A stretch of DNA of 34,645 bases, from positions 1 through 34,645 of the forward strand of contig JAUVES010000002.1 in NCBI GenBank assembly GCA_030594675.1, read 5' to 3'. The notes under the pieces were generated by a model. The model was not told the DNA's origin. It made no database searches and was given only the letters and a program-made list of their open reading frames with translations. Origin of the DNA: Candidatus Nanohaloarchaea archaeon (GTDB taxonomy: Archaea; EX4484-52; GLR71). Of this stretch, positions 1 to 34,645 are shown piece after piece (positions within the stretch are counted from its first letter, which is position 1; the number at the start of each line of letters is the position of its first letter). Position numbers and translations under genes: made by a program.

Positions 1-560
1 GGAAATGGCGGTCCTGGATTTGTACCCGAGTTTACAGGATTTGCACCCCAGGACAATATATATTTAGGGGCTATTTTGCCAAAAAAATCACAAAAAGTCA
101 CACTCCCGTATGTTAAAGTTTCTGCTTTTTCTCTAGGCATATAGCAAATTGCATGATGCCCCTCAACATTAGAGCTACCGTATTCATGAGCTAATTCGAC
201 CACAAAAGGACCAAAATGATCTAAAGTACCCATCATAAAAGCAACTGTATGGGCGCCATAATTTTTTTTGGTGTTCTCCAACGACTTAGCCACCAATTCA
301 ATAGCAGAATCCCACGAAATTTCCTTCCATTTTCCACTACCTCTTTTTCCAACTCTTTGTAATGGTCTTTTCAGACGTTTTTTATTATACACATGTTCTA
401 AACTCGCACGACCTTTAGGGCATAAAGCACCCTTGTTTAACGGCGATTTAGGGTCGCCTTTAATTTCTATTATTTTACCATCCTTAATACTAACCAGAAC
501 ACCACAGCCTCCATGGCACATACCGCAAGTACTTTTGAAAACTTTGATATTTTTTGTCAT
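1..560 (-). CDS. Molybdopterin (Mo/W-bis-PGD) oxidoreductase, N-terminal part; gene continues past position 1
   Basis: Absent from the ORF track because it is truncated. My reverse-strand translation from ATG 560-558 reads MTKNIKVFKSTCGMCHGGCGVLVSIKDGKIIEIKGDPKSPLNKGALCPKGRASLEHVYNKKRLKRPLQRVGKRGSGKWKEISWDSAIELVAKSLENTKKNYGAHTVAFMMG... This shows the CxxCxxxC...C 4Fe-4S motif and N-terminal fold signature of the DMSO reductase/formate dehydrogenase superfamily. There is no twin-arginine leader. Substrate unknown. Confidence 0.8.
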   Translation of the reverse strand, partial: MTKNIKVFKSTCGMCHGGCGVLVSIKDGKIIEIKGDPKSPLNKGALCPKGRASLEHVYNKKRLKRPLQRVGKRGSGKWKEISWDSAIELVAKSLENTKKNYGAHTVAFMMGTLDHFGPFVVELAHEYGSSNVEGHHAICYMPREKAETLTYGSVTFCDFFGKIAPKYILSWGANPVNSGTNPGPPF

Positions 561-582
561 AATGGGACCGGCAAATGTTTCG

Positions 583-1236
583 TTAATTTTGCTTAATAGT
601 AAATATGCTTTTAGCATTTTTTAAATCGGTGAGAGTATTTATATTAAAGAAGTCCAAAGAATTATCGAAAGACACAATAGTTGCATGGCTGTTCTCGATG
701 ATTTGCCTCATACTTTGATTAACTGCGCATCCTTTAAAAACATTCTTTTCATACACGGCACAGAAAGGCTGAAAACGACTAGAAAAGGGCACAACACAAT
801 TATATTTTTTTGAATAGTTAATTAATCTTATTATTATTTTTTCTGTAATAAAAGGCATATCACAAGCTATAAGAAAAAAACGATTATTTTTTATATGAAT
901 AATGCCTTTTTTTATACCTGTTGCCGGAGAAAATTCGTTTTCATTGTCAGCTATTATTTTTTCAATTGATGTTAATTCTCTAATATTTTTTACTTGTTGA
1001 TTATTTTTAACAACAATCACAACATCTTCAAAAATATTTTTTACGACATCCAAAACATAACTTACTATGGGGCGTCCATTTAATATACGAAAAGGTTTGT
1101 CTTGAAGACGTTCTGATTTTCCGCCCGCAAGAAGTATGCAACTAATATCGCTACAATATTTTTTATGTTTTTGTTCCACCACAACATATGTTTTGTTAAA
1201 AAACTTAAATAATTGCTGTATCGTTAAAATAACCAC
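583..1236 (-). CDS. mobA: MobA-like molybdenum cofactor nucleotidyltransferase
   Basis: ILLAGGKSERL nucleotide-binding motif near the N-terminus and IACDMPFI motif, both typical of MobA/MocA-type NTP transferases. It lies 22 nt upstream of the Mo oxidoreductase gene on the same strand. The ORF-track start at 1236 is GTG and gives an unusually long N-terminal extension; in-frame GTG codons near 1182/1179 are alternative starts. Confidence 0.6.
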   Translation of the reverse strand: MVILTIQQLFKFFNKTYVVVEQKHKKYCSDISCILLAGGKSERLQDKPFRILNGRPIVSYVLDVVKNIFEDVVIVVKNNQQVKNIRELTSIEKIIADNENEFSPATGIKKGIIHIKNNRFFLIACDMPFITEKIIIRLINYSKKYNCVVPFSSRFQPFCAVYEKNVFKGCAVNQSMRQIIENSHATIVSFDNSLDFFNINTLTDLKNAKSIFTIKQN

Positions 1237-1294
1237 TTGTCCGCATTAAACCCATACCAAAAAACATATAATAATCAACATACAAATAAAACCC

Positions 1295-1852
1295 ATGCAA
1301 AAAATAAGGGGCTTTGTTTATTTTGAGGGAAAGAATATAGGGGATGTTAAATCCGCTTTTAAGGATTTTACATTTGATGACACAGAACTTGCCTTTTTCA
1401 GCTCGCTTTTAAGGTACGGGCATGAAATTTCATCGCCGGGAGTTTTTATCACAGGAAATGTTGGTGATTCTCATTCGTCAGAAGATATCATAAACAGTCT
1501 AAGAAAACAAATGGATCTTAAAGAAGAATTAAAGGGCTGTGATGTTTCTATTGAATCTGAAGATACTTTAAAATCACTGACCCACGGCGCGCTTAAAGGC
1601 AATTACATCGGAATCAGGATAAGACCGCCTTATGGATTGGATAAAATTTATAATCTGACCTCAAACATTGGCAAGTTGATTAATGCGCATGATATCTTCG
1701 TAAGAACTGTTGAACTGGAAGAAGTAAAACCTATTGTTTGCATTGATTTGATTACAGAAGCCGGGTTTGAAGAAAAAAGAAAAGATGTAGAAGATATTCT
1801 TTCTTCTGAAGGACTAATTTTGGGTAAATACACACGATTTTCTTTTTTATAA
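1295..1852 (+). CDS. Hypothetical protein (185 aa)
   Basis: ATG-initiated ORF with normal composition. It is convergent with the radical SAM cluster and followed by a T-rich spacer (1853-1900). I recognise no motif. Confidence 0.5.
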   Translation: MQKIRGFVYFEGKNIGDVKSAFKDFTFDDTELAFFSSLLRYGHEISSPGVFITGNVGDSHSSEDIINSLRKQMDLKEELKGCDVSIESEDTLKSLTHGALKGNYIGIRIRPPYGLDKIYNLTSNIGKLINAHDIFVRTVELEEVKPIVCIDLITEAGFEEKRKDVEDILSSEGLILGKYTRFSFL

Positions 1853-1900
1853 TTTTTTGATTTTTACGAAATTAAAAATAGTATTTTTAAAACATGTACG

Positions 1901-3109
1901 TCATAAATATCTGTTTTTTAGTTCCAGAAGCATATCCCCCGTATAGTTTTTTATATATTCATCCACAAAATCGAGCATTTTTTTGGTTTCGCAGTAATCA
2001 AAACTATTTGCATAATTTCCGCTTAGGACCGGAGTGATGAAATTTAGTTTATTTAACGTACGATATTTTCCAAAAGTTGTTGCAACGAAATCTACTGATC
2101 TATGCACCTCTCTGTAATTGAGCGGATTTAACAGTATGTTGATTTCTACAGAGTGCCCTTTCTCAAGCAGATTTATTATTCCCTGTGTTGTTTGTTCAAA
2201 ACTGTCTTTGCATTGCGTTATTTGGTTATGGATATCCTTTTTATCTGAAAACAAACTTACTTCAAAACATATTTTTTTTGTTTTGTATTTTTCAAACTTG
2301 GCCAAAAAAGCACCAGAACAAAACATCCTCCCGTTAGTCTGTATAATAAGATTTATGTCGTGTCGTGTCATAAATACAGCATTCAACACATCAAAAAAAT
2401 TTTCAAGTATGGTTGGTTCACCTCCGGTGAACACAAGGGATTTGATGTGCTTTTTTCCAATTTTGAAAAAGAGGTATTCCGAAAGTCGCATTCCTGCATT
2501 ATCAAGAAACGGCAATATAGTGGAATTCTTCAAAATAGACTCATTTGGGCAGGTTATGCAGTTGTTGTTGCATTGCCTTGAAATGATTAAAAATTCTTCT
2601 TCAAATTTAGGCGCCCATAAATATGTGTTTTCTGGTTCTGCGCTGTTTATTATTTTTTTTAATGTTGTTAGAGTTCCGATGTTTAGTGTGTGAAAATTAT
2701 ATTTTTGGTAAAAATGCATAAAGTGATATGTATTAAACACAACACTCCATGAAAGTTCATAATGCTTAGTTTTCATCAACGCAAAAGTAAGGTATGCCCA
2801 CAAATCTATGTTTGTCGGACATCTTTCAATCATTTGTAAAAAATAATTTGCTGCAGACTCAAAATCGCCATCAATATATGCAATATGCGCCCTCAAAAAA
2901 AGCACGGTTTCAATATCATTTTCAAACCGCGAAATAAGTTTTTTTATCGCCTCATATTTTGCGTCATTCTCAAATTTTATTTTTTCAAACAGATTAAAAA
3001 GGTGCACGGTAATTGATTTGTCAAACGAAATATCATTAAACTGGTATTTTGGCTCGAAGGCAAATTGATTTTTTAATAATTCAGTTACATTGTTTATATT
3101 AATCACCAA
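1901..3109 (-). CDS. Radical SAM protein with TPR-like N-terminal domain (HxsC-like; no auxiliary-cluster domain)
   Basis: CNNNCITC (CxxxCxxC) at about residue 180, VFTGGEPT SAM-binding motif, and HNQITQCKDSFEQTTQGIINLLEKG, which is paralogous to the 5900-6898 protein. The N-terminal ~150 aa are helical-repeat-like. The start is TTG (3109) or GTG (3106) and overlaps the upstream stop. Confidence 0.8.
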   Translation of the reverse strand: MVININNVTELLKNQFAFEPKYQFNDISFDKSITVHLFNLFEKIKFENDAKYEAIKKLISRFENDIETVLFLRAHIAYIDGDFESAANYFLQMIERCPTNIDLWAYLTFALMKTKHYELSWSVVFNTYHFMHFYQKYNFHTLNIGTLTTLKKIINSAEPENTYLWAPKFEEEFLIISRQCNNNCITCPNESILKNSTILPFLDNAGMRLSEYLFFKIGKKHIKSLVFTGGEPTILENFFDVLNAVFMTRHDINLIIQTNGRMFCSGAFLAKFEKYKTKKICFEVSLFSDKKDIHNQITQCKDSFEQTTQGIINLLEKGHSVEINILLNPLNYREVHRSVDFVATTFGKYRTLNKLNFITPVLSGNYANSFDYCETKKMLDFVDEYIKNYTGDMLLELKNRYL

Positions 3110-4076
3110 AAGATATCATAAACCCCGTTTCCGGTCTTTCCTTTTTAATTTCGCTTAGTATTTTGCTTCGTGAATAAATAATAATTCTTTCGTCTGTCAC
3201 TTTTAGTCGATTCCCTTTTTTAAATAACTCAATATATTTAGCAGGATACAAAGCATAATCCAAAAAATAGCAGTTGTTGTAATTAAGTTCATTTCCGTTT
3301 ACCTGCCCTTCGAAGCCGTAAATATCTCTTTCTTTGAACACAATAAATATTTTCTTCGTGCATTTGTCTATAATTTGTCCATATTTCGGGTCTTTGAGAT
3401 ATATGAACTCTCTTAACATCGATGCCAAATTAGCTGTGTTTTTACAATCAAAACTGCAGGGAATATGATATGCGTAACTATGACTGTCTTTTGTAAGCGT
3501 GTTACACATAAAATTCGGTTTTTTGGTGTTTTTAAAAGGAAGAAACAACGTATTTGCATATTTGTTATGATCATTATACTTCCAAAAAAAATCTATACAA
3601 CATTTCGGATACCCTAAAAATTCGCCAAATTTATAGTGGTCGTATCTTGTTTTTGGTATTACTCTGCCATTTATCGCAAGTGGATACCAACCGAAACCTC
3701 TTCCATCAAGAAGGGTTTTTTTTGTTTTTGAGACAAAAACATGAACAATGCCCAGATAATTTGAACCAATAGGGGCGCAAAATTTTTTTGTTGTAGTCAT
3801 GTATTTCTTGCCGATGGTTTTCTCAGTATCCAAAAAAGGCATATCGATGAAAAGAGATTCCTTGCTTACGAAAAGCCCGTATTTTTTGCATGCTTTCTCA
3901 AATAAATTCATTCGCTCAACAGGTACCCAATCATCAAGTAGTGGCTTTAGGTCTGCAAGCACTGCGTGATATGAAAAAAGTGTTAAATCGCTTTCCTTGG
4001 CAACAACTATTTCACGCAGATAATTTTTAGGCATGTATGTGTTTGGAACTCCATCAGGAACAGTTATTTCTTTCAT
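3099..4076 (-). CDS. Hypothetical Cys-motif protein (325 aa)
   Basis: ATG start, tightly packed between two radical SAM genes. Conserved-looking motifs are GYPKCCIDFF and HIPCSFDCKNT, a possible metal site. I cannot assign a family with certainty. Confidence 0.6.
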   Translation of the reverse strand: MKEITVPDGVPNTYMPKNYLREIVVAKESDLTLFSYHAVLADLKPLLDDWVPVERMNLFEKACKKYGLFVSKESLFIDMPFLDTEKTIGKKYMTTTKKFCAPIGSNYLGIVHVFVSKTKKTLLDGRGFGWYPLAINGRVIPKTRYDHYKFGEFLGYPKCCIDFFWKYNDHNKYANTLFLPFKNTKKPNFMCNTLTKDSHSYAYHIPCSFDCKNTANLASMLREFIYLKDPKYGQIIDKCTKKIFIVFKERDIYGFEGQVNGNELNYNNCYFLDYALYPAKYIELFKKGNRLKVTDERIIIYSRSKILSEIKKERPETGFMISFGD

Positions 4077-4106
4077 AAGAATTATAATTACCCCACCACC
4101 ACTAAT

Positions 4107-5594
4107 TCATTGGCATTTTTCTTTTGTCGCGCAAGATACGCACTCCTTATCCCCGACAGCCCAGCCGCGCACAATGCCCCATTTCTCTTTATCATCCATA
4201 AGCTCATTGAAGATGTAATCAAAAACACCTTTTTTGATTTGGCAATTAAATGAATTCGGTTTCTTTATTATGTTTCCATGCTCACCGTACTCATCTACAA
4301 TGCACGGTCCACAAAAAGGATGATATACGCATTCGGCACAATCAAACGACTGTCCTGTTGTAAGGTCTACAATATCCAAAACATCCCATGAAGAATAAAG
4401 TTCCTCGTATGTTGTCTCTTTTACATTTCCAATCCTGAATGCCTCAAAACTTCTTGCTTCATCGCAGGTATATATGTCTCCTTTGTAATTGTACGCTACC
4501 TGCGACCATGCGCAACCGCAGGGAGATGCAAGGCAGACAAAACCCTGGTATTTTTTGGAAAAAATTATATTTTTCAAAAATATGCTTATTGCCCCCTCGT
4601 GTATATCAATACCTTTTTTATTTAGCTCAATTAGATAGTCAAGGCATTTTTTCCAGAACTCAAGATACTCTTCTGGTGTGTATCCTATTTCATTCCATAC
4701 ATTTGTTGCAAATCCGCCGACATTCATCCTTCTCGCCCAGAAACTTTTCTGTCCCAAACGCACATATTCGTCAATGAGTTCCTTAAAGAAAGGAAGTGTG
4801 TGGCGCGTGATTGTAGGCATAAGAGATATTGTTATTCCTTTTTGTTTTAGTTTTTCAATCCAAAAAAGAACCTCTTTGTGAGTGCCTTTACCGCCATCAT
4901 ATTTCCTATTTTTATTGTGTACGCCTTTAGGGCCATCAAAAGATGAGTTAAGAGCAATCTTGTTTTCAACAAGCCACGAAAGCTTATCTTTATCCATCAG
5001 CGTAAGATTAGACACAAGCCGGAAATCGACTTCTTTTTTCATTTCTTTTGCCTTTGTTTTTGCATATTCGACAATGAATTTTACAATAGGAAAGTTCAAA
5101 AGCGGCTCCCCTCCCTGGAATTCAATGCATATTTTATTTGAAGGCGCCTGAAACATAAAATCAACAACTGCCTTGGCAGTGTCCTTTGTCATGTCATATT
5201 TTTTGTCGTTTTCAGGCTTTGATGCAGCATAACAATACACGCACTTGTGGTTGCACCGAAGCGTTGGGGTAACTATATGTAATGTTGTTGCAGAAAAAAG
5301 CTGGGCGTGTTTGTTTTTTAACTGTGCTGTTGCGGCAGAGATATTGGTTTCAGAAAGAATTATTCCCTCGCTTAAAAGAAGAGAGTAAAGTTCCGGGTCT
5401 TTTTCTACCCCTCCCTGGCGCAGCAGACGAAATTCGTCTTCATCTAAAATCGCCCATCCGCCGTGTAGTGTTGTCACAAGAATTTTTCCATTTAAGAGCG
5501 TCTTATAATTGTAATTTCCAATCACATATTTATCCATATCTAAAGAATATGTTTTTCCCATAAAATCACTATTTTGACACGCTGACTTCCTCAT
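4107..5594 (-). CDS. Radical SAM/SPASM-domain maturase (HxsB / anaerobic sulfatase maturase-like)
   Basis: CNHKCVYC radical SAM motif and FQGGEPLL. The C-terminal SPASM pattern is C-x10-G-x4-C (CAWSQVAYNYKGDIYTC) followed by CAECVYHPFCGPC. The alternative ATG at 5561 would remove the overlap with the upstream gene. Confidence 0.85.
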   Translation of the reverse strand: MRKSACQNSDFMGKTYSLDMDKYVIGNYNYKTLLNGKILVTTLHGGWAILDEDEFRLLRQGGVEKDPELYSLLLSEGIILSETNISAATAQLKNKHAQLFSATTLHIVTPTLRCNHKCVYCYAASKPENDKKYDMTKDTAKAVVDFMFQAPSNKICIEFQGGEPLLNFPIVKFIVEYAKTKAKEMKKEVDFRLVSNLTLMDKDKLSWLVENKIALNSSFDGPKGVHNKNRKYDGGKGTHKEVLFWIEKLKQKGITISLMPTITRHTLPFFKELIDEYVRLGQKSFWARRMNVGGFATNVWNEIGYTPEEYLEFWKKCLDYLIELNKKGIDIHEGAISIFLKNIIFSKKYQGFVCLASPCGCAWSQVAYNYKGDIYTCDEARSFEAFRIGNVKETTYEELYSSWDVLDIVDLTTGQSFDCAECVYHPFCGPCIVDEYGEHGNIIKKPNSFNCQIKKGVFDYIFNELMDDKEKWGIVRGWAVGDKECVSCATKEKCQ

Positions 5595-5826
5595 GTATTG
5601 TATGATTTAAAAATTCCAAAAGTATTTCTTTAAATTCATCCCGGCTAATTTCTATCTTCGGTTTAAAATAAACATTAATCTGCTTTTTATCTCTTGAAAA
5701 TTCTACAGTCATCTTGAACATGTGCTGGAATCTTTCGCAAACTTCAGATAGGGAATACATGCTATAGAATTCTGAGTTAAAATTTATTTTTGCGCTGTCA
5801 TTTATGAATTGAATAGGCAATGCCAT
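5569..5826 (-). CDS. HxsD-like small protein (85 aa)
   Basis: Small ORF with ATG start and a GAGGT Shine-Dalgarno 8 nt upstream. It is paralogous to 6895-7389 (INFNSEFYSM vs IKINSTVYPM; VYFKPK vs VTLKPK). The C-terminal EFLNHTIHEE resembles the LLNDYxLRE signature I remember for HxsD. It directly precedes the SPASM enzyme. Confidence 0.5.
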   Translation of the reverse strand: MALPIQFINDSAKINFNSEFYSMYSLSEVCERFQHMFKMTVEFSRDKKQINVYFKPKIEISRDEFKEILLEFLNHTIHEEVSVSK

Positions 5827-5899
5827 TGAAATACCTCTGTCTGTCTGAAACTATTGTTTACCGTACTTTTATAAATAATGGTGTGAATGAATTGTAAAC

Positions 5900-6898
5900 T
5901 CACGAACCAATTGCGACAATAGATTTTATTTTCTTTCCTGCAACTGGCTTGAATTCTTTGCCGCCGTAAAGCTCGATATATTCGCGCCAAACTCCTTCGC
6001 AAACATAAAAATATCTGCACTCCTTGCATTGTGGAGGCTTGGATTTTATCCTTAGCCGCTCTTCCTGCCAGTTCATTGCCGGGTCGTCAACCTGCCTAAG
6101 TTCTGTTGTGGTGCCATCCATATAGTGCTCGAGGAAGTTGATTTCAGAAGCACAATTTTCAAAACATTTAAGAAAACAAAACGGAATCGCTTCGAACGAG
6201 ACATTTATTCCTTTATCTTTGCCAAAAGAGGCGGCATCAACCACATAAGGATGTATTTCTGTGTATTTTGGGACTAGGTCAAACCAGTATTTTCTTGCGT
6301 TGCCCATGCCATGAGGAAATGCTATGTCAACACCATTTACACCCAAATTGTAAGCCAATTCAACTATTTTTTCCAAATCCTTGAAATTAAGGCGCGATAT
6401 TACAACCTTAAAATTCACGCTTTTAGCACCGCAATCAATGAGATTCTTTATTCCTGCAACTGTCTGTTCAAAAGAGCCTTTGACCCGTGTGATTTTATCG
6501 TGCGCATCTTTTCTGTTGGAATGAAGGGCAACTTCAAAATGCATGTTGGGGACAATCTCAAGAGTCTTTCCTGCAAAGTCTTTTACACAGAAAGACCTTC
6601 CGTTTGTCTGAAGACCAACATTCATGCCCTCTGTTTTTGCAAACTTCAAAAGCTCAAGAAAATCAGGCCGTATTGTGACTTCACCGCCTGTGAAAACAAC
6701 TGATGATGCTCCTTTTTTCTTTGCATCAAGAAGGTGCTCTTTTATTTCATCTGTTGTCCTGTCAATTGGTTTTTTTTCATTTAATATTCGCTCTTTGTGC
6801 CCTGCGATAACGCAATGGATGCAGTTGTTGTTACAGGAATATCCGAACTTTATGTCAACAGATTCTATCTTTTGCGCATCCATAGAACACAGGCTCAC
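5900..6898 (-). CDS. Radical SAM protein with C-terminal Cys-rich (SPASM/twitch-like) region (HxsC-like)
   Basis: CNNNCIHC motif near the N-terminus, VVFTGGEVT, HDKITRVKGSFEQTVAGIKNLIDCG, and C-terminal CFLKCFENC and CKECRYFYVC. The track start is GTG at 6898, forming a GTGA overlap with the upstream stop. An ATG at 6883 (MDAQKIES...) is equally plausible. Confidence 0.85.
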   Translation of the reverse strand: MSLCSMDAQKIESVDIKFGYSCNNNCIHCVIAGHKERILNEKKPIDRTTDEIKEHLLDAKKKGASSVVFTGGEVTIRPDFLELLKFAKTEGMNVGLQTNGRSFCVKDFAGKTLEIVPNMHFEVALHSNRKDAHDKITRVKGSFEQTVAGIKNLIDCGAKSVNFKVVISRLNFKDLEKIVELAYNLGVNGVDIAFPHGMGNARKYWFDLVPKYTEIHPYVVDAASFGKDKGINVSFEAIPFCFLKCFENCASEINFLEHYMDGTTTELRQVDDPAMNWQEERLRIKSKPPQCKECRYFYVCEGVWREYIELYGGKEFKPVAGKKIKSIVAIGS

Positions 6899-7389
6899 TT
6901 ATCTTCTATTTTCCCTTTCTGTTCATCCCATGGTTTTGCTATGTCTTCCATGGAAACATCACATTTTTCAACATCATCCATAATCGGGACTTTTGTGCCT
7001 ATATCGATTTTTACTTTTTCAAGCTTTTTTGACTCGAATTCCTTATCTTGATTTGTTTCTTTCTTGCCTTCGTTCGGCAGAACAGAAAAAAACGCCCGCT
7101 TCAGCATTGCCTCGCGGATGTCGCGGTTTACTTGCGCCCGTACAAAATAAGCTGCGTAATTCACAAGCTCATTTTGAAAATCGCCTGCAAGTGCCTCAAG
7201 ACCTGTGTCCTGTTCTTTGGGCTTTAATGTAACAATTATTTCTTTTTCCGGATCCCCGTCAAGAGATACATATGCCTTATCGATAAACACATCGGCTGCC
7301 TGATATATTATGCCCATTGGATAAACCGTGGAATTTATTTTAATCTCTACAGTTCCTTCTTTTATGTCAAATGAAACATTTTTTTTCAT
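6895..7389 (-). CDS. HxsD-like protein with ~65-aa charged C-terminal extension (164 aa)
   Basis: I moved the start to ATG 7389 (MKKNVSFDIK...), which has GGAGGT 8 nt upstream. The longer track ORF (to 7509) would overlap the giant gene. FQNELVNYAAYFVRAQVNRDIREAMLKRAF fits the HxsD-type C-terminal motif. The tail is PNEGKKETNQDKEFESKKLEKVKIDIGTKVPIMDDVEKCDVSMEDIAKPWDEQKGKIEDK. Confidence 0.5.
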   Translation of the reverse strand: MKKNVSFDIKEGTVEIKINSTVYPMGIIYQAADVFIDKAYVSLDGDPEKEIIVTLKPKEQDTGLEALAGDFQNELVNYAAYFVRAQVNRDIREAMLKRAFFSVLPNEGKKETNQDKEFESKKLEKVKIDIGTKVPIMDDVEKCDVSMEDIAKPWDEQKGKIEDK

Positions 7390-7424
7390 GCATATAACCT
7401 CCATAAATAAACAAGGAATGACTT

Positions 7425-7465
7425 TTAAGTTTATACATATAACTACGCCAGAAGATATATAAATC
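7425..7465 (-). promoter_or_regulatory. Putative promoter region of the radical SAM cluster
   Basis: In the 100-nt gap after the giant ORF stop, the minus strand reads ATTTATATAT (7463-7454) and TATATGTATAAA (about 7445-7430), 45-70 nt upstream of ATG 7389. Confidence 0.3.
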
Positions 7466-7489
7466 GTGCGGGAGCTTAAGAGATAGTTG

Positions 7490-10400
7490 CTATTTCTCCC
7501 AAACGCCAATCAGATGCTTGTTGTTCTCGTCTTCGCCCCAATTATGCACAACAACCATATGTTGTCCTTCGCCCATTTTCTCCTTGTTGTTGAAGTTTAT
7601 GTTGTTGTATTCAAGCCCTGTTTGTATCCTGTATATCTTGTCAATCCCGAAACCGAAGCTTGGGTTTGGCATCTTTTCTATTTCTCCTGACTGGATGTAT
7701 GGGATTCTTCGCTCTATTGAGCTTATATCTCCTTTAGAATACACGACATATGCTTTTGCGCTTTTGCCTTCTGCCAGAATTCCCTGTGTCAATGCCATGT
7801 AGTTTGCACCGGAAGATACATTGTTGAATGTCCCTCCTGCATGGATAAGCCCTGCAAGAGTTCCTCCTGCAAAGTTTGTTGCCACGTATTTTGCCGCTGT
7901 ATCTTCCACTGGCGAAAAGCCGGAACCTACAAATTTCACAACAACAAAGCCGGATGTTATTTCAAAATTCCTTGTTTTGCTGGCATAAACACCGAAGGTG
8001 TTGTTGCACCAAAACACAACACTGTGCGAGCCCCTTGAAATCCCAAAAACAAACCTGTAGTAGTCCAGTTGAGTGTCATTTGCCATTGTGATGTTTTGTG
8101 CCCCGTCCAAAGAGTATCCGCACCAAGAGACTCTCTGGTCCAAAGAGCTGTTGAACCATGTATCTCCCCCGTGCATCTCTGTTGGGGGGTATATAATTGT
8201 GATTTGCGGGGCAAGCGCGTCTACTTCAAAGTATATTGTGGTTGAATTCATGTTTCCTGCTGTGTCATTGGCGTATACTGTAATGTAGTGTGTGCTTTCA
8301 GACAAAATGGTGGTATTTGCATCAATAGCAGTTGTCCAAGCGCCCGTAATGTTTGTTCCCCCGTCAATTGCGTACCACATTGAATCCGGATATAGGTCGC
8401 TCTGTGTGGCGTTTATGTGGGGGGTGTTATCGTCTGTTGTTGTGCTTGTTGGCTCAAAGATTGTTATTGTTGGTTTTGTTATGTCAACTGTGAAGTATTT
8501 GGTTGTCGAGTTCATGTTTCCTAAAGTATCGTTGCAGAAGAATGTAACATTATGGGAACCTTCGCTGACGATTGACAGATTGTTCCAATTGCCTGAACTG
8601 TTTGTCATTGTTACATTCGCTGTTCCATCCAATGAATAACCGCACCAATCACCGGCTTCGTCGAGTGTTATGTTGAACCAAGTCGATGTTGTATTGTATG
8701 ACTTGTTTTCCGGGGACTGTATTATTATTGTCGGTGGTGTTGAATCATCTGAAAGCACTGTAAAATTTGTCGTATTTTCAGCGTAAATTCCATTCGCATT
8801 CGTCAAATTGATTTTTACTGTGTGGATGCCTGCCGTCTGAGGTGCAATAAATGTGTAGTTATATCCGCCAGTAGAGTTCGTTACCGCAGCATTCTGTTCT
8901 GCGCCGACTGAAAGTATTGTTGGCTCGGGAACTGTGTATTTTCGGTTGTGCTCTGTATCAAACCCCTGTGTGTATGCTGAAGGTGTTGATGATTCTGAAA
9001 TTGAATAGGCACTTAAACGTATTCTACCATATCCTCCATTTCCGCCGGATTCGCCGCAACAAGCAACTGGCTGCCCAAGCCCATAAGATGTATTAGTAGT
9101 TAATGAAGAAATATTATTAGCTGTCATAAAAATACTTCCACCTGCACCGCCAGCCTGTCCTTCTCCGCCAGAAACCCAATCTCCGCCTTTGGCAGTAATA
9201 GAACCAGTAACCAACGAAGAATAAACCATAACTATGCCGCCGCCAGCGCCGCCAAAAGCAGTTGGTCCTCCATTACTTCCACCTCCACCTCCGGAACCTA
9301 AGAATGTGGTTGAAAGATCTGAAGAACCATATGTTGTTCCGCCCCGCCCCCTATATTCACTAACACTCTGTGCCGTCCCATCACTGCCCGTAGTTCCATG
9401 ACCTCCACCGCCCCCCCCGGCACGGTCATTTCTCGGACTTGAAATCTGCTGTCCGCCTCCGCCTCCGCCTAAATTAACGAATCTGTTTGCAGTGCCTTTG
9501 CCTTGATAGCTTTCACCTTGTATGCCTACGGCATTTCCAGGCCAACTTCCCCAAGTTCCACCAACACCCCCTCTATATCCTTTTGCAGTGACATTGATAG
9601 TTCCCTGAATGTTGACTATTCCGTTCGCCCTGAAAACCACGATTCCTCCTTTATATCCATCCCATGCCGGTGCTGTTATGCTTGCCCAGGAATCGACAGT
9701 CACACTAGTGTATTGGGGAACACGGACAACCTGCGTTACTGTAGATGTTGTCGAATCAAATGTGCCCGAAGTATAATTGTTTTTTAATGAGGTATCAAGA
9801 GTTAGAGTCGTTGTTCCCCCGCCAGAATCTATCTTTTTGAATTCGTATGTTCCGGCTGCACCGCCAGAACTGTTTTGCATTTGTATTATTAGAATTTCGT
9901 CCCCATCTGAAAAAGCGGTTCCGCTATTGACTGCTATTATATTGTCTCCTGTGTTTTCGTTTCCAGTTAAATAAGTATAAGTATTTATTACTGTGTTTGC
10001 ATAGGAAACGGTTAATGGTCCGCTGGAGCCATCACCATAAAAATCCATCACATTGAAATAATCGCTTAAGCTTGGAGCTTCAGGATTTCCATAATACATA
10101 TACAATGTCATATTGCCGTTATCCGCGATAGACGGAACTTTCACCCAAATCAAGGCATTGTTTGCAGTCCAGTTTTCAATCCAGAACGAGATATTCTGCT
10201 CTATGCCGCTTATTGTGTTAAGTGAGGTAAATCTTGTGTCATTGCCGTTAGAATTTGCCTTTGTGAAGTTGAAATTTAACGATGTTAGATTTACAAGAAC
10301 CTGATAATCTGTTTGTTCTGTCGTCGAGCCGTTTATTATGATTGCCTTACGGTATGGCCACAATGCCTGTGACTCGCCTGCTGGAGTGTAATTGCCGGGG

Positions 10401-13400
10401 TTTATAACATTGACAAGTTGCCCGTCCAAAAAAATATTAATGCTGTTATTCACAATATTAGTATTGTCCGGCTGAAGCATTGCCTGCCCAAAAACAGTTA
10501 CATTTTCGCCAGAGTTTACGATTAATGGTGTAAGAGTTTCGGTTATTTCTATTTGTTTTACCGCAAATGTTGTATTTATTATTGTTGCTGTGTTAAATCC
10601 GTCGGTCAAATTAGCATAGAATGAAACATTATATTGCCCCAAAGCCAGGCTTGAGAATGTATCATCATACCATGTTCCGCCAGAAACATCGCCCGAGAGA
10701 AAATAAATATAAGACTCTGACGAGTTTGAAACATTTGTCCAGACCTGTGAAATATTAACTGTTGGGTATTTGATGTTGCTTAAAGGAATATTCACAGAAA
10801 TATTGACCGTCTCACCAACATTCACGCTCGAAGTGCCTGTATTTACACCTTTTGCGTTCGGGCTTTGCAAATTAATTATTACTGTGAAATTCGTTTCATT
10901 TGAGCCAATAATGTTATTCGAATCAGTGAGATTGACTTTCAATGTATAATTGCCAACAATTACCGGAGCAATAAATGTGTAGCTATATCCGCCGGTAGAA
11001 TTTGTGATTATGGCGTTTTGCTCCGCGCCGACTAAAATTACGGTTGGCTCGATTGATGTGTATTTTCGAACGCGGACATCATCATAATACCCGGAAGAAC
11101 ATCTTCCAATCAAATGCACATTTATAAAATCCAGATTTGCTATTGCTGCATTTGTCATTTCCCCTCTTAATGTTGTAGCATCTACGGTGTCAAAATACCA
11201 TTTGATATTCGTTCCACTAACAATTGTTTTCGCATGATGCCAAGTATTAGCAGGAAAATTCCCTGCATCACTTGTCCAGCCAATAGAACTACCACCCTCT
11301 GTAACTCCGAATCGAGTATACATAACAGCATGAGGTTGTGTGTCTACCTCAAATTTCACAAAATTATTTGAATCTTCAAATAGGTAACTATAAGGTTGAT
11401 TGCCGGCAGCGACTCTACCTTGAAACCAATAATCAAAAACAAGACTGTGGGTGGATGTAAAATTATTAGAAATAGCGCGCTCTGATTCCGAAACATCGCA
11501 GGAATCCAGACCCTGGACTTTCATTGAATAACTTCCACCGCGTACATAAGTAGAATCAATTACTCCTTTACCAACTTGCTGCCAGGCATTTAATGTTCCG
11601 CCCTCAAAATCATCAAAGAACTTAAATGTTGCAGTACCGTTGCTTGAGGATGAAGCAGAAGGGTTCCCGTAATACATATATAATGTCGTATTGCCGTTAT
11701 CCGCGATAGACGGAACTTTCACCCAAATCAAGGCATTGTTTGCAGTCCATTTTTCAATCCAGAACGAGATATTCTGCTCTATGCCGCTTATTGTGTTAAG
11801 TGAGGTAAATCTTGTGTCATTGCCGTCAGAATTTGCCTTTAGGAAGTTGAAATTTAACGATGTTAGAGTTACAAGAACCTGATAATCTGTTTGTTCTGTC
11901 GTCGAGCCGTTTATCGTGATTGCCTTACGATATGGCCACAATGCCTGTGATTCGCCTGCTGGAGTGTAATTGCCGGGGTTTATAACGCTTACAGCCTGAC
12001 CGTCTAAAAACAGATTCATATTGTTGTTTGCAACCGGAGTGCCGTCCGCTGTATATGTCGCATGACCAATGACTGTGACTGAGTCTCCTGGGATTACAAG
12101 CGTTTGGGTTAATGATTCAGTTAATATTATGTTGGTACTTGTAATTGTCCTCGTCTCGGTCTGGTTCACATTCCCTGCCAAATCCTGTGCGTAGGCAGTG
12201 TAGGTGTAGGTACCGTCTTCCAGGTCAGTGAAGTTGTGGTACAATCTGTAGAGTCCGGTGTTGTAGGAGGCGTTGATTTCTTCGGGGGAGAGGGCACGGT
12301 TCCAGATGCGGACTTCGTCTATGGTGCCGTTGAAGCATGTCGATGACCCACATTGCCAATATTCATCACGACCAATTTTTGTAGTTACGGGTGCAATATT
12401 GATATTTCCTGTAAGAGAATATGGAAAATCACGAGTATTTTCTGCCCCATTAATATATACTCGCATATAAGAACCATCATAACTAGCCACAATATGATAC
12501 CAATTTCCAACTAAAAAAGAATCACTATTCGATATACCACCATTCCAATCACTACCATCGGTAGATATTCTCCATTCGACATTATCGGATGATGCCCCTC
12601 TTGCTAACATCCAACCATAGTTACCGCCGCCAGAATGTTTAGATGCAACCCTTAAATTATTGTCCGCATTTGCTTTCACCCACGCCTCAATAGTAATCGC
12701 ATCAGTGATATTCAAACTTACATCATTCCCGCAATCCACATAATCATTCATACCATCAAACCTAAGGGCTTTGCCGAATTTCCCGCTTGTCGTCCAGCCA
12801 GAGCAGTTGCCTGTGCAGTTGTCTAATCCGGGGTTCATGTTGGTTAGGGTGCCGTTGTTACCGTAGGTTGACCAGTCTCTTGCGAAGGTGTCGTTCTCGC
12901 CGGCTTCAAGGTTGAACCTCCACCAGCCGACCAAAGAGTTGTTCCAGTCGATGAAGGCGGTGATGTTATTGGTGTCGTTTGCTGTGACATTGATGTATGT
13001 GTAATCGTTGCTTGTGGTGTTGCCGTCGTCAGGGGTGGGCGGGACGAAGTAGATGTCGGGGTTTGTTGTATCAATAGTTATGGTTCTTGTGTCAGTCTGG
13101 TTCACATTCCCTGCCAGATCCTGTGCGTAGGCTGTGTAGGTGTATGTTCCTTCTGCGAGGTTGGTGAAGTTTGTTTCTAATCTGTATAGCCCTGTATTGT
13201 AGGAAGCGTTGATCTCTTGGGGGGTTAGGACACGGTTGTAGATTTTTACCTCGTCGATGGTGCCGTTGAAATGTTCATCGCCGCCTCCTGCATTAACACC
13301 AATATCAAAGTATCCGTTAGAAAGTGTCTCTATTTGGTTATTATAGTTACAACTTGCATTTAATATCCCATTTACATATACTTTCATATTATCTGAAGCC

Positions 13401-16400
13401 AAGTGTAAATCATAAGTTGCAACAACATGTGTCCATTCATTGAGGTTAACACTACCTGTGTCTGAAAGACAGGCAATTACCGAGGGAAACCCCCAGTTAA
13501 TCTGAAATCCTAATTTATAATCGTTTAGGTAATTAAAACCATATGCATTGTTAGATCCATTTTGTTTTTCTACAATTCCCAACATCACATTTTCAATTGG
13601 GTTAATCCACGCTTCAATACTTATCTTATCTGTCGGGCTTAAACTTGAGGAGTCAGTTATTCTTACATAATCATTAACTCCGTCAAACATCATTCCTTTA
13701 CCGAACTTCCCTGAATCTGTATAATTAGAACAGTTGACACCCGTACAGCTTCCGTTGTTGCCCCAACTCGACCAGTCCCTGAAGAACGTGGAATTTTCTC
13801 CTGTCTCTTCGTTGAACCTCCACCACCCTACCAGACTTCTGTTCCAATCTATGAATGATGTAAGGTTGTTCGGACTCAAGACATCAGATACTGAAACATT
13901 TACATAACTGTAGTTCCTGTTCACATAATCGTTGTCTGTGTCTGTGGGCGGGACGAATTCTATTGTTGGGGGTATTGTGTCAACTGTGAATGCTATGCTT
14001 GTTTGGTTTTGGTTTCCTGCGGTGTCATTTGCGTACAAAGTCAATGTTGACTGCTGGTTGTCAATGGCAGTAAATGTTGTGTTGCCGGATAGTGTTGTAT
14101 TGATGCTGTTGTATTCGTACCAGACAGAATCAATGTATGGGTCTGTTGCTGTGTAGTTTAGGTCAAGTGCTGTTGTTGGGTATGTTGTGTTTTCCGGAAG
14201 GATTATTTCTACGAATGGTTGTGTTATATCAACTGTGAAGTATTGTGTTGTTGAGTTCATGTTGCCTACAGTGTCGTTGCAGGAAAATGTTACATTGTGG
14301 GAACCTTCGCTGACGGTTGACAGATTGTTCCAGTTGCCTGAACTGTTTATCATTGTGATGTTTTCTGCCCCGTCCAAGGAATAACCGCACCAATCAACGC
14401 CGCTTGCATCTGCCACTGTTGCATTGAACCAGATTGACTGGGTGTTGTATGACTTGTTCTCGGGGGACTCTATTGTTATTGTTGGAGGTGTTGAATCGCC
14501 TGAACTTGTTATTATAAAACTGAAAATTTCTGAAGTGTTCATATTCCCTGCTGTGTCATTCGCATATACAATCCATCTTATTGTTGATCCTATGCTTGAG
14601 TTTACTGTCTTTGTGACATTCGACCAGCTTTCTGTGCCTATCATAGCAGCATAGGAGTCGTTATAGAATGTGCCTGTGCCGTTGTCGAAGGAGAAAATAT
14701 ATCCTGCAAGGGCATAATTGTCTTCCCAGTATAAGCTGAACAATACATCTTTTCCTGCCTCTGTTGAGTTTGTCTGGTTGAGGGAATATTGTGGATAGGT
14801 TGTGTCATCGCCTATCATTAAAGTTCGCGTCTCTGTCTGGTTGACATTGCCTGCAAGATCCTGCGCGTAGGCTATGTAGGTATAGGTGCCGTCTGACAAG
14901 TTAGTGAAATTATGGTATACTCTGTAAAGGCCTGTGTTATAGGATGCATTGATCTCTTCGGGGGAAAGGGTTCGATTGTGGATACGGACTTCATCTATTG
15001 TGCCGTTGAATTGTTCAGGACCGCTGCCTGAATACGCCCCCTCCCTTGAGCCGTATGTGTCTCCTATATGCAGGTTAATTGTATTTACCTGGGGTGTTAT
15101 TGATGCTGGCTGCGTCGACTGCAATACACTATCTATGTACATTTTGAGGCTGGAATTATCATAAGTTATTGCAAAGTGTTTCCAATCGGAAGACCATGAA
15201 TCTGTTGCAGATGATACAACTTTTTCGTTCCCGCTTGACCATTTTGCTGTTTTGTTGGCTGTGTTGCCGCCTGCAGTTGTAAACTCTCCGCCAACATAGA
15301 GTTCGCCGTTCCAGACAGCAAATGCATTTACAAAAGCAGTCACTCCTAAGCCTAATGGGCTCCAGTCTGTGCCGTTCCATTTGGCCGTGTAGTTTGCTGA
15401 GCTGCCGCCAGCGGTTGTGAACCATCCACCCGCATATAGTTCGCCGTTGTATACTGCAAGCAAGAATACATCACTACTCGTTCCTGAGCCTAGTGCACTC
15501 CAGTCTGTGCCGTTCCATTTGGCTGTGTAATTTGCTGAGTTGCCGCCGGCTGTTGTGAACCATCCGCCCGCATATAGTTCACCGTCCCAGACAGCAAGCG
15601 AATATACGTCATTACCCACTCCGGAGCCTAGTGCGCTCCAGTCTGTGCCGTTCCATTTAGCTATGTAGTCTGCTGAATTGCCGCCGGCTGTTATGAAATC
15701 TCCGCCTGCGTATAGTTCACCATCCCAGACAGCAAGCGAATATACATCATTACCCACTCCGGAGCCTAGTGCACTCCAGTCTGTGCCATTCCATTTAGCT
15801 ATGTAGTCTGCTGAGTTGCCGCCAGCTGTTGTGAACAGTCCGCCTGCGTATAGTTCACCGTCCCAGACAGCAAGAGAGTGCACACCATCACCCATTCCAG
15901 AACCTAACGGGCTCCAGTCTGTGCCGTTCCATTTGGCTATGTAGTCTACCGTGTTCCCGCCGGCAGTCCAGAAGTATCCACCTGCATAAAGTTCACCGTT
16001 CCAAACCGCAAGTGCAAATACCGCTCCATTCGTTCCTGAGCCTAGTGCACTCCAGCCTGTGCCATTCCATTTGGCTATTTTGCTTGCTGGATTGCCGCCT
16101 GCAGTTGTAAAATATCCGCCCGCATATAGTTCGCCGTTCCAGACAGCAAAACTGCGCACATGATCATTCATTCCTGAACCTAAGGCGTTCCAGCTTTTTG
16201 CTGAATCGGAGCCAAGATAGAATTTGAGCTTTCCGTCTTTATCCAGAAATAACTGGTATGAGCCTTTGTCAATAAGTCCCTGGTAATAATCAGATATATT
16301 GCTGTATGTTTCAGCAGGCTTGAACCATCCCTCAATTGTGAATGAATTTGTAAGGTCAAGAGAATTACTGTCTGGTATAGTGATATAGTCATTTGTTCCA

Positions 16401-19400
16401 TCAAACAATAATGATTTCCCAAACATTCCTGTTGTATAGTCAGGACAAATCGTTCCAGAACAGGTCCCATTGTTTCCGTAACTCGACCAATCCTTGAAGA
16501 ACGTAGAGTTCTCCCCTGTTTCTTCATTGAATCTCCACCAACCGACCAAAGAGTTGTTCCAGTCAATAAAAGCTGTTAGATTATTTGGCGAGCCGGTATC
16601 AGATATAGAAACATTGACATAAGTATGGTTGGTTAATATTAATGTGCTGTTATCTTCTGTCGGCGGCACAAATGTTATGTTCGGCTGTGTGGCGTCATAT
16701 GTGAACCAGAATGCTATTGAGTTCTGGTTGTCTACACTATCGTTGCAGGTGATATTCACATCGTATCTTCCTTCTGTCAAGACTGAATCGTTTGTAAAGC
16801 TGAACGGACTTGTTGTATACTGAGCTGGATATTCAGAGAGATTTGTCCATATTCGTGATATTCCGCTGTTGTCTGTGCATGTTCCGTTAAAGTATGGTAC
16901 ATAACTGAAATATGTGTTGTTTTCTGACGAATCAAGTGTTATTGTCGGAAGAAGCGTATCTATTGTCACAAAACTGTAGATATCGCTTGCATTCAAGTTA
17001 TGGCTTGTGTCATTCGCATATACTTTCCACTTGATAGTTGCTCCGACTGTTGAATTCACTTTTTTCGTCACATTGCTCCAACTCTCGTTTACCGGTGCAT
17101 TTGGAAACTGAACCCAAGTATCATTAAAAAATTCCTGCTCGCTTTCAATCCTGACCCAAACATCAGTATAATCAATCTGGTCATATAGGCTTGAAGAATT
17201 ATAATCAAAGTATTTTCCTTTAATCCTTACATTCCTGTTCGCTGCATTGGACCAGGCATTTGCAATAGTTGGATTTTGCGTTGATTTCGAGAAGTTACCG
17301 GTACCAATTATGCTCATGTTCCCTATCCCAATCCATTCAGAACCAGTGTACATCTCTAGCCATAAGTCCGGATTGTTATTTCCATTGTTTGCTGAACCTG
17401 AATTATTATAATAGGACACATTTATTGTTACTGTAATATTCATTTGCTCTAACAGGTCTCCTGTCAGTATGTTATCATAGGTTACATAGTATTTGTCTGC
17501 CTCGGTATCCGGATATTCATCTGAGATAAACTTGATCTCATCTATTATTCCCTTATCTGCCCCTTCTGTTAGGCTTCCGTCTTTTACATAGAACCAGGTA
17601 AAGAAGTGATGTCCGGCAAATATTGTATATGTTCTCTTTTGCCATGCCACCGTGCCGGAGATAAGCCCAGTACCTGACCCCCATGTACATCCTCCCTCTC
17701 CATAATTCTTATCTATGCAAAAGCCAAAGTAATCAAAACCTGATTCAGAACTTACATTCCACCAGAAACTGATCTCTCCTGTAGTAGGGTAAAACATATT
17801 ATTTGTTTTAATCCAAACATCCTGACTATCATTGATTAATGCATTGCTTTCTGCTGCATAAGCACCGCTGTATCCCGGCGCTGTTGACTGCCATGCCGGG
17901 TTAATATCTCCACCCATGCTCCAATCAAGCGGTGGTATTGCCCCGTCATCAAATGTCACACTATCATTTAGCTTAAGTTTTCCTTTATACTGCCTTTCCT
18001 CGGTTTCCAGGTCATTTGTTTGGTTGAGATATGTTTGGTTTACTCCATTGCACCATGAAAAAATGTAGCCTGATACATTTCCCTGCGTTGTTGCATTAAG
18101 CATGTCATGCCATTTCAACCTGAACTCTATTGGTGTTCCTGCTTCAGTTGAGTTCGTTGAATTCAAGGAATATGTTGGTGCTGTTGTATCCACTAACTCT
18201 ACCATTACCTGTGTATTTCCATCCAGAGATATTGTAAAGGATATTTTTCCATCTGAATCGGTCTGGAGTTCCTGTGATGTAGATGTCGCATCTGTAGTGT
18301 TTGTGATTAGGTAAGAAGTGCTTGTCCGCAACCCTGTGACATTATAAGTTACATTTATTCCCTGGGTCGAGTTCGTGTCGTTCCACATCATTTGGATTTC
18401 CGTCCAGTTTGAAAGTGTCCTGTTCAATGAGCTTGCTGCAGAAACGCTGGTCTTAAGCCAAAGGTCTCCTCCTGTTTCATTGTTGTAGACGAACCAGCTT
18501 GTGTTGTCGTAAAAGTATATTTTTCTTAGTGCTGTAAAGTTTGTGTTTACAAACTTGTTTGTGGCACCCGCATCCCGCAGGTAATAGTCATAACCCTGTT
18601 TTGATATTATAGAGCCGCCTGTTATGTTGTTTGAAATGGCTAAGTAAATATGTACACCATACGATGAAGTGTTTTCGGTCACAACATTATTGTCTGCTAT
18701 GGTATTTGAATAGCAGTCTTCTCCTGTCAAATAGATGCCTTTGGAGCTGGTGTTTGATGTCGTGATGTTGTTGTCTGATACTATATTGTAGCGGCCGTTA
18801 TCAATCTGGAAGGCTCTTGTATTGTTGCCTGTTGTTGTAATAATATTGCCTGAGATGTTATTGTAATCGCTGTATTCATCTGCATAGAAAGCGGATACCA
18901 AAATGGCGCGAAGAGAACCCGATGATGTTGTCGCTATTGTGTTATCGCTTATTGTATTTACGTCTGATGCGTCGAAATCCATAGCCAAGCCCCCCCCTGT
19001 ATTCGTAATGGTGTTATTCAAAATTGTGTTATAGTGACCGTACCATAACTCTATAGTAGCGGAACTGTTAGTGGTCGTGAGATTATTATCGCTGATGACA
19101 TTTGTTCTAGAGTTATATAGTAACAAACTCTGCCATTTTGATATGATAGAATTATATGATATAGTGGTATAGTAACCTTCCTCAAAAAAAATGCCAATAT
19201 AAGGTGATGTGATTATATTATTCGAGATAATGTTGCTGTGTGATTGATAAAAATAAATGCAATATTCTGCCGAAATATTATTGTTCAATATGTTGTTAAC
19301 GTTGCTCCATCCAGAAAGATAAACACCATAGCCGTCATCACCTGATGCTGTAATATTATTATTTGATATAGTATTATAATTACAGGATGATGAATACATA

Positions 19401-22400
19401 CCAATAGCATAACCATCTTCGCCTTCGGTTTTGAGTGTGTTGTTGGCAATTACATTGTAACTGCTTGATAAAACAAGATTGATTGCATCAGTACCGATAC
19501 CTTTCGCTACAATAGTGTTGTTTGAGGCGGTGTTTAAATTGCTTGATGACTTAAAACGTATTCCGCAACTCCATTGTCCCAATGTTGTAATACTGTTATT
19601 TGTTATATTGCTATTTTCCGTCTCTAATGTATAAATCGCATACGCATTTGAAGATGTTCCTCCCTGGACAATGTTCAGGTTCTTGATTGTGATGTTGTCA
19701 TAGCCTCCGGAGTCATATATTGCATAGCCAACTGCAGATTGCGAATAGTTTATCGTATAGCCATCACCGTCAAGAGTTATATTATCAGCAGCAATCGTAA
19801 AACAAGTACCTGTCGATGAGACATTATTCAATAGCTTATAATAACCGTTTTCTACTGATAGTGTCTGGCAAGAGACCACACCATAAGGAAGTGTACTATT
19901 CACTGTAAAATACATCATATCTGTTGAATTCATATTCCCGAAAGTGTCATTGCAGTAAAAGGTAACATTGTGAGACCCTTCACTAACTGTTGTCAGGTTG
20001 TTCCAGTTGCCTGAGGAGTATGTCATTGTTGCGTTTGCCACACCATCCAGAGAATAGCCGCACCACGACCCCTCCTCATTCAGTGTGGCATTGAACCAGA
20101 TAGACTGTGTGTAGTATGTTTCATTTTCCGGAGACTGCGAAGTAACTATAATATTTGGCAGCGAACCGACCTTTACCTGCACAAAATCAACTTCACAACC
20201 TTCCCCGCTACCCATGGTATCGCCTTCTGACATGAGTACAAGCTGCTTGTTTCCGCCAACTATATTAGAAATGCCATCTGTATAAACTACATTCGCAGTA
20301 ACATACCCTGCACCGAAATCAGCATCTGTAGCATAGAATCGCTCCCATGATGATGAGCTATAATTCCATATGATTGCAGCGCAGTCCTCACCTGCTTTAT
20401 CTCCTGTAGAACGGTGCTTCATCGATATATAGCCCCACTCTATCAAATCAGCACCCAGGTCAGTTGTAAAATTGAACCTGAAAAATGGCTCATCATTTGA
20501 TGTGCCGCTTGTTGTGTTGGCAGGCTGGTTATCATCTGAAGACAGCCATGTGTATTCCTGTAAGCTTACTAATGAACCTGTCCAGCCGTCTCCGCTTGCT
20601 GGCGGCTGTAAAAGCCCGCCCTGGGTCTCATCCTTGTATGCCTTGTTGCCTGAAGTGTCAGAAAAGTTGTAGTAAAAAACACGCTGCACAGATGAGGCCT
20701 TAACCACTGATATTTCAGTGTTTCCATTAAGGAGAATAGTAAATGCAGAAAGAGCTCCATTAGAATCTGTAACCAGCGTGTAAGAGTTTGTCTGGCCGCT
20801 CCCTAATGTGTTATAGACCTTGTATATTGTGGTTGGTGACAGGCCTTCAAGAGTGTACTCTGTTGTTATTCCGGATGTCGAATTTGTATCATTCCATTTT
20901 ACTTCTGATTCAGACCATGTGACAAGAGTCCTGTTTATTAAGCTTGCTGCCGAAACCTTTGTCTTGAGCCAGATATTGCCGTCAGTTTCGTTGTTGTAGA
21001 TGAACTGATAAGTTGCGCCATTGATGTAGATGCTTCTTTGTGCGGTGAAATTTGTGTTTCTGAAATTATTTGGAGTGTCATAAAGATAATAGTCGTAACT
21101 TTGCAGGGACCTGATTGACCCGCCTGTGAAATTATTTGAACTTCCAGTTACCATATTAACGCCGTAAGTCTGGGCACCTGTTCCCAATATGCTATTATTT
21201 ATCAAAACATTGTCGTATGAACCTCCATTAAAATAAGTAGCATCACTTAGGTCGCCTGTCGATACTATGTTGTTGTTTATGATAATGTTCCAATCGGCAG
21301 CTTCAAATACTATGCCGTCACCGACAGCGGTGATATTGTTTCCAGAGGCATTTACATTATATGCTGAATCAAGATATAGTCCTGATCCTGATGATGTGAT
21401 TGAGTTATTTGAAACCACCGTAAAAATCCAATTTAAATTAATGTATATGCCAATACTAGAGTCATAAGTAGTAATATTATTTTTAGTTATATTATTTCTA
21501 TACGATCCAAAATCATAAATTGCATGGGCATATTTTCCGTAAGTGATTATAGTATTATTTGTTGTGCTTGTATTTTCGGCAACAATATCTATACCTCTGC
21601 CCCAATCTCCATATGTCGTGATGGTGTTATTTGATATCAGGTTCCTGTAGTTGAATGGGGCCTGGATTCTGATGCCATAGCTGTAATTCCCTATTGTCGT
21701 AATGTTGTTGTTGGTGAATATGCTGTCTTCTGTCCCTTTTGCAATGATTGCATATGAAGAATCATTCGCAAATCCCTGCACGAGATTCAGGTTCTTTACA
21801 GTGAGGTTGTCATAGCCTGCCGTATTGTTTATCCCGTAGCCAACAACTGACTGTGAGTAGTTTATAGTATACCCTTGGCCATCGATGGTGATGTTGTCTG
21901 CGGCTATCGTGAAGCAGGTTCCGGAGGAGGAGACATTGCCTACTAATTTGTATGTTCCGTTTTCTATTGTTAGATTCCTGCATGTATCTACATCATACAG
22001 GGATGCTTCTATTAATAAAAGACCTGTGTAATTTGTTACCCCCCCGCAATCGTTTTCAGTATGGCTCACAATTGGGTGTATTGATACCCGGCTCCCCGAA
22101 TATCCTGAAATTCTCGGAAAATATGATATGCTATCATCCGGACATCCTGTACAAGCATCATCTTTAACTATTCCACTCCACGAATATTCTGTCCCATTTT
22201 CAACAAAGCCCATTCTATACACATTAATCGGCGCTCCTGCTGCAAAAGGTTTTGTATCTGCCTGTCCAATATAAACAGGACTTCCACTAATATTTACATC
22301 TGTTCCTCCAGCACTACCACAGACATAATCATAAAACATGAAATAAACATAACCTGACTTTGTTGCATTCCATGTTATGTTTACATCATAAACCATGTAA

Positions 22401-22528
22401 TACCCTTCGGATATAAAAGTTACATTGTCTAATACGTCAGCATCAATATCATCAACATCTGCACTTGCTGTTGAACATAAAAAAATAAATGAAAACAACA
22501 ACAAAACAAAAAAACTCAATACTTTCAT
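7490..22528 (-). CDS. Giant secreted mosaic surface protein, 5,012 aa (beta-helix, Ig-like, LamG, beta-propeller, DUF2341, Gly-rich modules)
   Basis: Uninterrupted 15,039-nt ORF with ATG at 22528 and a Sec-type signal peptide. Recognisable modules are listed as separate features below. N-x-S/T sequons are very dense. There is no C-terminal TM helix, PGF-CTERM-like or other anchor motif that I recognise. All plus-strand ORFs inside it look like antisense artefacts. Confidence 0.9.
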   Translation of the reverse strand: MKVLSFFVLLLFSFIFLCSTASADVDDIDADVLDNVTFISEGYYMVYDVNITWNATKSGYVYFMFYDYVCGSAGGTDVNISGSPVYIGQADTKPFAAGAPINVYRMGFVENGTEYSWSGIVKDDACTGCPDDSISYFPRISGYSGSRVSIHPIVSHTENDCGGVTNYTGLLLIEASLYDVDTCRNLTIENGTYKLVGNVSSSGTCFTIAADNITIDGQGYTINYSQSVVGYGINNTAGYDNLTVKNLNLVQGFANDSSYAIIAKGTEDSIFTNNNITTIGNYSYGIRIQAPFNYRNLISNNTITTYGDWGRGIDIVAENTSTTNNTIITYGKYAHAIYDFGSYRNNITKNNITTYDSSIGIYINLNWIFTVVSNNSITSSGSGLYLDSAYNVNASGNNITAVGDGIVFEAADWNIIINNNIVSTGDLSDATYFNGGSYDNVLINNSILGTGAQTYGVNMVTGSSNNFTGGSIRSLQSYDYYLYDTPNNFRNTNFTAQRSIYINGATYQFIYNNETDGNIWLKTKVSAASLINRTLVTWSESEVKWNDTNSTSGITTEYTLEGLSPTTIYKVYNTLGSGQTNSYTLVTDSNGALSAFTILLNGNTEISVVKASSVQRVFYYNFSDTSGNKAYKDETQGGLLQPPASGDGWTGSLVSLQEYTWLSSDDNQPANTTSGTSNDEPFFRFNFTTDLGADLIEWGYISMKHRSTGDKAGEDCAAIIWNYSSSSWERFYATDADFGAGYVTANVVYTDGISNIVGGNKQLVLMSEGDTMGSGEGCEVDFVQVKVGSLPNIIVTSQSPENETYYTQSIWFNATLNEEGSWCGYSLDGVANATMTYSSGNWNNLTTVSEGSHNVTFYCNDTFGNMNSTDMMYFTVNSTLPYGVVSCQTLSVENGYYKLLNNVSSTGTCFTIAADNITLDGDGYTINYSQSAVGYAIYDSGGYDNITIKNLNIVQGGTSSNAYAIYTLETENSNITNNSITTLGQWSCGIRFKSSSNLNTASNNTIVAKGIGTDAINLVLSSSYNVIANNTLKTEGEDGYAIGMYSSSCNYNTISNNNITASGDDGYGVYLSGWSNVNNILNNNISAEYCIYFYQSHSNIISNNIITSPYIGIFFEEGYYTTISYNSIISKWQSLLLYNSRTNVISDNNLTTTNSSATIELWYGHYNTILNNTITNTGGGLAMDFDASDVNTISDNTIATTSSGSLRAILVSAFYADEYSDYNNISGNIITTTGNNTRAFQIDNGRYNIVSDNNITTSNTSSKGIYLTGEDCYSNTIADNNVVTENTSSYGVHIYLAISNNITGGSIISKQGYDYYLRDAGATNKFVNTNFTALRKIYFYDNTSWFVYNNETGGDLWLKTSVSAASSLNRTLSNWTEIQMMWNDTNSTQGINVTYNVTGLRTSTSYLITNTTDATSTSQELQTDSDGKISFTISLDGNTQVMVELVDTTAPTYSLNSTNSTEAGTPIEFRLKWHDMLNATTQGNVSGYIFSWCNGVNQTYLNQTNDLETEERQYKGKLKLNDSVTFDDGAIPPLDWSMGGDINPAWQSTAPGYSGAYAAESNALINDSQDVWIKTNNMFYPTTGEISFWWNVSSESGFDYFGFCIDKNYGEGGCTWGSGTGLISGTVAWQKRTYTIFAGHHFFTWFYVKDGSLTEGADKGIIDEIKFISDEYPDTEADKYYVTYDNILTGDLLEQMNITVTINVSYYNNSGSANNGNNNPDLWLEMYTGSEWIGIGNMSIIGTGNFSKSTQNPTIANAWSNAANRNVRIKGKYFDYNSSSLYDQIDYTDVWVRIESEQEFFNDTWVQFPNAPVNESWSNVTKKVNSTVGATIKWKVYANDTSHNLNASDIYSFVTIDTLLPTITLDSSENNTYFSYVPYFNGTCTDNSGISRIWTNLSEYPAQYTTSPFSFTNDSVLTEGRYDVNITCNDSVDNQNSIAFWFTYDATQPNITFVPPTEDNSTLILTNHTYVNVSISDTGSPNNLTAFIDWNNSLVGWWRFNEETGENSTFFKDWSSYGNNGTCSGTICPDYTTGMFGKSLLFDGTNDYITIPDSNSLDLTNSFTIEGWFKPAETYSNISDYYQGLIDKGSYQLFLDKDGKLKFYLGSDSAKSWNALGSGMNDHVRSFAVWNGELYAGGYFTTAGGNPASKIAKWNGTGWSALGSGTNGAVFALAVWNGELYAGGYFWTAGGNTVDYIAKWNGTDWSPLGSGMGDGVHSLAVWDGELYAGGLFTTAGGNSADYIAKWNGTDWSALGSGVGNDVYSLAVWDGELYAGGDFITAGGNSADYIAKWNGTDWSALGSGVGNDVYSLAVWDGELYAGGWFTTAGGNSANYTAKWNGTDWSALGSGTSSDVFLLAVYNGELYAGGWFTTAGGSSANYTAKWNGTDWSPLGLGVTAFVNAFAVWNGELYVGGEFTTAGGNTANKTAKWSSGNEKVVSSATDSWSSDWKHFAITYDNSSLKMYIDSVLQSTQPASITPQVNTINLHIGDTYGSREGAYSGSGPEQFNGTIDEVRIHNRTLSPEEINASYNTGLYRVYHNFTNLSDGTYTYIAYAQDLAGNVNQTETRTLMIGDDTTYPQYSLNQTNSTEAGKDVLFSLYWEDNYALAGYIFSFDNGTGTFYNDSYAAMIGTESWSNVTKTVNSSIGSTIRWIVYANDTAGNMNTSEIFSFIITSSGDSTPPTITIESPENKSYNTQSIWFNATVADASGVDWCGYSLDGAENITMINSSGNWNNLSTVSEGSHNVTFSCNDTVGNMNSTTQYFTVDITQPFVEIILPENTTYPTTALDLNYTATDPYIDSVWYEYNSINTTLSGNTTFTAIDNQQSTLTLYANDTAGNQNQTSIAFTVDTIPPTIEFVPPTDTDNDYVNRNYSYVNVSVSDVLSPNNLTSFIDWNRSLVGWWRFNEETGENSTFFRDWSSWGNNGSCTGVNCSNYTDSGKFGKGMMFDGVNDYVRITDSSSLSPTDKISIEAWINPIENVMLGIVEKQNGSNNAYGFNYLNDYKLGFQINWGFPSVIACLSDTGSVNLNEWTHVVATYDLHLASDNMKVYVNGILNASCNYNNQIETLSNGYFDIGVNAGGGDEHFNGTIDEVKIYNRVLTPQEINASYNTGLYRLETNFTNLAEGTYTYTAYAQDLAGNVNQTDTRTITIDTTNPDIYFVPPTPDDGNTTSNDYTYINVTANDTNNITAFIDWNNSLVGWWRFNLEAGENDTFARDWSTYGNNGTLTNMNPGLDNCTGNCSGWTTSGKFGKALRFDGMNDYVDCGNDVSLNITDAITIEAWVKANADNNLRVASKHSGGGNYGWMLARGASSDNVEWRISTDGSDWNGGISNSDSFLVGNWYHIVASYDGSYMRVYINGAENTRDFPYSLTGNINIAPVTTKIGRDEYWQCGSSTCFNGTIDEVRIWNRALSPEEINASYNTGLYRLYHNFTDLEDGTYTYTAYAQDLAGNVNQTETRTITSTNIILTESLTQTLVIPGDSVTVIGHATYTADGTPVANNNMNLFLDGQAVSVINPGNYTPAGESQALWPYRKAITINGSTTEQTDYQVLVTLTSLNFNFLKANSDGNDTRFTSLNTISGIEQNISFWIEKWTANNALIWVKVPSIADNGNTTLYMYYGNPSASSSSNGTATFKFFDDFEGGTLNAWQQVGKGVIDSTYVRGGSYSMKVQGLDSCDVSESERAISNNFTSTHSLVFDYWFQGRVAAGNQPYSYLFEDSNNFVKFEVDTQPHAVMYTRFGVTEGGSSIGWTSDAGNFPANTWHHAKTIVSGTNIKWYFDTVDATTLRGEMTNAAIANLDFINVHLIGRCSSGYYDDVRVRKYTSIEPTVILVGAEQNAIITNSTGGYSYTFIAPVIVGNYTLKVNLTDSNNIIGSNETNFTVIINLQSPNAKGVNTGTSSVNVGETVNISVNIPLSNIKYPTVNISQVWTNVSNSSESYIYFLSGDVSGGTWYDDTFSSLALGQYNVSFYANLTDGFNTATIINTTFAVKQIEITETLTPLIVNSGENVTVFGQAMLQPDNTNIVNNSINIFLDGQLVNVINPGNYTPAGESQALWPYRKAIIINGSTTEQTDYQVLVNLTSLNFNFTKANSNGNDTRFTSLNTISGIEQNISFWIENWTANNALIWVKVPSIADNGNMTLYMYYGNPEAPSLSDYFNVMDFYGDGSSGPLTVSYANTVINTYTYLTGNENTGDNIIAVNSGTAFSDGDEILIIQMQNSSGGAAGTYEFKKIDSGGGTTTLTLDTSLKNNYTSGTFDSTTSTVTQVVRVPQYTSVTVDSWASITAPAWDGYKGGIVVFRANGIVNIQGTINVTAKGYRGGVGGTWGSWPGNAVGIQGESYQGKGTANRFVNLGGGGGGQQISSPRNDRAGGGGGGHGTTGSDGTAQSVSEYRGRGGTTYGSSDLSTTFLGSGGGGGSNGGPTAFGGAGGGIVMVYSSLVTGSITAKGGDWVSGGEGQAGGAGGSIFMTANNISSLTTNTSYGLGQPVACCGESGGNGGYGRIRLSAYSISESSTPSAYTQGFDTEHNRKYTVPEPTILSVGAEQNAAVTNSTGGYNYTFIAPQTAGIHTVKINLTNANGIYAENTTNFTVLSDDSTPPTIIIQSPENKSYNTTSTWFNITLDEAGDWCGYSLDGTANVTMTNSSGNWNNLSIVSEGSHNVTFFCNDTLGNMNSTTKYFTVDITKPTITIFEPTSTTTDDNTPHINATQSDLYPDSMWYAIDGGTNITGAWTTAIDANTTILSESTHYITVYANDTAGNMNSTTIYFEVDALAPQITIIYPPTEMHGGDTWFNSSLDQRVSWCGYSLDGAQNITMANDTQLDYYRFVFGISRGSHSVVFWCNNTFGVYASKTRNFEITSGFVVVKFVGSGFSPVEDTAAKYVATNFAGGTLAGLIHAGGTFNNVSSGANYMALTQGILAEGKSAKAYVVYSKGDISSIERRIPYIQSGEIEKMPNPSFGFGIDKIYRIQTGLEYNNINFNNKEKMGEGQHMVVVHNWGEDENNKHLIGVWEK
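9010..9590 (-). other. Polyglycine-rich domain
   Basis: KGYRGGVGGTWGSWPGNAVGIQGESYQGKGTANRFVNLGGGGGGQQISSPRNDRAGGGGGGHGTTGSDG...LGSGGGGGSNGGPTAFGGAGGGIVMVYSS...GGEGQAGGAGGSIFMT...CCGESGGNGGYGRIRLSAY. On the plus strand it appears as C-rich runs (ccgccgcc, ccaccgcccccccc). Confidence 0.6.
10093..10408 (-). repeat. DUF2341 cassette, copy B
   Basis: Same as copy A. The plus-strand artefact ORFs 10113-10304 and 11691-11882 translate almost identically, which independently shows the duplication. Confidence 0.85.
11671..11986 (-). repeat. DUF2341 cassette, copy A (316-nt near-identical intragenic repeat)
   Basis: Encodes INPGNYTPAGESQALWPYRKAITINGSTTEQTDYQVLV...DTRFTSLNTISGIEQNISFWIEKWTANNALIWVKVPSIADNGNTTLYMYYGN. 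It matches 10093-10408 with about 11 mismatches in 316 nt (hand alignment) at an in-frame offset of 1,578 nt. Confidence 0.85.
12250..12950 (-). other. LamG/ConA-like domain 3
   Basis: LVGWWRFNLEAGENDTFARDWSTYGNNGTLTN...FGKALRFDGMNDYVDCGND...ITIEAWVKA...WYHIVASYDGSYMRVYINGA...FNGTIDEVRIWNRALSPEEINASYNTG. Confidence 0.7.
13190..13850 (-). other. LamG/ConA-like domain 2
   Basis: LVGWWRFNEETGENSTFFRDWSSWGNNGSCTG...FGKGMMFDGVNDYVRITD...ISIEAWINP...WTHVVATYD...MKVYVNG...FNGTIDEVKIYNRVLTPQEINASYNTG. Confidence 0.7.
14930..16560 (-). other. LamG/ConA-like domain 1, interrupted by the propeller insertion
   Basis: The N-part is LVGWWRFNEETGENSTFFKDWSSYGNNGTCSG...FGKSLLFDGTNDYITIPDSNSLDL...FTIEGWFKP. 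The C-part is WKHFAITYDNSSLKMYIDSV...FNGTIDEVRIHNRTLSPEEINASYNTG. Both align to the uninterrupted domains 2 and 3. Confidence 0.7.
15239..16195 (-). repeat. Seven tandem 138-nt (46-aa) coding repeats = predicted 7-bladed beta-propeller
   Basis: The consensus unit is KWNGTDWSALGSGxxxxVxxLAVWxGELYAGGxFTTAGGNxAxYIA, seven times. Units at 15573-15710 and 15711-15848 differ at about 10 of 138 positions in my hand alignment. Confidence 0.8.
18420..19875 (-). other. Right-handed parallel beta-helix module 2 (longer paralogue of module 1)
   Basis: CQTLSVENGYYKLLNNVSSTGTCFTIAADNITLDGDGYTINYSQSAVGYAI..., followed by more turns than module 1. It ends with the same cap, NTNFTALRKIYF...NNETGGDLWLKTSVSAAS. 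Confidence 0.7.
20930..21985 (-). other. Right-handed parallel beta-helix (PbH1/NosD-like) module 1
   Basis: CRNLTIENGTYKLVGNVSSSGTCFTIAADNITIDGQGYTINYSQSVVGYGI..., followed by many ~22-aa N-N-I/T-rich turns (NNNITT, NNTITT, KNNITT, NNSITS, GNNITA). It ends with NTNFTAQRSIYI...NNETDGNIWLKTKVSAAS. Confidence 0.7.
22460..22528 (-). other. Sec-type signal peptide of the giant protein
   Basis: MKVLSFFVLLLFSFIFLCSTASA|DV: one Lys, a hydrophobic core and an AxA-type cleavage motif. It is not a class III (pilin) signal. Confidence 0.7.
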
Positions 22529-22552
22529 ATCATAAACTATGCATATTAGTCG

Positions 22553-22558
22553 TATAAA
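22553..22558 (-). promoter_or_regulatory. Putative TATA box of the giant gene
   Basis: The minus strand reads TTTATA about 28 nt upstream of ATG 22528, which would imply a leaderless or very short-leader mRNA. It sits in a 132-nt AT-rich gap after the last pilin gene. Confidence 0.3.
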
Positions 22559-22660
22559 TAACTTAGCGGGAATAGTAGCAGTTCTGCGCAGATCAAGACA
22601 TACTATATAAATATTTTATTCAAAAGTCTAAACAATATATTTTTTCAACATCGTTAACAA

Positions 22661-23128
22661 TTAGTTTACTTCCGTCCCTTCAATTGTAAACGATATAGTC
22701 GGGCATTCTGTGGGGATTATACGCACAGCAGATATAGTGTCGATTGTGTCTGTGTCAATCTGCAATGACACAGGCAGCTCATCACCCGCATATAGCGTGT
22801 ATTTGTTTGTGAACATCGTAGAATTTGAATTTGCGGCTATTACGCGGATTTTCTCAACAGTCAGTGTGCGCGTTCCTGTGTTTTTAAGGTTGAATTTAAG
22901 CTTTTCTGTGCCTGATGAATTAAAATATATGTTTCTTGCATCTATACTTGCATATACACAACCCGGATCTGAATTGTTAACGGCATTTTCTGTTTGTGTT
23001 TTTGCAGTCTGGCTCATCCAAGAGGATACAAAACCTGCAATCGCTATGGTGAATGCAATCATAAGAATACTTGCAAGTATTGGAGAAATTCCTTTTTTTT
23101 TGCAAAATGAAACCATACGGAAAACCAT
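22661..23128 (-). CDS. Archaeal type IV pilin-like protein (155 aa)
   Basis: The N-terminus MVFRMVSFCKKKG|ISPILASILMIAFTIAIAGFVSSW is a class III signal: a basic stretch, Gly, then a ~20-aa hydrophobic helix. ATG 23128 overlaps the upstream TAA (TAATG). The ATG at 23116 is an alternative start. Confidence 0.8.
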   Translation of the reverse strand: MVFRMVSFCKKKGISPILASILMIAFTIAIAGFVSSWMSQTAKTQTENAVNNSDPGCVYASIDARNIYFNSSGTEKLKFNLKNTGTRTLTVEKIRVIAANSNSTMFTNKYTLYAGDELPVSLQIDTDTIDTISAVRIIPTECPTISFTIEGTEVN

Positions 23129-23634
23129 TAAATCGGACCGTTTAAGTCTAAATTCTCACTTCCGGCAAGTGAGGACCAGCCGCTTACCGGCTTCCAGACG
23201 GTTGTTGATACAGCTTCGCAGCGGGTTGTAAATTTTATCTGTGTTAATTCCCCGCCGCCTGCAAGTGGAATAGAAAGATTCAGGTTAACATCCACACCGC
23301 TTTCCTTTGGTAGTGTGCCATTCATTTTATATGGCTTTATCGGCGTGTCGTCGACCCATACCTGAAAACCGGTAAGTGCCACATCAACAGAACCGGTATT
23401 AACGATATAATCCTGAAAAATCTTGGTTGACATGTTAATGCGTGCAAAATCGGGATCCGCACGGATGCTTTGATAAACACAATCTATTTTTTCCTCAAAT
23501 ACTTGTGTTTTTTCTTTTTGGTCTGTTGTAAAATTAGATATCCATGTAGTGAGAATGGCTGCAACCGCCATAGTAAATGCAATCAAAAGAACTGCCGCAA
23601 TTAAGGGGCTTATACCTTTTCTTGTTAGTCTCAT
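23128..23634 (-). CDS. Archaeal type IV pilin-like protein (168 aa)
   Basis: I moved the start to ATG 23634, giving MRLTRKG|ISPLIAAVLLIAFTMAVAAILTTWISNF. The longer track ORF adds 14 unlikely residues. Confidence 0.8.
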   Translation of the reverse strand: MRLTRKGISPLIAAVLLIAFTMAVAAILTTWISNFTTDQKEKTQVFEEKIDCVYQSIRADPDFARINMSTKIFQDYIVNTGSVDVALTGFQVWVDDTPIKPYKMNGTLPKESGVDVNLNLSIPLAGGGELTQIKFTTRCEAVSTTVWKPVSGWSSLAGSENLDLNGPI

Positions 23635-23700
23635 AATAATCACTCCGTGTATTAAAGTATATATGACCATACCCAATATATAAAGATTATTGATAATCGG

Positions 23701-24174
23701 CTAACTGCTTCTACAGCCATTTGTTGTGTTTTCGAGATTATTGTTAAATCGTATTATTACATTTTTACATACTGAGACAACATCTGCAAGCAAAAAGTCA
23801 TCACAATTATTGAATATATTGCATGTATTGTTTTTCGCGGTTGCAAAATCACCAACATCAAGCATTGAATCATCAAAATCAAGGTTGCATGGATCGTAAT
23901 TTTTATTATATATTGATGCTTCTGTGAGGTTTATCGAGACATCTCCTGTGTTTTGTATGGTTATTGCGGCGCTTTCTCCAAATACAATACCCACAGAAAT
24001 GATTTCTGCCCGCGCTGTTGAGCATATATTTCTTGTATCGTCCATATGGCCTGTTTTTTCCATGTTTGTATTTGCAAGCGGCGAGACCCAATTCATGACC
24101 ATAACAGAAATGCCTATGCTGAATGTTATCAACAGGATTGCAGCAATTAAAGGGGATACGGCTTTTTTTTTCAT
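23701..24174 (-). CDS. Archaeal type IV pilin-like protein (157 aa)
   Basis: MKKKA|VSPLIAAILLITFSIGISVMVMNWVSP, with a Cys-rich C-terminal domain. Confidence 0.8.
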   Translation of the reverse strand: MKKKAVSPLIAAILLITFSIGISVMVMNWVSPLANTNMEKTGHMDDTRNICSTARAEIISVGIVFGESAAITIQNTGDVSINLTEASIYNKNYDPCNLDFDDSMLDVGDFATAKNNTCNIFNNCDDFLLADVVSVCKNVIIRFNNNLENTTNGCRSS

Positions 24175-24204
24175 AGGATATAATTAACACTTGGAGCATA
24201 TAAA

Positions 24205-24227
24205 ATTAAAGAAAAAAAGAAAAAGAA
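24205..24227 (-). terminator. Oligo-T tract downstream of the first pilin gene
   Basis: The minus strand reads CTTCTTTTTCTTTTTTTCTTTAATTTT immediately after the stop at 24234, as expected for an archaeal oligo-T terminator or attenuator. Confidence 0.35.
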
Positions 24228-24233
24228 GTGGAT

Positions 24234-24704
24234 TTAACAAGATGTGTTTGTGCTTGTCCACTCGTCGTAGATTCCACCACAGGTGGTTGTTACTCTTGCC
24301 CTGCATACACCGCCGGACCAGTCAGGATTTACCGCAGTACAGTTTACAGGACCAAATGCCTCAAAGTCACCAACTTCAAGTGTTTGCTCAGTTGAGGATA
24401 TTTCACACGCAGCATTGGCGCTGTCAAAAGCAATAACCTTTTTTATGGTTGTATTCATCTGCCCGTTATTTTCAACATAAACGGTTACATTAAGATTACC
24501 TATTGTTGTAACCCCTGAGCTTGCAGGAATCTTAACAGTCTGCTTTGAACACGCTATTACTGTATCTGTGTTTGATGAAGCGCCTGCTGTTGTGTCTTTA
24601 GTGTATGTGTTCATCCAACTCATTATCATTGTTGATACTGCAACCGTAAACACGATTAAAAGTACAACCGCAATGAGAGGACTTACAGCTTTTCTTTTTG
24701 TCAT
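24234..24704 (-). CDS. Archaeal type IV pilin-like protein (156 aa), candidate major pilin
   Basis: MTKRKA|VSPLIAVVLLIVFTVAVSTMIMSWMNTYTK. GGGAGGT lies 8 nt upstream of the ATG, with its own TATA-like box upstream and a T-tract downstream. The C-terminal domain has paired Cys residues and ends in Cys. Confidence 0.8.
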   Translation of the reverse strand: MTKRKAVSPLIAVVLLIVFTVAVSTMIMSWMNTYTKDTTAGASSNTDTVIACSKQTVKIPASSGVTTIGNLNVTVYVENNGQMNTTIKKVIAFDSANAACEISSTEQTLEVGDFEAFGPVNCTAVNPDWSGGVCRARVTTTCGGIYDEWTSTNTSC

Positions 24705-24759
24705 AATTTTTACCTCCCTTTAATTAATGATGACATATTGTTATTTATGAAGACACACC

Positions 24760-24769
24760 ATATATAAAA
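24760..24769 (-). promoter_or_regulatory. Putative TATA box for the pilin gene 24234-24704
   Basis: The minus strand reads TTTTATATAT about 60 nt upstream of ATG 24704, inside a 130-nt gap. This is compatible with a ~30-nt leader containing the Shine-Dalgarno sequence. Confidence 0.4.
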
Positions 24770-24834
24770 CTTTTGTTTTTTGTAGGGTATTTAAGAAACT
24801 ACCGTTGTGTTTTCAATAACAGTGTGCGAATGCA

Positions 24835-25725
24835 TTACATTCCGGCGGTGATTGACATGACGGCATATCCAATAATCACAAGAAACATGGCGTGTTTTAT
24901 GCCTGCATCAATGGATCCCTCGGCAAGTTTTCCTATAGTTACTCCTGAAAAGAACCCTTGTATTATTGCAAGATGAGTAAACATTTTTTTGTATAATACC
25001 ACATCTATAGCACCTGCTTCTGTTGTTCCTGTAGAGCCGGTCATGAGATTTCCTACTGATGAGTCTACAGCCGACCATGAAAGTGCAGGGATCAGGAATT
25101 TCTGCATGCCCACCATCACGCCCAAGAATACAAAATAAATAATATACCCCTGCATCATCTGAGAAGATATTCTTGATGTCCGCTCGCGTTTTATTTTTTC
25201 AAGCTCTATTGTGGACTGCCCAACAGCATTTATAACTTCTGCAAGATTGCCGCCGGACCGGTGTGCCTCTATAATTGTCCTTACCGCCCGAGTGACTGTT
25301 TTGCTTTTAGTGGTTGATGCAAAGTTAATTATTGCTTTTTCAAAAGGCACACCCCACGAAATCTGGGCAATAAGCAGCCTTATTGGTTTTGTAAGGTTAC
25401 CATAATTGTTTTTGGAGGTATAATTGATTGCCACGGGCAAAGACATTCCCCCACGCAAACCCTCAACAATATCTCTTAAAAAATCAGGAAATCGCTCTTC
25501 TATGGTTTTTTGCTTTTGATATTTTGCGTATTTTACAAGCGTTAGTGGTATTACAAGAACAATTACTGCAAGAACATTAATTATGCTGTAAATTATATCC
25601 TGTTCAAACGGCGCGATATAAAATATGTTAAATCCATAAATGCTTGCGGCCCCACAAATAGACAATAAAATAGCATAAAACGAGTCCTTGTCAATTCCTA
25701 TTTTTTCGTAAATTGTTTTGACCAC
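24835..25725 (-). CDS. Type IV filament platform protein, single T2SSF domain (TadC/FlaJ-like)
   Basis: Polytopic membrane protein. RFPDFLRDIVEGLRGGMSLPVAINY...ISWGVPFEKAIINFA...IIEAHRSGGNLAEVINAV is the GspF/T2SSF cytoplasmic domain pattern. GTG start with AGGTGAT 5 nt upstream. Confidence 0.8.
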   Translation of the reverse strand: MVKTIYEKIGIDKDSFYAILLSICGAASIYGFNIFYIAPFEQDIIYSIINVLAVIVLVIPLTLVKYAKYQKQKTIEERFPDFLRDIVEGLRGGMSLPVAINYTSKNNYGNLTKPIRLLIAQISWGVPFEKAIINFASTTKSKTVTRAVRTIIEAHRSGGNLAEVINAVGQSTIELEKIKRERTSRISSQMMQGYIIYFVFLGVMVGMQKFLIPALSWSAVDSSVGNLMTGSTGTTEAGAIDVVLYKKMFTHLAIIQGFFSGVTIGKLAEGSIDAGIKHAMFLVIIGYAVMSITAGM

Positions 25726-25735
25726 TTATTATCAC

Positions 25736-26827
25736 CTATATGTCCGGCTGCGTATATGTTAAAAATGCTATAAATCCCATATTCAAAAGAGGTATCAAAA
25801 TATAAACCCCTAAAGATAAAAACGCGTCTATACTCATACCCCCGACATTTGAGCCGGGCACGATATTCATAACTGCAAGTATGGATACAAGAAACATAGG
25901 CGCTGCAATCAAAATTACCGTATATATATCTGCATATGTGGAGAGCGTTTCAACATATTTTTTTCTTTCAAGCTTGTAGTTGAATAATGCTATTTCCGCC
26001 ATCTCATTCAAATATTCTTTCATGTTTCCGCCGGATTCTATAATTGCCAGTATACCGTAAAGCAGTTCTTTAAAGCTTTCCGCTGGGGTTCTTTCAGCAA
26101 CATAATGAAGTGAAGTTGTTATGTCTTCCCCTAAAACTTTGATTCTTCGGACAATTGTCTTTGATTCTTCTGTTATGCCCCCATAGCTTCCGAATTCGAC
26201 AAGCATTTCAAATGACTTCTCAGGAGGGACGCCGGATGATGCAATTGCGGCCATATGATTTATTGCAAACGGCATATTTGTATCAATGCTTCTTTTTTTC
26301 TGAGATATTTTCTGGAACGGGTATACATAAAACAATAGAAAAACAAACGAAAAAACAGAAAACGGCACAACAATACAGCCAAAAAGAGCGATAACAAACG
26401 ACAAATTAAGCATAAAAGCACTTGCAACAATTGCCCCGAAAGTAATGGTGGCTGCAATAGATGCTGCTGCGGTCATGATGCCCACATATGTTTCCGGAAT
26501 AATTCGCATATCCGAATCTTCAATTGTTTTTTTGAGCGGTGTAAAATATTCAGGATATATAAGTATTATGTTTGAAAAAAGGCGATTTGCAAGGGCGCGT
26601 GAGCTTTTTACATCCCGGACAGAAACAAGTGTCTTTATAATCTGTGCAGGAAACAAAAGAAGCATTTTAAAATAATTTTTTTTCTTTTTAATTTTTAACA
26701 GATTCAAATCCATAAGGTCTTGCTTTAGCTGGTCGACATCACTTAGGTGCTGTGGTTTTGTATTGCCGGAATTTAATTTGAAACGAACTTGTTCGGCCAA
26801 TGTTTTTTTATTTTTTCCCATATGCAT
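25736..26827 (-). CDS. Type IV filament platform protein, single T2SSF domain (TadB/FlaJ-like)
   Basis: NMPFAINHMAAIASSGVPPEKSFEMLVEF...LLYGILAIIESGGNMKEYLNEMAEI plus several TM helices. It ends 10 nt before the next platform gene. Confidence 0.8.
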   Translation of the reverse strand: MHMGKNKKTLAEQVRFKLNSGNTKPQHLSDVDQLKQDLMDLNLLKIKKKKNYFKMLLLFPAQIIKTLVSVRDVKSSRALANRLFSNIILIYPEYFTPLKKTIEDSDMRIIPETYVGIMTAAASIAATITFGAIVASAFMLNLSFVIALFGCIVVPFSVFSFVFLLFYVYPFQKISQKKRSIDTNMPFAINHMAAIASSGVPPEKSFEMLVEFGSYGGITEESKTIVRRIKVLGEDITTSLHYVAERTPAESFKELLYGILAIIESGGNMKEYLNEMAEIALFNYKLERKKYVETLSTYADIYTVILIAAPMFLVSILAVMNIVPGSNVGGMSIDAFLSLGVYILIPLLNMGFIAFLTYTQPDI

Positions 26828-26984
26828 CCCAGCGGTGCGTTTTTGTAATCCTATAACTTCTTTAAGTAATTGTCAATTACTATTTTGGCTTATCGTCCTT
26901 ATTATGTTTTTGGACAACCGGTTTAGAAAAAGTGAGGATACTACACTCATCAGTTGCAGAAAGCCATATTTTAATAAAGATTTC

Positions 26985-26994
26985 TTTTAATATA
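26985..26994 (+). promoter_or_regulatory. Putative TATA box for the tRNA-Gly/tRNA-Val transcript
   Basis: TTTTAATATA centred about 35 nt upstream of the mature tRNA-Gly 5' end. Confidence 0.35.
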
Positions 26995-27024
26995 CACAAT
27001 ATACACAAGCACACACTTATTTGT

Positions 27025-27140
27025 GCGTTCGTAGTCTATTGGTATGATTTCGGCCTTCCACAACTAAGCAGTTTTGCTTTTTCAATCCTGCTTGTTGAAG
27101 ACAGCCGACGGCCCGGGTTCGACTCCCGGCGAACGCACCA
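27025..27140 (+). tRNA. trnG: tRNA-Gly(UCC) with 42-nt intron (27061-27102) at position 37/38; CCA encoded
   Basis: Acceptor GCGTTCG/CGAACGC, anticodon stem TCGGC/GCCGA, loop CUUCCA|intron|A, T-arm CCGGG-TTCGACT-CCCGG, discriminator A, CCA at 27138-27140. The intron junctions fold into a canonical bulge-helix-bulge: a 3-nt bulge CAC (27059-61), a 4-bp helix CTTC/GAAG and a 3-nt bulge ACA (27101-03). The intron also has an internal hairpin AAGCAG/CTGCTT. Confidence 0.85.
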
Positions 27141-27144
27141 AAAT

Positions 27145-27260
27145 GGACCGGTGGTCTAGTTGGTTATGACATCGCCTTGACGGACTTGATGCAGGATTCT
27201 TATTTTGCATATTGTTTAAATTGGCGAAGATCGGCGGTTCGACTCCGCCTCGGTCCACCA
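27145..27260 (+). tRNA. trnV: tRNA-Val(GAC) with ~39-nt intron (27183-27221) at position 37/38; CCA encoded
   Basis: Acceptor GGACCGG/TCGGTCC (one G-U pair), D-arm GGTCTAGTTGGTTATGAC, anticodon stem TCGCC/GGCGA, loop UUGACG|intron|U, T-arm GGCGG-TTCGACT-CCGCC. The BHB-like junction has a helix TTGA/TTAA flanked by 3-nt bulges CGG and ATT; the outer intron helix is weak. Confidence 0.8.
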
Positions 27261-27269
27261 CCAACAAAC

Positions 27270-27274
27270 TTTTT
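27270..27274 (+). terminator. T5 tract after tRNA-Val
   Basis: CAAACTTTTTGG, 10 nt after the CCA end. Confidence 0.4.
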
Positions 27275-27278
27275 GGAC

Positions 27279-27365
27279 GCGCTTGATTCATCAATACTCT
27301 TGGAGTATTCGTTAGCGCTAAAAAGTTTGAGCAAAAATCAGCAACTTGATGCTAAATCATCAAGT
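27279..27365 (+). other. Two strong hairpins in the tRNA spacer
   Basis: Hairpin 1 (27279-27318): GCGCT...AATACTC-ttg-GAGTATT...AGCGC. Hairpin 2 (27344-27365): ACTTGATG-ctaaat-CATCAAGT, a perfect 8-bp stem. Confidence 0.6.
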
Positions 27366-27442
27366 CACTTTTAGTACAATAAAAATTTGCTCCTGAAAGT
27401 GTAGCCAACGGCGAACTTTTTTATAAAAAGTTTGAGCAAAAA
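27320..27442 (+). repeat. 18-nt perfect direct repeat AAAAAGTTTGAGCAAAAA (27320-27337 and 27425-27442)
   Basis: Read directly from the sequence; the copies are 105 nt apart. Each copy is followed by TGCTCCTG..AGTGTAG, after 50 nt for the first copy and 25 nt for the second. Confidence 0.9.
27389..27416 (+). pseudogene. tRNA-Glu-like 5' fragment (acceptor plus D-arm only), followed by T6
   Basis: GCTCCTGAAAGTGTAGCCAACGGCGAAC compared with the tRNA-Glu 5' end GCTCCTGTAGTGTAGTCCGGTAATC. No anticodon arm or T-arm follows. TTTTTT lies at 27417-27422. Confidence 0.5.
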
Positions 27443-27468
27443 AGCAAAAGGCATCATATTTGTAATGT

Positions 27469-27545
27469 GCTCCTGTAGTGTAGTCCGGTAATCATTTGGG
27501 ACTCTCACTCCCAAGACCCGGGTTCGATTCCCGGCGGGAGCACCA
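27469..27545 (+). tRNA. trnE: tRNA-Glu(CUC), no intron; CCA encoded
   Basis: Acceptor GCTCCTG/CGGGAGC (one U-G pair), anticodon stem TGGGA/TCCCA, loop CUCUCAC, T-arm CCGGG-TTCGATT-CCCGG, discriminator A, CCA, then T5 at 27547-27551. Confidence 0.9.
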
Positions 27546-27631
27546 ATTTTTCAGTTCTTTAAGAAAAATATATATACTACCCACAACAAAAATAATATAT
27601 TGATATAGTACGATAGCGATTGGTGCCTTTT

Positions 27632-29551
27632 ATGCTCGGTTCAAAAATAAATGAAAATTCTGATTTAGACGCAATATCTGACAGGATACGAGAAAACGAT
27701 GTCCAGAGAAAATTAGTGGAACTTGACATTGCAAAACGGATTCTAAAGCTTGAAAACCAGCAAGAAAATATGCAAGATACAATCGGGGCTGTCAATGACT
27801 TAAAGAGCCTAAAAGATGTAATAACAAATGCTACGCAAATAAAAACAAAATTAAGGGAAATTGAAGATTTAAAATTTTTGGAACGCTTAGAAGTTGTTGA
27901 AACACAGGAAACAATTGACGGGCTTGCAGCATCCCATAAAGAAATGAATGAAAAAGTGAATTTAGTAACTGATGCAATCAAAAATCTAAAAGATCTTAAA
28001 CTGCCGCAAGGCCAAACGACGATACAAACAAGCGACATTACAAAAGATATACAGCCAAAACTTGAACGCATTGAAAGGCAATTAAATGAAATTGAAATAA
28101 GAAAAATCGATAAAAAAGACACAGATTACCTAAAAGAACAGATGCAAAGCACAAAAAAACAGATAGATGAATTAACAAACGAGACAGATAAGCTTATATC
28201 CACAATAAAAATCGGCTTGGATGCACAAGCAGGCAGAATAACACAGGCAGTTGAAAAAGCAGATTCAATAAATGCTGTTAAGGTTCAGGCGGAATCGTGG
28301 GTAAAATTTAGCGAAACACAAAGAAAGGTAAATGAAAAATTCGACTATGTTCTTGAAAAAATTAACAGCCGCATGAAAAAAAAGGATGACGAAATAGAAA
28401 AATCATTATTATTTGTAAATGAATTAAATAATGCGCTTAAAAAATACAAGCTGGAAAATATCGCTTCTGCACTTGAAAATGTTTCATTGGTTGACAAAAA
28501 AATCGATGCTAAATTCGAGGAATGTTTAAAACCGGCAATTGATGAAGAACTAAAAGATGTTGTATCTGTTGTCGACACACTTCTTCAGGAAGTAAAAAAT
28601 ATTGAAAATAAGACAAACATAAAACTTGGAAACGAGGTTGCAAATGTAAGCAAAATGATTCTCAACACTCAAAAAGAGCATGTCAAAAAAACAGGCGCAT
28701 TTGAATCAGACATAAGCACCCTGACGAATCGTGTTTGTGGTATAGAAGAAGTTCAGGACAAAGGACACCAGACACATGAAAAAGTCAATGAGCTTGCAGA
28801 AAAGCATGCAGCACTTGAAACCACCACAAACGATTTTTTACTTGAAAAAGATTTTGATGGGTACAAAAAAGAAGTTGAGGATAAAATATCTCTGTTGGAA
28901 AAAGCCATATTGGAAAAAGAAGTTCAAACAACGCAAGATAATAAGACCGATATAGAAGCCATTATCAACCTTAAAATTCAAGAGGTTTCAAAAAACGCGT
29001 TTGGTAAAATAACCCAAGACTTAAAGCCGTTGGTTACGCGCATAAACGAGCTTACGGATGATGTTGACCAAATGAAGGACTTGCGCTCTGACATGGTTGA
29101 TGACATAAATAAAATGCTTTCAACAGAAAAAGAAAATACACACAAACCTACAGAAACACATGTTTCTGAAATTCTTAAGACAACAGGTATTGAAGAACGC
29201 GTTTCTGATATAAAAAACGAACTTAACTCATTAAAAAGCAATGGTGTGGCTCAAAAAATTTCTGCAATGGAAAAACGACTTGAAGGAATAGACCATAATG
29301 GAACAATGCAGAAAATGGCTCAATTGGAGAAAGATATATCTCTGATGAAACGCAATGGGGGGGTATCAAATCTTGTTTCCCTTAAAAAATCCCAACAGGA
29401 TATACCGGCAGAAATAGAACATGAATTGAATAATAAAATGTCCTCTATTGAAAACGAGAACACGCTTCTAAGGCAGGAAATAGAAAAGATAAAAGAAGCA
29501 TATTTCCAAATGGTTCAATTTCAACAGCAGACACCGCTTATTATTGAATGA
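27632..29551 (+). CDS. Long coiled-coil protein (639 aa from ATG 27632)
   Basis: E/K/L/I/Q/N-rich with heptad-like periodicity throughout and no Cys or Trp-rich globular segment. GGTG lies 6 nt upstream of ATG 27632 (the track start, TTG 27620, is less likely). An AAAATATATATA box lies about 55 nt upstream. The antisense ORFs at 27577-28122, 28345-28578 and 28978-29241 are low-complexity artefacts. Confidence 0.75.
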   Translation: MLGSKINENSDLDAISDRIRENDVQRKLVELDIAKRILKLENQQENMQDTIGAVNDLKSLKDVITNATQIKTKLREIEDLKFLERLEVVETQETIDGLAASHKEMNEKVNLVTDAIKNLKDLKLPQGQTTIQTSDITKDIQPKLERIERQLNEIEIRKIDKKDTDYLKEQMQSTKKQIDELTNETDKLISTIKIGLDAQAGRITQAVEKADSINAVKVQAESWVKFSETQRKVNEKFDYVLEKINSRMKKKDDEIEKSLLFVNELNNALKKYKLENIASALENVSLVDKKIDAKFEECLKPAIDEELKDVVSVVDTLLQEVKNIENKTNIKLGNEVANVSKMILNTQKEHVKKTGAFESDISTLTNRVCGIEEVQDKGHQTHEKVNELAEKHAALETTTNDFLLEKDFDGYKKEVEDKISLLEKAILEKEVQTTQDNKTDIEAIINLKIQEVSKNAFGKITQDLKPLVTRINELTDDVDQMKDLRSDMVDDINKMLSTEKENTHKPTETHVSEILKTTGIEERVSDIKNELNSLKSNGVAQKISAMEKRLEGIDHNGTMQKMAQLEKDISLMKRNGGVSNLVSLKKSQQDIPAEIEHELNNKMSSIENENTLLRQEIEKIKEAYFQMVQFQQQTPLIIE

Positions 29552-29558
29552 TTTTTTT

Positions 29559-32500
29559 CTAACACCCGCTTGGGCTTCCTGTAAATTCAGCTGAAACACC
29601 GGTGCAGTCAGTGTATGCCTTTAAAGCCAGGAATTCTAAACACCCCATACCGCAGCCGGACACTGCAAACATGCCGCCAACATCAAATGTTGTTGAGTCG
29701 TTCTTCAAGACGCAATAAGTCCCGTCCTTCTTAAATGCAACAACCTGCTTGACTGTGACATTGTTCATTCCTGTGTTTGATACTAATGCAGAAAGCAAGA
29801 GCATCTTTACTGAATAATCCACCGCTCCAGAATCGATATATATTGTGATTGTGTTCTCACCAACTGTGAAGTTGCCTGCGTCGACTGTTATGGTTGCAGT
29901 CGCGCCATTGGAAAGGGTTCCTGAATAATTTACTGTTGGATTTCCGTTAAATGATACGCGCGGGTTTGTTGTATCTGCGTCCAAATCCGCTGTGTTGTAA
30001 GTATTTGCAATCTCTGCCTGTGATAATGCCGTATTGTAAACCCTCACTTCATCAATAGTCCCTGTAAATGAGTTTCCGACAACAAACGCGTCATCGTTTG
30101 TATTTATTGCCGTTGAATAATCAGCAGTTACAGATTCAACGCTGTTTACATACAGTTTCATCTCGTCTGTCCCGCCTGCGCTTCGGTTATAAGTTAACGC
30201 AATATGGTTCCATCCGGCAGATATTGTGGCTGTTATTGTCTGATTGTTTATCCTTGCAACAGCGTGCGTTGCATTTGCGTTGATTGCATACGCATTGCCT
30301 TTCGAAATGCCGTTCGCGATTTCCGCGCCGATTGAAAGGATTGTTGGTTCTGTAGAAGCGTATTTGCGGATGCGGACATCATCTGCATAATCGTCTCTAA
30401 CGCCAGCCCATGAATCTGAATATATTCCAATTTGTGTGCATGCGGTAGCATCTGTATCCGTGCCCGTAATTCTTGATATTCCGTCAATATATACAGTAAA
30501 GAAACCATCAGATGTTCTGGTTATGTCATAAGTATGCCAACTCCCTGTTGCCTGTGCATAAATGGAACCAATTTGCCCAGATGGACCAGACAACACAACC
30601 CCCCCACTTGCTACTTTCAATCTAAATTTGCGTGTATCACCATTCATAATGAACTCGAAGAAAATACCATTATTGTCTCCGCCATTAGAACATTTTAGTC
30701 GTGCATGCCATCCTGAGTAGGTGCCAGAAGACGCTGTTTTTTTACCGATTCCATATGTACCATCCGTTCTATACAGATGCATTGCCTTGACTTGTGGTGC
30801 GTTATCAACAATATCAACAGTTCCGCCATGAGAGTTAAGAATTGTAGTCCACGCGGGATTGATAGTATAGTCCCCATCCTCAAAATCATCAAAGAATTCA
30901 AATGTCTCAGTCCCATTACTATCTGTGCCCGCCCCCGCATTCCCATAATACATATAAACAGTATTGTCTGCCGCGCCCGCATAAATTTCTGGAACCTCAA
31001 CCCAGAATGTTGAGTTGCCGCTTGTTGTGGAGCAGTTCTCAGTCCAGAAGTCAATCGCTTCTTCTACCCCTGTCGTTTGGTTGAGCCATGTGAATCGCGT
31101 GTCGTTGCAGTACTTTTGTATTTTACCGAAATCGTAAAGCTCGGATGTGTTTATGCTGTCAATCTTTATCTGGTAGTCTGTAAGATATGTGTCTTCTGCG
31201 GATGTTTCCAAGACTGTTGGTTCAGTGGTGGTGTATTTTCGGACAAAAACATCATAATAACAGACATCAACAACATTGCTGCTAGAACTATATTTGACCT
31301 TGAATCTCATACAATTACCAAATGTTCCTGTGGTGTTTTCTCTTATTTCCATACGACCAGATATTCCATTCCATCCAATATATGAAACATCCCCTAAATT
31401 TCCGCTTTTAGAGCCTTCAAAAAATATCGATCTGTCAAAAAGATTTATGGTTTTGTAGTTCCACTCACTTGCATTTTTCATGATAGTATATTTGTAAAGA
31501 ACATTCGTTAAAGGTGCCCCAGTATTTGTCATATCTATATAGTCAGAATTAAGTCCGTACTGTATACCTCCGGGATTATGTCCGCCGCCATAATCTTGAC
31601 CAATCATAGAATAAACATTCGGAGTTGTGTCTGCCATAATGCCAAAATCATGAGCCCCATGATATGTGAATTGTCCATAACCGCTACCGAAATCTTCAAA
31701 TAATGTGGACAGCACATAACTGTCTGAATTTCCTATTGTAAAACCAAGAGTTTTATAATCAACTTCATCGTCACGGCTCCAATCAGCAAAATCATCTGCG
31801 GAGTCATAGAAATCAAAAGTCGCAGTCCCGTTGCTCTCTGTACCCGCTCCCGACTTCCCATAATACATATAAACCGTATTGTTCCCGGTTGTAAGGTTTG
31901 CCTTTACCCAAACGCTTGCATTGTCCTGCGAAAAATTCTGTTCAACCCAGTATGGCAGTTCTGTTTGTGTGCCTGTTGTGTCATTGAAATATGTAAAGCG
32001 CAAATCCTTGAATGTGTCGTTCATGCCCGAAACCCATGAAACTGTGTAGTTGAACTGATAATCAGTCAAATCTGTTGTTGTGTTGACTATTATCGCTTTT
32101 CTTTTAGTCCAGGAAGAATTCCACCACGCGTCGCGCGCATCCTGTATGTATATTGGCGTTTTGTATGCCCATTCAGAATAAACGCCGCCTGAAGAAGGGC
32201 TCACCCACGCAGACAAGGTAATAGCATCAGTCATGTCAAGCGCGGCATCATCAGCAACAGCAACATAATCATCCCCGTCAAACTGCAACGCAGCATTGAA
32301 TTTGCCGGATGCATTATATGCGGCGCCAGTAACAGTTCCTGTATTCCCATTGCCCGAAGAATCCAAAGCATTGCCATCAAAATGCCACCAGCCGGCAAGA
32401 CCGTTGATGCCGGAAGACGAACTGCGCCCGGTAAATGTGATTGTGGGCGTTCCGGCGATTGAAGTCAGATTGAAGTAATTAACAGTGCCGGACACAACAG

Positions 32501-32729
32501 AATTATTCGCTGCAACTACTGTGTTCTTTAAATTAACATTAGAAATTTCAACAATTGAATTAGCGCAATAAGTAATCCCTTTCTCGCCTGTTGCCGACTC
32601 TGTCGCAGCATCAGTGGTCGCCTTTGTGTAATCAAACATCCATGAAACAATCAAAGTGCTTATAGCCACAGTAAAAACAATAAGAAGAACAACAGTTATA
32701 AGAGCCGATATTCCTTTCTTTGGCGCCAT
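29559..32729 (-). CDS. Pilin-adhesin fusion: class III signal peptide/pilin N-terminus + LamG + two DUF2341/ConA-like cassettes + LamG + pilin C-terminal domain (1,056 aa)
   Basis: I moved the start to ATG 32729, giving MAPKKG|ISALITVVLLIVFTVAISTLIVSWMFDYTK, nearly the same helix as the pilin at 24234-24704. LamG 1: LAGWWHFDGNALDSSGNGNTG...FNAALQFDGDDYVAV...ITLSAWVSP. DUF2341 x2: WTKRKAIIVNTTTDLTDYQ...YMYYGKSGAGTESNGTATFDFYD and YLTDYQIKI...DTRFTWLN...YMYYGNAGAGTDSNGTETFEFFDDFEDG, each followed by a ConA-like region ending in RKY(T/A)xxEPT. C-terminal LamG: WNHIALTYN...MKLYVNSV...FTGTIDEVRVYNTALSQAEI. The last ~75 aa align to the small-pilin C-terminal domain. Confidence 0.85.
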   Translation of the reverse strand: MAPKKGISALITVVLLIVFTVAISTLIVSWMFDYTKATTDAATESATGEKGITYCANSIVEISNVNLKNTVVAANNSVVSGTVNYFNLTSIAGTPTITFTGRSSSSGINGLAGWWHFDGNALDSSGNGNTGTVTGAAYNASGKFNAALQFDGDDYVAVADDAALDMTDAITLSAWVSPSSGGVYSEWAYKTPIYIQDARDAWWNSSWTKRKAIIVNTTTDLTDYQFNYTVSWVSGMNDTFKDLRFTYFNDTTGTQTELPYWVEQNFSQDNASVWVKANLTTGNNTVYMYYGKSGAGTESNGTATFDFYDSADDFADWSRDDEVDYKTLGFTIGNSDSYVLSTLFEDFGSGYGQFTYHGAHDFGIMADTTPNVYSMIGQDYGGGHNPGGIQYGLNSDYIDMTNTGAPLTNVLYKYTIMKNASEWNYKTINLFDRSIFFEGSKSGNLGDVSYIGWNGISGRMEIRENTTGTFGNCMRFKVKYSSSSNVVDVCYYDVFVRKYTTTEPTVLETSAEDTYLTDYQIKIDSINTSELYDFGKIQKYCNDTRFTWLNQTTGVEEAIDFWTENCSTTSGNSTFWVEVPEIYAGAADNTVYMYYGNAGAGTDSNGTETFEFFDDFEDGDYTINPAWTTILNSHGGTVDIVDNAPQVKAMHLYRTDGTYGIGKKTASSGTYSGWHARLKCSNGGDNNGIFFEFIMNGDTRKFRLKVASGGVVLSGPSGQIGSIYAQATGSWHTYDITRTSDGFFTVYIDGISRITGTDTDATACTQIGIYSDSWAGVRDDYADDVRIRKYASTEPTILSIGAEIANGISKGNAYAINANATHAVARINNQTITATISAGWNHIALTYNRSAGGTDEMKLYVNSVESVTADYSTAINTNDDAFVVGNSFTGTIDEVRVYNTALSQAEIANTYNTADLDADTTNPRVSFNGNPTVNYSGTLSNGATATITVDAGNFTVGENTITIYIDSGAVDYSVKMLLLSALVSNTGMNNVTVKQVVAFKKDGTYCVLKNDSTTFDVGGMFAVSGCGMGCLEFLALKAYTDCTGVSAEFTGSPSGC

Positions 32730-32770
32730 ATATCCAATAAGGTTAACTGCGTATATATAATTACAGGGAT

Positions 32771-33865
32771 TCAATCAAACAGGTCTTCAAAATACTCATA
32801 ACCTAATACATATATATCGCTTCCGGACTGCATTTCAACAGGAAGGGACGGGACATGTATGAATGATGCAATACCCAAATCATTATCTGTATTGTTTTTT
32901 CCTTCAAGCCTGCTTAAAAATGACGGTGCATCCCTTTTATTGAAATAGCACGAAGCATTTGGCTGATTTGTAATGTTTGTAAGCCAGACTGTTTCATTGT
33001 CAATAACCATAATAGAATTGTTGAGAATTATGTTTTTTGCATTAGTTACATTAAACACATATGGGGGTGCTACAGGTGCGCTGTTTTGTTCCGCCACAAT
33101 TCCGGCAAAGCCATTAAAATTTGATTTTCCGACAATTGTTCCTGTAACAAGCACTTTATCTGCTTTGCCGGTCACATTTAAAAGATCATTTTCGTCACTT
33201 ATGTATGCGAACCCATAGACCCAATCGCCGCTGTTTGCACTGCCTGTAATTTTTTCGCATTCAATGAAATTCTGCTTTGCATACCCGTAGCTTTTTACGG
33301 TTATAAATGGGTCCTCAAGATTTTTAACAGATACTATGTTTGAGTAGGTTGTGTTTCTTTTGTATGCGACCTCAATTATTTCATCCTGCGCTCTTATGTG
33401 TGCGTTGGTTGAAACGCGTATTGTATATGGCGACTCCATTGAAACGGTTGTGTTTGGAACAAGGATTGTTGTTTTAAGCCCTCTTTTTTTAGCCAATGTT
33501 TCTAAGGTTTGCATCCAATCAGATATCGTGTTGTTTTCCATAAGTGTGAGGTTCTCATTGCCGTTGTTTACGGTGCCGTTAATAATGGCTTCTTTTACAG
33601 ACTCATTTGCAACATTGACAAACTTGCCGTTTGAAATCTCCCAATTAATCAAAGCCAATAATGCGCGCCTGCCGGATATCTCTCCGCTTCTTTCAATATC
33701 TTTTTCAATACCTACAACAAGATAATGCACTTCATCGGCACGAATCTTTTCAATAATCTTTGTTGTATGTGTGCTTGTCTTATCCATGTTTAATGCCAAA
33801 ACAAGAAAAATAGAAGACACTACAACAATAGTAAACATGGTATATACAAACCCTTTTTTCATCAT
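32771..33865 (-). CDS. Hypothetical secreted/membrane-anchored protein with pilin-like N-terminus (364 aa)
   Basis: I moved the start to ATG 33865, giving MMKKG|FVYTMFTIVVVSSIFLVLAL, with GGTG upstream and an ATGA overlap with the upstream stop. The rest is N/T/V-rich with many sequons. The function is not recognisable. Confidence 0.6.
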   Translation of the reverse strand: MMKKGFVYTMFTIVVVSSIFLVLALNMDKTSTHTTKIIEKIRADEVHYLVVGIEKDIERSGEISGRRALLALINWEISNGKFVNVANESVKEAIINGTVNNGNENLTLMENNTISDWMQTLETLAKKRGLKTTILVPNTTVSMESPYTIRVSTNAHIRAQDEIIEVAYKRNTTYSNIVSVKNLEDPFITVKSYGYAKQNFIECEKITGSANSGDWVYGFAYISDENDLLNVTGKADKVLVTGTIVGKSNFNGFAGIVAEQNSAPVAPPYVFNVTNAKNIILNNSIMVIDNETVWLTNITNQPNASCYFNKRDAPSFLSRLEGKNNTDNDLGIASFIHVPSLPVEMQSGSDIYVLGYEYFEDLFD

Positions 33866-34645
33866 GATTTCCACACCTCTAAAGTTATAAATGCGGGCCC
33901 ATACATCCATGGAATGTTTCCGGTTGTAATTGGCTTTTTTAAATAGATGCCAAGATCAAGTATGTCCGCATAAGCGGATAATGTGGCGTTAAGGCGGTCT
34001 TGAGCATCCTGATTCGCCTCGGCCTCTGTGTCAAACATGGCGCCGTAGCCTACTTGGGACGGGATAAAAATATTGTATTCTAATGATGACTGCGGCAGTA
34101 TAGAACAATTGAGTGTTGTGCATACATCAGAAATATTTATTGTGTTGTTTTCAGTTGTTGTATTGAAATATGACGGGTCTATATATATGGTTGACGGCAG
34201 CGCTCGAAGGCGAGGAGATTCAAATACTTGATTATTTGCCGCCCCGTACGGCTCAACTGTTACGGTTACATTCTCGCTGTCAATTTGTGCTATATGCAGA
34301 TTAGCGCTTGTTATCTGGTGATTATCGAAATCCTCTGTGTAGTTTTTAGGGTTTTCATCAATTCCGCCAAACGGGGTTATTGCTGTGACTTCTATATAGC
34401 CATATTGGAATTTGTTTTCAACAGACCAGTCATACTCGGTATAAACATAAGATGACGAATCTTCATCATTCTCGGGGTCTGAATAAAGCTCCACATCTGT
34501 TTCACCCCAGAAATCATTTTCGAAACTGTCAATATATACACTCAATACATTTGTTGTATCTTTATTTGCGGCCACATAATCTGTCAAATTTATATCTGCA
34601 TCATAAGTTGCACCCGGATTTGTAACATTTAAAATACTATTGTTA
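33862..34645 (-). CDS. Hypothetical protein, 5'-truncated by the window edge
   Basis: The track start at 34587 is a TTG. The frame stays open upstream to the window end (...NNSILNVTNPGATYDADINLTDYVAANKD...), so the gene probably begins outside the window. It is an acidic, sequon-rich extracellular-type sequence. Confidence 0.55.
   Translation of the reverse strand, partial: NNSILNVTNPGATYDADINLTDYVAANKDTTNVLSVYIDSFENDFWGETDVELYSDPENDEDSSSYVYTEYDWSVENKFQYGYIEVTAITPFGGIDENPKNYTEDFDNHQITSANLHIAQIDSENVTVTVEPYGAANNQVFESPRLRALPSTIYIDPSYFNTTTENNTINISDVCTTLNCSILPQSSLEYNIFIPSQVGYGAMFDTEAEANQDAQDRLNATLSAYADILDLGIYLKKPITTGNIPWMYGPAFITLEVWKS

What the first reader, a model, noticed from the sequence alone, without database searches (positions are those of the whole stretch)
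1901..7389. Orphan HxsBCD-like radical SAM cluster (three rSAM enzymes, two HxsD-like proteins) with no visible precursor, directly downstream of the giant surface-protein gene
Six co-directional, tightly packed genes are present. In transcription order they are: HxsD-like (164 aa), an rSAM with a Cys-rich C-terminus (332 aa), HxsD-like (85 aa), an rSAM with a complete SPASM domain (495 aa), a Cys-motif protein (325 aa), and a TPR-rSAM (402 aa). Established knowledge: in the bacterial His-Xaa-Ser system a repeat peptide (HxsA) is encoded with two radical SAM maturases (HxsB with SPASM, and HxsC) and the small protein HxsD. Here the enzyme set is expanded with a second HxsD-like and a second HxsC-like gene. 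I find no His-Xaa-Ser repeat or other short Cys/His-rich ORF in the cluster or its gaps (4077-4106, 5827-5899, 7390-7489). The substrate is therefore unknown. Candidates are a peptide encoded elsewhere, the tail of the 164-aa protein, the 325-aa protein, or the neighbouring Cys-containing pilins or giant protein. TATA-like boxes at about 7430-7463 and 5867-5878 suggest the cluster has its own promoters, so linkage to the giant gene is positional only.
Basis: partly seen in the sequence, partly recalled or inferred. Interest (0 to 1): 0.7.

Follow-up and report, generated by a model that had tools for sequence, protein, structure and literature searches.

The report
Archaeal HXS-type maturase cluster, precursor elsewhere
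Six packed genes in an archaeal contig encode the enzyme half of a His-Xaa-Ser (HXS) radical-SAM protein-maturation system, a kind shown in 2026 to block phage DNA entry in E. coli; the protein it modifies is not in this window, but related clusters encode one.

Summary
Window 1901-7389 (minus strand) carries six intact, tightly packed genes: HxsD-like (164 aa), HxsC4-like rSAM (332), HxsD-related (85), HxsB (495, probably 484), a Cys-rich DUF483-like protein (325, "F325") and a TPR-HxsC-like rSAM (402). Only HxsB passes its curated cut-off (428 vs 370 bits). No His-Xaa-Ser or His-rich ORF exists in any frame of the 34.6-kb window.

Related clusters encode HxS-repeat precursors with a shared leader and a hydrophobic segment. 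This includes a DPANN archaeal locus with 74% HxsB identity, where a 127-aa precursor lies 6.4 kb from hxsB. That precursor defines a 15-member archaeal family.

The HxsD tail and F325 also occur in clusters that have a precursor, so they are accessories, not substitutes. The four core genes are under purifying selection (dN/dS 0.10-0.14). MoaA-type assignment fails.

My reading: this is the maturase part of a modular archaeal HXS-like system, and its precursor and further accessory genes (prepilin-type peptidase, U32) lie off-window. It is a new variant of a known kind. Canonical HXS is an E. coli antiphage system (Nat Commun 2026). The archaeal form and the F325-TPR module were not found in the searchable literature.

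The parts
6895..7389 (-). HxsD-like adaptor protein, 164 aa. The HxsD domain covers residues 16-103. An acidic tail ends in a conserved ...EDIAKPWDEQKGKIE motif.
   Evidence: TIGR03976 HxsD 39 bits, E 7.6e-10, below the cut-off of 50. Orthologues in L003, L006 and L119-L121 carry precomputed PF27806 HxsD. The tail motif is conserved in loci with and without a precursor. 88% identical to L121; dN/dS 0.13.
5900..6898 (-). HxsC4-like radical SAM enzyme, 332 aa. It has a CNNNCIHC motif and two C-terminal Cys triads (C241/245/249 and C291/294/300).
   Evidence: NF038332 HxsC4 132.7 bits, full length (cut-off 500); TIGR03977 HxsC 98.9 bits; PF04055 78.5 bits. Motif at window 6812-6835. Its start overlaps the HxsD stop by 4 nt. 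dN/dS 0.14.
5569..5826 (-). HxsD-related small protein (Drel), 85 aa, always directly upstream of hxsB in the archaeal clade.
   Evidence: NF038315 HxsD_rel 33.2 bits, E 4.4e-8, cut-off 41. Orthologues lie upstream of HxsB in L006 (separated by a YcaO gene), L008, L009 and L119-L121. dN/dS 0.11.
4107..5594 (-). HxsB, a radical SAM/SPASM maturase. The ORF is 495 aa; the likely true start is Met12 at 5561, giving 484 aa.
   Evidence: TIGR03978 428.2 bits, above the cut-off of 370. CNHKCVYC at 5232-5255 and nine further Cys in residues 354-451. SPASM PF13186 21.2 bits. Closest relatives are named HxsB in DPANN, Aenigmarchaeota and Altiarchaeales MAGs.
3099..4076 (-). F325, a Cys-rich DUF483-like accessory protein, 325 aa, with an invariant LGYPxCC ... 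HxPCxxxC signature. Its fold is unassigned.
   Evidence: PF04467 23.5 bits, below 25. Rare family: 19 hits in the word-indexed search; 94 cluster representatives at E<=1e-30 among 1.84 billion. AlphaFold2 model: pLDDT 87, pTM 0.87. No Foldseek hit with E<=0.001 in PDB or BFVD. In 24 distinct loci it is followed by a TPR protein or a TPR-rSAM fusion, directly or after one intervening rSAM gene.
1901..3109 (-). TPR-HxsC-like radical SAM enzyme, 402 aa. N-terminal TPR repeats are followed by an rSAM core with CNNNCITC. There is no C-terminal Cys cluster.
   Evidence: TIGR03977 HxsC 110.9 bits for residues 162-351 (cut-off 267.9). TPR_2, TPR_14 and TPR_17 hits at residues 69-118 (18.8 bits or less, below cut-offs). 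PF04055 44.4 bits. Motif at 2549-2572. Overlaps the F325 stop by 11 nt.
7456..7463 (-). TATA-like box (TTTATATA) 67 nt upstream of the HxsD-like ATG. A GGAGG lies 9-13 nt before the ATG.
   Evidence: Read directly from the sequence. A consensus resemblance only; function not tested.
5867..5875 (-). Second TATA-like box (TTTATAAAA) in the 73-nt gap before the Drel gene.
   Evidence: Read directly from the sequence. A consensus resemblance only; function not tested.
1295..1852 (+). Conserved 185-aa neighbour of unknown function, convergent to the cluster. It may be only syntenic.
   Evidence: No Pfam or NCBIfam family. 68-69% identical homologues lie convergent to hxsB in L119 and L121. dN/dS 0.25. 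Absent from L120, L006, L008 and L009.

Best explanation
The six genes are the maturase part of an archaeal (DPANN- or Altiarchaeota-like) member of the His-Xaa-Ser (HXS) family of radical-SAM protein-maturation systems. They belong to the extended branch that NCBIfam catalogues as HxsA3, HxsA4, HxsC4 and HxsD_rel.

Shown:
- HxsB is a true HxsB.
- Two further rSAM enzymes are HxsC-class.
- Two small proteins are HxsD-class.
- The genes form three coupled pairs, each a non-catalytic partner followed by an rSAM enzyme: HxsD-C4, Drel-HxsB and F325-TPR-HxsC.
- The four core genes are under purifying selection.
- Related clusters encode precursors with a basic leader, a hydrophobic segment and 4 to 28 His-Xaa-Ser/Asn/Thr motifs.

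Inferred:
- Each partner presents the precursor to its enzyme, as HxsD does for HxsC in E. coli.
- The enzymes install covalent modifications on HxS motifs.
- The precursor is then N-terminally processed, probably by the A24 prepilin-type peptidase that sits in most related archaeal clusters, and displayed outside the membrane.
- In this genome the precursor gene, the A24 peptidase and the U32 genes lie outside the 34.6-kb window and act in trans.

By analogy with E. coli HXS, the end product may hinder viral DNA entry at the cell surface. This last step is the least supported.
For: Family assignment:
- HxsB scores 428 bits against a cut-off of 370. HxsC, HxsC4, HxsD and HxsD_rel are the best matches of the other four proteins.
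- The closest HxsB relatives are annotated HxsB in DPANN, Aenigmarchaeota, Altiarchaeales and Nanoarchaeota MAGs.

Archaeal origin:
- Two intron-bearing tRNA genes.
- Membrane proteins of the ArlJ/FlaJ/UpsF type.
- Archaeal pilin N-termini.

Orthologous loci:
- L121, L119 and L120 keep HxsD-C4-Drel-HxsB at 69-88% identity.
- L120 has a 127-aa precursor (leader HMM E 3e-15; HxsA3 NF038309 at 19.9 bits). It belongs to a 15-member archaeal family with invariant HDHCDPGH, HSSADG.P.SHC and HKNYVYLNYG motifs.
- Bacterial loci L003, L012, L014, L004, L020, L025, L026, L028 and L030, and the Altiarchaeales locus L089, have precursors next to hxsB.
- Among loci with a genuine HxsB, 11 of 17 show a precursor. 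The six without one are the window and its short-contig relatives.

F325 as a module:
- F325 and TPR travel together in 24 distinct loci.
- In Streptomyces, F325-like genes sit beside HxS peptides.

Selection and precedent:
- dN/dS is 0.10-0.14 for the four core genes.
- In E. coli, HxsBCD mature HxsA (+8 Da at SHRSS, N-terminal processing), HxsC binds HxsD, and the system blocks phage DNA entry (PMC13128918).
Against: - No precursor, A24 peptidase or U32 gene is in the window, and the rest of the genome cannot be inspected. "In trans" is therefore an inference.
- Five other loci of the same clade (L006, L008, L009, L119, L121) also show no precursor in the 10-21 kb held.
- In L119 the position that holds the precursor in L120 holds another rSAM gene.
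- HxsC, HxsD, HxsC4 and HxsD_rel all score below their curated cut-offs, so only HxsB is a formal member.
- L119, L120 and L121 lack F325-TPR-HxsC in the DNA held. The window's combination of modules is seen only in more distant relatives (L006, L008, L009).
- A defence role rests on one study of a distant bacterial homologue whose effector has a peptidoglycan-binding domain. That domain has no counterpart here.
Confidence: 0.6

Rival explanations
1. Substrate shift. In this lineage the maturases no longer act on an HxS-repeat protein. They act instead on another local protein: the neighbouring pilins, the giant surface proteins, or the conserved 185-aa neighbour.
For: - The cluster lies directly downstream of, and co-directional with, a type IV pilus and adhesin locus.
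- Related clusters embed an A24 prepilin-type peptidase.
- L120 has a giant Laminin_G_3/Big_13 protein about 2 kb from its cluster.
- The 185-aa gene is conserved next to hxsB in L119 and L121.
- Six loci of the clade show no precursor.
Against: - No pilin-type ORF occurs in any related locus held, apart from one in the remote locus L049.
- The surface proteins of L119 and L120 show no BLAST similarity to those of the window.
- The pilins have no His-rich or repeated motif.
- The only His of the 185-aa protein's SHSS is Tyr in its orthologues, and the gene is absent from L120, L006, L008 and L009.
- L120, with the same four-gene core, does have an HxS precursor.
Confidence: 0.15
2. Incomplete remnant. 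A rearrangement separated the maturase genes from the precursor and accessory block, and the cluster is now functionless or decaying.
For: - Compared with L119 and L121, the U32/A24/beta-propeller/rSAM block next to the 185-aa gene is replaced here by MobA and a molybdopterin oxidoreductase. F325-TPR-HxsC is inserted between hxsB and the 185-aa gene.
- No precursor is in the window.
Against: - All six ORFs are intact, with rSAM motifs and conserved Cys residues.
- dN/dS is 0.10-0.14 against L121.
- Tight spacing, ribosome-binding sites and TATA-like boxes are retained.
- F325-TPR-HxsC also occur apart from hxsB in L115, so dispersed modules appear normal for this clade.
Confidence: 0.1
3. Cofactor pathway. 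The rSAM enzymes make or mature a molybdenum-type cofactor or a molybdoenzyme, given the adjacent MobA-like gene and molybdopterin oxidoreductase.
For: - A MobA-like gene (583-1236) and the N-terminus of a molybdopterin oxidoreductase (3-617) flank the cluster.
- In L010 the homologous oxidoreductase ends 26 nt upstream of F325.
Against: - MoaA models score 72 bits or less against cut-offs of 231-325. HxsB passes its own equivalog cut-off, and the best hits of the others are all Hxs families.
- Most related loci have no molybdenum genes.
- Related clusters encode ribosomal HxS precursors.
Confidence: 0.03

Closest known systems
HXS antiphage system of E. coli and other Pseudomonadota (HxsD-HxsB-HxsC-HxsA; Haft & Basu 2011 families TIGR03976-03979; Li et al., Nat Commun 2026, PMC13128918)
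   Same: - A bona fide HxsB (SPASM rSAM).
- HxsC-class rSAM enzymes and HxsD-class small proteins.
- In orthologous archaeal and bacterial clusters, a ribosomal precursor with several His-Xaa-Ser motifs. The archaeal family has about 4-5, like the five of E. coli HxsA.
- Adaptor-plus-enzyme pairing, consistent with the HxsC-HxsD complex.
   Different: - Archaeal host. The paper places 99.7% of HXS systems in Pseudomonadota.
- Gene order is D-C4-Drel-B-F325-TPRC rather than D-B-C-A.
- There are two HxsD-like and two HxsC-like genes, both HxsC-like proteins scoring below the HxsC cut-off.
- An extra Cys-rich F325 protein and a TPR domain are present.
- No HxsA is in the window.
- Related precursors carry a leader and a hydrophobic anchor instead of a peptidoglycan-binding domain.
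- A defence function has not been tested.
NCBIfam extended Hxs families: HxsA3 (NF038309), HxsA4 (NF038313), HxsC4 (NF038332), HxsD_rel (NF038315)
   Same: - The 332-aa enzyme aligns end to end with HxsC4.
- The 85-aa protein aligns with HxsD_rel.
- Precursors in the related loci L004, L020, L026, L089 and L120 hit HxsA3 or HxsA4.
   Different: - Every score is below the curated cut-off (132.7 vs 500; 33.2 vs 41; 20-52 vs 65), so these are relatives, not members.
- No paper describing these variants was found.
SPASM-domain peptide and protein maturases (PapB, anSME, SCIFF maturase, QhpD)
   Same: HxsB shares their rSAM core and a two-cluster SPASM C-terminus. PapB scores 168.8 bits and anSME 100.2 bits.
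   Different: All score far below their cut-offs. The context is Hxs-specific, and the chemistry of HxsB is still undefined even in E. coli (+8 Da, mechanism unknown).
Archaeal class III (prepilin or pre-archaellin) signal-peptide processing by A24 peptidases (PibD/FlaK type)
   Same: - Related clusters encode an A24 peptidase.
- The archaeal precursor leader ...KSFMLEEKGG/ASKQ..., followed by a hydrophobic stretch, resembles a Lys-Gly/Ala cleavage site. This rests on my own knowledge of archaellin signal peptides.
   Different: - No Pfam pilin or archaellin N-terminal match for the precursors.
- The hydrophobic segment starts several residues after the putative site.
- The window itself has no A24 gene.

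Membership tests
HXS system (canonical HxsABCD) | HxsB radical SAM/SPASM maturase reaching the TIGR03978 equivalog cut-off | tested here: met
   428.2 bits vs cut-off 370, E 3.6e-128, profile positions 4-466 of 466.
HXS system (canonical HxsABCD) | HxsC radical SAM maturase reaching the TIGR03977 equivalog cut-off | tested here: not met
   332-aa protein 98.9 bits and 402-aa protein 110.9 bits vs cut-off 267.9. Both are homologous but not equivalogs.
HXS system (canonical HxsABCD) | HxsD small protein (TIGR03976 / PF27806) | tested here: inconclusive
   164-aa protein 39 bits vs cut-off 50, E 7.6e-10. Orthologues carry a precomputed PF27806 HxsD hit. The local Pfam copy returned no hit.
HXS system (canonical HxsABCD) | HxsA effector with His-Xaa-Ser repeats encoded with the maturases | tested here: not met
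   No H-x-S-rich or His-rich ORF in six frames of the 34.6-kb window. Leader and family HMMs are negative. A precursor is present in orthologous loci.
HXS system (canonical HxsABCD) | Gene order HxsD-HxsB-HxsC-HxsA (99.6% of systems, PMC13128918) | tested here: not met
   The order here is HxsD-C4-Drel-HxsB-F325-TPR-HxsC.
HXS system (canonical HxsABCD) | Blocks entry of viral DNA (antiphage activity) | not testable with these tools
   PADLOC 2023 has no HXS models and gave only generic pVip rSAM similarity.
NCBIfam HxsA4/HxsC4-type variant | HxsC4 (NF038332) at cut-off 500 | tested here: not met
   132.7 bits. It is nevertheless the best family, aligned over residues 9-319 to profile positions 11-335 of 335.
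NCBIfam HxsD_rel (NF038315) | Score of at least 41 bits | tested here: not met
   85-aa protein 33.2 bits, E 4.4e-8, profile positions 1-60 of 62.
Radical SAM superfamily | CxxxCxxC cluster motif and a PF04055 domain | tested here: met
   PF04055 at 78.5, 69.4 and 44.4 bits (cut-off 29.5). Motifs CNNNCIHC, CNHKCVYC and CNNNCITC.
SPASM domain (PF13186) | C-terminal 7-8 Cys auxiliary-cluster domain | tested here: inconclusive
   HxsB scores 21.2 bits vs cut-off 21.5. Nine Cys lie in residues 354-451, and the match covers the full HxsB model.
MoaA / molybdenum cofactor rSAM | MoaA equivalog score (TIGR02666, TIGR02668, NF001199) | tested here: not met
   Best 71.7 bits vs cut-off 325.25.
DUF483 (PF04467) | Pfam gathering score of 25 | tested here: not met
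   F325 scores 23.5 bits over residues 144-215 only. It is a distant relative sharing the GYPxCC region.

The most novel reading that the evidence does not exclude
DPANN-type archaea and several uncultured bacterial phyla possess a modular, multi-locus HXS-like system. Up to five HxsC-class rSAM enzymes take part, each paired with an HxsD-type adaptor, a TPR adaptor or the new-fold Cys-rich F325 protein. Together they mature a pilin-like, A24-cleaved, membrane-anchored HxS protein that is displayed at the cell surface. That protein would act as an archaeal barrier to viral DNA entry, or as a surface metal or host-contact factor. In this genome the maturases would serve a precursor encoded elsewhere, next to the pilus and giant-adhesin locus.
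Probability: 0.2. Interest if true: 0.7.

Novelty: new variant of a known kind. Interest (0 to 1): 0.42.

Why it matters
HXS has been characterised experimentally only in E. coli, and only in 2026. The chemistry of its +8 Da modification and the roles of HxsB, HxsC and HxsD are still unknown. Its distribution was reported as almost exclusively Pseudomonadota.

This window and its relatives show an archaeal and candidate-phyla branch with extra parts:
- a second HxsD-type adaptor;
- HxsC4-like and TPR-fused HxsC-like enzymes;
- a Cys-rich protein of unassigned fold that travels with TPR proteins and HxS peptides, even in Streptomyces;
- an embedded prepilin-type peptidase.

It also has a compact, highly conserved 108-127-aa precursor family. 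These give natural variants for working out which enzyme does what, and a candidate protease for the unexplained N-terminal processing. If the defence role carries over, this would be a surface-level antiviral barrier in archaea. For the window itself the result is modest: it holds a partial, precursor-less set of maturase genes.

Tried and rejected
1. Precursor in the window. I searched all six frames for H-x-S and H-x-[SNT] density and for His-rich segments. I also ran three successive leader HMMs, an HMM of the 15-member archaeal precursor family, and tblastn. All were negative.
2. HxsD tail as substrate. Rejected because the PWE(E/D)K motif is conserved in loci that have precursors.
3. F325 as substrate. 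Rejected because it is a confidently folded protein (pLDDT 87) with invariant Cys and His residues, and it is present beside real precursors.
4. Fold assignment for F325. Foldseek against PDB and BFVD, and a profile search of PDB sequences, gave nothing significant. The best match was 2guk, of unknown function, at E 0.08.
5. Pilin or giant-adhesin co-occurrence. No class III signal-peptide ORFs in related loci, and no similarity between the surface proteins of L119 or L120 and those of the window.
6. MoaA or other cofactor assignment. Rejected on scores.
7. PADLOC defence models. Only generic viperin-like rSAM similarity.
8. Metagenome scan for more close relatives of F325. It added almost nothing.
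9. Tracing precursor homologues to the window's source runs (SRR18920790 and SRR18920791). The cluster look-up returned no accessions.
10. Pfam test of a pilin- or archaellin-like leader in the precursors. No support.

Full report
**1. What is in the window**

Six co-directional ORFs on the minus strand fill window 1901-7389.
- Gaps between them are 30, 73 and 100 nt.
- Three pairs overlap or abut: 164 aa/332 aa (4 nt), 85 aa/495 aa, and 325 aa/402 aa (11 nt).
- Each of the three enzymes has a CxxxCxxC motif, at window 6812-6835, 5232-5255 and 2549-2572.

NCBIfam results:
- The 495-aa protein is HxsB: TIGR03978, 428.2 bits against a cut-off of 370.
- The 332-aa protein matches HxsC4 best (NF038332, 132.7 bits, end to end) and then HxsC (98.9 bits).
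- The rSAM core of the 402-aa protein matches HxsC (110.9 bits).
- The 164-aa protein matches HxsD (39 bits).
- The 85-aa protein matches HxsD_rel (33.2 bits).
- All of these except HxsB fall below the curated cut-offs.
- MoaA-type models reach at most 72 bits against cut-offs of 231-325, so a cofactor reading is rejected.

Pfam results:
- TPR repeats at the N-terminus of the 402-aa protein, all below their cut-offs.
- A borderline SPASM hit in HxsB.
- A sub-threshold DUF483 hit in the 325-aa protein, called F325 here.

Comparison with three close orthologues places the HxsB start at Met12 (window 5561, 484 aa). TATA-like boxes and GGAGG sites precede the first and third genes.

**2. The host is an archaeon**

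- Two 113-nt tRNA genes, apparently intron-bearing, are found by Rfam but not by ARAGORN.
- The two T2SSF proteins match archaeal ArlJ/FlaJ, UpsF and BasF best.
- Four pilins and a 1071-aa protein carry class III signal peptides of the K-G-I-S-P-L-I type.
- The closest HxsB sequences come from MAGs named DPANN group archaeon, Aenigmarchaeota, Altiarchaeales and Nanoarchaeota.

**3. No precursor in the window**

- No stretch of any reading frame has 3 or more H-x-S in 40 residues, a raised H-x-[SNT] density, or 6 or more His in 30 residues outside shadow frames.
- Profile HMMs built from precursor leaders and from the full archaeal precursor family find nothing.

**4. Orthologous clusters do have precursors**

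F325 is rare. The word-indexed search gave 19 hits, and the exhaustive search gave 94 cluster representatives at E<=1e-30 among 1.84 billion. This made it a good handle for finding related loci.

Bacterial MAG loci:
- L003/L011, L012 and L014 have the order HxsD, HxsB, three tandem ~275-aa proteins, rSAM, C4-like rSAM, F325, TPR-rSAM.
- Each of the three tandem proteins carries 24-29 His-Xaa-Ser/Asn/Thr motifs and ends in HxSHxSW.
- L004/L019, L020, L025, L026, L028 and L030 have shorter precursors of 89-140 aa.

All these precursors share a leader, roughly (L/I)Pxh(K/V)x(D/E)hxx(F/Y)hxxEE(G/A)xhSxKxh, followed by a hydrophobic segment. They hit NCBIfam HxsA3 and HxsA4 below cut-off.

Archaeal loci:
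- The Altiarchaeales locus L089 has HxsD, HxsB and a 116-aa precursor.
- The HxsB search gave three much closer loci. L121 is 84-88% identical to the window across HxsD, C4, Drel and HxsB. L119 is 77-83% identical. L120, from a DPANN archaeon, is 69-74% identical.
- All three keep the HxsD-C4-Drel-HxsB block.
- L120 encodes a 127-aa precursor on the opposite strand, 6.4 kb beyond hxsB (leader HMM E 3e-15; HxsA3 19.9 bits).
- That protein defines a 15-member archaeal family of 108-127 aa. Its invariant motifs are HDHCDPGH, HSSADG.P.SHC and a C-terminal HKNYVYLNYG. It has about four to five HxS motifs, similar to the five in E. coli HxsA.

**5. Modular architecture**

Across the loci held, four modules recur:
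- (a) HxsD, C4, Drel and HxsB. In bacteria this is HxsD and HxsB.
- (b) F325 with a TPR protein or a TPR-rSAM fusion, seen in 24 distinct loci.
- (c) A C4-like rSAM, U32, a ~295-aa unknown protein, an A24 prepilin-type peptidase, a beta-propeller protein and further C4-like rSAMs.
- (d) The precursor.

How the loci differ:
- The window has modules (a) and (b) only.
- L119, L120 and L121 have (a) and (c), and L120 also has (d).
- L006, L008 and L009 have (a), (b) and most of (c).
- L115 has (b) near an A24 peptidase but no hxsB.

Relative to L119 and L121, the window has F325-TPR-HxsC inserted between hxsB and a conserved convergent 185/186-aa gene. MobA and a molybdopterin oxidoreductase occupy the place of module (c).

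Among the 17 loci with a genuine HxsB, 11 show a precursor. The six that do not are the window and its clade relatives held on 10-21 kb of DNA. Dispersal of modules therefore looks normal in this clade, and a precursor encoded in trans is the simplest reading.

**6. Candidates that can be set aside**

- The tail of the 164-aa HxsD-like protein ends in a motif (DDPLGIAxPWEEKxG; EDIAKPWDEQKGK in the window). The motif is conserved whether or not a precursor is present. It is therefore more likely a docking motif.
- F325 folds confidently (pLDDT 87, pTM 0.87) and has invariant C63, C159, C160, C207, C211 and H112, with H204 conserved in at least 90% of sequences. It co-occurs with true precursors.
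- F325 has no structural neighbour in PDB or BFVD. In Streptomyces, F325-like genes lie beside small ORFs ending in SHHxSHSSHSSFSSFSSHSS. This ties the family to HxS peptides across phyla.
- Pilins are absent from the related loci held, apart from one pilin-like ORF in the remote locus L049. The surface proteins near L119 and L120 are not similar to the window's.
- The His in the 185-aa neighbour's SHSS is Tyr in its orthologues.

**7. Is the cluster alive?**

All six ORFs are intact. dN/dS against L121 is 0.13 (HxsD), 0.14 (C4), 0.11 (Drel) and 0.10 (HxsB).

**8. How it probably works**

Shown:
- The family relationships.
- The three adaptor-enzyme gene pairs.
- The existence and features of the precursors in orthologous loci.

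From the literature (PMC13128918):
- In E. coli, HxsB, HxsC and HxsD are all needed to process HxsA.
- A +8 Da modification maps to an SHRSS motif.
- HxsC binds HxsD.
- Mature HxsA is exported and blocks phage DNA entry.

Inferred here:
- HxsD-C4, Drel-HxsB and F325-TPR-HxsC act as three maturase units on an HxS precursor.
- The A24 peptidase of related loci removes the leader. The archaeal leader ...KSFMLEEKGG/ASKQ... resembles a pre-archaellin site. This rests on my own knowledge, and Pfam does not support it.
- The product is displayed at the membrane surface.
- An antiviral role is only an analogy.

**9. Novelty**

- Canonical HXS is known.
- NCBIfam already holds models for HxsA3, HxsA4, HxsC4 and HxsD_rel, and NCBI's pipeline already names archaeal HxsB.
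- The literature searches found only the 2026 E. coli study, its preprint and passing mentions.
- I found no description of the archaeal branch, the F325-TPR module, the embedded A24 peptidase or the DPANN precursor family.
- The window itself is a partial instance. I rate it a new variant of a known kind, of moderate interest.

Noticed in passing
window 27025-27137 and 27145-27257 (+): Two adjacent 113-nt tRNA genes (Rfam RF00005, 52.7 and 51.7 bits) that ARAGORN missed. Their length implies introns of about 40 nt, an archaeal trait. An ordinary tRNA-Glu(CTC) follows at 27469-27545.
   Followed up: partly
window 7490-22528 (-): A 5012-aa secreted protein with NosD/beta-helix, multiple Laminin_G_3, two DUF2341, Big_13 and DUF5122 beta-propeller repeats. 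It contains long, nearly identical internal duplications, for example the ...QALWPYRKAI.INGSTTEQTDYQVLV... block, which occurs twice.
   Followed up: partly
window 29559-32774 (-): A 1071-aa protein that starts with a pilin-type class III signal peptide (KKGISALITVVLLIVFT) and then carries DUF2341 and Laminin_G_3 domains. It looks like a giant pilin-adhesin fusion.
   Followed up: no
window 1295-1852 (+); L119 9227-9787 (-); L121 3400-3960 (-): A 185/186-aa protein with no Pfam or NCBIfam family. It is conserved (68-69% identity, dN/dS 0.25) and sits convergent to the Hxs cluster in three related archaeal contigs. Whether it belongs to the system is unknown.
   Followed up: partly
window 3-617 (-) and 583-1236 (-); L010 865-2964: The N-terminus of an FdhA/PhsA-like molybdopterin oxidoreductase and a MobA-like gene flank the cluster. 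In L010 the homologous oxidoreductase ends 26 nt upstream of F325. The adjacency appears in two lineages but not in most loci.
   Followed up: partly
L120 17872-18255 (-) and proteins P0289-P0303: A tightly conserved DPANN family of 108-127-aa HxS precursors. Invariant motifs are HDHCDPGH, HSSADG.P.SHC and a C-terminal HKNYVYLNYG. The leader ...KSFMLEEKGGASKQ... looks like an archaellin or pilin cleavage site. NCBI annotates the family only as hypothetical.
   Followed up: partly
L035 1727-2035, L037 6653-6931, L039 6572-6931 (Streptomyces): Small ORFs ending in ...SHHxSHSSHSSFSSFSSHSS..WSGR lie just upstream of an rSAM gene and an F325-like gene. This suggests an actinobacterial HxS-peptide pathway that uses the same Cys-rich accessory protein.
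   Followed up: no
L006, L008, L009, L119-L121 (also L020, L023): A long (345-364 aa) Peptidase_A24 homologue and one or two Peptidase_U32 homologues are embedded in the Hxs-like clusters. L006 and L121 also have a YcaO gene. L008 and L009 have a carbamoyltransferase.
   Followed up: partly
window 27620-29551 (+): A 643-aa, Lys/Glu-rich, coiled-coil-like protein with no Pfam family. It is the only long plus-strand gene in the right half of the window, and it coincides with a strong AT-skew excursion (0.35 at 28001-29000).
   Followed up: no

What the first reader, a model, noticed from the sequence alone, without database searches (positions are those of the whole stretch)
7490..34645. Candidate adhesive type IV filament system: filament genes flanked by two giant proteins built from the same LamG/DUF2341 modules
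Seen in sequence: on one strand, in transcription order, lie two single-domain T2SSF platform genes (26827-24835), four 155-168-aa pilin paralogues (24704-22661) and the 5,012-aa secreted protein (22528-7490). Gaps between them are short, and one junction is an overlapping TAATG. After a tRNA cluster and one coiled-coil gene, a second minus-strand block encodes a truncated protein, a 364-aa protein with a pilin-like N-terminus, and a 1,056-aa pilin. The interior of that pilin consists of LamG and DUF2341 modules that recur in the 5,012-aa protein: the same LxGWW(R/H)F domain start, the same YMYYGN...NGT(A/E)TF(K/E)FFDDFE end of DUF2341, and the same RKY(T/A)xxEPT linker. Established knowledge: archaeal type IV pili are assembled from class III signal-peptide pilins by a FlaJ/TadBC-type platform plus an ATPase. 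LamG/ConA-like, beta-helix and propeller domains are typical ligand-binding modules. Inference: the locus encodes a filament whose binding specificity comes from a modular pilin-adhesin and a co-located giant secreted adhesin, which would suit cell-cell or host attachment. I cannot tell from sequence alone whether this combination has been described.
Basis: partly seen in the sequence, partly recalled or inferred. Interest (0 to 1): 0.8.

Follow-up and report, generated by a model that had tools for sequence, protein, structure and literature searches.

The report
Archaeal pilus genes with giant adhesins
A contig from a small, probably host-dependent (DPANN) archaeon carries the membrane platform and subunits of a type IV pilus next to two strain-variable sticky proteins: a 5,012-residue secreted giant and a pilus subunit with lectin-like modules spliced into it. 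The layout was already predicted in outline for archaea, but this locus gives new clues to how such adhesins attach to the filament.

Summary
On the minus strand lie a split FlaJ/TadC-type platform (two T2SSF genes), four PilA-type pilins with class III signals, and a Sec-secreted 5,012-aa protein. That protein contains beta-helix, LamG, propeller, DUF2341 and Ig domains. A second block encodes a 1,056-aa pilin.

The window is the whole contig. It has no assembly ATPase and no prepilin peptidase. Relatives (DPANN, Aenigmatarchaeota-like) have a PilB3-type ATPase and KaiC beside the same platform pair.

Three new points:
- The large pilin is a pilin1-type subunit carrying a nested insert, pilin[LamG[(DUF2341+jelly-roll)x2]]. 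Its family swaps the inner cassette. The gene is cleanly absent from an about 90% identical strain.
- The giant ends in an uncharacterised 140-aa domain with an NPSFGFP motif. Elsewhere this domain is a stand-alone gene inside pilus operons, sits just upstream of a conserved four-gene set of minor-pilin-like genes, or is fused to one of those pilins.
- LamG/DUF2341/beta-helix genes are enriched downstream of the platform pair (13 versus 2, p about 9e-4).

Best reading: an adhesion pilus with exchangeable adhesins, the giant acting as a PilY1-like add-on.

DUF2341 or LamG proteins near archaeal pilus loci have been reported before, so this is a new variant of a known kind.

The parts
25736..26827 (-). 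Platform protein A: a single T2SSF domain equivalent to the N-terminal half of a FlaJ/PilC/TadC protein
   Evidence: PF00482 E 2e-18. It matches ArlJ profile positions 6-243 of 555, far below the equivalog cut-off. It is conserved as an A-B pair in 80 DPANN loci.
24835..25725 (-). Platform protein B: a single T2SSF domain equivalent to the C-terminal half of FlaJ/PilC/TadC. It starts 10 nt after A.
   Evidence: PF00482 E 3.7e-16. It matches ArlJ profile positions 275-547 of 555.
24234..24704 (-). Pilin1 (156 aa), PilA-type, cleavage predicted at RKA|VSPLIA. It is the scaffold type of the large pilin.
   Evidence: TIGR02537 27.8 bits (cut-off 20). Pilin_N E 5.7e-4. Motif. It aligns to both ends of the large pilin.
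23701..24174 (-). Pilin2 (157 aa), cleavage predicted at KKA|VSPLIA
   Evidence: Motif and hydrophobic stretch. TIGR02537 gives only 15.6 bits, below the cut-off. It is 94% identical in L004-L006.
23128..23634 (-). Pilin3 (168 aa from the ATG), cleavage predicted at RKG|ISPLIA. It is conserved with pilin4 upstream of a large adhesin gene in relatives.
   Evidence: TIGR02537 30.8 bits. 67% identical ortholog in L003. Ortholog in L123.
22661..23128 (-). Pilin4 (155 aa), cleavage predicted at KKG|ISPILA. Its start overlaps the pilin3 stop (TAATG).
   Evidence: TIGR02537 38.7 bits. 76% ortholog in L003 and 91% in L010. In L125 its ortholog follows the four-gene minor-pilin-like set.
7490..22528 (-). 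Giant secreted protein (5,012 aa). It has a Sec-type signal peptide (judged by eye), 232 N-glycosylation sequons, two beta-helices, three LamG domains, two DUF2341 modules, about 15 Ig-like domains and a conserved C-terminal domain.
   Evidence: Possible own TATA-like element in the 132-nt gap upstream.
14939..16549 (-). Giant aa 1994-2530: LamG domain with a DUF5122 beta-propeller nested inside it (blades of 46 aa, 138-nt repeats)
   Evidence: Splice test: the joined halves match Laminin_G_3 1-151 at 109.8 bits. The halves alone give 38.2 bits (positions 1-63) and 60.7 bits (67-151). Repeat family D1. DUF5122.
11024..11938 (-). Giant aa 3531-3835: DUF2341 plus LamG-like jelly-roll module ending in RKYTSIEPT. 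It is 33% identical to module 2 of the large pilin.
10085..10360 (-). Giant aa 4057-4148: second DUF2341 copy. Its DNA is 93% identical to the first copy, and a Gly-rich region follows.
   Evidence: (D4).
7493..7921 (-). Giant aa about 4870-5012: conserved C-terminal domain (CTD) with an NPSFGFP motif. It is always C-terminal, is restricted to DPANN among the members with a source name, and is linked to pilus loci elsewhere.
   Evidence: The AF2 model has pLDDT 83 and pTM 0.72. No match in Pfam, PDB sequences, PDB folds or BFVD.
27025..27545 (+). Three tRNA genes (27025-27137, 27145-27257, 27469-27545), two with introns. They separate the two blocks and are not part of the system.
27620..29551 (+). 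643-aa coiled-coil protein on the opposite strand. It is conserved in L004 and L005, and its relation to the system is unknown.
29559..32729 (-). Modular pilin (1,056 aa) with cleavage predicted at KKG|ISALIT. Layout: pilin N part (aa 1-105), LamG N-half (106-186), insert of two DUF2341+jelly-roll modules (187-806), LamG C-half (807-915), pilin C part (916-1056).
   Evidence: TIGR02537 21.6 bits. DUF2341 x2 and LamG. Splice test. Pilin1 aligns to aa 1-83 and 944-1056. Family alignment A2. The gene is absent from L004 and L005.
32771..33865 (-). 364-aa protein with an N-terminal KKG|FVYTMF... transmembrane segment. It looks class III-like but no model recognises it, and its function is unknown.
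   Evidence: It is 88% identical in L004 and L005.
33862..34645 (-). 3' part of a gene cut by the contig end (at least 432 aa in L005), with no family match

Best explanation
The contig comes from a DPANN archaeon of the Aenigmatarchaeota-like clade. It carries part of an adhesion-type type IV pilus system of the PilA/PilB3-PilC3 kind.

Shown:
- The platform is split into two genes, corresponding to the N- and C-halves of FlaJ/TadC.
- Four PilA-type prepilins follow it.
- Next comes a 5,012-aa secreted (Sec-type signal peptide judged by eye), heavily sequon-rich multidomain protein.
- A separate unit encodes a pilin with binding modules nested inside its globular domain.

Inferred mechanism:
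- A prepilin peptidase and a PilB3-type ATPase, probably with KaiC, are encoded elsewhere in the genome. They process the pilins after K-[GA] and polymerise them on the A+B platform.
- The 1,056-aa pilin keeps both the N-terminal assembly helix and the C-terminal part of the pilin fold. It can therefore enter the filament and display LamG plus two DUF2341/jelly-roll modules.
- The giant is not a pilin. It is exported by Sec and is proposed to be held on the pilus, most likely on a tip complex of minor pilins, through its conserved C-terminal NPSFGFP domain. This mirrors how bacterial PilY1 is carried by minor pilins.
- Both adhesin genes are swapped or lost between close strains, so they probably set the attachment (host or surface) specificity.
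For: Components:
- T2SSF x2 as complementary halves.
- Class III signals.
- Domain content of the giant and the large pilin.

Lineage and missing parts:
- All 80 related A-B loci are DPANN.
- Relatives have a T2SSE ATPase beside the pair, with a PilB3_C domain in L019, and a KaiC gene directly upstream. L123 has ATPase-A-B-pilins on one strand.

Linkage of adhesins to the pilus genes:
- GLR112 (L003) has orthologs of pilin3 and pilin4 followed by a LamG/DUF2341 protein of more than 1,314 aa.
- L123 has three pilins, a CTD protein, then a DUF2341 protein orthologous to the L003 protein.
- LamG/DUF2341/beta-helix ORFs lie downstream of the pair 13 times and upstream 2 times, although there is less downstream sequence (binomial p = 9e-4).

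CTD link:
- It is a stand-alone Sec-signal protein between the pilins and the DUF2341 gene in L123.
- It lies directly upstream of the conserved 405/224/190/240-aa class III-like set in L125 and in L128/L129. L129 is from RS_3_1, the MAG whose T2SSF is 93% identical to the window's.
- It is fused to the DUF7289-like member of that set in L085.
- Four of five CTD-centred loci carry pilus genes.
- CTD-like ORFs occur in 6 other of the 76 A-B loci, in L085, L071 and L078 and more weakly in L041, L046 and L077.

Nested pilin.

Strain variability:
- The pilin gene is missing from L004 and L005, which keep a degenerate 3' remnant.
- A different secreted protein follows pilin4 in the 98% relative L010.

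Prior predictions of the same logic: PMC4858521, PMC5498576.
Against: - There is no ATPase, KaiC, prepilin peptidase or minor-pilin set on this contig.
- The giant has a 132-nt upstream gap with a TATA-like element, so it may be transcribed alone.
- The large pilin lies in a different transcription unit, separated by tRNAs and an opposite-strand gene. It is dispensable in a close strain.
- The CTD has no known fold or function. One CTD locus (L126/L127) shows no pilus genes. In L041 and L046 a CTD-like domain sits on a membrane protein with a cytoplasmic wHTH-like domain. The CTD could therefore bind something other than the pilus.
- The shared modules are only 33-42% identical and are common in DPANN surface proteins.
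- There are no expression, proteomic or imaging data.
Confidence: 0.7

Rival explanations
1. This is a secretion or surface-display machine rather than a long adhesive pilus. The pilin-like proteins would form a short pseudopilus or membrane-anchored array, like a bacterial T2SS or the Sulfolobus bindosome. That array would export or hold Sec-delivered CTD proteins and class III lectin-like proteins at the cell surface.
For: - Giant genes next to T2SS-like loci with small class III genes are interpreted this way in Omnitrophota.
- The platform proteins also give weak matches to bindosome BasF.
- The CTD is always at the extreme C-terminus, as sorting or anchoring domains are.
- Class III signals on large binding proteins recall bindosome substrates.
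Against: - The pilins are PilA/UpsA-like in size and sequence.
- An ATPase in a relative carries the PilB3_C domain of adhesion-pilus ATPases.
- Archaea have no outer membrane to cross.
- Stand-alone 170-190-aa proteins made only of the CTD suggest a structural part rather than a cleaved sorting tag.
Confidence: 0.15
2. The co-location is incidental. The giant and the large pilin would be ordinary DPANN surface adhesins sitting in a hypervariable region that happens to adjoin pilus genes. The giant would act independently of the filament.
For: - LamG/DUF2341 proteins are abundant throughout DPANN and CPR genomes.
- The gene after pilin4 differs between 98%-related strains.
- GC content swings along the giant gene.
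- The giant has a candidate promoter of its own.
Against: - There is a directional enrichment downstream of the platform pair.
- The pilin3-pilin4-large-adhesin order is conserved in GLR112 and L123.
- The CTD is found fused to, or directly beside, pilin-like genes in several genomes.
- The large pilin is itself a pilin, so it cannot be independent of the machinery.
Confidence: 0.12
3. The filament mainly serves DNA uptake or cell-to-cell transfer with the host, with DUF2341 proteins as required accessory parts. Adhesion would be secondary.
For: In Methanococcus maripaludis, transposon hits in epd pilus genes and in a DUF2341 gene inside the epd locus abolish natural transformation. DPANN archaea depend on host contact.
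Against: - No DNA-binding or nuclease domain was found in any protein of the locus.
- The domain repertoire (LamG, beta-helix, propeller, Ig) is typical of ligand or glycan binding.
- This reading does not exclude the adhesion reading.
Confidence: 0.1
4. Part of the picture is an assembly artefact. The giant ORF length or the junctions around the large pilin could result from collapsed or chimeric repeats.
For: - The giant contains a 300-nt repeat at 93% identity and six 138-nt tandem units.
- The junctions pilin4-giant and 364-aa gene-large pilin-coiled coil are seen only in this contig.
Against: - The reading frame stays open for 15 kb with coherent domain boundaries.
- The flanks on both sides of the large pilin match L004 to the base. 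L004 retains a decayed remnant of the pilin's 3' end, which indicates a real deletion.
- The block order is reproduced in three other assemblies.
- GLR112 shows the same pilin4-to-LamG-protein junction.
Confidence: 0.03

Closest known systems
Euryarchaeal PilA-type adhesion pili (Haloferax volcanii PilA1-6 with PilB3/PilC3; 'clade 2' of Makarova, Koonin and Albers 2016, PMC4858521)
   Same: - The pilins are PilA/Pilin_N-type with K-[GA]|[VI]SP class III signals.
- An ATPase in a relative (L019) carries PilB3_C.
- A KaiC-family ATPase lies next to the platform.
- Two tadC-like genes are noted for many clade 2 loci.
   Different: - The ATPase and KaiC are not adjacent here.
- The lineage is DPANN.
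- The locus adds a 5,012-aa Sec-secreted protein and a 1,056-aa nested modular pilin.
Clade 1 / Epd pili of Methanococcus, Methanothermobacter and Thermococcus, with large DUF2341 proteins predicted as tip adhesins (PMC4858521; PMC10133366)
   Same: - There are two TadC-like platform genes, several class III proteins and large DUF2341 proteins in the locus.
- The DUF2341 proteins are proposed to sit at the pilus tip by analogy with PilY1.
- The DUF2341 gene is needed for a pilus-dependent function in M. maripaludis.
   Different: - The major pilins there are about 70-aa proteins of other families, with a dedicated EppA peptidase.
- The pilins here are about 155-aa and PilA-like.
- DUF2341 here occurs inside a pilin and inside a 5,012-aa protein.
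- The CTD was not described there.
Bacterial PilY1/PilC tip adhesins carried by minor pilins (discussed in PMC9934059)
   Same: Each is a large non-pilin protein with a Sec signal, a variable adhesive part and a conserved C-terminal part. The gene lies beside minor-pilin genes. In L125 and L129 the CTD gene directly precedes a four-gene set of pilin-like genes.
   Different: - No PilY1/Neisseria_PilC domain was detected.
- The CTD is a small beta-rich domain with no known relatives.
- The resemblance is functional analogy only.
Modular pilins of Streptococcus sanguinis (PilB with a vWA module, PilC with a ConA-like lectin module; PMC8179133, PMC9934059)
   Same: A class III pilin is fused to an adhesive module of the ConA/LamG superfamily, and the module is presented by the filament.
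   Different: - There the module is grafted onto the C-terminus of a short pilin moiety.
- Here the modules are inserted inside the pilin globular domain and nested two levels deep.
- The host is archaeal.
- The family exchanges its inner cassette among DUF2341, Gly-rich and fibrinogen-like inserts.
LamG-protein expansions in DPANN linked to pilus loci (Mia14 Micrarchaeota, PMC5498576; nanohaloarchaea, PMC10266531)
   Same: The LamG jelly-roll proteins are abundant in DPANN. Some are linked to type IV pili loci and genomic islands and are proposed to mediate host contact.
   Different: Those reports describe no pilin fusions, no CTD, and no giant of this architecture.
Omnitrophota giant genes preceded by T2SS/Tad-like loci with small class III genes (bioRxiv 10.1101/2023.11.21.568195)
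   Same: A giant secreted multidomain protein lies next to GspF-like genes and small class III signal genes, and is proposed to mediate prey or host adhesion.
   Different: Those are bacterial and diderm, with secretin, GspE and RcpC present. The proteins are far larger (over 10,000 aa) and carry enzymatic domains.

Membership tests
Type IV filament (T4F) system | Subunits with class III (prepilin) signal peptides and a hydrophobic N-terminal helix | tested here: met
   The motif and a 22-residue hydrophobic stretch are present in 5 proteins. TIGR02537 scores above its cut-off for 4 of the 5.
Type IV filament (T4F) system | Polytopic platform protein of the GspF/PilC/FlaJ/TadBC family | tested here: met
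   Two PF00482 genes correspond to the N- and C-halves of FlaJ.
Type IV filament (T4F) system | Dedicated T2SSE/PilB/FlaI-type assembly ATPase | tested here: not met
   No T2SSE ORF is in the window, which is the whole contig. It is present next to the orthologous platform pair in relatives L019, L021 and L123. The genome of this organism could not be searched.
Type IV filament (T4F) system | Prepilin peptidase (FlaK/PibD/EppA type) | tested here: not met
   None is among the window ORFs scanned with Pfam and NCBIfam. Relatives' genomes were not examined for it.
Archaellum (ArlJ operon) | ArlJ equivalog score plus archaellins and ArlF/G/H/CDE in the locus | tested here: not met
   ArlJ models give 86 and 51 bits against cut-offs of 550 and 400. 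The only other archaellum match in the locus is a weak ArlF hit on pilin4, at 20.6 bits against a cut-off of 110.
PilA/PilB3-PilC3 adhesion pilus (archaeal clade 2) | Pilin_N (PF07790) pilins | tested here: inconclusive
   Pilin_N matches have E values of 3.5e-5 to 5.7e-4 and scores of 21-25 bits. These lie just under the 25.2-bit gathering score. Pilin2 has no match.
PilA/PilB3-PilC3 adhesion pilus (archaeal clade 2) | PilB3-type ATPase (PilB3_N/PilB3_C domains) paired with the platform | tested here: inconclusive
   This is seen only in relatives: PilB3_C at E 2.4e-5 in L019 and a weak PilB3_N in L123. It is absent from the window.
Modular (bimodular) type IV pilin | Class III signal and pilin moiety plus an extra functional module in one polypeptide | tested here: met
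   The large pilin has the class III N-terminus, pilin1-like N and C parts, and LamG plus DUF2341 x2. Unlike the described cases, the module is inserted rather than appended.
PilY1/PilC tip adhesin family | C-terminal PilY1/Neisseria_PilC beta-propeller domain | tested here: not met
   Pfam scans of the whole giant in overlapping pieces found no such domain. The CTD model matches nothing in the PDB.
SPEARE-type giant proteins of Nanohaloarchaeota | VirB4/TraG-like ATPase domain and membrane anchoring in a giant protein | tested here: not met
   No ATPase domain matched in the Pfam scans. No hydrophobic transmembrane-type segment is apparent after the signal peptide on reading the translation; no transmembrane predictor was run. 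The family description comes from PMC10266531.
DUF2341 / MJ1470-type 'component of type IV pili-like system' | PF10102 domain above the gathering score, in a gene in or beside a T4P locus | tested here: met
   DUF2341 scores 126.8 bits in the giant (2 copies) and 115.4 bits in the large pilin (2 copies). Locus context is shown.

The most novel reading that the evidence does not exclude
The 140-aa NPSFGFP C-terminal domain is a previously unrecognised, DPANN-specific 'plug' that docks Sec-secreted proteins of any size, from 170 to over 5,000 aa, onto a complex of four minor pilins at the tip of a type IV pilus. Together with a pilin family that exchanges binding cassettes nested inside a LamG domain, it would give these host-dependent archaea a modular, rapidly exchangeable system for choosing what or whom they attach to.
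Probability: 0.35. Interest if true: 0.8.

Novelty: new variant of a known kind. Interest (0 to 1): 0.6.

Why it matters
[quoted passage not shown] What decides which host they stick to is largely unknown.

This locus and its relatives give a concrete, testable parts list:
- a split-platform PilA-type pilus;
- a pilin family whose binding cassette is exchanged inside a fixed scaffold;
- very large secreted adhesins that share a small conserved C-terminal domain, tied by gene fusion and gene order to minor pilins.

If the docking idea holds, it would explain how non-pilin adhesins are mounted on archaeal pili, an archaeal counterpart of PilY1. It would also provide sequence markers (the CTD and the nested pilin scaffold) for finding host-specificity genes in metagenomes. 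If it does not hold, the locus is still a clear example of the already predicted link between pilus genes and DUF2341/LamG proteins.

Tried and rejected
- Exact look-up of the window's T2SSF protein found nothing.
- The metagenome scan with pilin4 returned only distant pilins of 40% identity or less, because the search patterns fell in the generic N-terminus. It could not test pilin4-giant synteny.
- AlphaFold2 on the full 1,056-aa pilin with a 9-sequence alignment gave pLDDT 35.7. The model was unusable, so no fold search was run on it. The nested architecture therefore rests on sequence splice tests.
The full HMMER scan had already found the family.
- The CTD profile against PDB sequences gave only chance matches to synaptotagmin (E about 0.3). 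Pfam gave nothing. Foldseek against PDB and BFVD found nothing below E 0.07.
- The 364-aa protein and the truncated upstream gene matched no Pfam or NCBIfam family and none of the relatives' minor-pilin-like proteins. Their role is unresolved.
- The archaellum, PilY1-family and SPEARE-family assignments were considered and rejected (see the membership tests).
- The TafC (Tat-fimbria) hit on the large pilin is only 29 bits against a cut-off of 410 and lies in the LamG part. It was dismissed.
- The bacterial promoter/terminator scan was not used because it does not apply to archaea.

Full report
**What is in the window**

On the minus strand, in transcription order:
- two single-domain T2SSF genes, 25736-26827 and 24835-25725, both with strong PF00482 matches;
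- four pilin genes of 155-168 aa, spanning 24704 to 22661;
- a 5,012-aa ORF at 22528-7490.

Three tRNA genes lie on the plus strand. Two are 113 nt with introns and were found only by Rfam. A 643-aa coiled-coil gene on the plus strand follows them.

A second minus-strand block holds a gene cut by the contig end, a 364-aa protein and a 1,056-aa pilin. The window is the entire contig (P0001). Downstream of the giant lies an unrelated His-Xaa-Ser radical-SAM cluster.

**Identity of the parts**

- Platform. NCBIfam places T2SSF protein A on the N-terminal half of the FlaJ/ArlJ profile (positions 6-243 of 555). Protein B falls on the C-terminal half (275-547). Both score far below the archaellum equivalog cut-offs. 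The two genes therefore form a split platform, not an archaellum component.
- Pilins. All four small pilins and the 1,056-aa protein start with a short basic leader, K-[GA]|[VI]-S-[PA], and a 22-residue hydrophobic stretch. The curated archaellin/pilin N-terminal model TIGR02537 passes its cut-off for four of the five. Pfam Pilin_N matches sit just under the gathering score.
- The 364-aa protein has only a looser KKG|FVY... start and matches no family.
- The giant. It has a Sec-type signal peptide (by inspection) and 232 N-glycosylation sequons. It has two beta-helix regions, three LamG domains, two DUF2341 modules (one followed by a weakly LamG-like jelly-roll), a glycine-rich region and many Ig-like domains.
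- One LamG domain in the giant hosts a DUF5122 propeller. Joining its two halves restores a full-length Laminin_G_3 match (1-151, 109.8 bits). The halves alone give 38.2 and 60.7 bits.

**The large pilin has a nested insert**

- Pilin1 aligns to residues 1-83 of the large pilin (43% identity, E 1.5e-15) and again to residues 944-1056 (E 4e-8).
- Between these parts lies a LamG domain that is itself interrupted. Its N-half alone matches profile positions 2-33, and its C-half alone matches 49-151. Joining them gives one continuous match over 2-151 at 75.5 bits.
- The interruption holds two DUF2341-plus-jelly-roll modules, each ending in the RKY..EPT linker.
- The closest relatives (P0002-P0009) share the pilin N part, the LamG halves and the C-terminal ...KAYTDCTGV..EF..PSGC tail. 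The inner cassette differs: other DUF2341 modules, a glycine-rich domain, or a fibrinogen-like domain.
- A full-length AlphaFold2 model was too poor to use (pLDDT 35.7). This architecture therefore rests on sequence evidence.

**Lineage and missing parts**

- A scan of one genome per species with a T2SSF profile returned 80 loci. All are from DPANN archaea labelled Aenigmatarchaeota, 'Nanohalarchaeota' or Nanobdellati, apart from two MAGs labelled Methanosarcinales. The nearest have 93-98% identity. In nearly all of them the A and B genes are adjacent.
- In more distant members a T2SSE ATPase lies nearby, with a PilB3_C domain in L019, and a KaiC-family ATPase lies directly upstream of A.
- L123 has ATPase-A-B-pilins on one strand.
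- None of these genes, and no prepilin peptidase, is on the present contig.
- The system is therefore of the PilA/PilB3-PilC3 adhesion-pilus kind. The contig holds only part of it.

**Is the link to large adhesins more than chance?**

- MAG GLR112 (70% T2SSF identity) has orthologs of pilin3 (67%) and pilin4 (76%). A LamG/DUF2341 protein that runs off the contig after 1,314 aa follows them.
- L123 has an ortholog of that protein after its pilins.
- Across 76 non-redundant A-B loci, ORFs similar to the giant's LamG, DUF2341 or beta-helix segments lie downstream of the pair 13 times and upstream 2 times. This holds although less downstream sequence was available (binomial p = 9e-4).
- The modules shared by the giant and the large pilin are only 33-42% identical and are widespread in DPANN and CPR surface proteins. 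By themselves they say little.

**A new connecting element: the C-terminal domain**

- The last 140 or so residues of the giant form a conserved domain with an NPSFGFP motif. A full HMMER scan of 1.84 billion representatives found it at the extreme C-terminus of other large Ig-repeat or beta-helix proteins. It also occurs as stand-alone 166-190-aa proteins, several of which consist of a Sec-type signal followed by this domain.
- Members that carry a source name come from DPANN MAGs or uncultured archaea. One is a GLR112 fragment 54% identical to the giant's tail.
- The domain has no Pfam or PDB sequence match.
- Its AlphaFold2 model is confident (pLDDT 83, pTM 0.72). It is mainly beta-strands with three short helices. 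It has no significant Foldseek match in PDB or BFVD.
- Gene context ties it to pilus genes:
  - In L123 the stand-alone form sits between the three pilins and the DUF2341 protein.
  - In L125 and in L128/L129 a CTD protein directly precedes a conserved set of four class III-like proteins of about 405, 224, 190 and 240 aa. The last is DUF7289. L129 is from RS_3_1, the MAG closest to the window apart from CSMAG_1486.
  - In L125 that set is followed by an ortholog of the window's pilin4 (E 1e-58).
  - In L085 the CTD is fused to the DUF7289-like member of the set, in an operon A-B-four pilins-four minor-pilin-like genes.
  - CTD or CTD-like ORFs occur in 6 other of the 76 A-B loci, in L085, L071 and L078 and more weakly in L041, L046 and L077.
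- One CTD locus (L126/L127) shows no pilus genes. In L041 and L046 a CTD-like domain sits on a membrane protein with a wHTH-like N-terminus.

**Strain-level variation**

- Independent assemblies about 90% identical to the window (L004-L006) reproduce the order: truncated gene, 364-aa gene, coiled coil, tRNAs, A, B, pilins. This argues against a chimeric join.
- They lack exactly the 3.18-kb large-pilin gene. L004 keeps a decayed 38-nt remnant of its 3' end, and a TGAAT microhomology lies at both junctions. This points to a deletion.
- In L010 (98% T2SSF identity) the gene after pilin4 starts with a different signal-peptide protein.
- Both adhesin positions therefore vary between close strains.

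**Most likely mechanism**

Shown: a split platform, PilA-type prepilins, a modular pilin, a Sec-secreted giant with binding-type domains, and the comparative links above.

Inferred:
- A peptidase and a PilB3-type ATPase encoded elsewhere process and assemble the pilins.
- The large pilin is incorporated through its intact helix and scaffold and displays its cassette.
- The giant is mounted on the pilus through the CTD, probably by binding the minor-pilin complex. This is the role PilY1 plays in bacteria.

I put about 0.7 on the general reading: an adhesion pilus with associated exchangeable adhesins. I put about 0.35-0.4 on the specific CTD-docking step.

Rival readings are a T2SS- or bindosome-like display machine, incidental co-location in a variable region, a DNA-uptake role (as for the M. 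maripaludis epd locus and its DUF2341 gene), and assembly artefacts in the repeat-rich giant.

**Comparison with what is known**

- Makarova, Koonin and Albers (PMC4858521) described archaeal pilus loci with two TadC-like genes and large DUF2341 proteins. They proposed these as PilY1-like tip adhesins.
- Golyshina et al. (PMC5498576) noted that LamG proteins are expanded in DPANN and that some are linked to pilus loci.
- Modular pilins with a ConA-like lectin module are established in Streptococcus sanguinis.
- Giant genes next to T2SS-like loci with small class III genes are reported in Omnitrophota.
- DUF2341 occurs in proteins of over 4,000 aa in Patescibacteria.

The combination is therefore not new in kind. 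Literature searches did not turn up three things:
- an archaeal pilin with binding modules nested inside its globular domain and an exchangeable cassette;
- the NPSFGFP C-terminal domain and its ties to minor pilins;
- the clean presence/absence of these adhesin genes between near-identical strains.

**Verdict**

This is a new variant of a known kind. Its interest is moderate to high, mainly because it suggests a concrete and testable way in which DPANN archaea mount and exchange attachment proteins.

Noticed in passing
window 1901-7509 (minus strand): A His-Xaa-Ser type radical-SAM cluster lies directly downstream of the giant gene. It contains an HxsD-like gene (6895-7509), an HxsC4-like rSAM gene (5900-6898), an 85-aa HxsD-related gene (5569-5826), HxsB (4107-5594; TIGR03978 428 bits, above the 370 cut-off), a DUF483 protein (3099-4076) and an HxsC-like gene (1901-3109). 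No HxsA-type precursor was looked for.
   Followed up: partly
window 27025-27137 and 27145-27257: Two 113-nt tRNA genes, presumably with introns, are found by the Rfam tRNA model (52.7 and 51.7 bits). ARAGORN misses them and reports only tRNA-Glu(CTC) at 27469-27545.
   Followed up: partly
P0004, P0006 (relatives of the large pilin): Members of the same pilin scaffold family carry a fibrinogen C-terminal-like domain (PF00147) or a glycine-rich domain (PF21722) in place of the DUF2341 cassette. MAG GLR112 encodes at least two paralogs (P0003 and P0009).
   Followed up: partly
L041 7442-8359; L046 11990-12964: Directly after T2SSF gene B, these Aenigmatarchaeota-type loci encode a protein with a wHTH-like DUF7342 N-terminus, one transmembrane segment and a CTD-like C-terminal domain. 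The CTD fold may therefore also occur on membrane-anchored, possibly signalling, proteins.
   Followed up: no
L077 15245-16435: A DUF7289-like class III pilin is fused to a LamG domain and a weak CTD-like tail. This is another pilin-adhesin fusion in a T2SSF neighbourhood.
   Followed up: no
L129 975-4398; L125 11451-14661; L002 386-3683; L085 14445-17783: A conserved four-gene set of class III-like proteins (about 405, 224, 190 and 240 aa; the last is DUF7289) recurs in this DPANN clade. It looks like a minor-pilin module. It is absent from the window.
   Followed up: partly
L010 4009-4331: In the 98%-identical relative, the gene after pilin4 begins MIKKFVFLVFALFFMASVSHAG..., which is unrelated to the N-terminus of the window's giant. 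The adhesin slot is replaced between very close strains.
   Followed up: partly
P0043, P0045, P0046: DUF2341 proteins of 1,684-1,725 aa form a related group. One of them (P0043) is annotated in 'Methanophagales virus GBV302', so this module may also be used by archaeal viruses.
   Followed up: no
window 27620-29551 (plus strand): A 643-aa coiled-coil protein with no family match lies between the two pilus-related blocks. It is 86% identical and syntenic in L004 and L005.
   Followed up: no
window 7490-22528: GC content along the giant gene swings between 0.35 and 0.50 per kb. The gene also contains a 300-nt repeat at 93% identity (10064-10363 and 11642-11941) and six 138-nt tandem units (15239-16228). 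This suggests mosaic or recombining modules and makes the gene a risk for short-read assembly.
   Followed up: partly

What the first reader, a model, noticed from the sequence alone, without database searches (positions are those of the whole stretch)
7490..22528. 15-kb single ORF: 5,012-aa Sec-secreted mosaic protein with no recognisable anchor
The reading frame is open for 15,039 nt with a clear Sec signal peptide. This differs from the class III signals of its neighbours. The architecture from N- to C-terminus is: an unknown ~160-aa head, beta-helix 1, an unknown jelly-roll-like region, an Ig-like module, beta-helix 2, more Ig-like modules and a MAM/jelly-roll-like region (VTFDDGAIPPLDWSMGG...ISFWWNVSSESGFDYFGFCID...IIDEIKFI). 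Then come three LamG domains, two DUF2341 cassettes, the Gly-rich domain, further SPENKSY...WCGYSLDG Ig-like modules and an unknown ~170-aa tail. I see no TM helix, sortase-type signal or S-layer-type anchor. How the protein stays on the cell, or whether it is released or held by the filament, is an open question.
Basis: partly seen in the sequence, partly recalled or inferred. Interest (0 to 1): 0.7.

Follow-up and report, generated by a model that had tools for sequence, protein, structure and literature searches.

The report
Giant pilus-linked adhesin of a DPANN archaeon
A real 5,012-residue secreted surface protein of a tiny symbiotic-type archaeon (Aenigmatarchaeota) ends in a previously undescribed 150-residue domain that recurs in archaeal pilus gene clusters, so the giant is probably held on the neighbouring pilus rather than lacking an anchor.

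Summary
Window 7490-22528 (minus strand) is one uninterrupted 5,012-codon ORF with a Sec-type signal peptide and no other hydrophobic segment. It has no archaeosortase or S-layer-type signal.

The domain list is mostly right: two beta-helices, three LamG, two DUF2341, a Gly-rich domain and many Ig-like modules. The 'MAM-like' call could not be confirmed.

The 'unknown tail' is a member of a domain family absent from Pfam and NCBIfam, with no PDB match by sequence or fold.
- There are 86 cluster representatives, and the domain always ends 3-12 (mostly 7-10) residues before the C-terminus.
- About a third to 40% are stand-alone proteins of about 170-220 aa, most with a readable Sec-type signal peptide. 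The rest carry up to 2,300 aa upstream of the domain.
- In the syntenic locus of a related genome, a 177-aa stand-alone member sits exactly where the giant sits, after two TadC genes and the pilins.
- Elsewhere members precede four class-III-signal, pilin-like genes.

Best reading: a PilY1-like, Sec-exported adhesin docked on a DPANN type IV pilus through a new C-terminal module. Docking is inferred, not shown. I class it as a new variant of a known kind.

The parts
7490..22528 (-). Giant ORF, 5,012 aa plus stop
22460..22528 (-). Sec-type signal peptide, aa 1-23 (MKVLSFFVLLLFSFIFLCSTASA). Cleavage after ASA is inferred.
   Evidence: Read from the sequence. It is the only hydrophobic 19-mer above 1.6.
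22034..22459 (-). N-terminal head, aa 24-165, no family assigned
   Evidence: No Pfam hit at E<=10. No PDB sequence hit. No tblastn hit in related loci.
20699..22033 (-). Beta-helix module 1 with its C-terminal extension, aa ~166-610; paralogue of module 2
   Evidence: Pfam Beta_helix at aa 334-469. Self-BLAST 35-62% identity to aa 860-1445.
20174..20698 (-). Unassigned region, aa 611-785
   Evidence: No significant Pfam or PDB hit
19883..20173 (-). Ig-like module (SPENETY...WCGYSLDG), aa 786-882. It recurs at aa ~2680-2772, 4593-4686 and 4770-4855.
   Evidence: Self-BLAST; motif positions
18194..19882 (-). Beta-helix module 2 (NosD-like), aa 883-1445
   Evidence: Pfam NosD 80 bits and Beta_helix 54 bits, around aa 1080-1204
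16949..18193 (-). Unassigned region, aa 1446-1860.
   Evidence: No Pfam or PDB support. Single-sequence AF2 gave pLDDT 32, which is uninformative.
14924..16576 (-). LamG domain 1 (aa 1985-2535), split by an inserted 7-blade DUF5122 beta-propeller (aa 2093-2440; window 15209-16252)
   Evidence: Pfam Laminin_G_3 and DUF5122. 138-nt repeats at 66-79% identity. Seven KW(NG/SS) repeats.
13874..14923 (-). Block of Ig-like modules (Big_13/Big_3_3, OmpL47-type), aa 2536-2885
13184..13861 (-). LamG domain 2, aa 2890-3115
   Evidence: Pfam Laminin_G_3
12248..12961 (-). LamG domain 3, aa 3190-3427
   Evidence: Pfam Laminin_G_3, 176 bits combined with LamG2
11069..12232 (-). DUF2341 cassette 1 (aa 3433-3650), followed by a weak fourth LamG-like domain (aa 3689-3820)
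   Evidence: Pfam DUF2341 85.8 bits; Laminin_G_3 22.5 bits, below the cutoff
10013..10657 (-). DUF2341 cassette 2, aa 3958-4172; ~80% aa and 93% nt identical to cassette 1 over its core
   Evidence: Pfam DUF2341 61.5 bits
8984..10039 (-). Gly-rich domain, aa 4164-4515, similar to the N-terminal domain of myxobacterial AgmC
   Evidence: NCBIfam NF047640, E 4e-32, 111.7 bits, below the cutoff of 275
7976..8752 (-). Three Ig-like modules, aa 4593-4851
   Evidence: Self-BLAST; Big_13
7493..7975 (-). Conserved C-terminal domain (aa 4852-5012) of a family with no database annotation. Motif NPSFGF; proposed pilus-docking module.
   Evidence: Family search and alignments. AF2 pLDDT 86. No Pfam, NCBIfam or PDB match.
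22661..24704 (-). Four class III-signal pilin genes immediately upstream: 155 aa (22661-23128), 182 aa (23128-23676), 157 aa (23701-24174), 156 aa (24234-24704)
   Evidence: Pfam Pilin_N hits just below the gathering score for three of the four genes, none for the 157-aa gene; N-termini read directly for all four
24835..26827 (-). Two TadC/FlaJ-type (T2SSF) pilus platform membrane proteins
   Evidence: Pfam T2SSF, 59.7 and 67 bits
29559..32774 (-). 1,071-aa class III-signal protein with 2 DUF2341 + LamG (pilin-adhesin fusion)

Best explanation
The gene encodes a very large, heavily N-glycosylated extracellular adhesin of a Candidatus Aenigmatarchaeota (DPANN) archaeon.

Proposed mechanism:
- It is exported by the Sec pathway and its signal peptide is removed (inferred).
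- About 4,830 residues of carbohydrate- and ligand-binding modules form the working part. These are two NosD-type beta-helices, three to four LamG domains (one with an inserted 7-blade propeller), two DUF2341, an AgmC_N-like Gly-rich domain and ten or more Ig-like spacers.
- The last ~150 residues are a conserved docking module. I infer that it binds the type IV pilus encoded immediately upstream, most likely its minor-pilin or tip complex. The giant would then be displayed on the filament.

This is the way bacterial PilY1/PilC work: Sec-exported non-pilins held on the pilus tip by their conserved C-terminal part. Stand-alone members of the family (about 170-220 aa) would be the 'head-less' version of the same component.

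Shown: the ORF, the domains, the family, its strictly C-terminal position and its genomic association with pilus genes. Inferred: cleavage, glycosylation, physical docking, tip location and host or substrate adhesion.
For: 1. The tail belongs to a real family. There are 86 representatives at E<=1e-3 among 1.84 billion proteins, 12 of them at E<=1e-10. In every one the domain ends 3-12 residues (7-10 in nearly all) before the C-terminus. A free, fixed C-terminal position is typical of docking or sorting modules.

2. Roughly a third to 40% of members are stand-alone proteins of about 170-220 aa, most with a readable Sec-type (not class III) signal peptide. The others carry 100-2,200 aa of LamG, Ig or FG-GAP domains upstream. 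The pattern is a variable head on a constant tail, as in PilY1.

3. Synteny. L043 reads T2SSE, T2SSF, T2SSF, three class III pilins, then the stand-alone member P0007 (177 aa, 39% identical), then a DUF2341 protein. That is the same slot as the giant in the window.

4. L056 reads: stand-alone member, a large (~2,700 aa, split) member, then four proteins with [KR]G + hydrophobic N-termini (403, 221, 197 and 240 aa), then a pilin 59% identical to the pilin adjacent to the giant. L052 (the MAG that also carries a 93%-identical TadC gene) has the same set. L042 and L045 repeat the pair of a member followed by a ~430-aa pilin-like protein. In L054 a T2SSE ATPase is directly upstream of a 1,681-aa member.

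5. Seven of 37 TadC-anchored DPANN loci carry a member within 10 kb. Seven of about nine informative contexts reached from family members carry pilus or pilin-like genes.

6. DUF2341 large proteins in archaeal T4P loci were already predicted to be PilY1-like tip adhesins (PMC4858521). PilC/PilY1 are retained on the tip through their C-terminal end (PMC13533445).

7. Sequons are enriched 2.1-fold, z about 14.
Against: - No physical or structural evidence of docking exists. A complex prediction with pilins could not be run.
- In the monomer model the last strand is packed in the domain's own sheet, so a PilY1-style donated terminal strand is not evident.
- The tail has no similarity to the PilY1 C-terminal propeller or to any solved fold.
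- The association is not universal. L005 has the TadC genes and a pilin related to the giant's neighbour but no family member within 10 kb. L055 and L050 show no clear pilus gene nearby.
- No pilus ATPase lies in the window.
- The TadC-anchored loci are a biased sample.
Confidence: 0.5

Rival explanations
1. The C-terminal domain is a cell-envelope anchor. It would bind the S-layer, a membrane lipid or glycan, or a membrane protein, independently of the pilus. The giant would be a cell-body adhesin or sheath protein. Its position next to pilus genes would only reflect clustering of surface-protein genes.
For: The domain is strictly C-terminal, as for many wall- or S-layer-binding modules. Other Aenigmatarchaeota T4P loci carry large proteins anchored by a C-terminal TM helix (L007, L009, L010, L016), so cell-body surface proteins do sit in these loci. 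Some family members lack visible pilus genes nearby.
Against: Stand-alone ~130-aa mature proteins consisting only of an anchor make little sense. The repeated gene order with four pilin-like genes, and the exact slot replacement in L043, point to the pilus. There is no similarity to SLH, PGF-CTERM, FlaF/FlaG or any known anchor.
Confidence: 0.2
2. The protein is cargo rather than a passenger. The neighbouring type IV filament machine would act like a type II secretion pseudopilus, and the tail would be the recognition platform. The giant would be pushed through the S-layer and released, for example as a polysaccharide-degrading or host-wall-attacking enzyme array. Alternatively it is simply released after Sec export.
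For: There is no covalent or membrane anchor. NosD/pectate-lyase-type beta-helices and LamG domains are common in secreted glycan-active proteins. T2SS cargo is recognised through a folded platform without stable retention (discussion in PMC13533445).
Against: Archaea lack an outer membrane, so there is no known need for a T2SS. Ten or more Ig-like spacer modules and DUF2341 are typical of stalked adhesins. Head-less stand-alone members would be cargo with no function.
Confidence: 0.12
3. The stand-alone family members polymerise into a separate, non-type-IV fibre by donor-strand-type assembly. The giant would be its tip or terminal subunit, as TafC is in haloarchaeal Tat-fimbriae or FimH in chaperone-usher pili.
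For: The family combines many small Sec-secreted single-domain members with a few carrying large heads. The most conserved segment (NPSFGF loop, aa 102-125 of the tail) is coil at lower confidence in the monomer model, as expected for an intermolecular interface. Genomes can encode both a stand-alone and a fused member side by side (L052, L056).
Against: Usually only one stand-alone copy is seen per locus, always amid class III pilin-like genes. No dedicated assembly gene other than T4P genes recurs. There is no fold similarity to TasA, TafA, Fim or thread subunits in the PDB.
Confidence: 0.1
4. The ORF is an assembly artefact: a chimera or repeat-collapse product of several shorter genes.
For: The source is a short-read metagenome. 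Related contigs are fragmented, and the homologous gene in L056 is split into two frames. Internal paralogous modules are up to 93% identical over 300 nt.
Against: There are 15,039 nt without a stop or N, and one frame throughout. No perfect repeats were found. GC3 is compatible with the neighbours. The C-terminal order LamG-Ig-Ig-tail is reproduced in independent partial proteins P0001, P0002, P0004 and P0006. An ORF of more than 1,805 aa with 45-54% identical modules exists in another MAG (L040).
Confidence: 0.03

Closest known systems
Bacterial PilY1/PilC type IV pilus tip adhesins
   Same: Large non-pilin proteins with a Sec-type signal. They are encoded among (minor) pilin genes and have a variable N-terminal adhesion part with a conserved C-terminal part that holds them on the pilus (PMC7541494, PMC13533445). 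The giant and its family show the same logic: a variable head of 0 to ~4,850 aa, a constant strictly C-terminal domain, and neighbours that are four pilin-like genes.
   Different: The C-terminal domain is not the PilY1/PilC beta-propeller. There is no Pfam hit and no structural match to any PDB entry. The host is an archaeon with a Tad/archaeal-type machine. The size is about four times larger. Docking is untested.
DUF2341-containing large proteins of archaeal type IV pilus loci (arCOG03508 and others; Makarova, Koonin & Albers 2016, PMC4858521)
   Same: Large DUF2341 proteins encoded in archaeal T4P loci and predicted to be tip adhesins by analogy with PilY1. The giant has two DUF2341 domains and sits in such a locus.
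   Different: That paper does not describe the C-terminal domain found here. arCOG membership could not be tested. The 1,071-aa neighbour, which carries a class III signal, is a closer match to the pilin-fused type.
TafC, the LamG-bearing tip adhesin of haloarchaeal Tat-fimbriae (PMC11821415)
   Same: An archaeal filament-associated adhesin with a laminin-G-like domain pointing outward. NCBIfam TafC matches the giant's LamG region at E 4.5e-27.
   Different: The score of 95 bits is far below the family cutoff of 410, so only the LamG domain is shared. TafC is Tat-exported and joins the fibre through an N-terminal donor strand, not through a C-terminal domain.
Giant multi-domain surface proteins of DPANN archaea and CPR bacteria, e.g. 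SPEARE proteins of Nanohaloarchaeum (recalled from my own knowledge, not checked here)
   Same: Very large secreted mosaic proteins in small-genome episymbionts, thought to mediate host contact.
   Different: They have different domain sets. No link to a pilus-locus C-terminal module has been reported, as far as I know.

Membership tests
PilY1/PilC tip adhesins | C-terminal PilY1/PilC beta-propeller domain (Pfam Neisseria_PilC) | tested here: not met
   No Pfam hit on the tail even at E<=10. Foldseek against the PDB gave best E 0.33 and TM 0.34.
PilY1/PilC tip adhesins | Sec-type (not prepilin) signal peptide on a large non-pilin protein | tested here: met
   The N-terminus was read directly. 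There is no Pilin_N or TIGR02537 hit, unlike the neighbours. No dedicated signal-peptide predictor was available.
PilY1/PilC tip adhesins | Gene embedded in or next to a (minor) pilin operon of a type IV filament system | tested here: met
   Window order is TadC x2, pilin x4, giant. The same holds for family members in L043, L042, L052, L056 and L054.
PilY1/PilC tip adhesins | [quoted passage not shown] | not testable with these tools
   Needs complex modelling or biochemistry. The monomer model shows the last strand packed in cis.
Archaeal T4P-associated DUF2341 large proteins (Makarova 2016) | DUF2341 domain present | tested here: met
   PF10102 at 85.8 and 61.5 bits against a cutoff of 23.4
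Archaeal T4P-associated DUF2341 large proteins (Makarova 2016) | Membership of arCOG03508 or related arCOGs | not testable with these tools
   No arCOG library was available
Archaeal type IV pilins / class III signal proteins | N-terminal [KR]G-type prepilin site followed by a long hydrophobic helix (Pilin_N / TIGR02537) | tested here: not met
   The giant starts MKVLSFF...ASA|D with no Pilin_N hit. The tail is not homologous to the pilins' globular domains (hhalign probability <0.3%).
C-terminally anchored archaeal surface proteins (TM anchor, PGF-CTERM/archaeosortase, S-layer type) | C-terminal TM helix or sorting tripartite signal | tested here: not met
   The C-terminus ...HLIGVWEK is hydrophilic, with a maximum C-terminal hydropathy of 1.08. 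NCBIfam on the last 336 aa gave only a weak OmpL47 Ig hit.
AgmC (myxobacterial adventurous gliding protein) | NF047640 AgmC_N at or above the curated cutoff | tested here: not met
   111.7 bits against a cutoff of 275. This is domain-level similarity only.
New C-terminal 'NPSFGF' domain family (defined here) | ~130-160-aa domain ending 3-12 (mostly 7-10) aa before the C-terminus, with the motif [NS]P[ST]F[GSA][FY] and an invariant Tyr and Gly downstream | tested here: met
   phmmer E down to 3.8e-51. Positions are and conserved columns.

The most novel reading that the evidence does not exclude
The tail defines a previously unrecognised, structurally new docking domain. Through it, DPANN archaea would mount interchangeable Sec-exported 'heads' (from nothing to about 4,850 aa) on the tip complex of their type IV pili. 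Together with a set of four pilin-like proteins it would form the archaeal functional counterpart of the bacterial PilY1 + minor-pilin priming complex. That would extend the 'licensing by a C-terminal adhesin module' principle to archaea.
Probability: 0.35. Interest if true: 0.75.

Novelty: new variant of a known kind. Interest (0 to 1): 0.55.

Why it matters
DPANN archaea are thought to live attached to host cells, and how they attach is largely unknown. Two things would follow if the conserved C-terminal domain is the handle that fixes giant adhesins to their pili.

- It gives a concrete, testable attachment apparatus: pilus, four minor-pilin-like proteins and an exchangeable adhesin.
- It gives a sequence marker for finding the adhesins of uncultured archaea. 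An HMM of the tail picks out proteins with very different heads.

It would also bear on the recent proposal that tip-complex licensing by a C-terminal module of a large adhesin is ancient in type IV filaments (PMC13533445). No archaeal example has been analysed so far.

The giant ORF itself is less surprising. Large mosaic LamG/beta-helix/DUF2341/Ig proteins are common in Aenigmatarchaeota and other DPANN.

Tried and rejected
- The word-indexed homologue search with the tail alone found nothing. The exhaustive HMMER search was needed.
- The profile search in the word-indexed database returned only 5 proteins.
With a 10-sequence alignment it gave only two short contigs.
- The tail was compared with Pfam, NCBIfam and PDB sequences singly, and all 61 alignment members were also compared with Pfam, NCBIfam and a PDB profile. 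Nothing matched.
- Foldseek of a confident tail model against the PDB and viral structures gave nothing below E 0.1.
- I considered whether the tail is a pilin globular domain without its helix. hhalign against all four neighbouring pilins gave probability <0.3%, so this is rejected.
- The 'MAM-like' region has no profile or PDB sequence support. Single-sequence AF2 gave pLDDT 32, so no fold search was attempted.
- The head (aa 24-165) and aa 611-785 have no hits anywhere.
- The giant itself could not be looked up on other contigs.
- I asked whether the pilin next to the giant is always paired with a family member. It is not: L005 has the pilin but no member nearby.
- I asked whether the downstream Hxs radical-SAM cluster is functionally linked. 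Family members elsewhere are not followed by Hxs genes.
Full report
**1. The observation**

The window contains a single ORF on the minus strand from 22528 (ATG) to 7490 (stop), 5,012 aa, with no ambiguous bases. No competing ORF inside it exceeds 128 aa.

Internal DNA repeats exist but are diverged. The propeller blades have a 138-nt period at 66-79% identity. The two DUF2341 cassettes are 93% identical over 300 nt. The LamG and Ig modules are 65-86% identical. Collapse or chimerism in a short-read assembly is therefore unlikely, though it is not excluded without long reads. GC3 of the gene (0.40) is near that of its neighbours (0.33-0.39).

The C-terminal order LamG-Ig-Ig-tail recurs in independent partial proteins from other samples: P0001, P0002, P0004 and P0006.

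**2. Organism and neighbourhood**

The adjacent TadC-like protein is 93-98% identical to proteins on contigs of two MAGs: 93% to one labelled Candidatus Aenigmatarchaeota and 98% to one labelled only 'archaeon'. Its more distant relatives are nearly all Aenigmatarchaeota or Woesearchaeota MAGs. The window is therefore DPANN archaeal DNA.

On the same strand, the gene order upstream to downstream is:
- a 1,071-aa class III-signal protein with two DUF2341 and a LamG (29559-32774);
- a coiled-coil gene on the opposite strand, and three tRNAs;
- two T2SSF/TadC genes (24835-26827);
- four class III pilins (22661-24704);
- the giant;
- a His-Xaa-Ser (Hxs) radical-SAM cluster (1901-7509).

No secretion ATPase lies in the window.

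**3. Anatomy of the giant**

The N-terminus MKVLSFFVLLLFSFIFLCSTASA|DVDD has Sec-type features. It lacks the [KR]G-hydrophobic helix of its neighbours. It is the only segment with TM-like hydropathy.

Profile searches and self-comparison give this map:

| aa | Assignment |
|---|---|
| 24-165 | Head, unassigned |
| 166-610 | Beta-helix module 1 |
| 611-785 | Unassigned |
| 786-882 | Ig-like |
| 883-1445 | NosD-like beta-helix module 2 |
| 1861-1960 | Ig-like |
| 2536-2885 | Ig block |
| 2890-3115 | LamG2 |
| 3190-3427 | LamG3 |
| 3433-3650 | DUF2341 cassette 1 |
| 3689-3820 | Weak LamG-like domain |
| 3958-4172 | DUF2341 cassette 2 |
| 4164-4515 | Gly-rich domain; matches AgmC_N at E 4e-32, below that model's cutoff |
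| 4593-4851 | Three Ig-like modules |
| 4852-5012 | Tail |

N-X-S/T sequons number 232 against 109 +/- 8.8 in 1,000 shuffles. That fits a heavily N-glycosylated archaeal surface protein.

The MAM label has no Pfam or PDB support. A single-sequence model of that stretch was uninformative, with pLDDT 32.

**4. The tail is a conserved domain family**

The tail has no hit in Pfam, NCBIfam or PDB sequences. An exhaustive HMMER search of 1.84 billion representatives found 86 proteins at E<=1e-3, the best at 3.8e-51.

In every one, the domain ends 3-12 residues (7-10 in nearly all) before the C-terminus. Roughly a third to 40% are stand-alone proteins of about 170-220 aa, most with a readable Sec-type signal peptide (e.g. 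MRVKIFFVSVLAVIFLLPQVSG|YNL). The rest are 250-2,329 aa with LamG, Ig or FG-GAP heads.

Conserved features are the motif [NS]P[ST]F[GSA][FY] and an invariant Tyr and Gly further on.

None of the 61 aligned members hits a Pfam or NCBIfam model. A profile of the alignment finds nothing in the PDB.

AlphaFold2 with this alignment gives a confident model (pLDDT 86, pTM 0.70). It has a beta-sheet-rich N-terminal half (strands to residue 81), two short helices (84-101), a conserved loop carrying NPSFGF (lower confidence, 71-81) and a final beta-hairpin. Foldseek finds no significant neighbour in the PDB (best E 0.33, TM 0.34) or among viral models. The tail is not homologous to the globular parts of the adjacent pilins.

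**5. Where the family is encoded**

- L043 (GCA_013138765.1) has T2SSE, T2SSF, T2SSF and three class III pilins. Next comes the 177-aa stand-alone member P0007 (39% identical to the tail), then a DUF2341 protein. P0007 sits exactly where the giant sits in the window.
- L056 carries a stand-alone member (177 aa), then a large gene ending in the domain. That gene is split into two frames, 3313-9807 and 9623-11395, about 2,700 aa in all.
- After it in L056 come four proteins of 403, 221, 197 and 240 aa that each start with [KR]G plus a hydrophobic stretch. Last is a 150-aa pilin 59% identical to the pilin next to the giant.
- L052 belongs to the MAG that also carries a 93%-identical TadC gene. 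It has a contig-truncated gene ending in a tail 84% identical to ours. It also has a stand-alone member (P0010) and the same four pilin-like genes.
- L042 and L045 repeat the pair of a member followed by a ~430-aa pilin-like protein. L042 also has two Pilin_N genes.
- In L054 a T2SSE ATPase directly precedes a 1,681-aa member.
- Seven of the 37 TadC-anchored loci have a member within 10 kb. Two of these are Woesearchaeota-like loci with proteins of roughly 1,000 aa or more (both cut by the contig end) ending in the domain.
- Exceptions exist. L005 has related pilins but no member nearby. L050 and L055 show no clear pilus gene.

**6. Interpretation**

Four features match the logic of bacterial PilY1/PilC:
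- a Sec-exported protein without a membrane anchor;
- a constant, strictly C-terminal domain;
- a head that varies from nothing to thousands of residues;
- a gene embedded among pilin and pilin-like genes.

PilY1/PilC are non-pilin adhesins that join a complex of four minor pilins and are held on the pilus tip through their C-terminal end (PMC7541494, PMC13533445). Makarova, Koonin and Albers had already proposed that large DUF2341 proteins in archaeal T4P loci are PilY1-like tip adhesins (PMC4858521).

I therefore favour the view that the giant is displayed on the neighbouring type IV pilus through its tail, and that the head-less family members are the minimal form of the same component.

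This is inference from comparative genomics. No interaction was modelled or measured. In the monomer model the terminal strand is packed in cis. The fold is unrelated to the PilY1 propeller. So the giant may work like a PilY1, but it is not a member of that family.

The rivals, with my confidence in each, are:
- a pilus-independent envelope-binding anchor (0.2);
- released or T2SS-like cargo (0.12);
- a separate fibre built from the small members (0.1);
- an assembly artefact (0.03).

**7. Novelty and score**

Giant mosaic LamG/beta-helix/DUF2341/Ig proteins are common in Aenigmatarchaeota and other DPANN, so the ORF alone is a large but ordinary member of a known kind. Two things appear new: the C-terminal domain family, and its tie to minor-pilin-like operons.

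I rate it as a new variant of a known kind, interest 0.55.

Noticed in passing
window 1901-7509 (minus strand): A His-Xaa-Ser (Hxs) radical-SAM cluster lies directly downstream of the giant. It has an HxsD-like gene (6895-7509) and a second, 85-aa ORF that looks HxsD-like by eye (not profile-tested) (5569-5826). It also has an HxsC4-like rSAM (5900-6898), HxsB (4107-5594, 428 bits against a cutoff of 370), a DUF483 protein (3099-4076) and an HxsC-like gene with TPR (1901-3109). No His-Xaa-Ser repeat precursor was found in any frame of the window.
   Followed up: partly
window 27025-27137 and 27145-27257 (+), 27469-27545 (+): Two 113-nt tRNA matches were found by Rfam only. Their length suggests intron-containing archaeal tRNAs, and ARAGORN missed them. 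A tRNA-Glu(CTC) lies next to them. The three sit where the syntenic locus L043 has the pilus ATPase gene.
   Followed up: no
window 29559-32774 (minus strand): A 1,071-aa protein has a genuine class III (prepilin-type) N-terminus fused to two DUF2341 domains and a LamG. This is a pilin-adhesin fusion in the same locus as the Sec-type giant. The locus therefore carries two adhesins with different predicted attachment modes.
   Followed up: partly
window 15209-16252 (giant aa 2093-2440): A seven-blade DUF5122 beta-propeller (46-aa repeats, 55-88% identical to each other) is inserted inside the first LamG domain. It splits that domain into aa 1985-2092 and 2441-2535.
   Followed up: partly
window 32771-34587 (minus strand): A 379-aa ORF starts KKG|FVYTMFTIVVVSSIF, which looks class III-like. 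An overlapping 241-aa ORF follows, and neither has a family hit. They may be large minor-pilin-like proteins comparable to the 403-437-aa proteins that follow tail-domain genes in L042, L045, L052 and L056. BLAST found no homology.
   Followed up: partly
window 27620-29551 (+): A 643-aa Lys/Glu-rich ORF, read as probable coiled coil but not tested, lies on the opposite strand in a region of strong positive AT skew. It has only weak Pfam hits.
   Followed up: no
L040 3153-3395 (GCA_030594585.1) and L041 (SRR18920791): An isolated 80-aa ORF is 85% identical to the last 72 residues of the giant's tail and has no upstream remainder of the domain. It looks like a gene fragment in a related genome. 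The same contig carries another ORF of more than 1,805 aa, with modules 45-54% identical to the giant, running off the contig end.
   Followed up: partly
L056 3313-11395 (JGI Ga0369713_1000486): The homologous large adhesin gene appears split into two overlapping frames (2,164 aa and 590 aa). A run of 100 N lies in the 8-kb stretch upstream of and overlapping the gene (L056 2001-10100; its exact position was not determined). This is either a frameshift, a scaffolding artefact or a real pseudogene.
   Followed up: no
L007, L009, L010, L016 (Aenigmatarchaeota T4P loci): Large proteins (723-1,352 aa) encoded upstream of the TadC genes end in a TM helix plus a basic tail, e.g. ...FALWQLAVLVILSTAFVYRQSIGKKRNST. 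This is an alternative, membrane-anchored class of big surface protein in sister loci.
   Followed up: no

Follow-up and report, generated by a model that had tools for sequence, protein, structure and literature searches.

A likely adhesin-bearing type IV pilin of a DPANN archaeon, with a lectin-like payload nested inside its pilin domain

Within the 34.6-kb window (the whole stretch of DNA analysed, 34,645 nucleotides), one gene of this DPANN (Aenigmarchaeota-like) archaeon encodes a 1056-aa protein that is, in our judgement, likely to be a minor type IV pilin doubling as an adhesin, with a payload nested in its pilin domain and a place most likely at the tip. We infer both its polymerisation and its tip or decorating position; most likely it can polymerise into the co-encoded type IV pilus and acts there as an adhesin subunit, probably at the tip. 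As mapped on the sequence, a pilin domain (D1) encloses a second beta-sandwich (D2), which encloses a LamG domain, which in turn encloses the payload, so that the nesting is three levels deep. The gene coordinates given in the initial annotation were right. The parts of the protein, in the order of its residues, and the neighbouring genes that bear on it are as follows.

29559..32729, (-): modular pilin gene, 1056 aa, stop codon at 29559-29561; open reading frame and start codon, Pfam DUF2341 twice and Laminin_G_3, TIGR02537 above cutoff
32712..32729, (-): class III signal peptide leader MAPKKG, residues 1-6, with predicted cleavage after Gly6; sequence, and alignment with the small pilins' KRKA followed by VSPLIAVV
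32589..32711, (-): pilin alpha-1 helix, residues 7-47; 63% identity to the 156-aa pilin; helix at 9-47 and 9-43 in the two AF2 models
32529..32588, (-): linker and first beta-strand of D1, residues 48-67, with conserved Cys55; hhalign with the small pilin's C52 strand; the P0124 and small-pilin alignments end here
32427..32528, (-): N-terminal part of D2, residues 68-101, ending in PTITFTG; kept in all family members and in free-standing 117-aa N-half pilins; strands 83-88 and 96-101
32190..32426, (-): N-terminal third of the LamG (Laminin_G_3), residues 102-180; Pfam profile positions 2-33; pLDDT >90 in the full-length model; breakpoint 179/180 against P0004, P0009 and P0115
30342..32189, (-): payload inside the LamG, residues 181-796, in which a ~200-aa, possibly ConA-like region comes after each of two DUF2341 cassettes; Pfam, homologous cassettes elsewhere; low pLDDT
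31791-32012 and 30846-31109, (-): the DUF2341 matches within the payload; Pfam
29985..30341, (-): C-terminal two thirds of the same LamG, residues 797-915; Pfam profile positions 29-151; pLDDT about 90; Foldseek matches to ConA-like lectin modules, that of S. sanguinis PilC among them
29805..29984, (-): C-terminal part of D2, residues 916-975; family conservation from TxNP[KR]xS on; breakpoint 917-920 against P0008 and P0108; strands in both models
29562..29804, (-): remainder of the D1 beta-sandwich, residues 976-1056, with a VSNTG motif, five Cys and a C-terminal PSGC; hhalign E=6e-9; breakpoint 981 against P0124 and P0129; pLDDT about 90 in the mini-construct
24234..24704, (-): 156-aa small pilin, the scaffold's nearest paralogue and a candidate for the major pilin; BLASTP; family profile against 8FK7, E=6e-4
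22661..24174, (-): three further small pilins (22661-23128, 23128-23634, 23701-24174); Pfam Pilin_N just under cutoff; mutual BLASTP E=1e-8 to 1e-14
24835..26827, (-): two TadC/FlaJ-like platform genes (T2SSF domain); Pfam PF00482, E=4e-16 and 2e-18
7490..22528, (-): 5012-aa Sec-secreted giant protein, the second large DUF2341 protein of the locus; LamG and DUF2341 cassettes in common with the 1056-aa pilin

The reading frame is open up to 32774, and the plausible start is the ATG at 32729, which gives MAPKKG followed by ISALITVV. A short basic leader and then a hydrophobic helix (MAPKKG followed by ISALITVVLLIVFTVAISTLIVSW) make up a class III signal peptide, with prepilin-peptidase cleavage predicted after Gly6. 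TIGR02537, the NCBIfam model of the archaellin/type IV pilin N-terminal domain, scored 21.6 bits against a cutoff of 20; Pfam Pilin_N reached just 15 bits, under its cutoff of 25.2. A promoter and terminator scan, made with a sigma-70 model that is not applicable to archaea, stayed at background level. By BLASTP, 27 of 43 N-terminal residues are identical to those of the 156-aa pilin (63%, E=2e-13), in agreement with the closeness noted earlier for the first ~40 residues. Since identity to the three remaining small pilins is 37-43%, this similarity indicates a specific paralogy and not a generic hydrophobic helix.

At the other end of the protein, pairwise similarity to the 156-aa pilin is weak (30% over 61 aa, E=8e-5). 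When profiles were compared instead (17 small-pilin sequences against 7 members of the large-pilin family), hhalign matched the small-pilin family to the C-terminal 137 aa with a probability of 95.9% and E=6e-9 over 91 columns; against the concatenated N and C parts, the match spanned pilin residues 3-154 with E=6e-22. The last ~95 residues are homologous to the beta-sandwich of the 156-aa pilin, so that the protein has the globular beta-sandwich, homologous to bona fide pilins, by which archaeal type IV pilins are recognised. The six Cys of the small pilin correspond, in order, to C55 in the N part and to five Cys in the C part (C1006/1026/1030/1042/1056), the last of which is the C-terminal residue, as in the small pilin. 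Aligned with the four small pilins, both termini are thus significantly similar, the C part weakly in pairs and significantly by profiles, and the initial annotation was borne out both on its alignment of the C-terminal domain and on the shared terminal Cys. The small-pilin family profile itself matches a solved structure, the Pyrobaculum archaeal type IV pilus subunit 8FK7 (E=6e-4). Searched against PDB sequences, the profile of the N+C splice gave marginal matches only, to the archaeal pilins 8GI2 and 8FK7 (E~0.07), and neither the C-terminal 137 aa nor the N+C splice had a credible Pfam match, just a sub-threshold Lipocalin_4.

The insertion had been placed between the N-terminal helix and the C-terminal domain. 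The hhalign comparison, P0124 and the breakpoints instead map the payload behind the first beta-strand (Cys55), in the beta1-beta2 loop, from residue ~67 to ~976. P0124 belongs to a more distant subfamily; its residues 4-62 align with residues 6-61 of the small pilin P0097 (E=7e-21) and its residues 496-574 with 67-149 (E=1e-8), which places the insertion at small-pilin residues 61-67 and ties both ends unambiguously to the small pilins. Comparison with relatives yielded one pair of breakpoints for each nesting level, at 76 and 981 (P0124, P0129), at 101 and 917-920 (P0008, P0108), and at 179 and 805 (P0004, P0009, P0115). At the level of its sequence, the protein is a domain-inserted pilin, with an extra domain between beta-strands and pilin sequence on either side.

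The middle had been described as a LamG, two DUF2341/ConA-like cassettes and another LamG. The two DUF2341 cassettes are there (PF10102 twice, 115.5 bits by Pfam), and homologous cassettes are present in the giant neighbour and in many DUF2341 proteins. The LamG, by contrast, is a single split domain. When residues 102-180 and 797-915 were spliced, they gave a single Laminin_G_3 match (PF13385) over positions 2-151 of 151, at 66.9 bits against a cutoff of 27.6, and a full-length match above cutoff was reached solely once the two halves were joined. The spliced domain also aligned end to end with the intact LamG copies of the giant protein (E=8e-26). These results rule out two separate LamG domains; one LamG is broken at profile position ~30 by ~615 aa. 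The ConA-like label of the cassettes' second halves is weak, their hhalign match to LamG being at the level of motifs with a probability of 38%. A Foldseek search with the LamG model found the neurotoxin Hc-N domain, the trans-sialidase lectin domain and the lectin module of S. sanguinis PilC (7oa8/7oa7, E~5e-5).

Structure prediction with AF2 was applied to the full-length protein and to a mini-construct, an artificial splice of N(1-101) and C(920-1056) modelled with an alignment of full-length relatives and small pilins. The mini-construct gave a confident fold (pLDDT 82.8, pTM 0.64), which is only partly independent of the homology claim because the small pilins were in its alignment. In this model the first strand of D1 begins at residue 60, and two long strands, 60-78 and 152-167, traverse both sandwiches. 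The top 50 Foldseek matches of the mini-construct in the PDB held no pilin and consisted of generic tandem beta-sandwiches of GH2 enzymes (TM ~0.22). The full-length model was poor (pLDDT 57, pTM 0.38). It did not predict beta1, the first strand of D1, and residues 40-71 and the cassette halves (300-518, 596-800) fell below 50 pLDDT; at such low pLDDT this model neither confirms nor refutes the packing of the scaffold. Both LamG halves reached about 90 pLDDT or above in it.

At least seven relatives keep N(1-101) and C(920-1056) around unrelated middles, among them fibrinogen_C, Gly-rich regions and sets of DUF2341. The shortest complete relative is P0004, with 633 aa. All are in DPANN MAGs, frequently outside pilus loci, and the architecture recurs in several samples, on contigs independent of one another; at least nine copies are present in one MAG, and related contigs carry tandem arrays. 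This supports the view that the two ends, as read from their sequences, behave as a single conserved scaffold in which the middle is exchanged. The earlier picture of a pilin scaffold with a large lectin-like payload is upheld in that a pilin N-terminus and C-terminal domain flank the payload and relatives keep both ends; its topology had to be revised. Some related contigs encode the N part in one gene and the payload with the C part in the next, as in the pair 1857-2210 and 2252-3799 of L007; a 117-aa gene for the N-half pilin always stands immediately upstream of the payload gene. This provides a fusion/fission argument for an interaction of the two parts. Stop-codon read-through can be discarded for these split versions, since the frame of the downstream ATG varies between copies and every protein encoded downstream bears a Sec signal peptide of its own.

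The four small pilins and the two TadC-like genes lie 3-8 kb from the modular pilin gene on the same strand, and a tRNA and an oppositely oriented coiled-coil gene stand between them. A pair of such platform genes is characteristic of archaeal T4P system/clade 1, and the 1056-aa protein is a large DUF2341 protein in such a clade-1 locus with two TadC genes. Neither a secretion ATPase nor a prepilin peptidase is encoded in the window. The upstream genes 32771-33910 and 33862-34587 gave no family match and are not conserved neighbours in related loci.

We considered whether the similarity of the termini could be due to chance or to an assembly chimera, the protein being a plain secreted LamG/DUF2341 protein. 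Such a reading could draw on the C-terminal pairwise identity of just 30% and on the lack of a Pfam family for the C part, but it is refuted by the relatives, by the profile-profile values (E=6e-9 and 6e-22) and by the alignment of P0124 with P0097, as well as by the recurrence of the architecture on independent contigs of several samples with a conserved order of Cys; we regard it as scarcely credible. Rather improbable, though a good deal less so, is a surface adhesin that does not polymerise, in which the class III signal peptide and helix serve export and anchoring alone and the C-terminal sandwich is autonomous, docking for example on a pilus or S-layer. In P0126 and the L007/L002 genes the C-terminal domain belongs to Sec-secreted proteins that lack the pilin helix, so that synthesis of the C part does not depend on having alpha-1 and beta1 in the same chain, and the gene for the 1056-aa protein lies outside the pilin/TadC operon. 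Class III signal peptides on non-pilin proteins are moreover established in Sulfolobales, where the bindosome substrate-binding proteins of Sulfolobus are large, non-filament proteins with such peptides. Unlike those proteins, which are without a pilin globular domain, the 1056-aa protein retains a complete one, and the identity of its helix to that of a co-encoded pilin is well over the level common to other pilins. The strand missing from the C part is exactly the one supplied by the N part, the split versions invariably keep the N-half gene next to the payload gene, and the D1 parts are the best-conserved segments among tandem paralogues (94.6% DNA identity).

A polymerising subunit might also be incorporated at low frequency along the filament, with D2 as a stalk pointing the payload radially, and not sit at the tip. 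The scaffold derives from the putative major pilin rather than from a specialised minor pilin, D2 is modelled as a rigid extension of the beta1-beta2 hairpin, and a location in the filament body has been allowed for where the linker permits (PMC8179133). However, the payload of ~850 aa far exceeds an outer domain of ~110 aa, and steric arguments put ComZ and PilB at the tip. We hold decoration of the shaft to be unlikely, if still the strongest competitor of the tip adhesin that we favour.

For such a tip adhesin, the following sequence of events may be envisaged. MAPKKG would be removed by the prepilin peptidase, and the alpha-1 helix would join the filament core beside the major pilin. D1 would be reassembled from residues ~57-67 and ~976-1056, possibly stapled by a Cys55 disulfide, and would make normal subunit contacts, while D2, an extended beta1-beta2 hairpin, would be the stalk that keeps the ~90 kDa lectin-like payload off the filament. 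The bulk of the subunit makes the tip its most likely position, as argued for ComZ, GspK and PilB, and it would then be assembled first. The payload may bind to a ligand on a surface, probably a glycan displayed by a host cell or a substrate. By varying the payload on a constant scaffold, the paralogues would constitute a repertoire of specificities. More tentatively, and as a possibility to which we give the lesser weight, the pilin beta-sandwich may in this DPANN clade serve generally as a scaffold for the insertion and docking of a large, recombining adhesin repertoire, with split pairs that reassemble in trans and ends that mediate cassette exchange. Fused genes such as 29559-32729 would then display the payload within the beta1-beta2 loop. 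In the two-gene versions, the 117-aa truncated pilin (alpha-1, beta1 and the N-terminal part of D2) would combine with a Sec-secreted payload protein carrying the rest of the sandwich, by beta-strand complementation in trans, to give a 'split pilin' held together non-covalently. Paralogues, whether in tandem or dispersed, have near-identical 5' and 3' ends, and these ends and the orphan 3' remnants would mediate an exchange of cassettes that switches host or substrate specificity.

Precedents exist among the modular pilins of bacteria (PilB, PilC), the pilins with inserted domains (ComZ, GspK) and the DUF2341 adhesins predicted in archaea. The initial annotation had seen in a payload built into the pilin itself a contrast with bacteria, which is not supported: bacterial modular pilins are widespread, often with PF13385, among the commonest grafted modules (PMC8179133), and in ComZ and GspK the pilin fold is interrupted by inserted domains, a tip position being argued for both proteins on steric grounds (PMC6561018). 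As in S. sanguinis PilB (vWA) and PilC (ConA-like lectin), CofB and TcpB, a pilin module bears an adhesion module with a general domain signature. The likeness to PilC extends to its lectin module, which the LamG model matches, and to the proposed role as a tip-exposed adhesin. The bacterial proteins, however, have an IPR012902 N-terminus and a module grafted after the complete pilin module via a short linker, whereas the 1056-aa protein is archaeal and holds its payload within the pilin domain, in the beta1-beta2 loop and nested three deep. It combines a pilin module with domains that are not T4P-specific (PF13385, PF10102), as do the modular pilins of Raynaud et al. 2021, but has an archaeal-type leader in place of IPR012902 and its payload inside the pilin module rather than after it; it works like a modular pilin yet falls outside the class as they define it. 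With Thermus thermophilus ComZ and the T2SS pseudopilin GspK it shares an extra domain between beta-strands of the pilin fold. Both of these are bacterial, with a single inserted domain each, which in ComZ separates the last strand from the penultimate one and in GspK strand 3 from strand 4, rather than lying in the beta1-beta2 loop, and for neither has a swapped-insert paralogue family or a two-gene split version been described. The locus is of the same type as archaeal clade-1/system-1 (Epd-like) T4P loci, with its two TadC-like genes, several pilins and two large DUF2341 proteins. The large DUF2341 proteins of such loci (arCOG03508 and others) are predicted tip adhesins (PMC4858521); in contrast to the 1056-aa protein, the published ones are treated as accessory adhesins, with no split pilin sandwich, split LamG or payload swapping described.

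DPANN archaea are mostly obligate episymbionts. To our knowledge, none of their host-attachment adhesins has been identified so far. Pili are suspected in their interaction with the host (PMC9563170). The 1056-aa protein and its relatives are concrete candidates for such adhesins, each a pilin with its own exchangeable lectin-like head. The protein carries the idea of the modular pilin from bacteria to archaea, with a different topology. It is also a clear case, provided by nature, of domain insertion nested three times over, one sandwich enclosing another, the inner sandwich a LamG and the LamG the cassettes, and every level has its natural variants. The existence of fused and split gene pairs makes the proposed interaction of the N and C parts directly testable. 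At least nine paralogues in one MAG, and tandem arrays, are a large investment for a small genome, as would be expected of host-range determinants.

The large-pilin open reading frame runs from 32774 to 29559 on the minus strand, and the ATG at 32729 is a plausible start giving a protein of 1056 aa, with an N-terminus that reads MAPKKG followed by ISALITVVLLIVFTVAISTLIVSW... This pilin-type leader and helix exceeds the cutoff of the NCBIfam archaellin/type IV pilin N-terminal model. The gene lies among the following features:

1901-3109, minus strand: radical SAM gene
3099-4076, minus strand: DUF483-like gene
4107-5594, minus strand: radical SAM gene with a SPASM domain
5900-6898, minus strand: radical SAM gene
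6895-7509, minus strand: HxsD-like protein (TIGR03976 38 bits, below the cutoff of 50)
7490-22528, minus strand: giant 5012-aa Sec-secreted protein with LamG, DUF2341 and other modules, beyond the small pilins
22661-24704, same strand as and downstream of the large pilin: four small pilins, 155-168 aa
24835-26827, same strand as and downstream of the large pilin: two T2SSF/TadC-like platform genes
27469-27545, plus strand: tRNA-Glu(CTC), preceding the coiled-coil gene
27620-29551, plus strand, opposite to the pilus genes: Lys/Glu-rich protein of 643 aa, predicted coiled coil
32771-33910 and 33862-34587, minus strand: two family-less genes upstream of the large pilin

The pair of platform genes, the set of pilins and the two large proteins with DUF2341 make the locus match the described 'clade 1 / system 1' archaeal type IV pilus locus (PMC4858521; 2026 preprint). 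Genes for a secretion ATPase or a prepilin peptidase were not found within the window. The tRNA gene and the coiled-coil gene, whose product matched no Pfam or NCBIfam family, stand between the large-pilin gene and the TadC/pilin block. The two upstream genes are not conserved neighbours in related loci; the one at 32771-33910 opens in a pilin-like manner (MMKKG followed by FVYTMFTIVVVSSIFLVL), and its product may be a further protein with a class III signal peptide. The proteins most closely related to the small pilins come from organisms annotated as Candidatus Aenigmarchaeota or DPANN archaea. In GLR112, a DPANN MAG, the homologues of the 156-aa and 157-aa small pilins sit inside the ribosomal-protein/SecY supercluster (L003, 10001-11074), between an EMC3-like gene and S13; such a position hints that the putative major pilin is expressed constitutively and at a high level.

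The initial annotation had related both ends of the large protein to the 156-aa pilin (24234-24704), and both relationships were borne out. The first 43 residues are 63% identical to that pilin (E=2e-13) and 37-43% identical to the other three small pilins. The C-terminal similarity was marginal in pairwise comparison (30% over 61 residues, E=8e-5), and we therefore turned to profiles. A profile of 17 small-pilin homologues was compared by hhalign with one built from seven relatives of the large protein, cut to their last 137 residues; this gave a probability of 95.9% and E=6e-9 over 91 columns. Used as a single profile, the N part (residues 1-101) and the C part (920-1056) matched the small pilins with E=6e-22, covering small-pilin residues 3-154. 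The small-pilin profile itself matches 8FK7, the solved Pyrobaculum calidifontis archaeal type IV pilus subunit (E=6e-4), across the helix, the first strand and the V-x-N-x-G strand; the small pilins are therefore genuine archaeal pilins. Judged by these alignments, the pilin-like ends of the large protein are real, far beyond chance. The terminal Cys noted earlier is invariant in the large-pilin family, and many small pilins likewise end in Cys; P-[ST/E]-G-C is invariant at the C-terminus of all family members (window 29562-29573). So strong a conservation of the terminal Cys points to a modification, or to a disulfide within or between subunits.

The insertion had been placed between the helix and the C-terminal domain, which proved wrong. 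Of the six Cys in the small pilin, the first (C52) lies in the strand directly after the helix. Cys55 (in ...GITYCANSIVEISNV...) is its equivalent in the large pilin, whose C part has counterparts of the remaining five in the same order. P0124, a complete, more distant relative of 582 aa, aligns through residues 4-62 with residues 6-61 of the small pilin P0097 (E=7e-21), the Cys strand included, and through residues 496-574 with residues 67-149 (E=1e-8). Thus, the payload takes the place of about five residues in the beta1-beta2 loop, after the Cys strand.

BLASTP of the large pilin against all its relatives revealed three nested pairs of breakpoints:

1-76 / 981-1056 (relatives P0124, P0129): D1, the pilin beta-sandwich
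1-101 / 917-920 to 1056 (P0008, P0108): D2, a second beta-sandwich
1-179 / 805-1056 (P0004, P0009, P0115): LamG

What had been read as two LamG domains is a single LamG in two pieces. Residues 102-180 match positions 2-33 of the Laminin_G_3 profile and residues 789-908 match positions 29-151; spliced, the pieces give one match (2-151/151, 66.9 bits) and align as one continuous stretch with two intact LamG domains of the giant protein (E=8e-26 and 2e-23). The nested breakpoints and the split LamG together yield the order of modules: leader, alpha-1, D1 strand 1, D2 N part, LamG N-terminal third, two DUF2341 cassettes (~615 aa), LamG C-terminal two thirds, D2 C part and the rest of D1. The payload varies among relatives: P0008 is without any LamG, P0111 has an unbroken LamG, P0004 carries a fibrinogen-C-like domain within its LamG, and others have Gly-rich regions or differing DUF2341 sets.

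We modelled a mini-construct (residues 1-101 joined to 920-1056), using an alignment to full-length relatives and to small pilins in which the inserts dropped out. The model (mean pLDDT 82.8, pTM 0.64), which depends in part on the homology argument since its alignment included small pilins, places 14 strands after a helix at 9-47. Strands 60-78 and 152-167 (the second being native 970-985) are long and cross both sandwiches, and the model fits a D2 that is an extension of the beta1-beta2 hairpin. A Foldseek search with it returned generic tandem beta-sandwiches only. The full-length model was poor overall (pLDDT 57, pTM 0.38), with residues 40-71 below pLDDT 50 and beta1 unpredicted; the C-part strands occupy the same positions as in the mini-construct. 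Both LamG pieces exceed pLDDT 90, a confidence hard to account for unless the two pack against each other. [quoted passage not shown]

In some related contigs, the two parts are encoded by adjacent genes:

L007, 1857-2210 with 2252-3799
L007, 2-184 with 190-1821
L002, 7884-8243 with 8251-9907
L006, 8001-8393 with 8400-10124 (the second gene leaves the contig, its C-terminus being unseen)

The first gene (117-130 aa) encodes the leader, alpha-1, beta1 and a D2-like N part (~55 aa), and always ends GQAYE-TGA (...LT(I/L)TGQAYE). The second starts within ~7 nt; its product has its own Sec signal peptide and a beta-propeller or beta-helix payload and, wherever its end is visible, closes with a D2-like C part and the rest of D1. 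The N part of the large pilin matches the free-standing N-half with E=3e-23, and its C part matches the relative P0126 with E=3e-15. Read-through as the source of the split versions is unlikely, because the frame of the downstream ATG differs among copies. The gene pairs show that the C part can be produced as a separate polypeptide; by the 'Rosetta stone' fusion/fission argument the N and C parts would work together, and the pairs suggest a pilin domain assembled in trans.

The family is narrowly distributed. Only 19 proteins matched the C-terminal 137 aa in an exhaustive phmmer search of 1.84 billion representative proteins, and of 185,579 species genomes scanned for its sequence pattern just two, both MAGs, had the C part. 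GLR112 (WSZW01 contigs) has 15 loci with the conserved 3' end (L010-L024), at least nine with a complete C part and some being short internal 3' remnants of 40-70 aa. Most copies hit contig ends, as expected because the conserved gene ends are repeated. The metagenomic contig L005 (2-6144) carries three family genes in tandem. Two of these have unrelated middles but are 86.7% identical in DNA sequence across the first 293 nt and 94.6% across the last 406 nt. Thus, the scaffold was retained while payloads were swapped. The scaffold has probably been homogenised among copies, and the pattern in GLR112 and L005 looks like concerted evolution or cassette exchange.

With 232 N-glycosylation sequons, the giant protein combines a Gly-rich region and DUF2341 cassettes with several LamG domains and with repeats resembling a right-handed beta-helix. 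In one of its LamGs, ~370 aa of Kelch-like WNGxxW...GG repeats separate the two pieces (~aa 1992-2072 and 2446-2532), an interruption of the same kind as in the large pilin; LamG therefore hosts an insertion twice at this locus. Directly downstream of the giant protein lies the radical SAM cluster (1901-7509), which resembles a His-Xaa-Ser-type peptide maturation system.

We propose that the leader of the large pilin is cleaved off and that its helix would enter the filament core together with the 156-aa pilin. D1 would be reconstituted from its two parts, possibly with a Cys55 disulfide, D2 would serve as a stalk, and the payload may bind a glycan or another surface ligand. A location at the filament tip is favoured by analogy, because bulk is argued to bar ComZ, GspK and PilB from the shaft; decoration of the filament is a live alternative. 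That the protein is instead a non-polymerising anchored adhesin is less likely, since the pilin domain is kept entire and no other part is as well conserved in the family.

Bacterial modular pilins, defined by a bacterial N-terminal motif, are widespread and often carry PF13385, the module following a complete pilin module (PMC8179133). In ComZ and GspK an inserted domain interrupts the pilin sheet (PMC6561018), at positions that differ from that in the large pilin. Large DUF2341 proteins of archaeal clade-1 pilus loci have already been proposed as PilY1-like adhesins (PMC4858521). In the literature searched, we found no archaeal pilin with its own sandwich split around a payload, no three-level nesting with natural intermediates, and no multigene family in DPANN archaea that conserves the scaffold, varies the payload and includes split two-gene versions. 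The large-pilin family is of interest mainly for the biology of host attachment in DPANN archaea.
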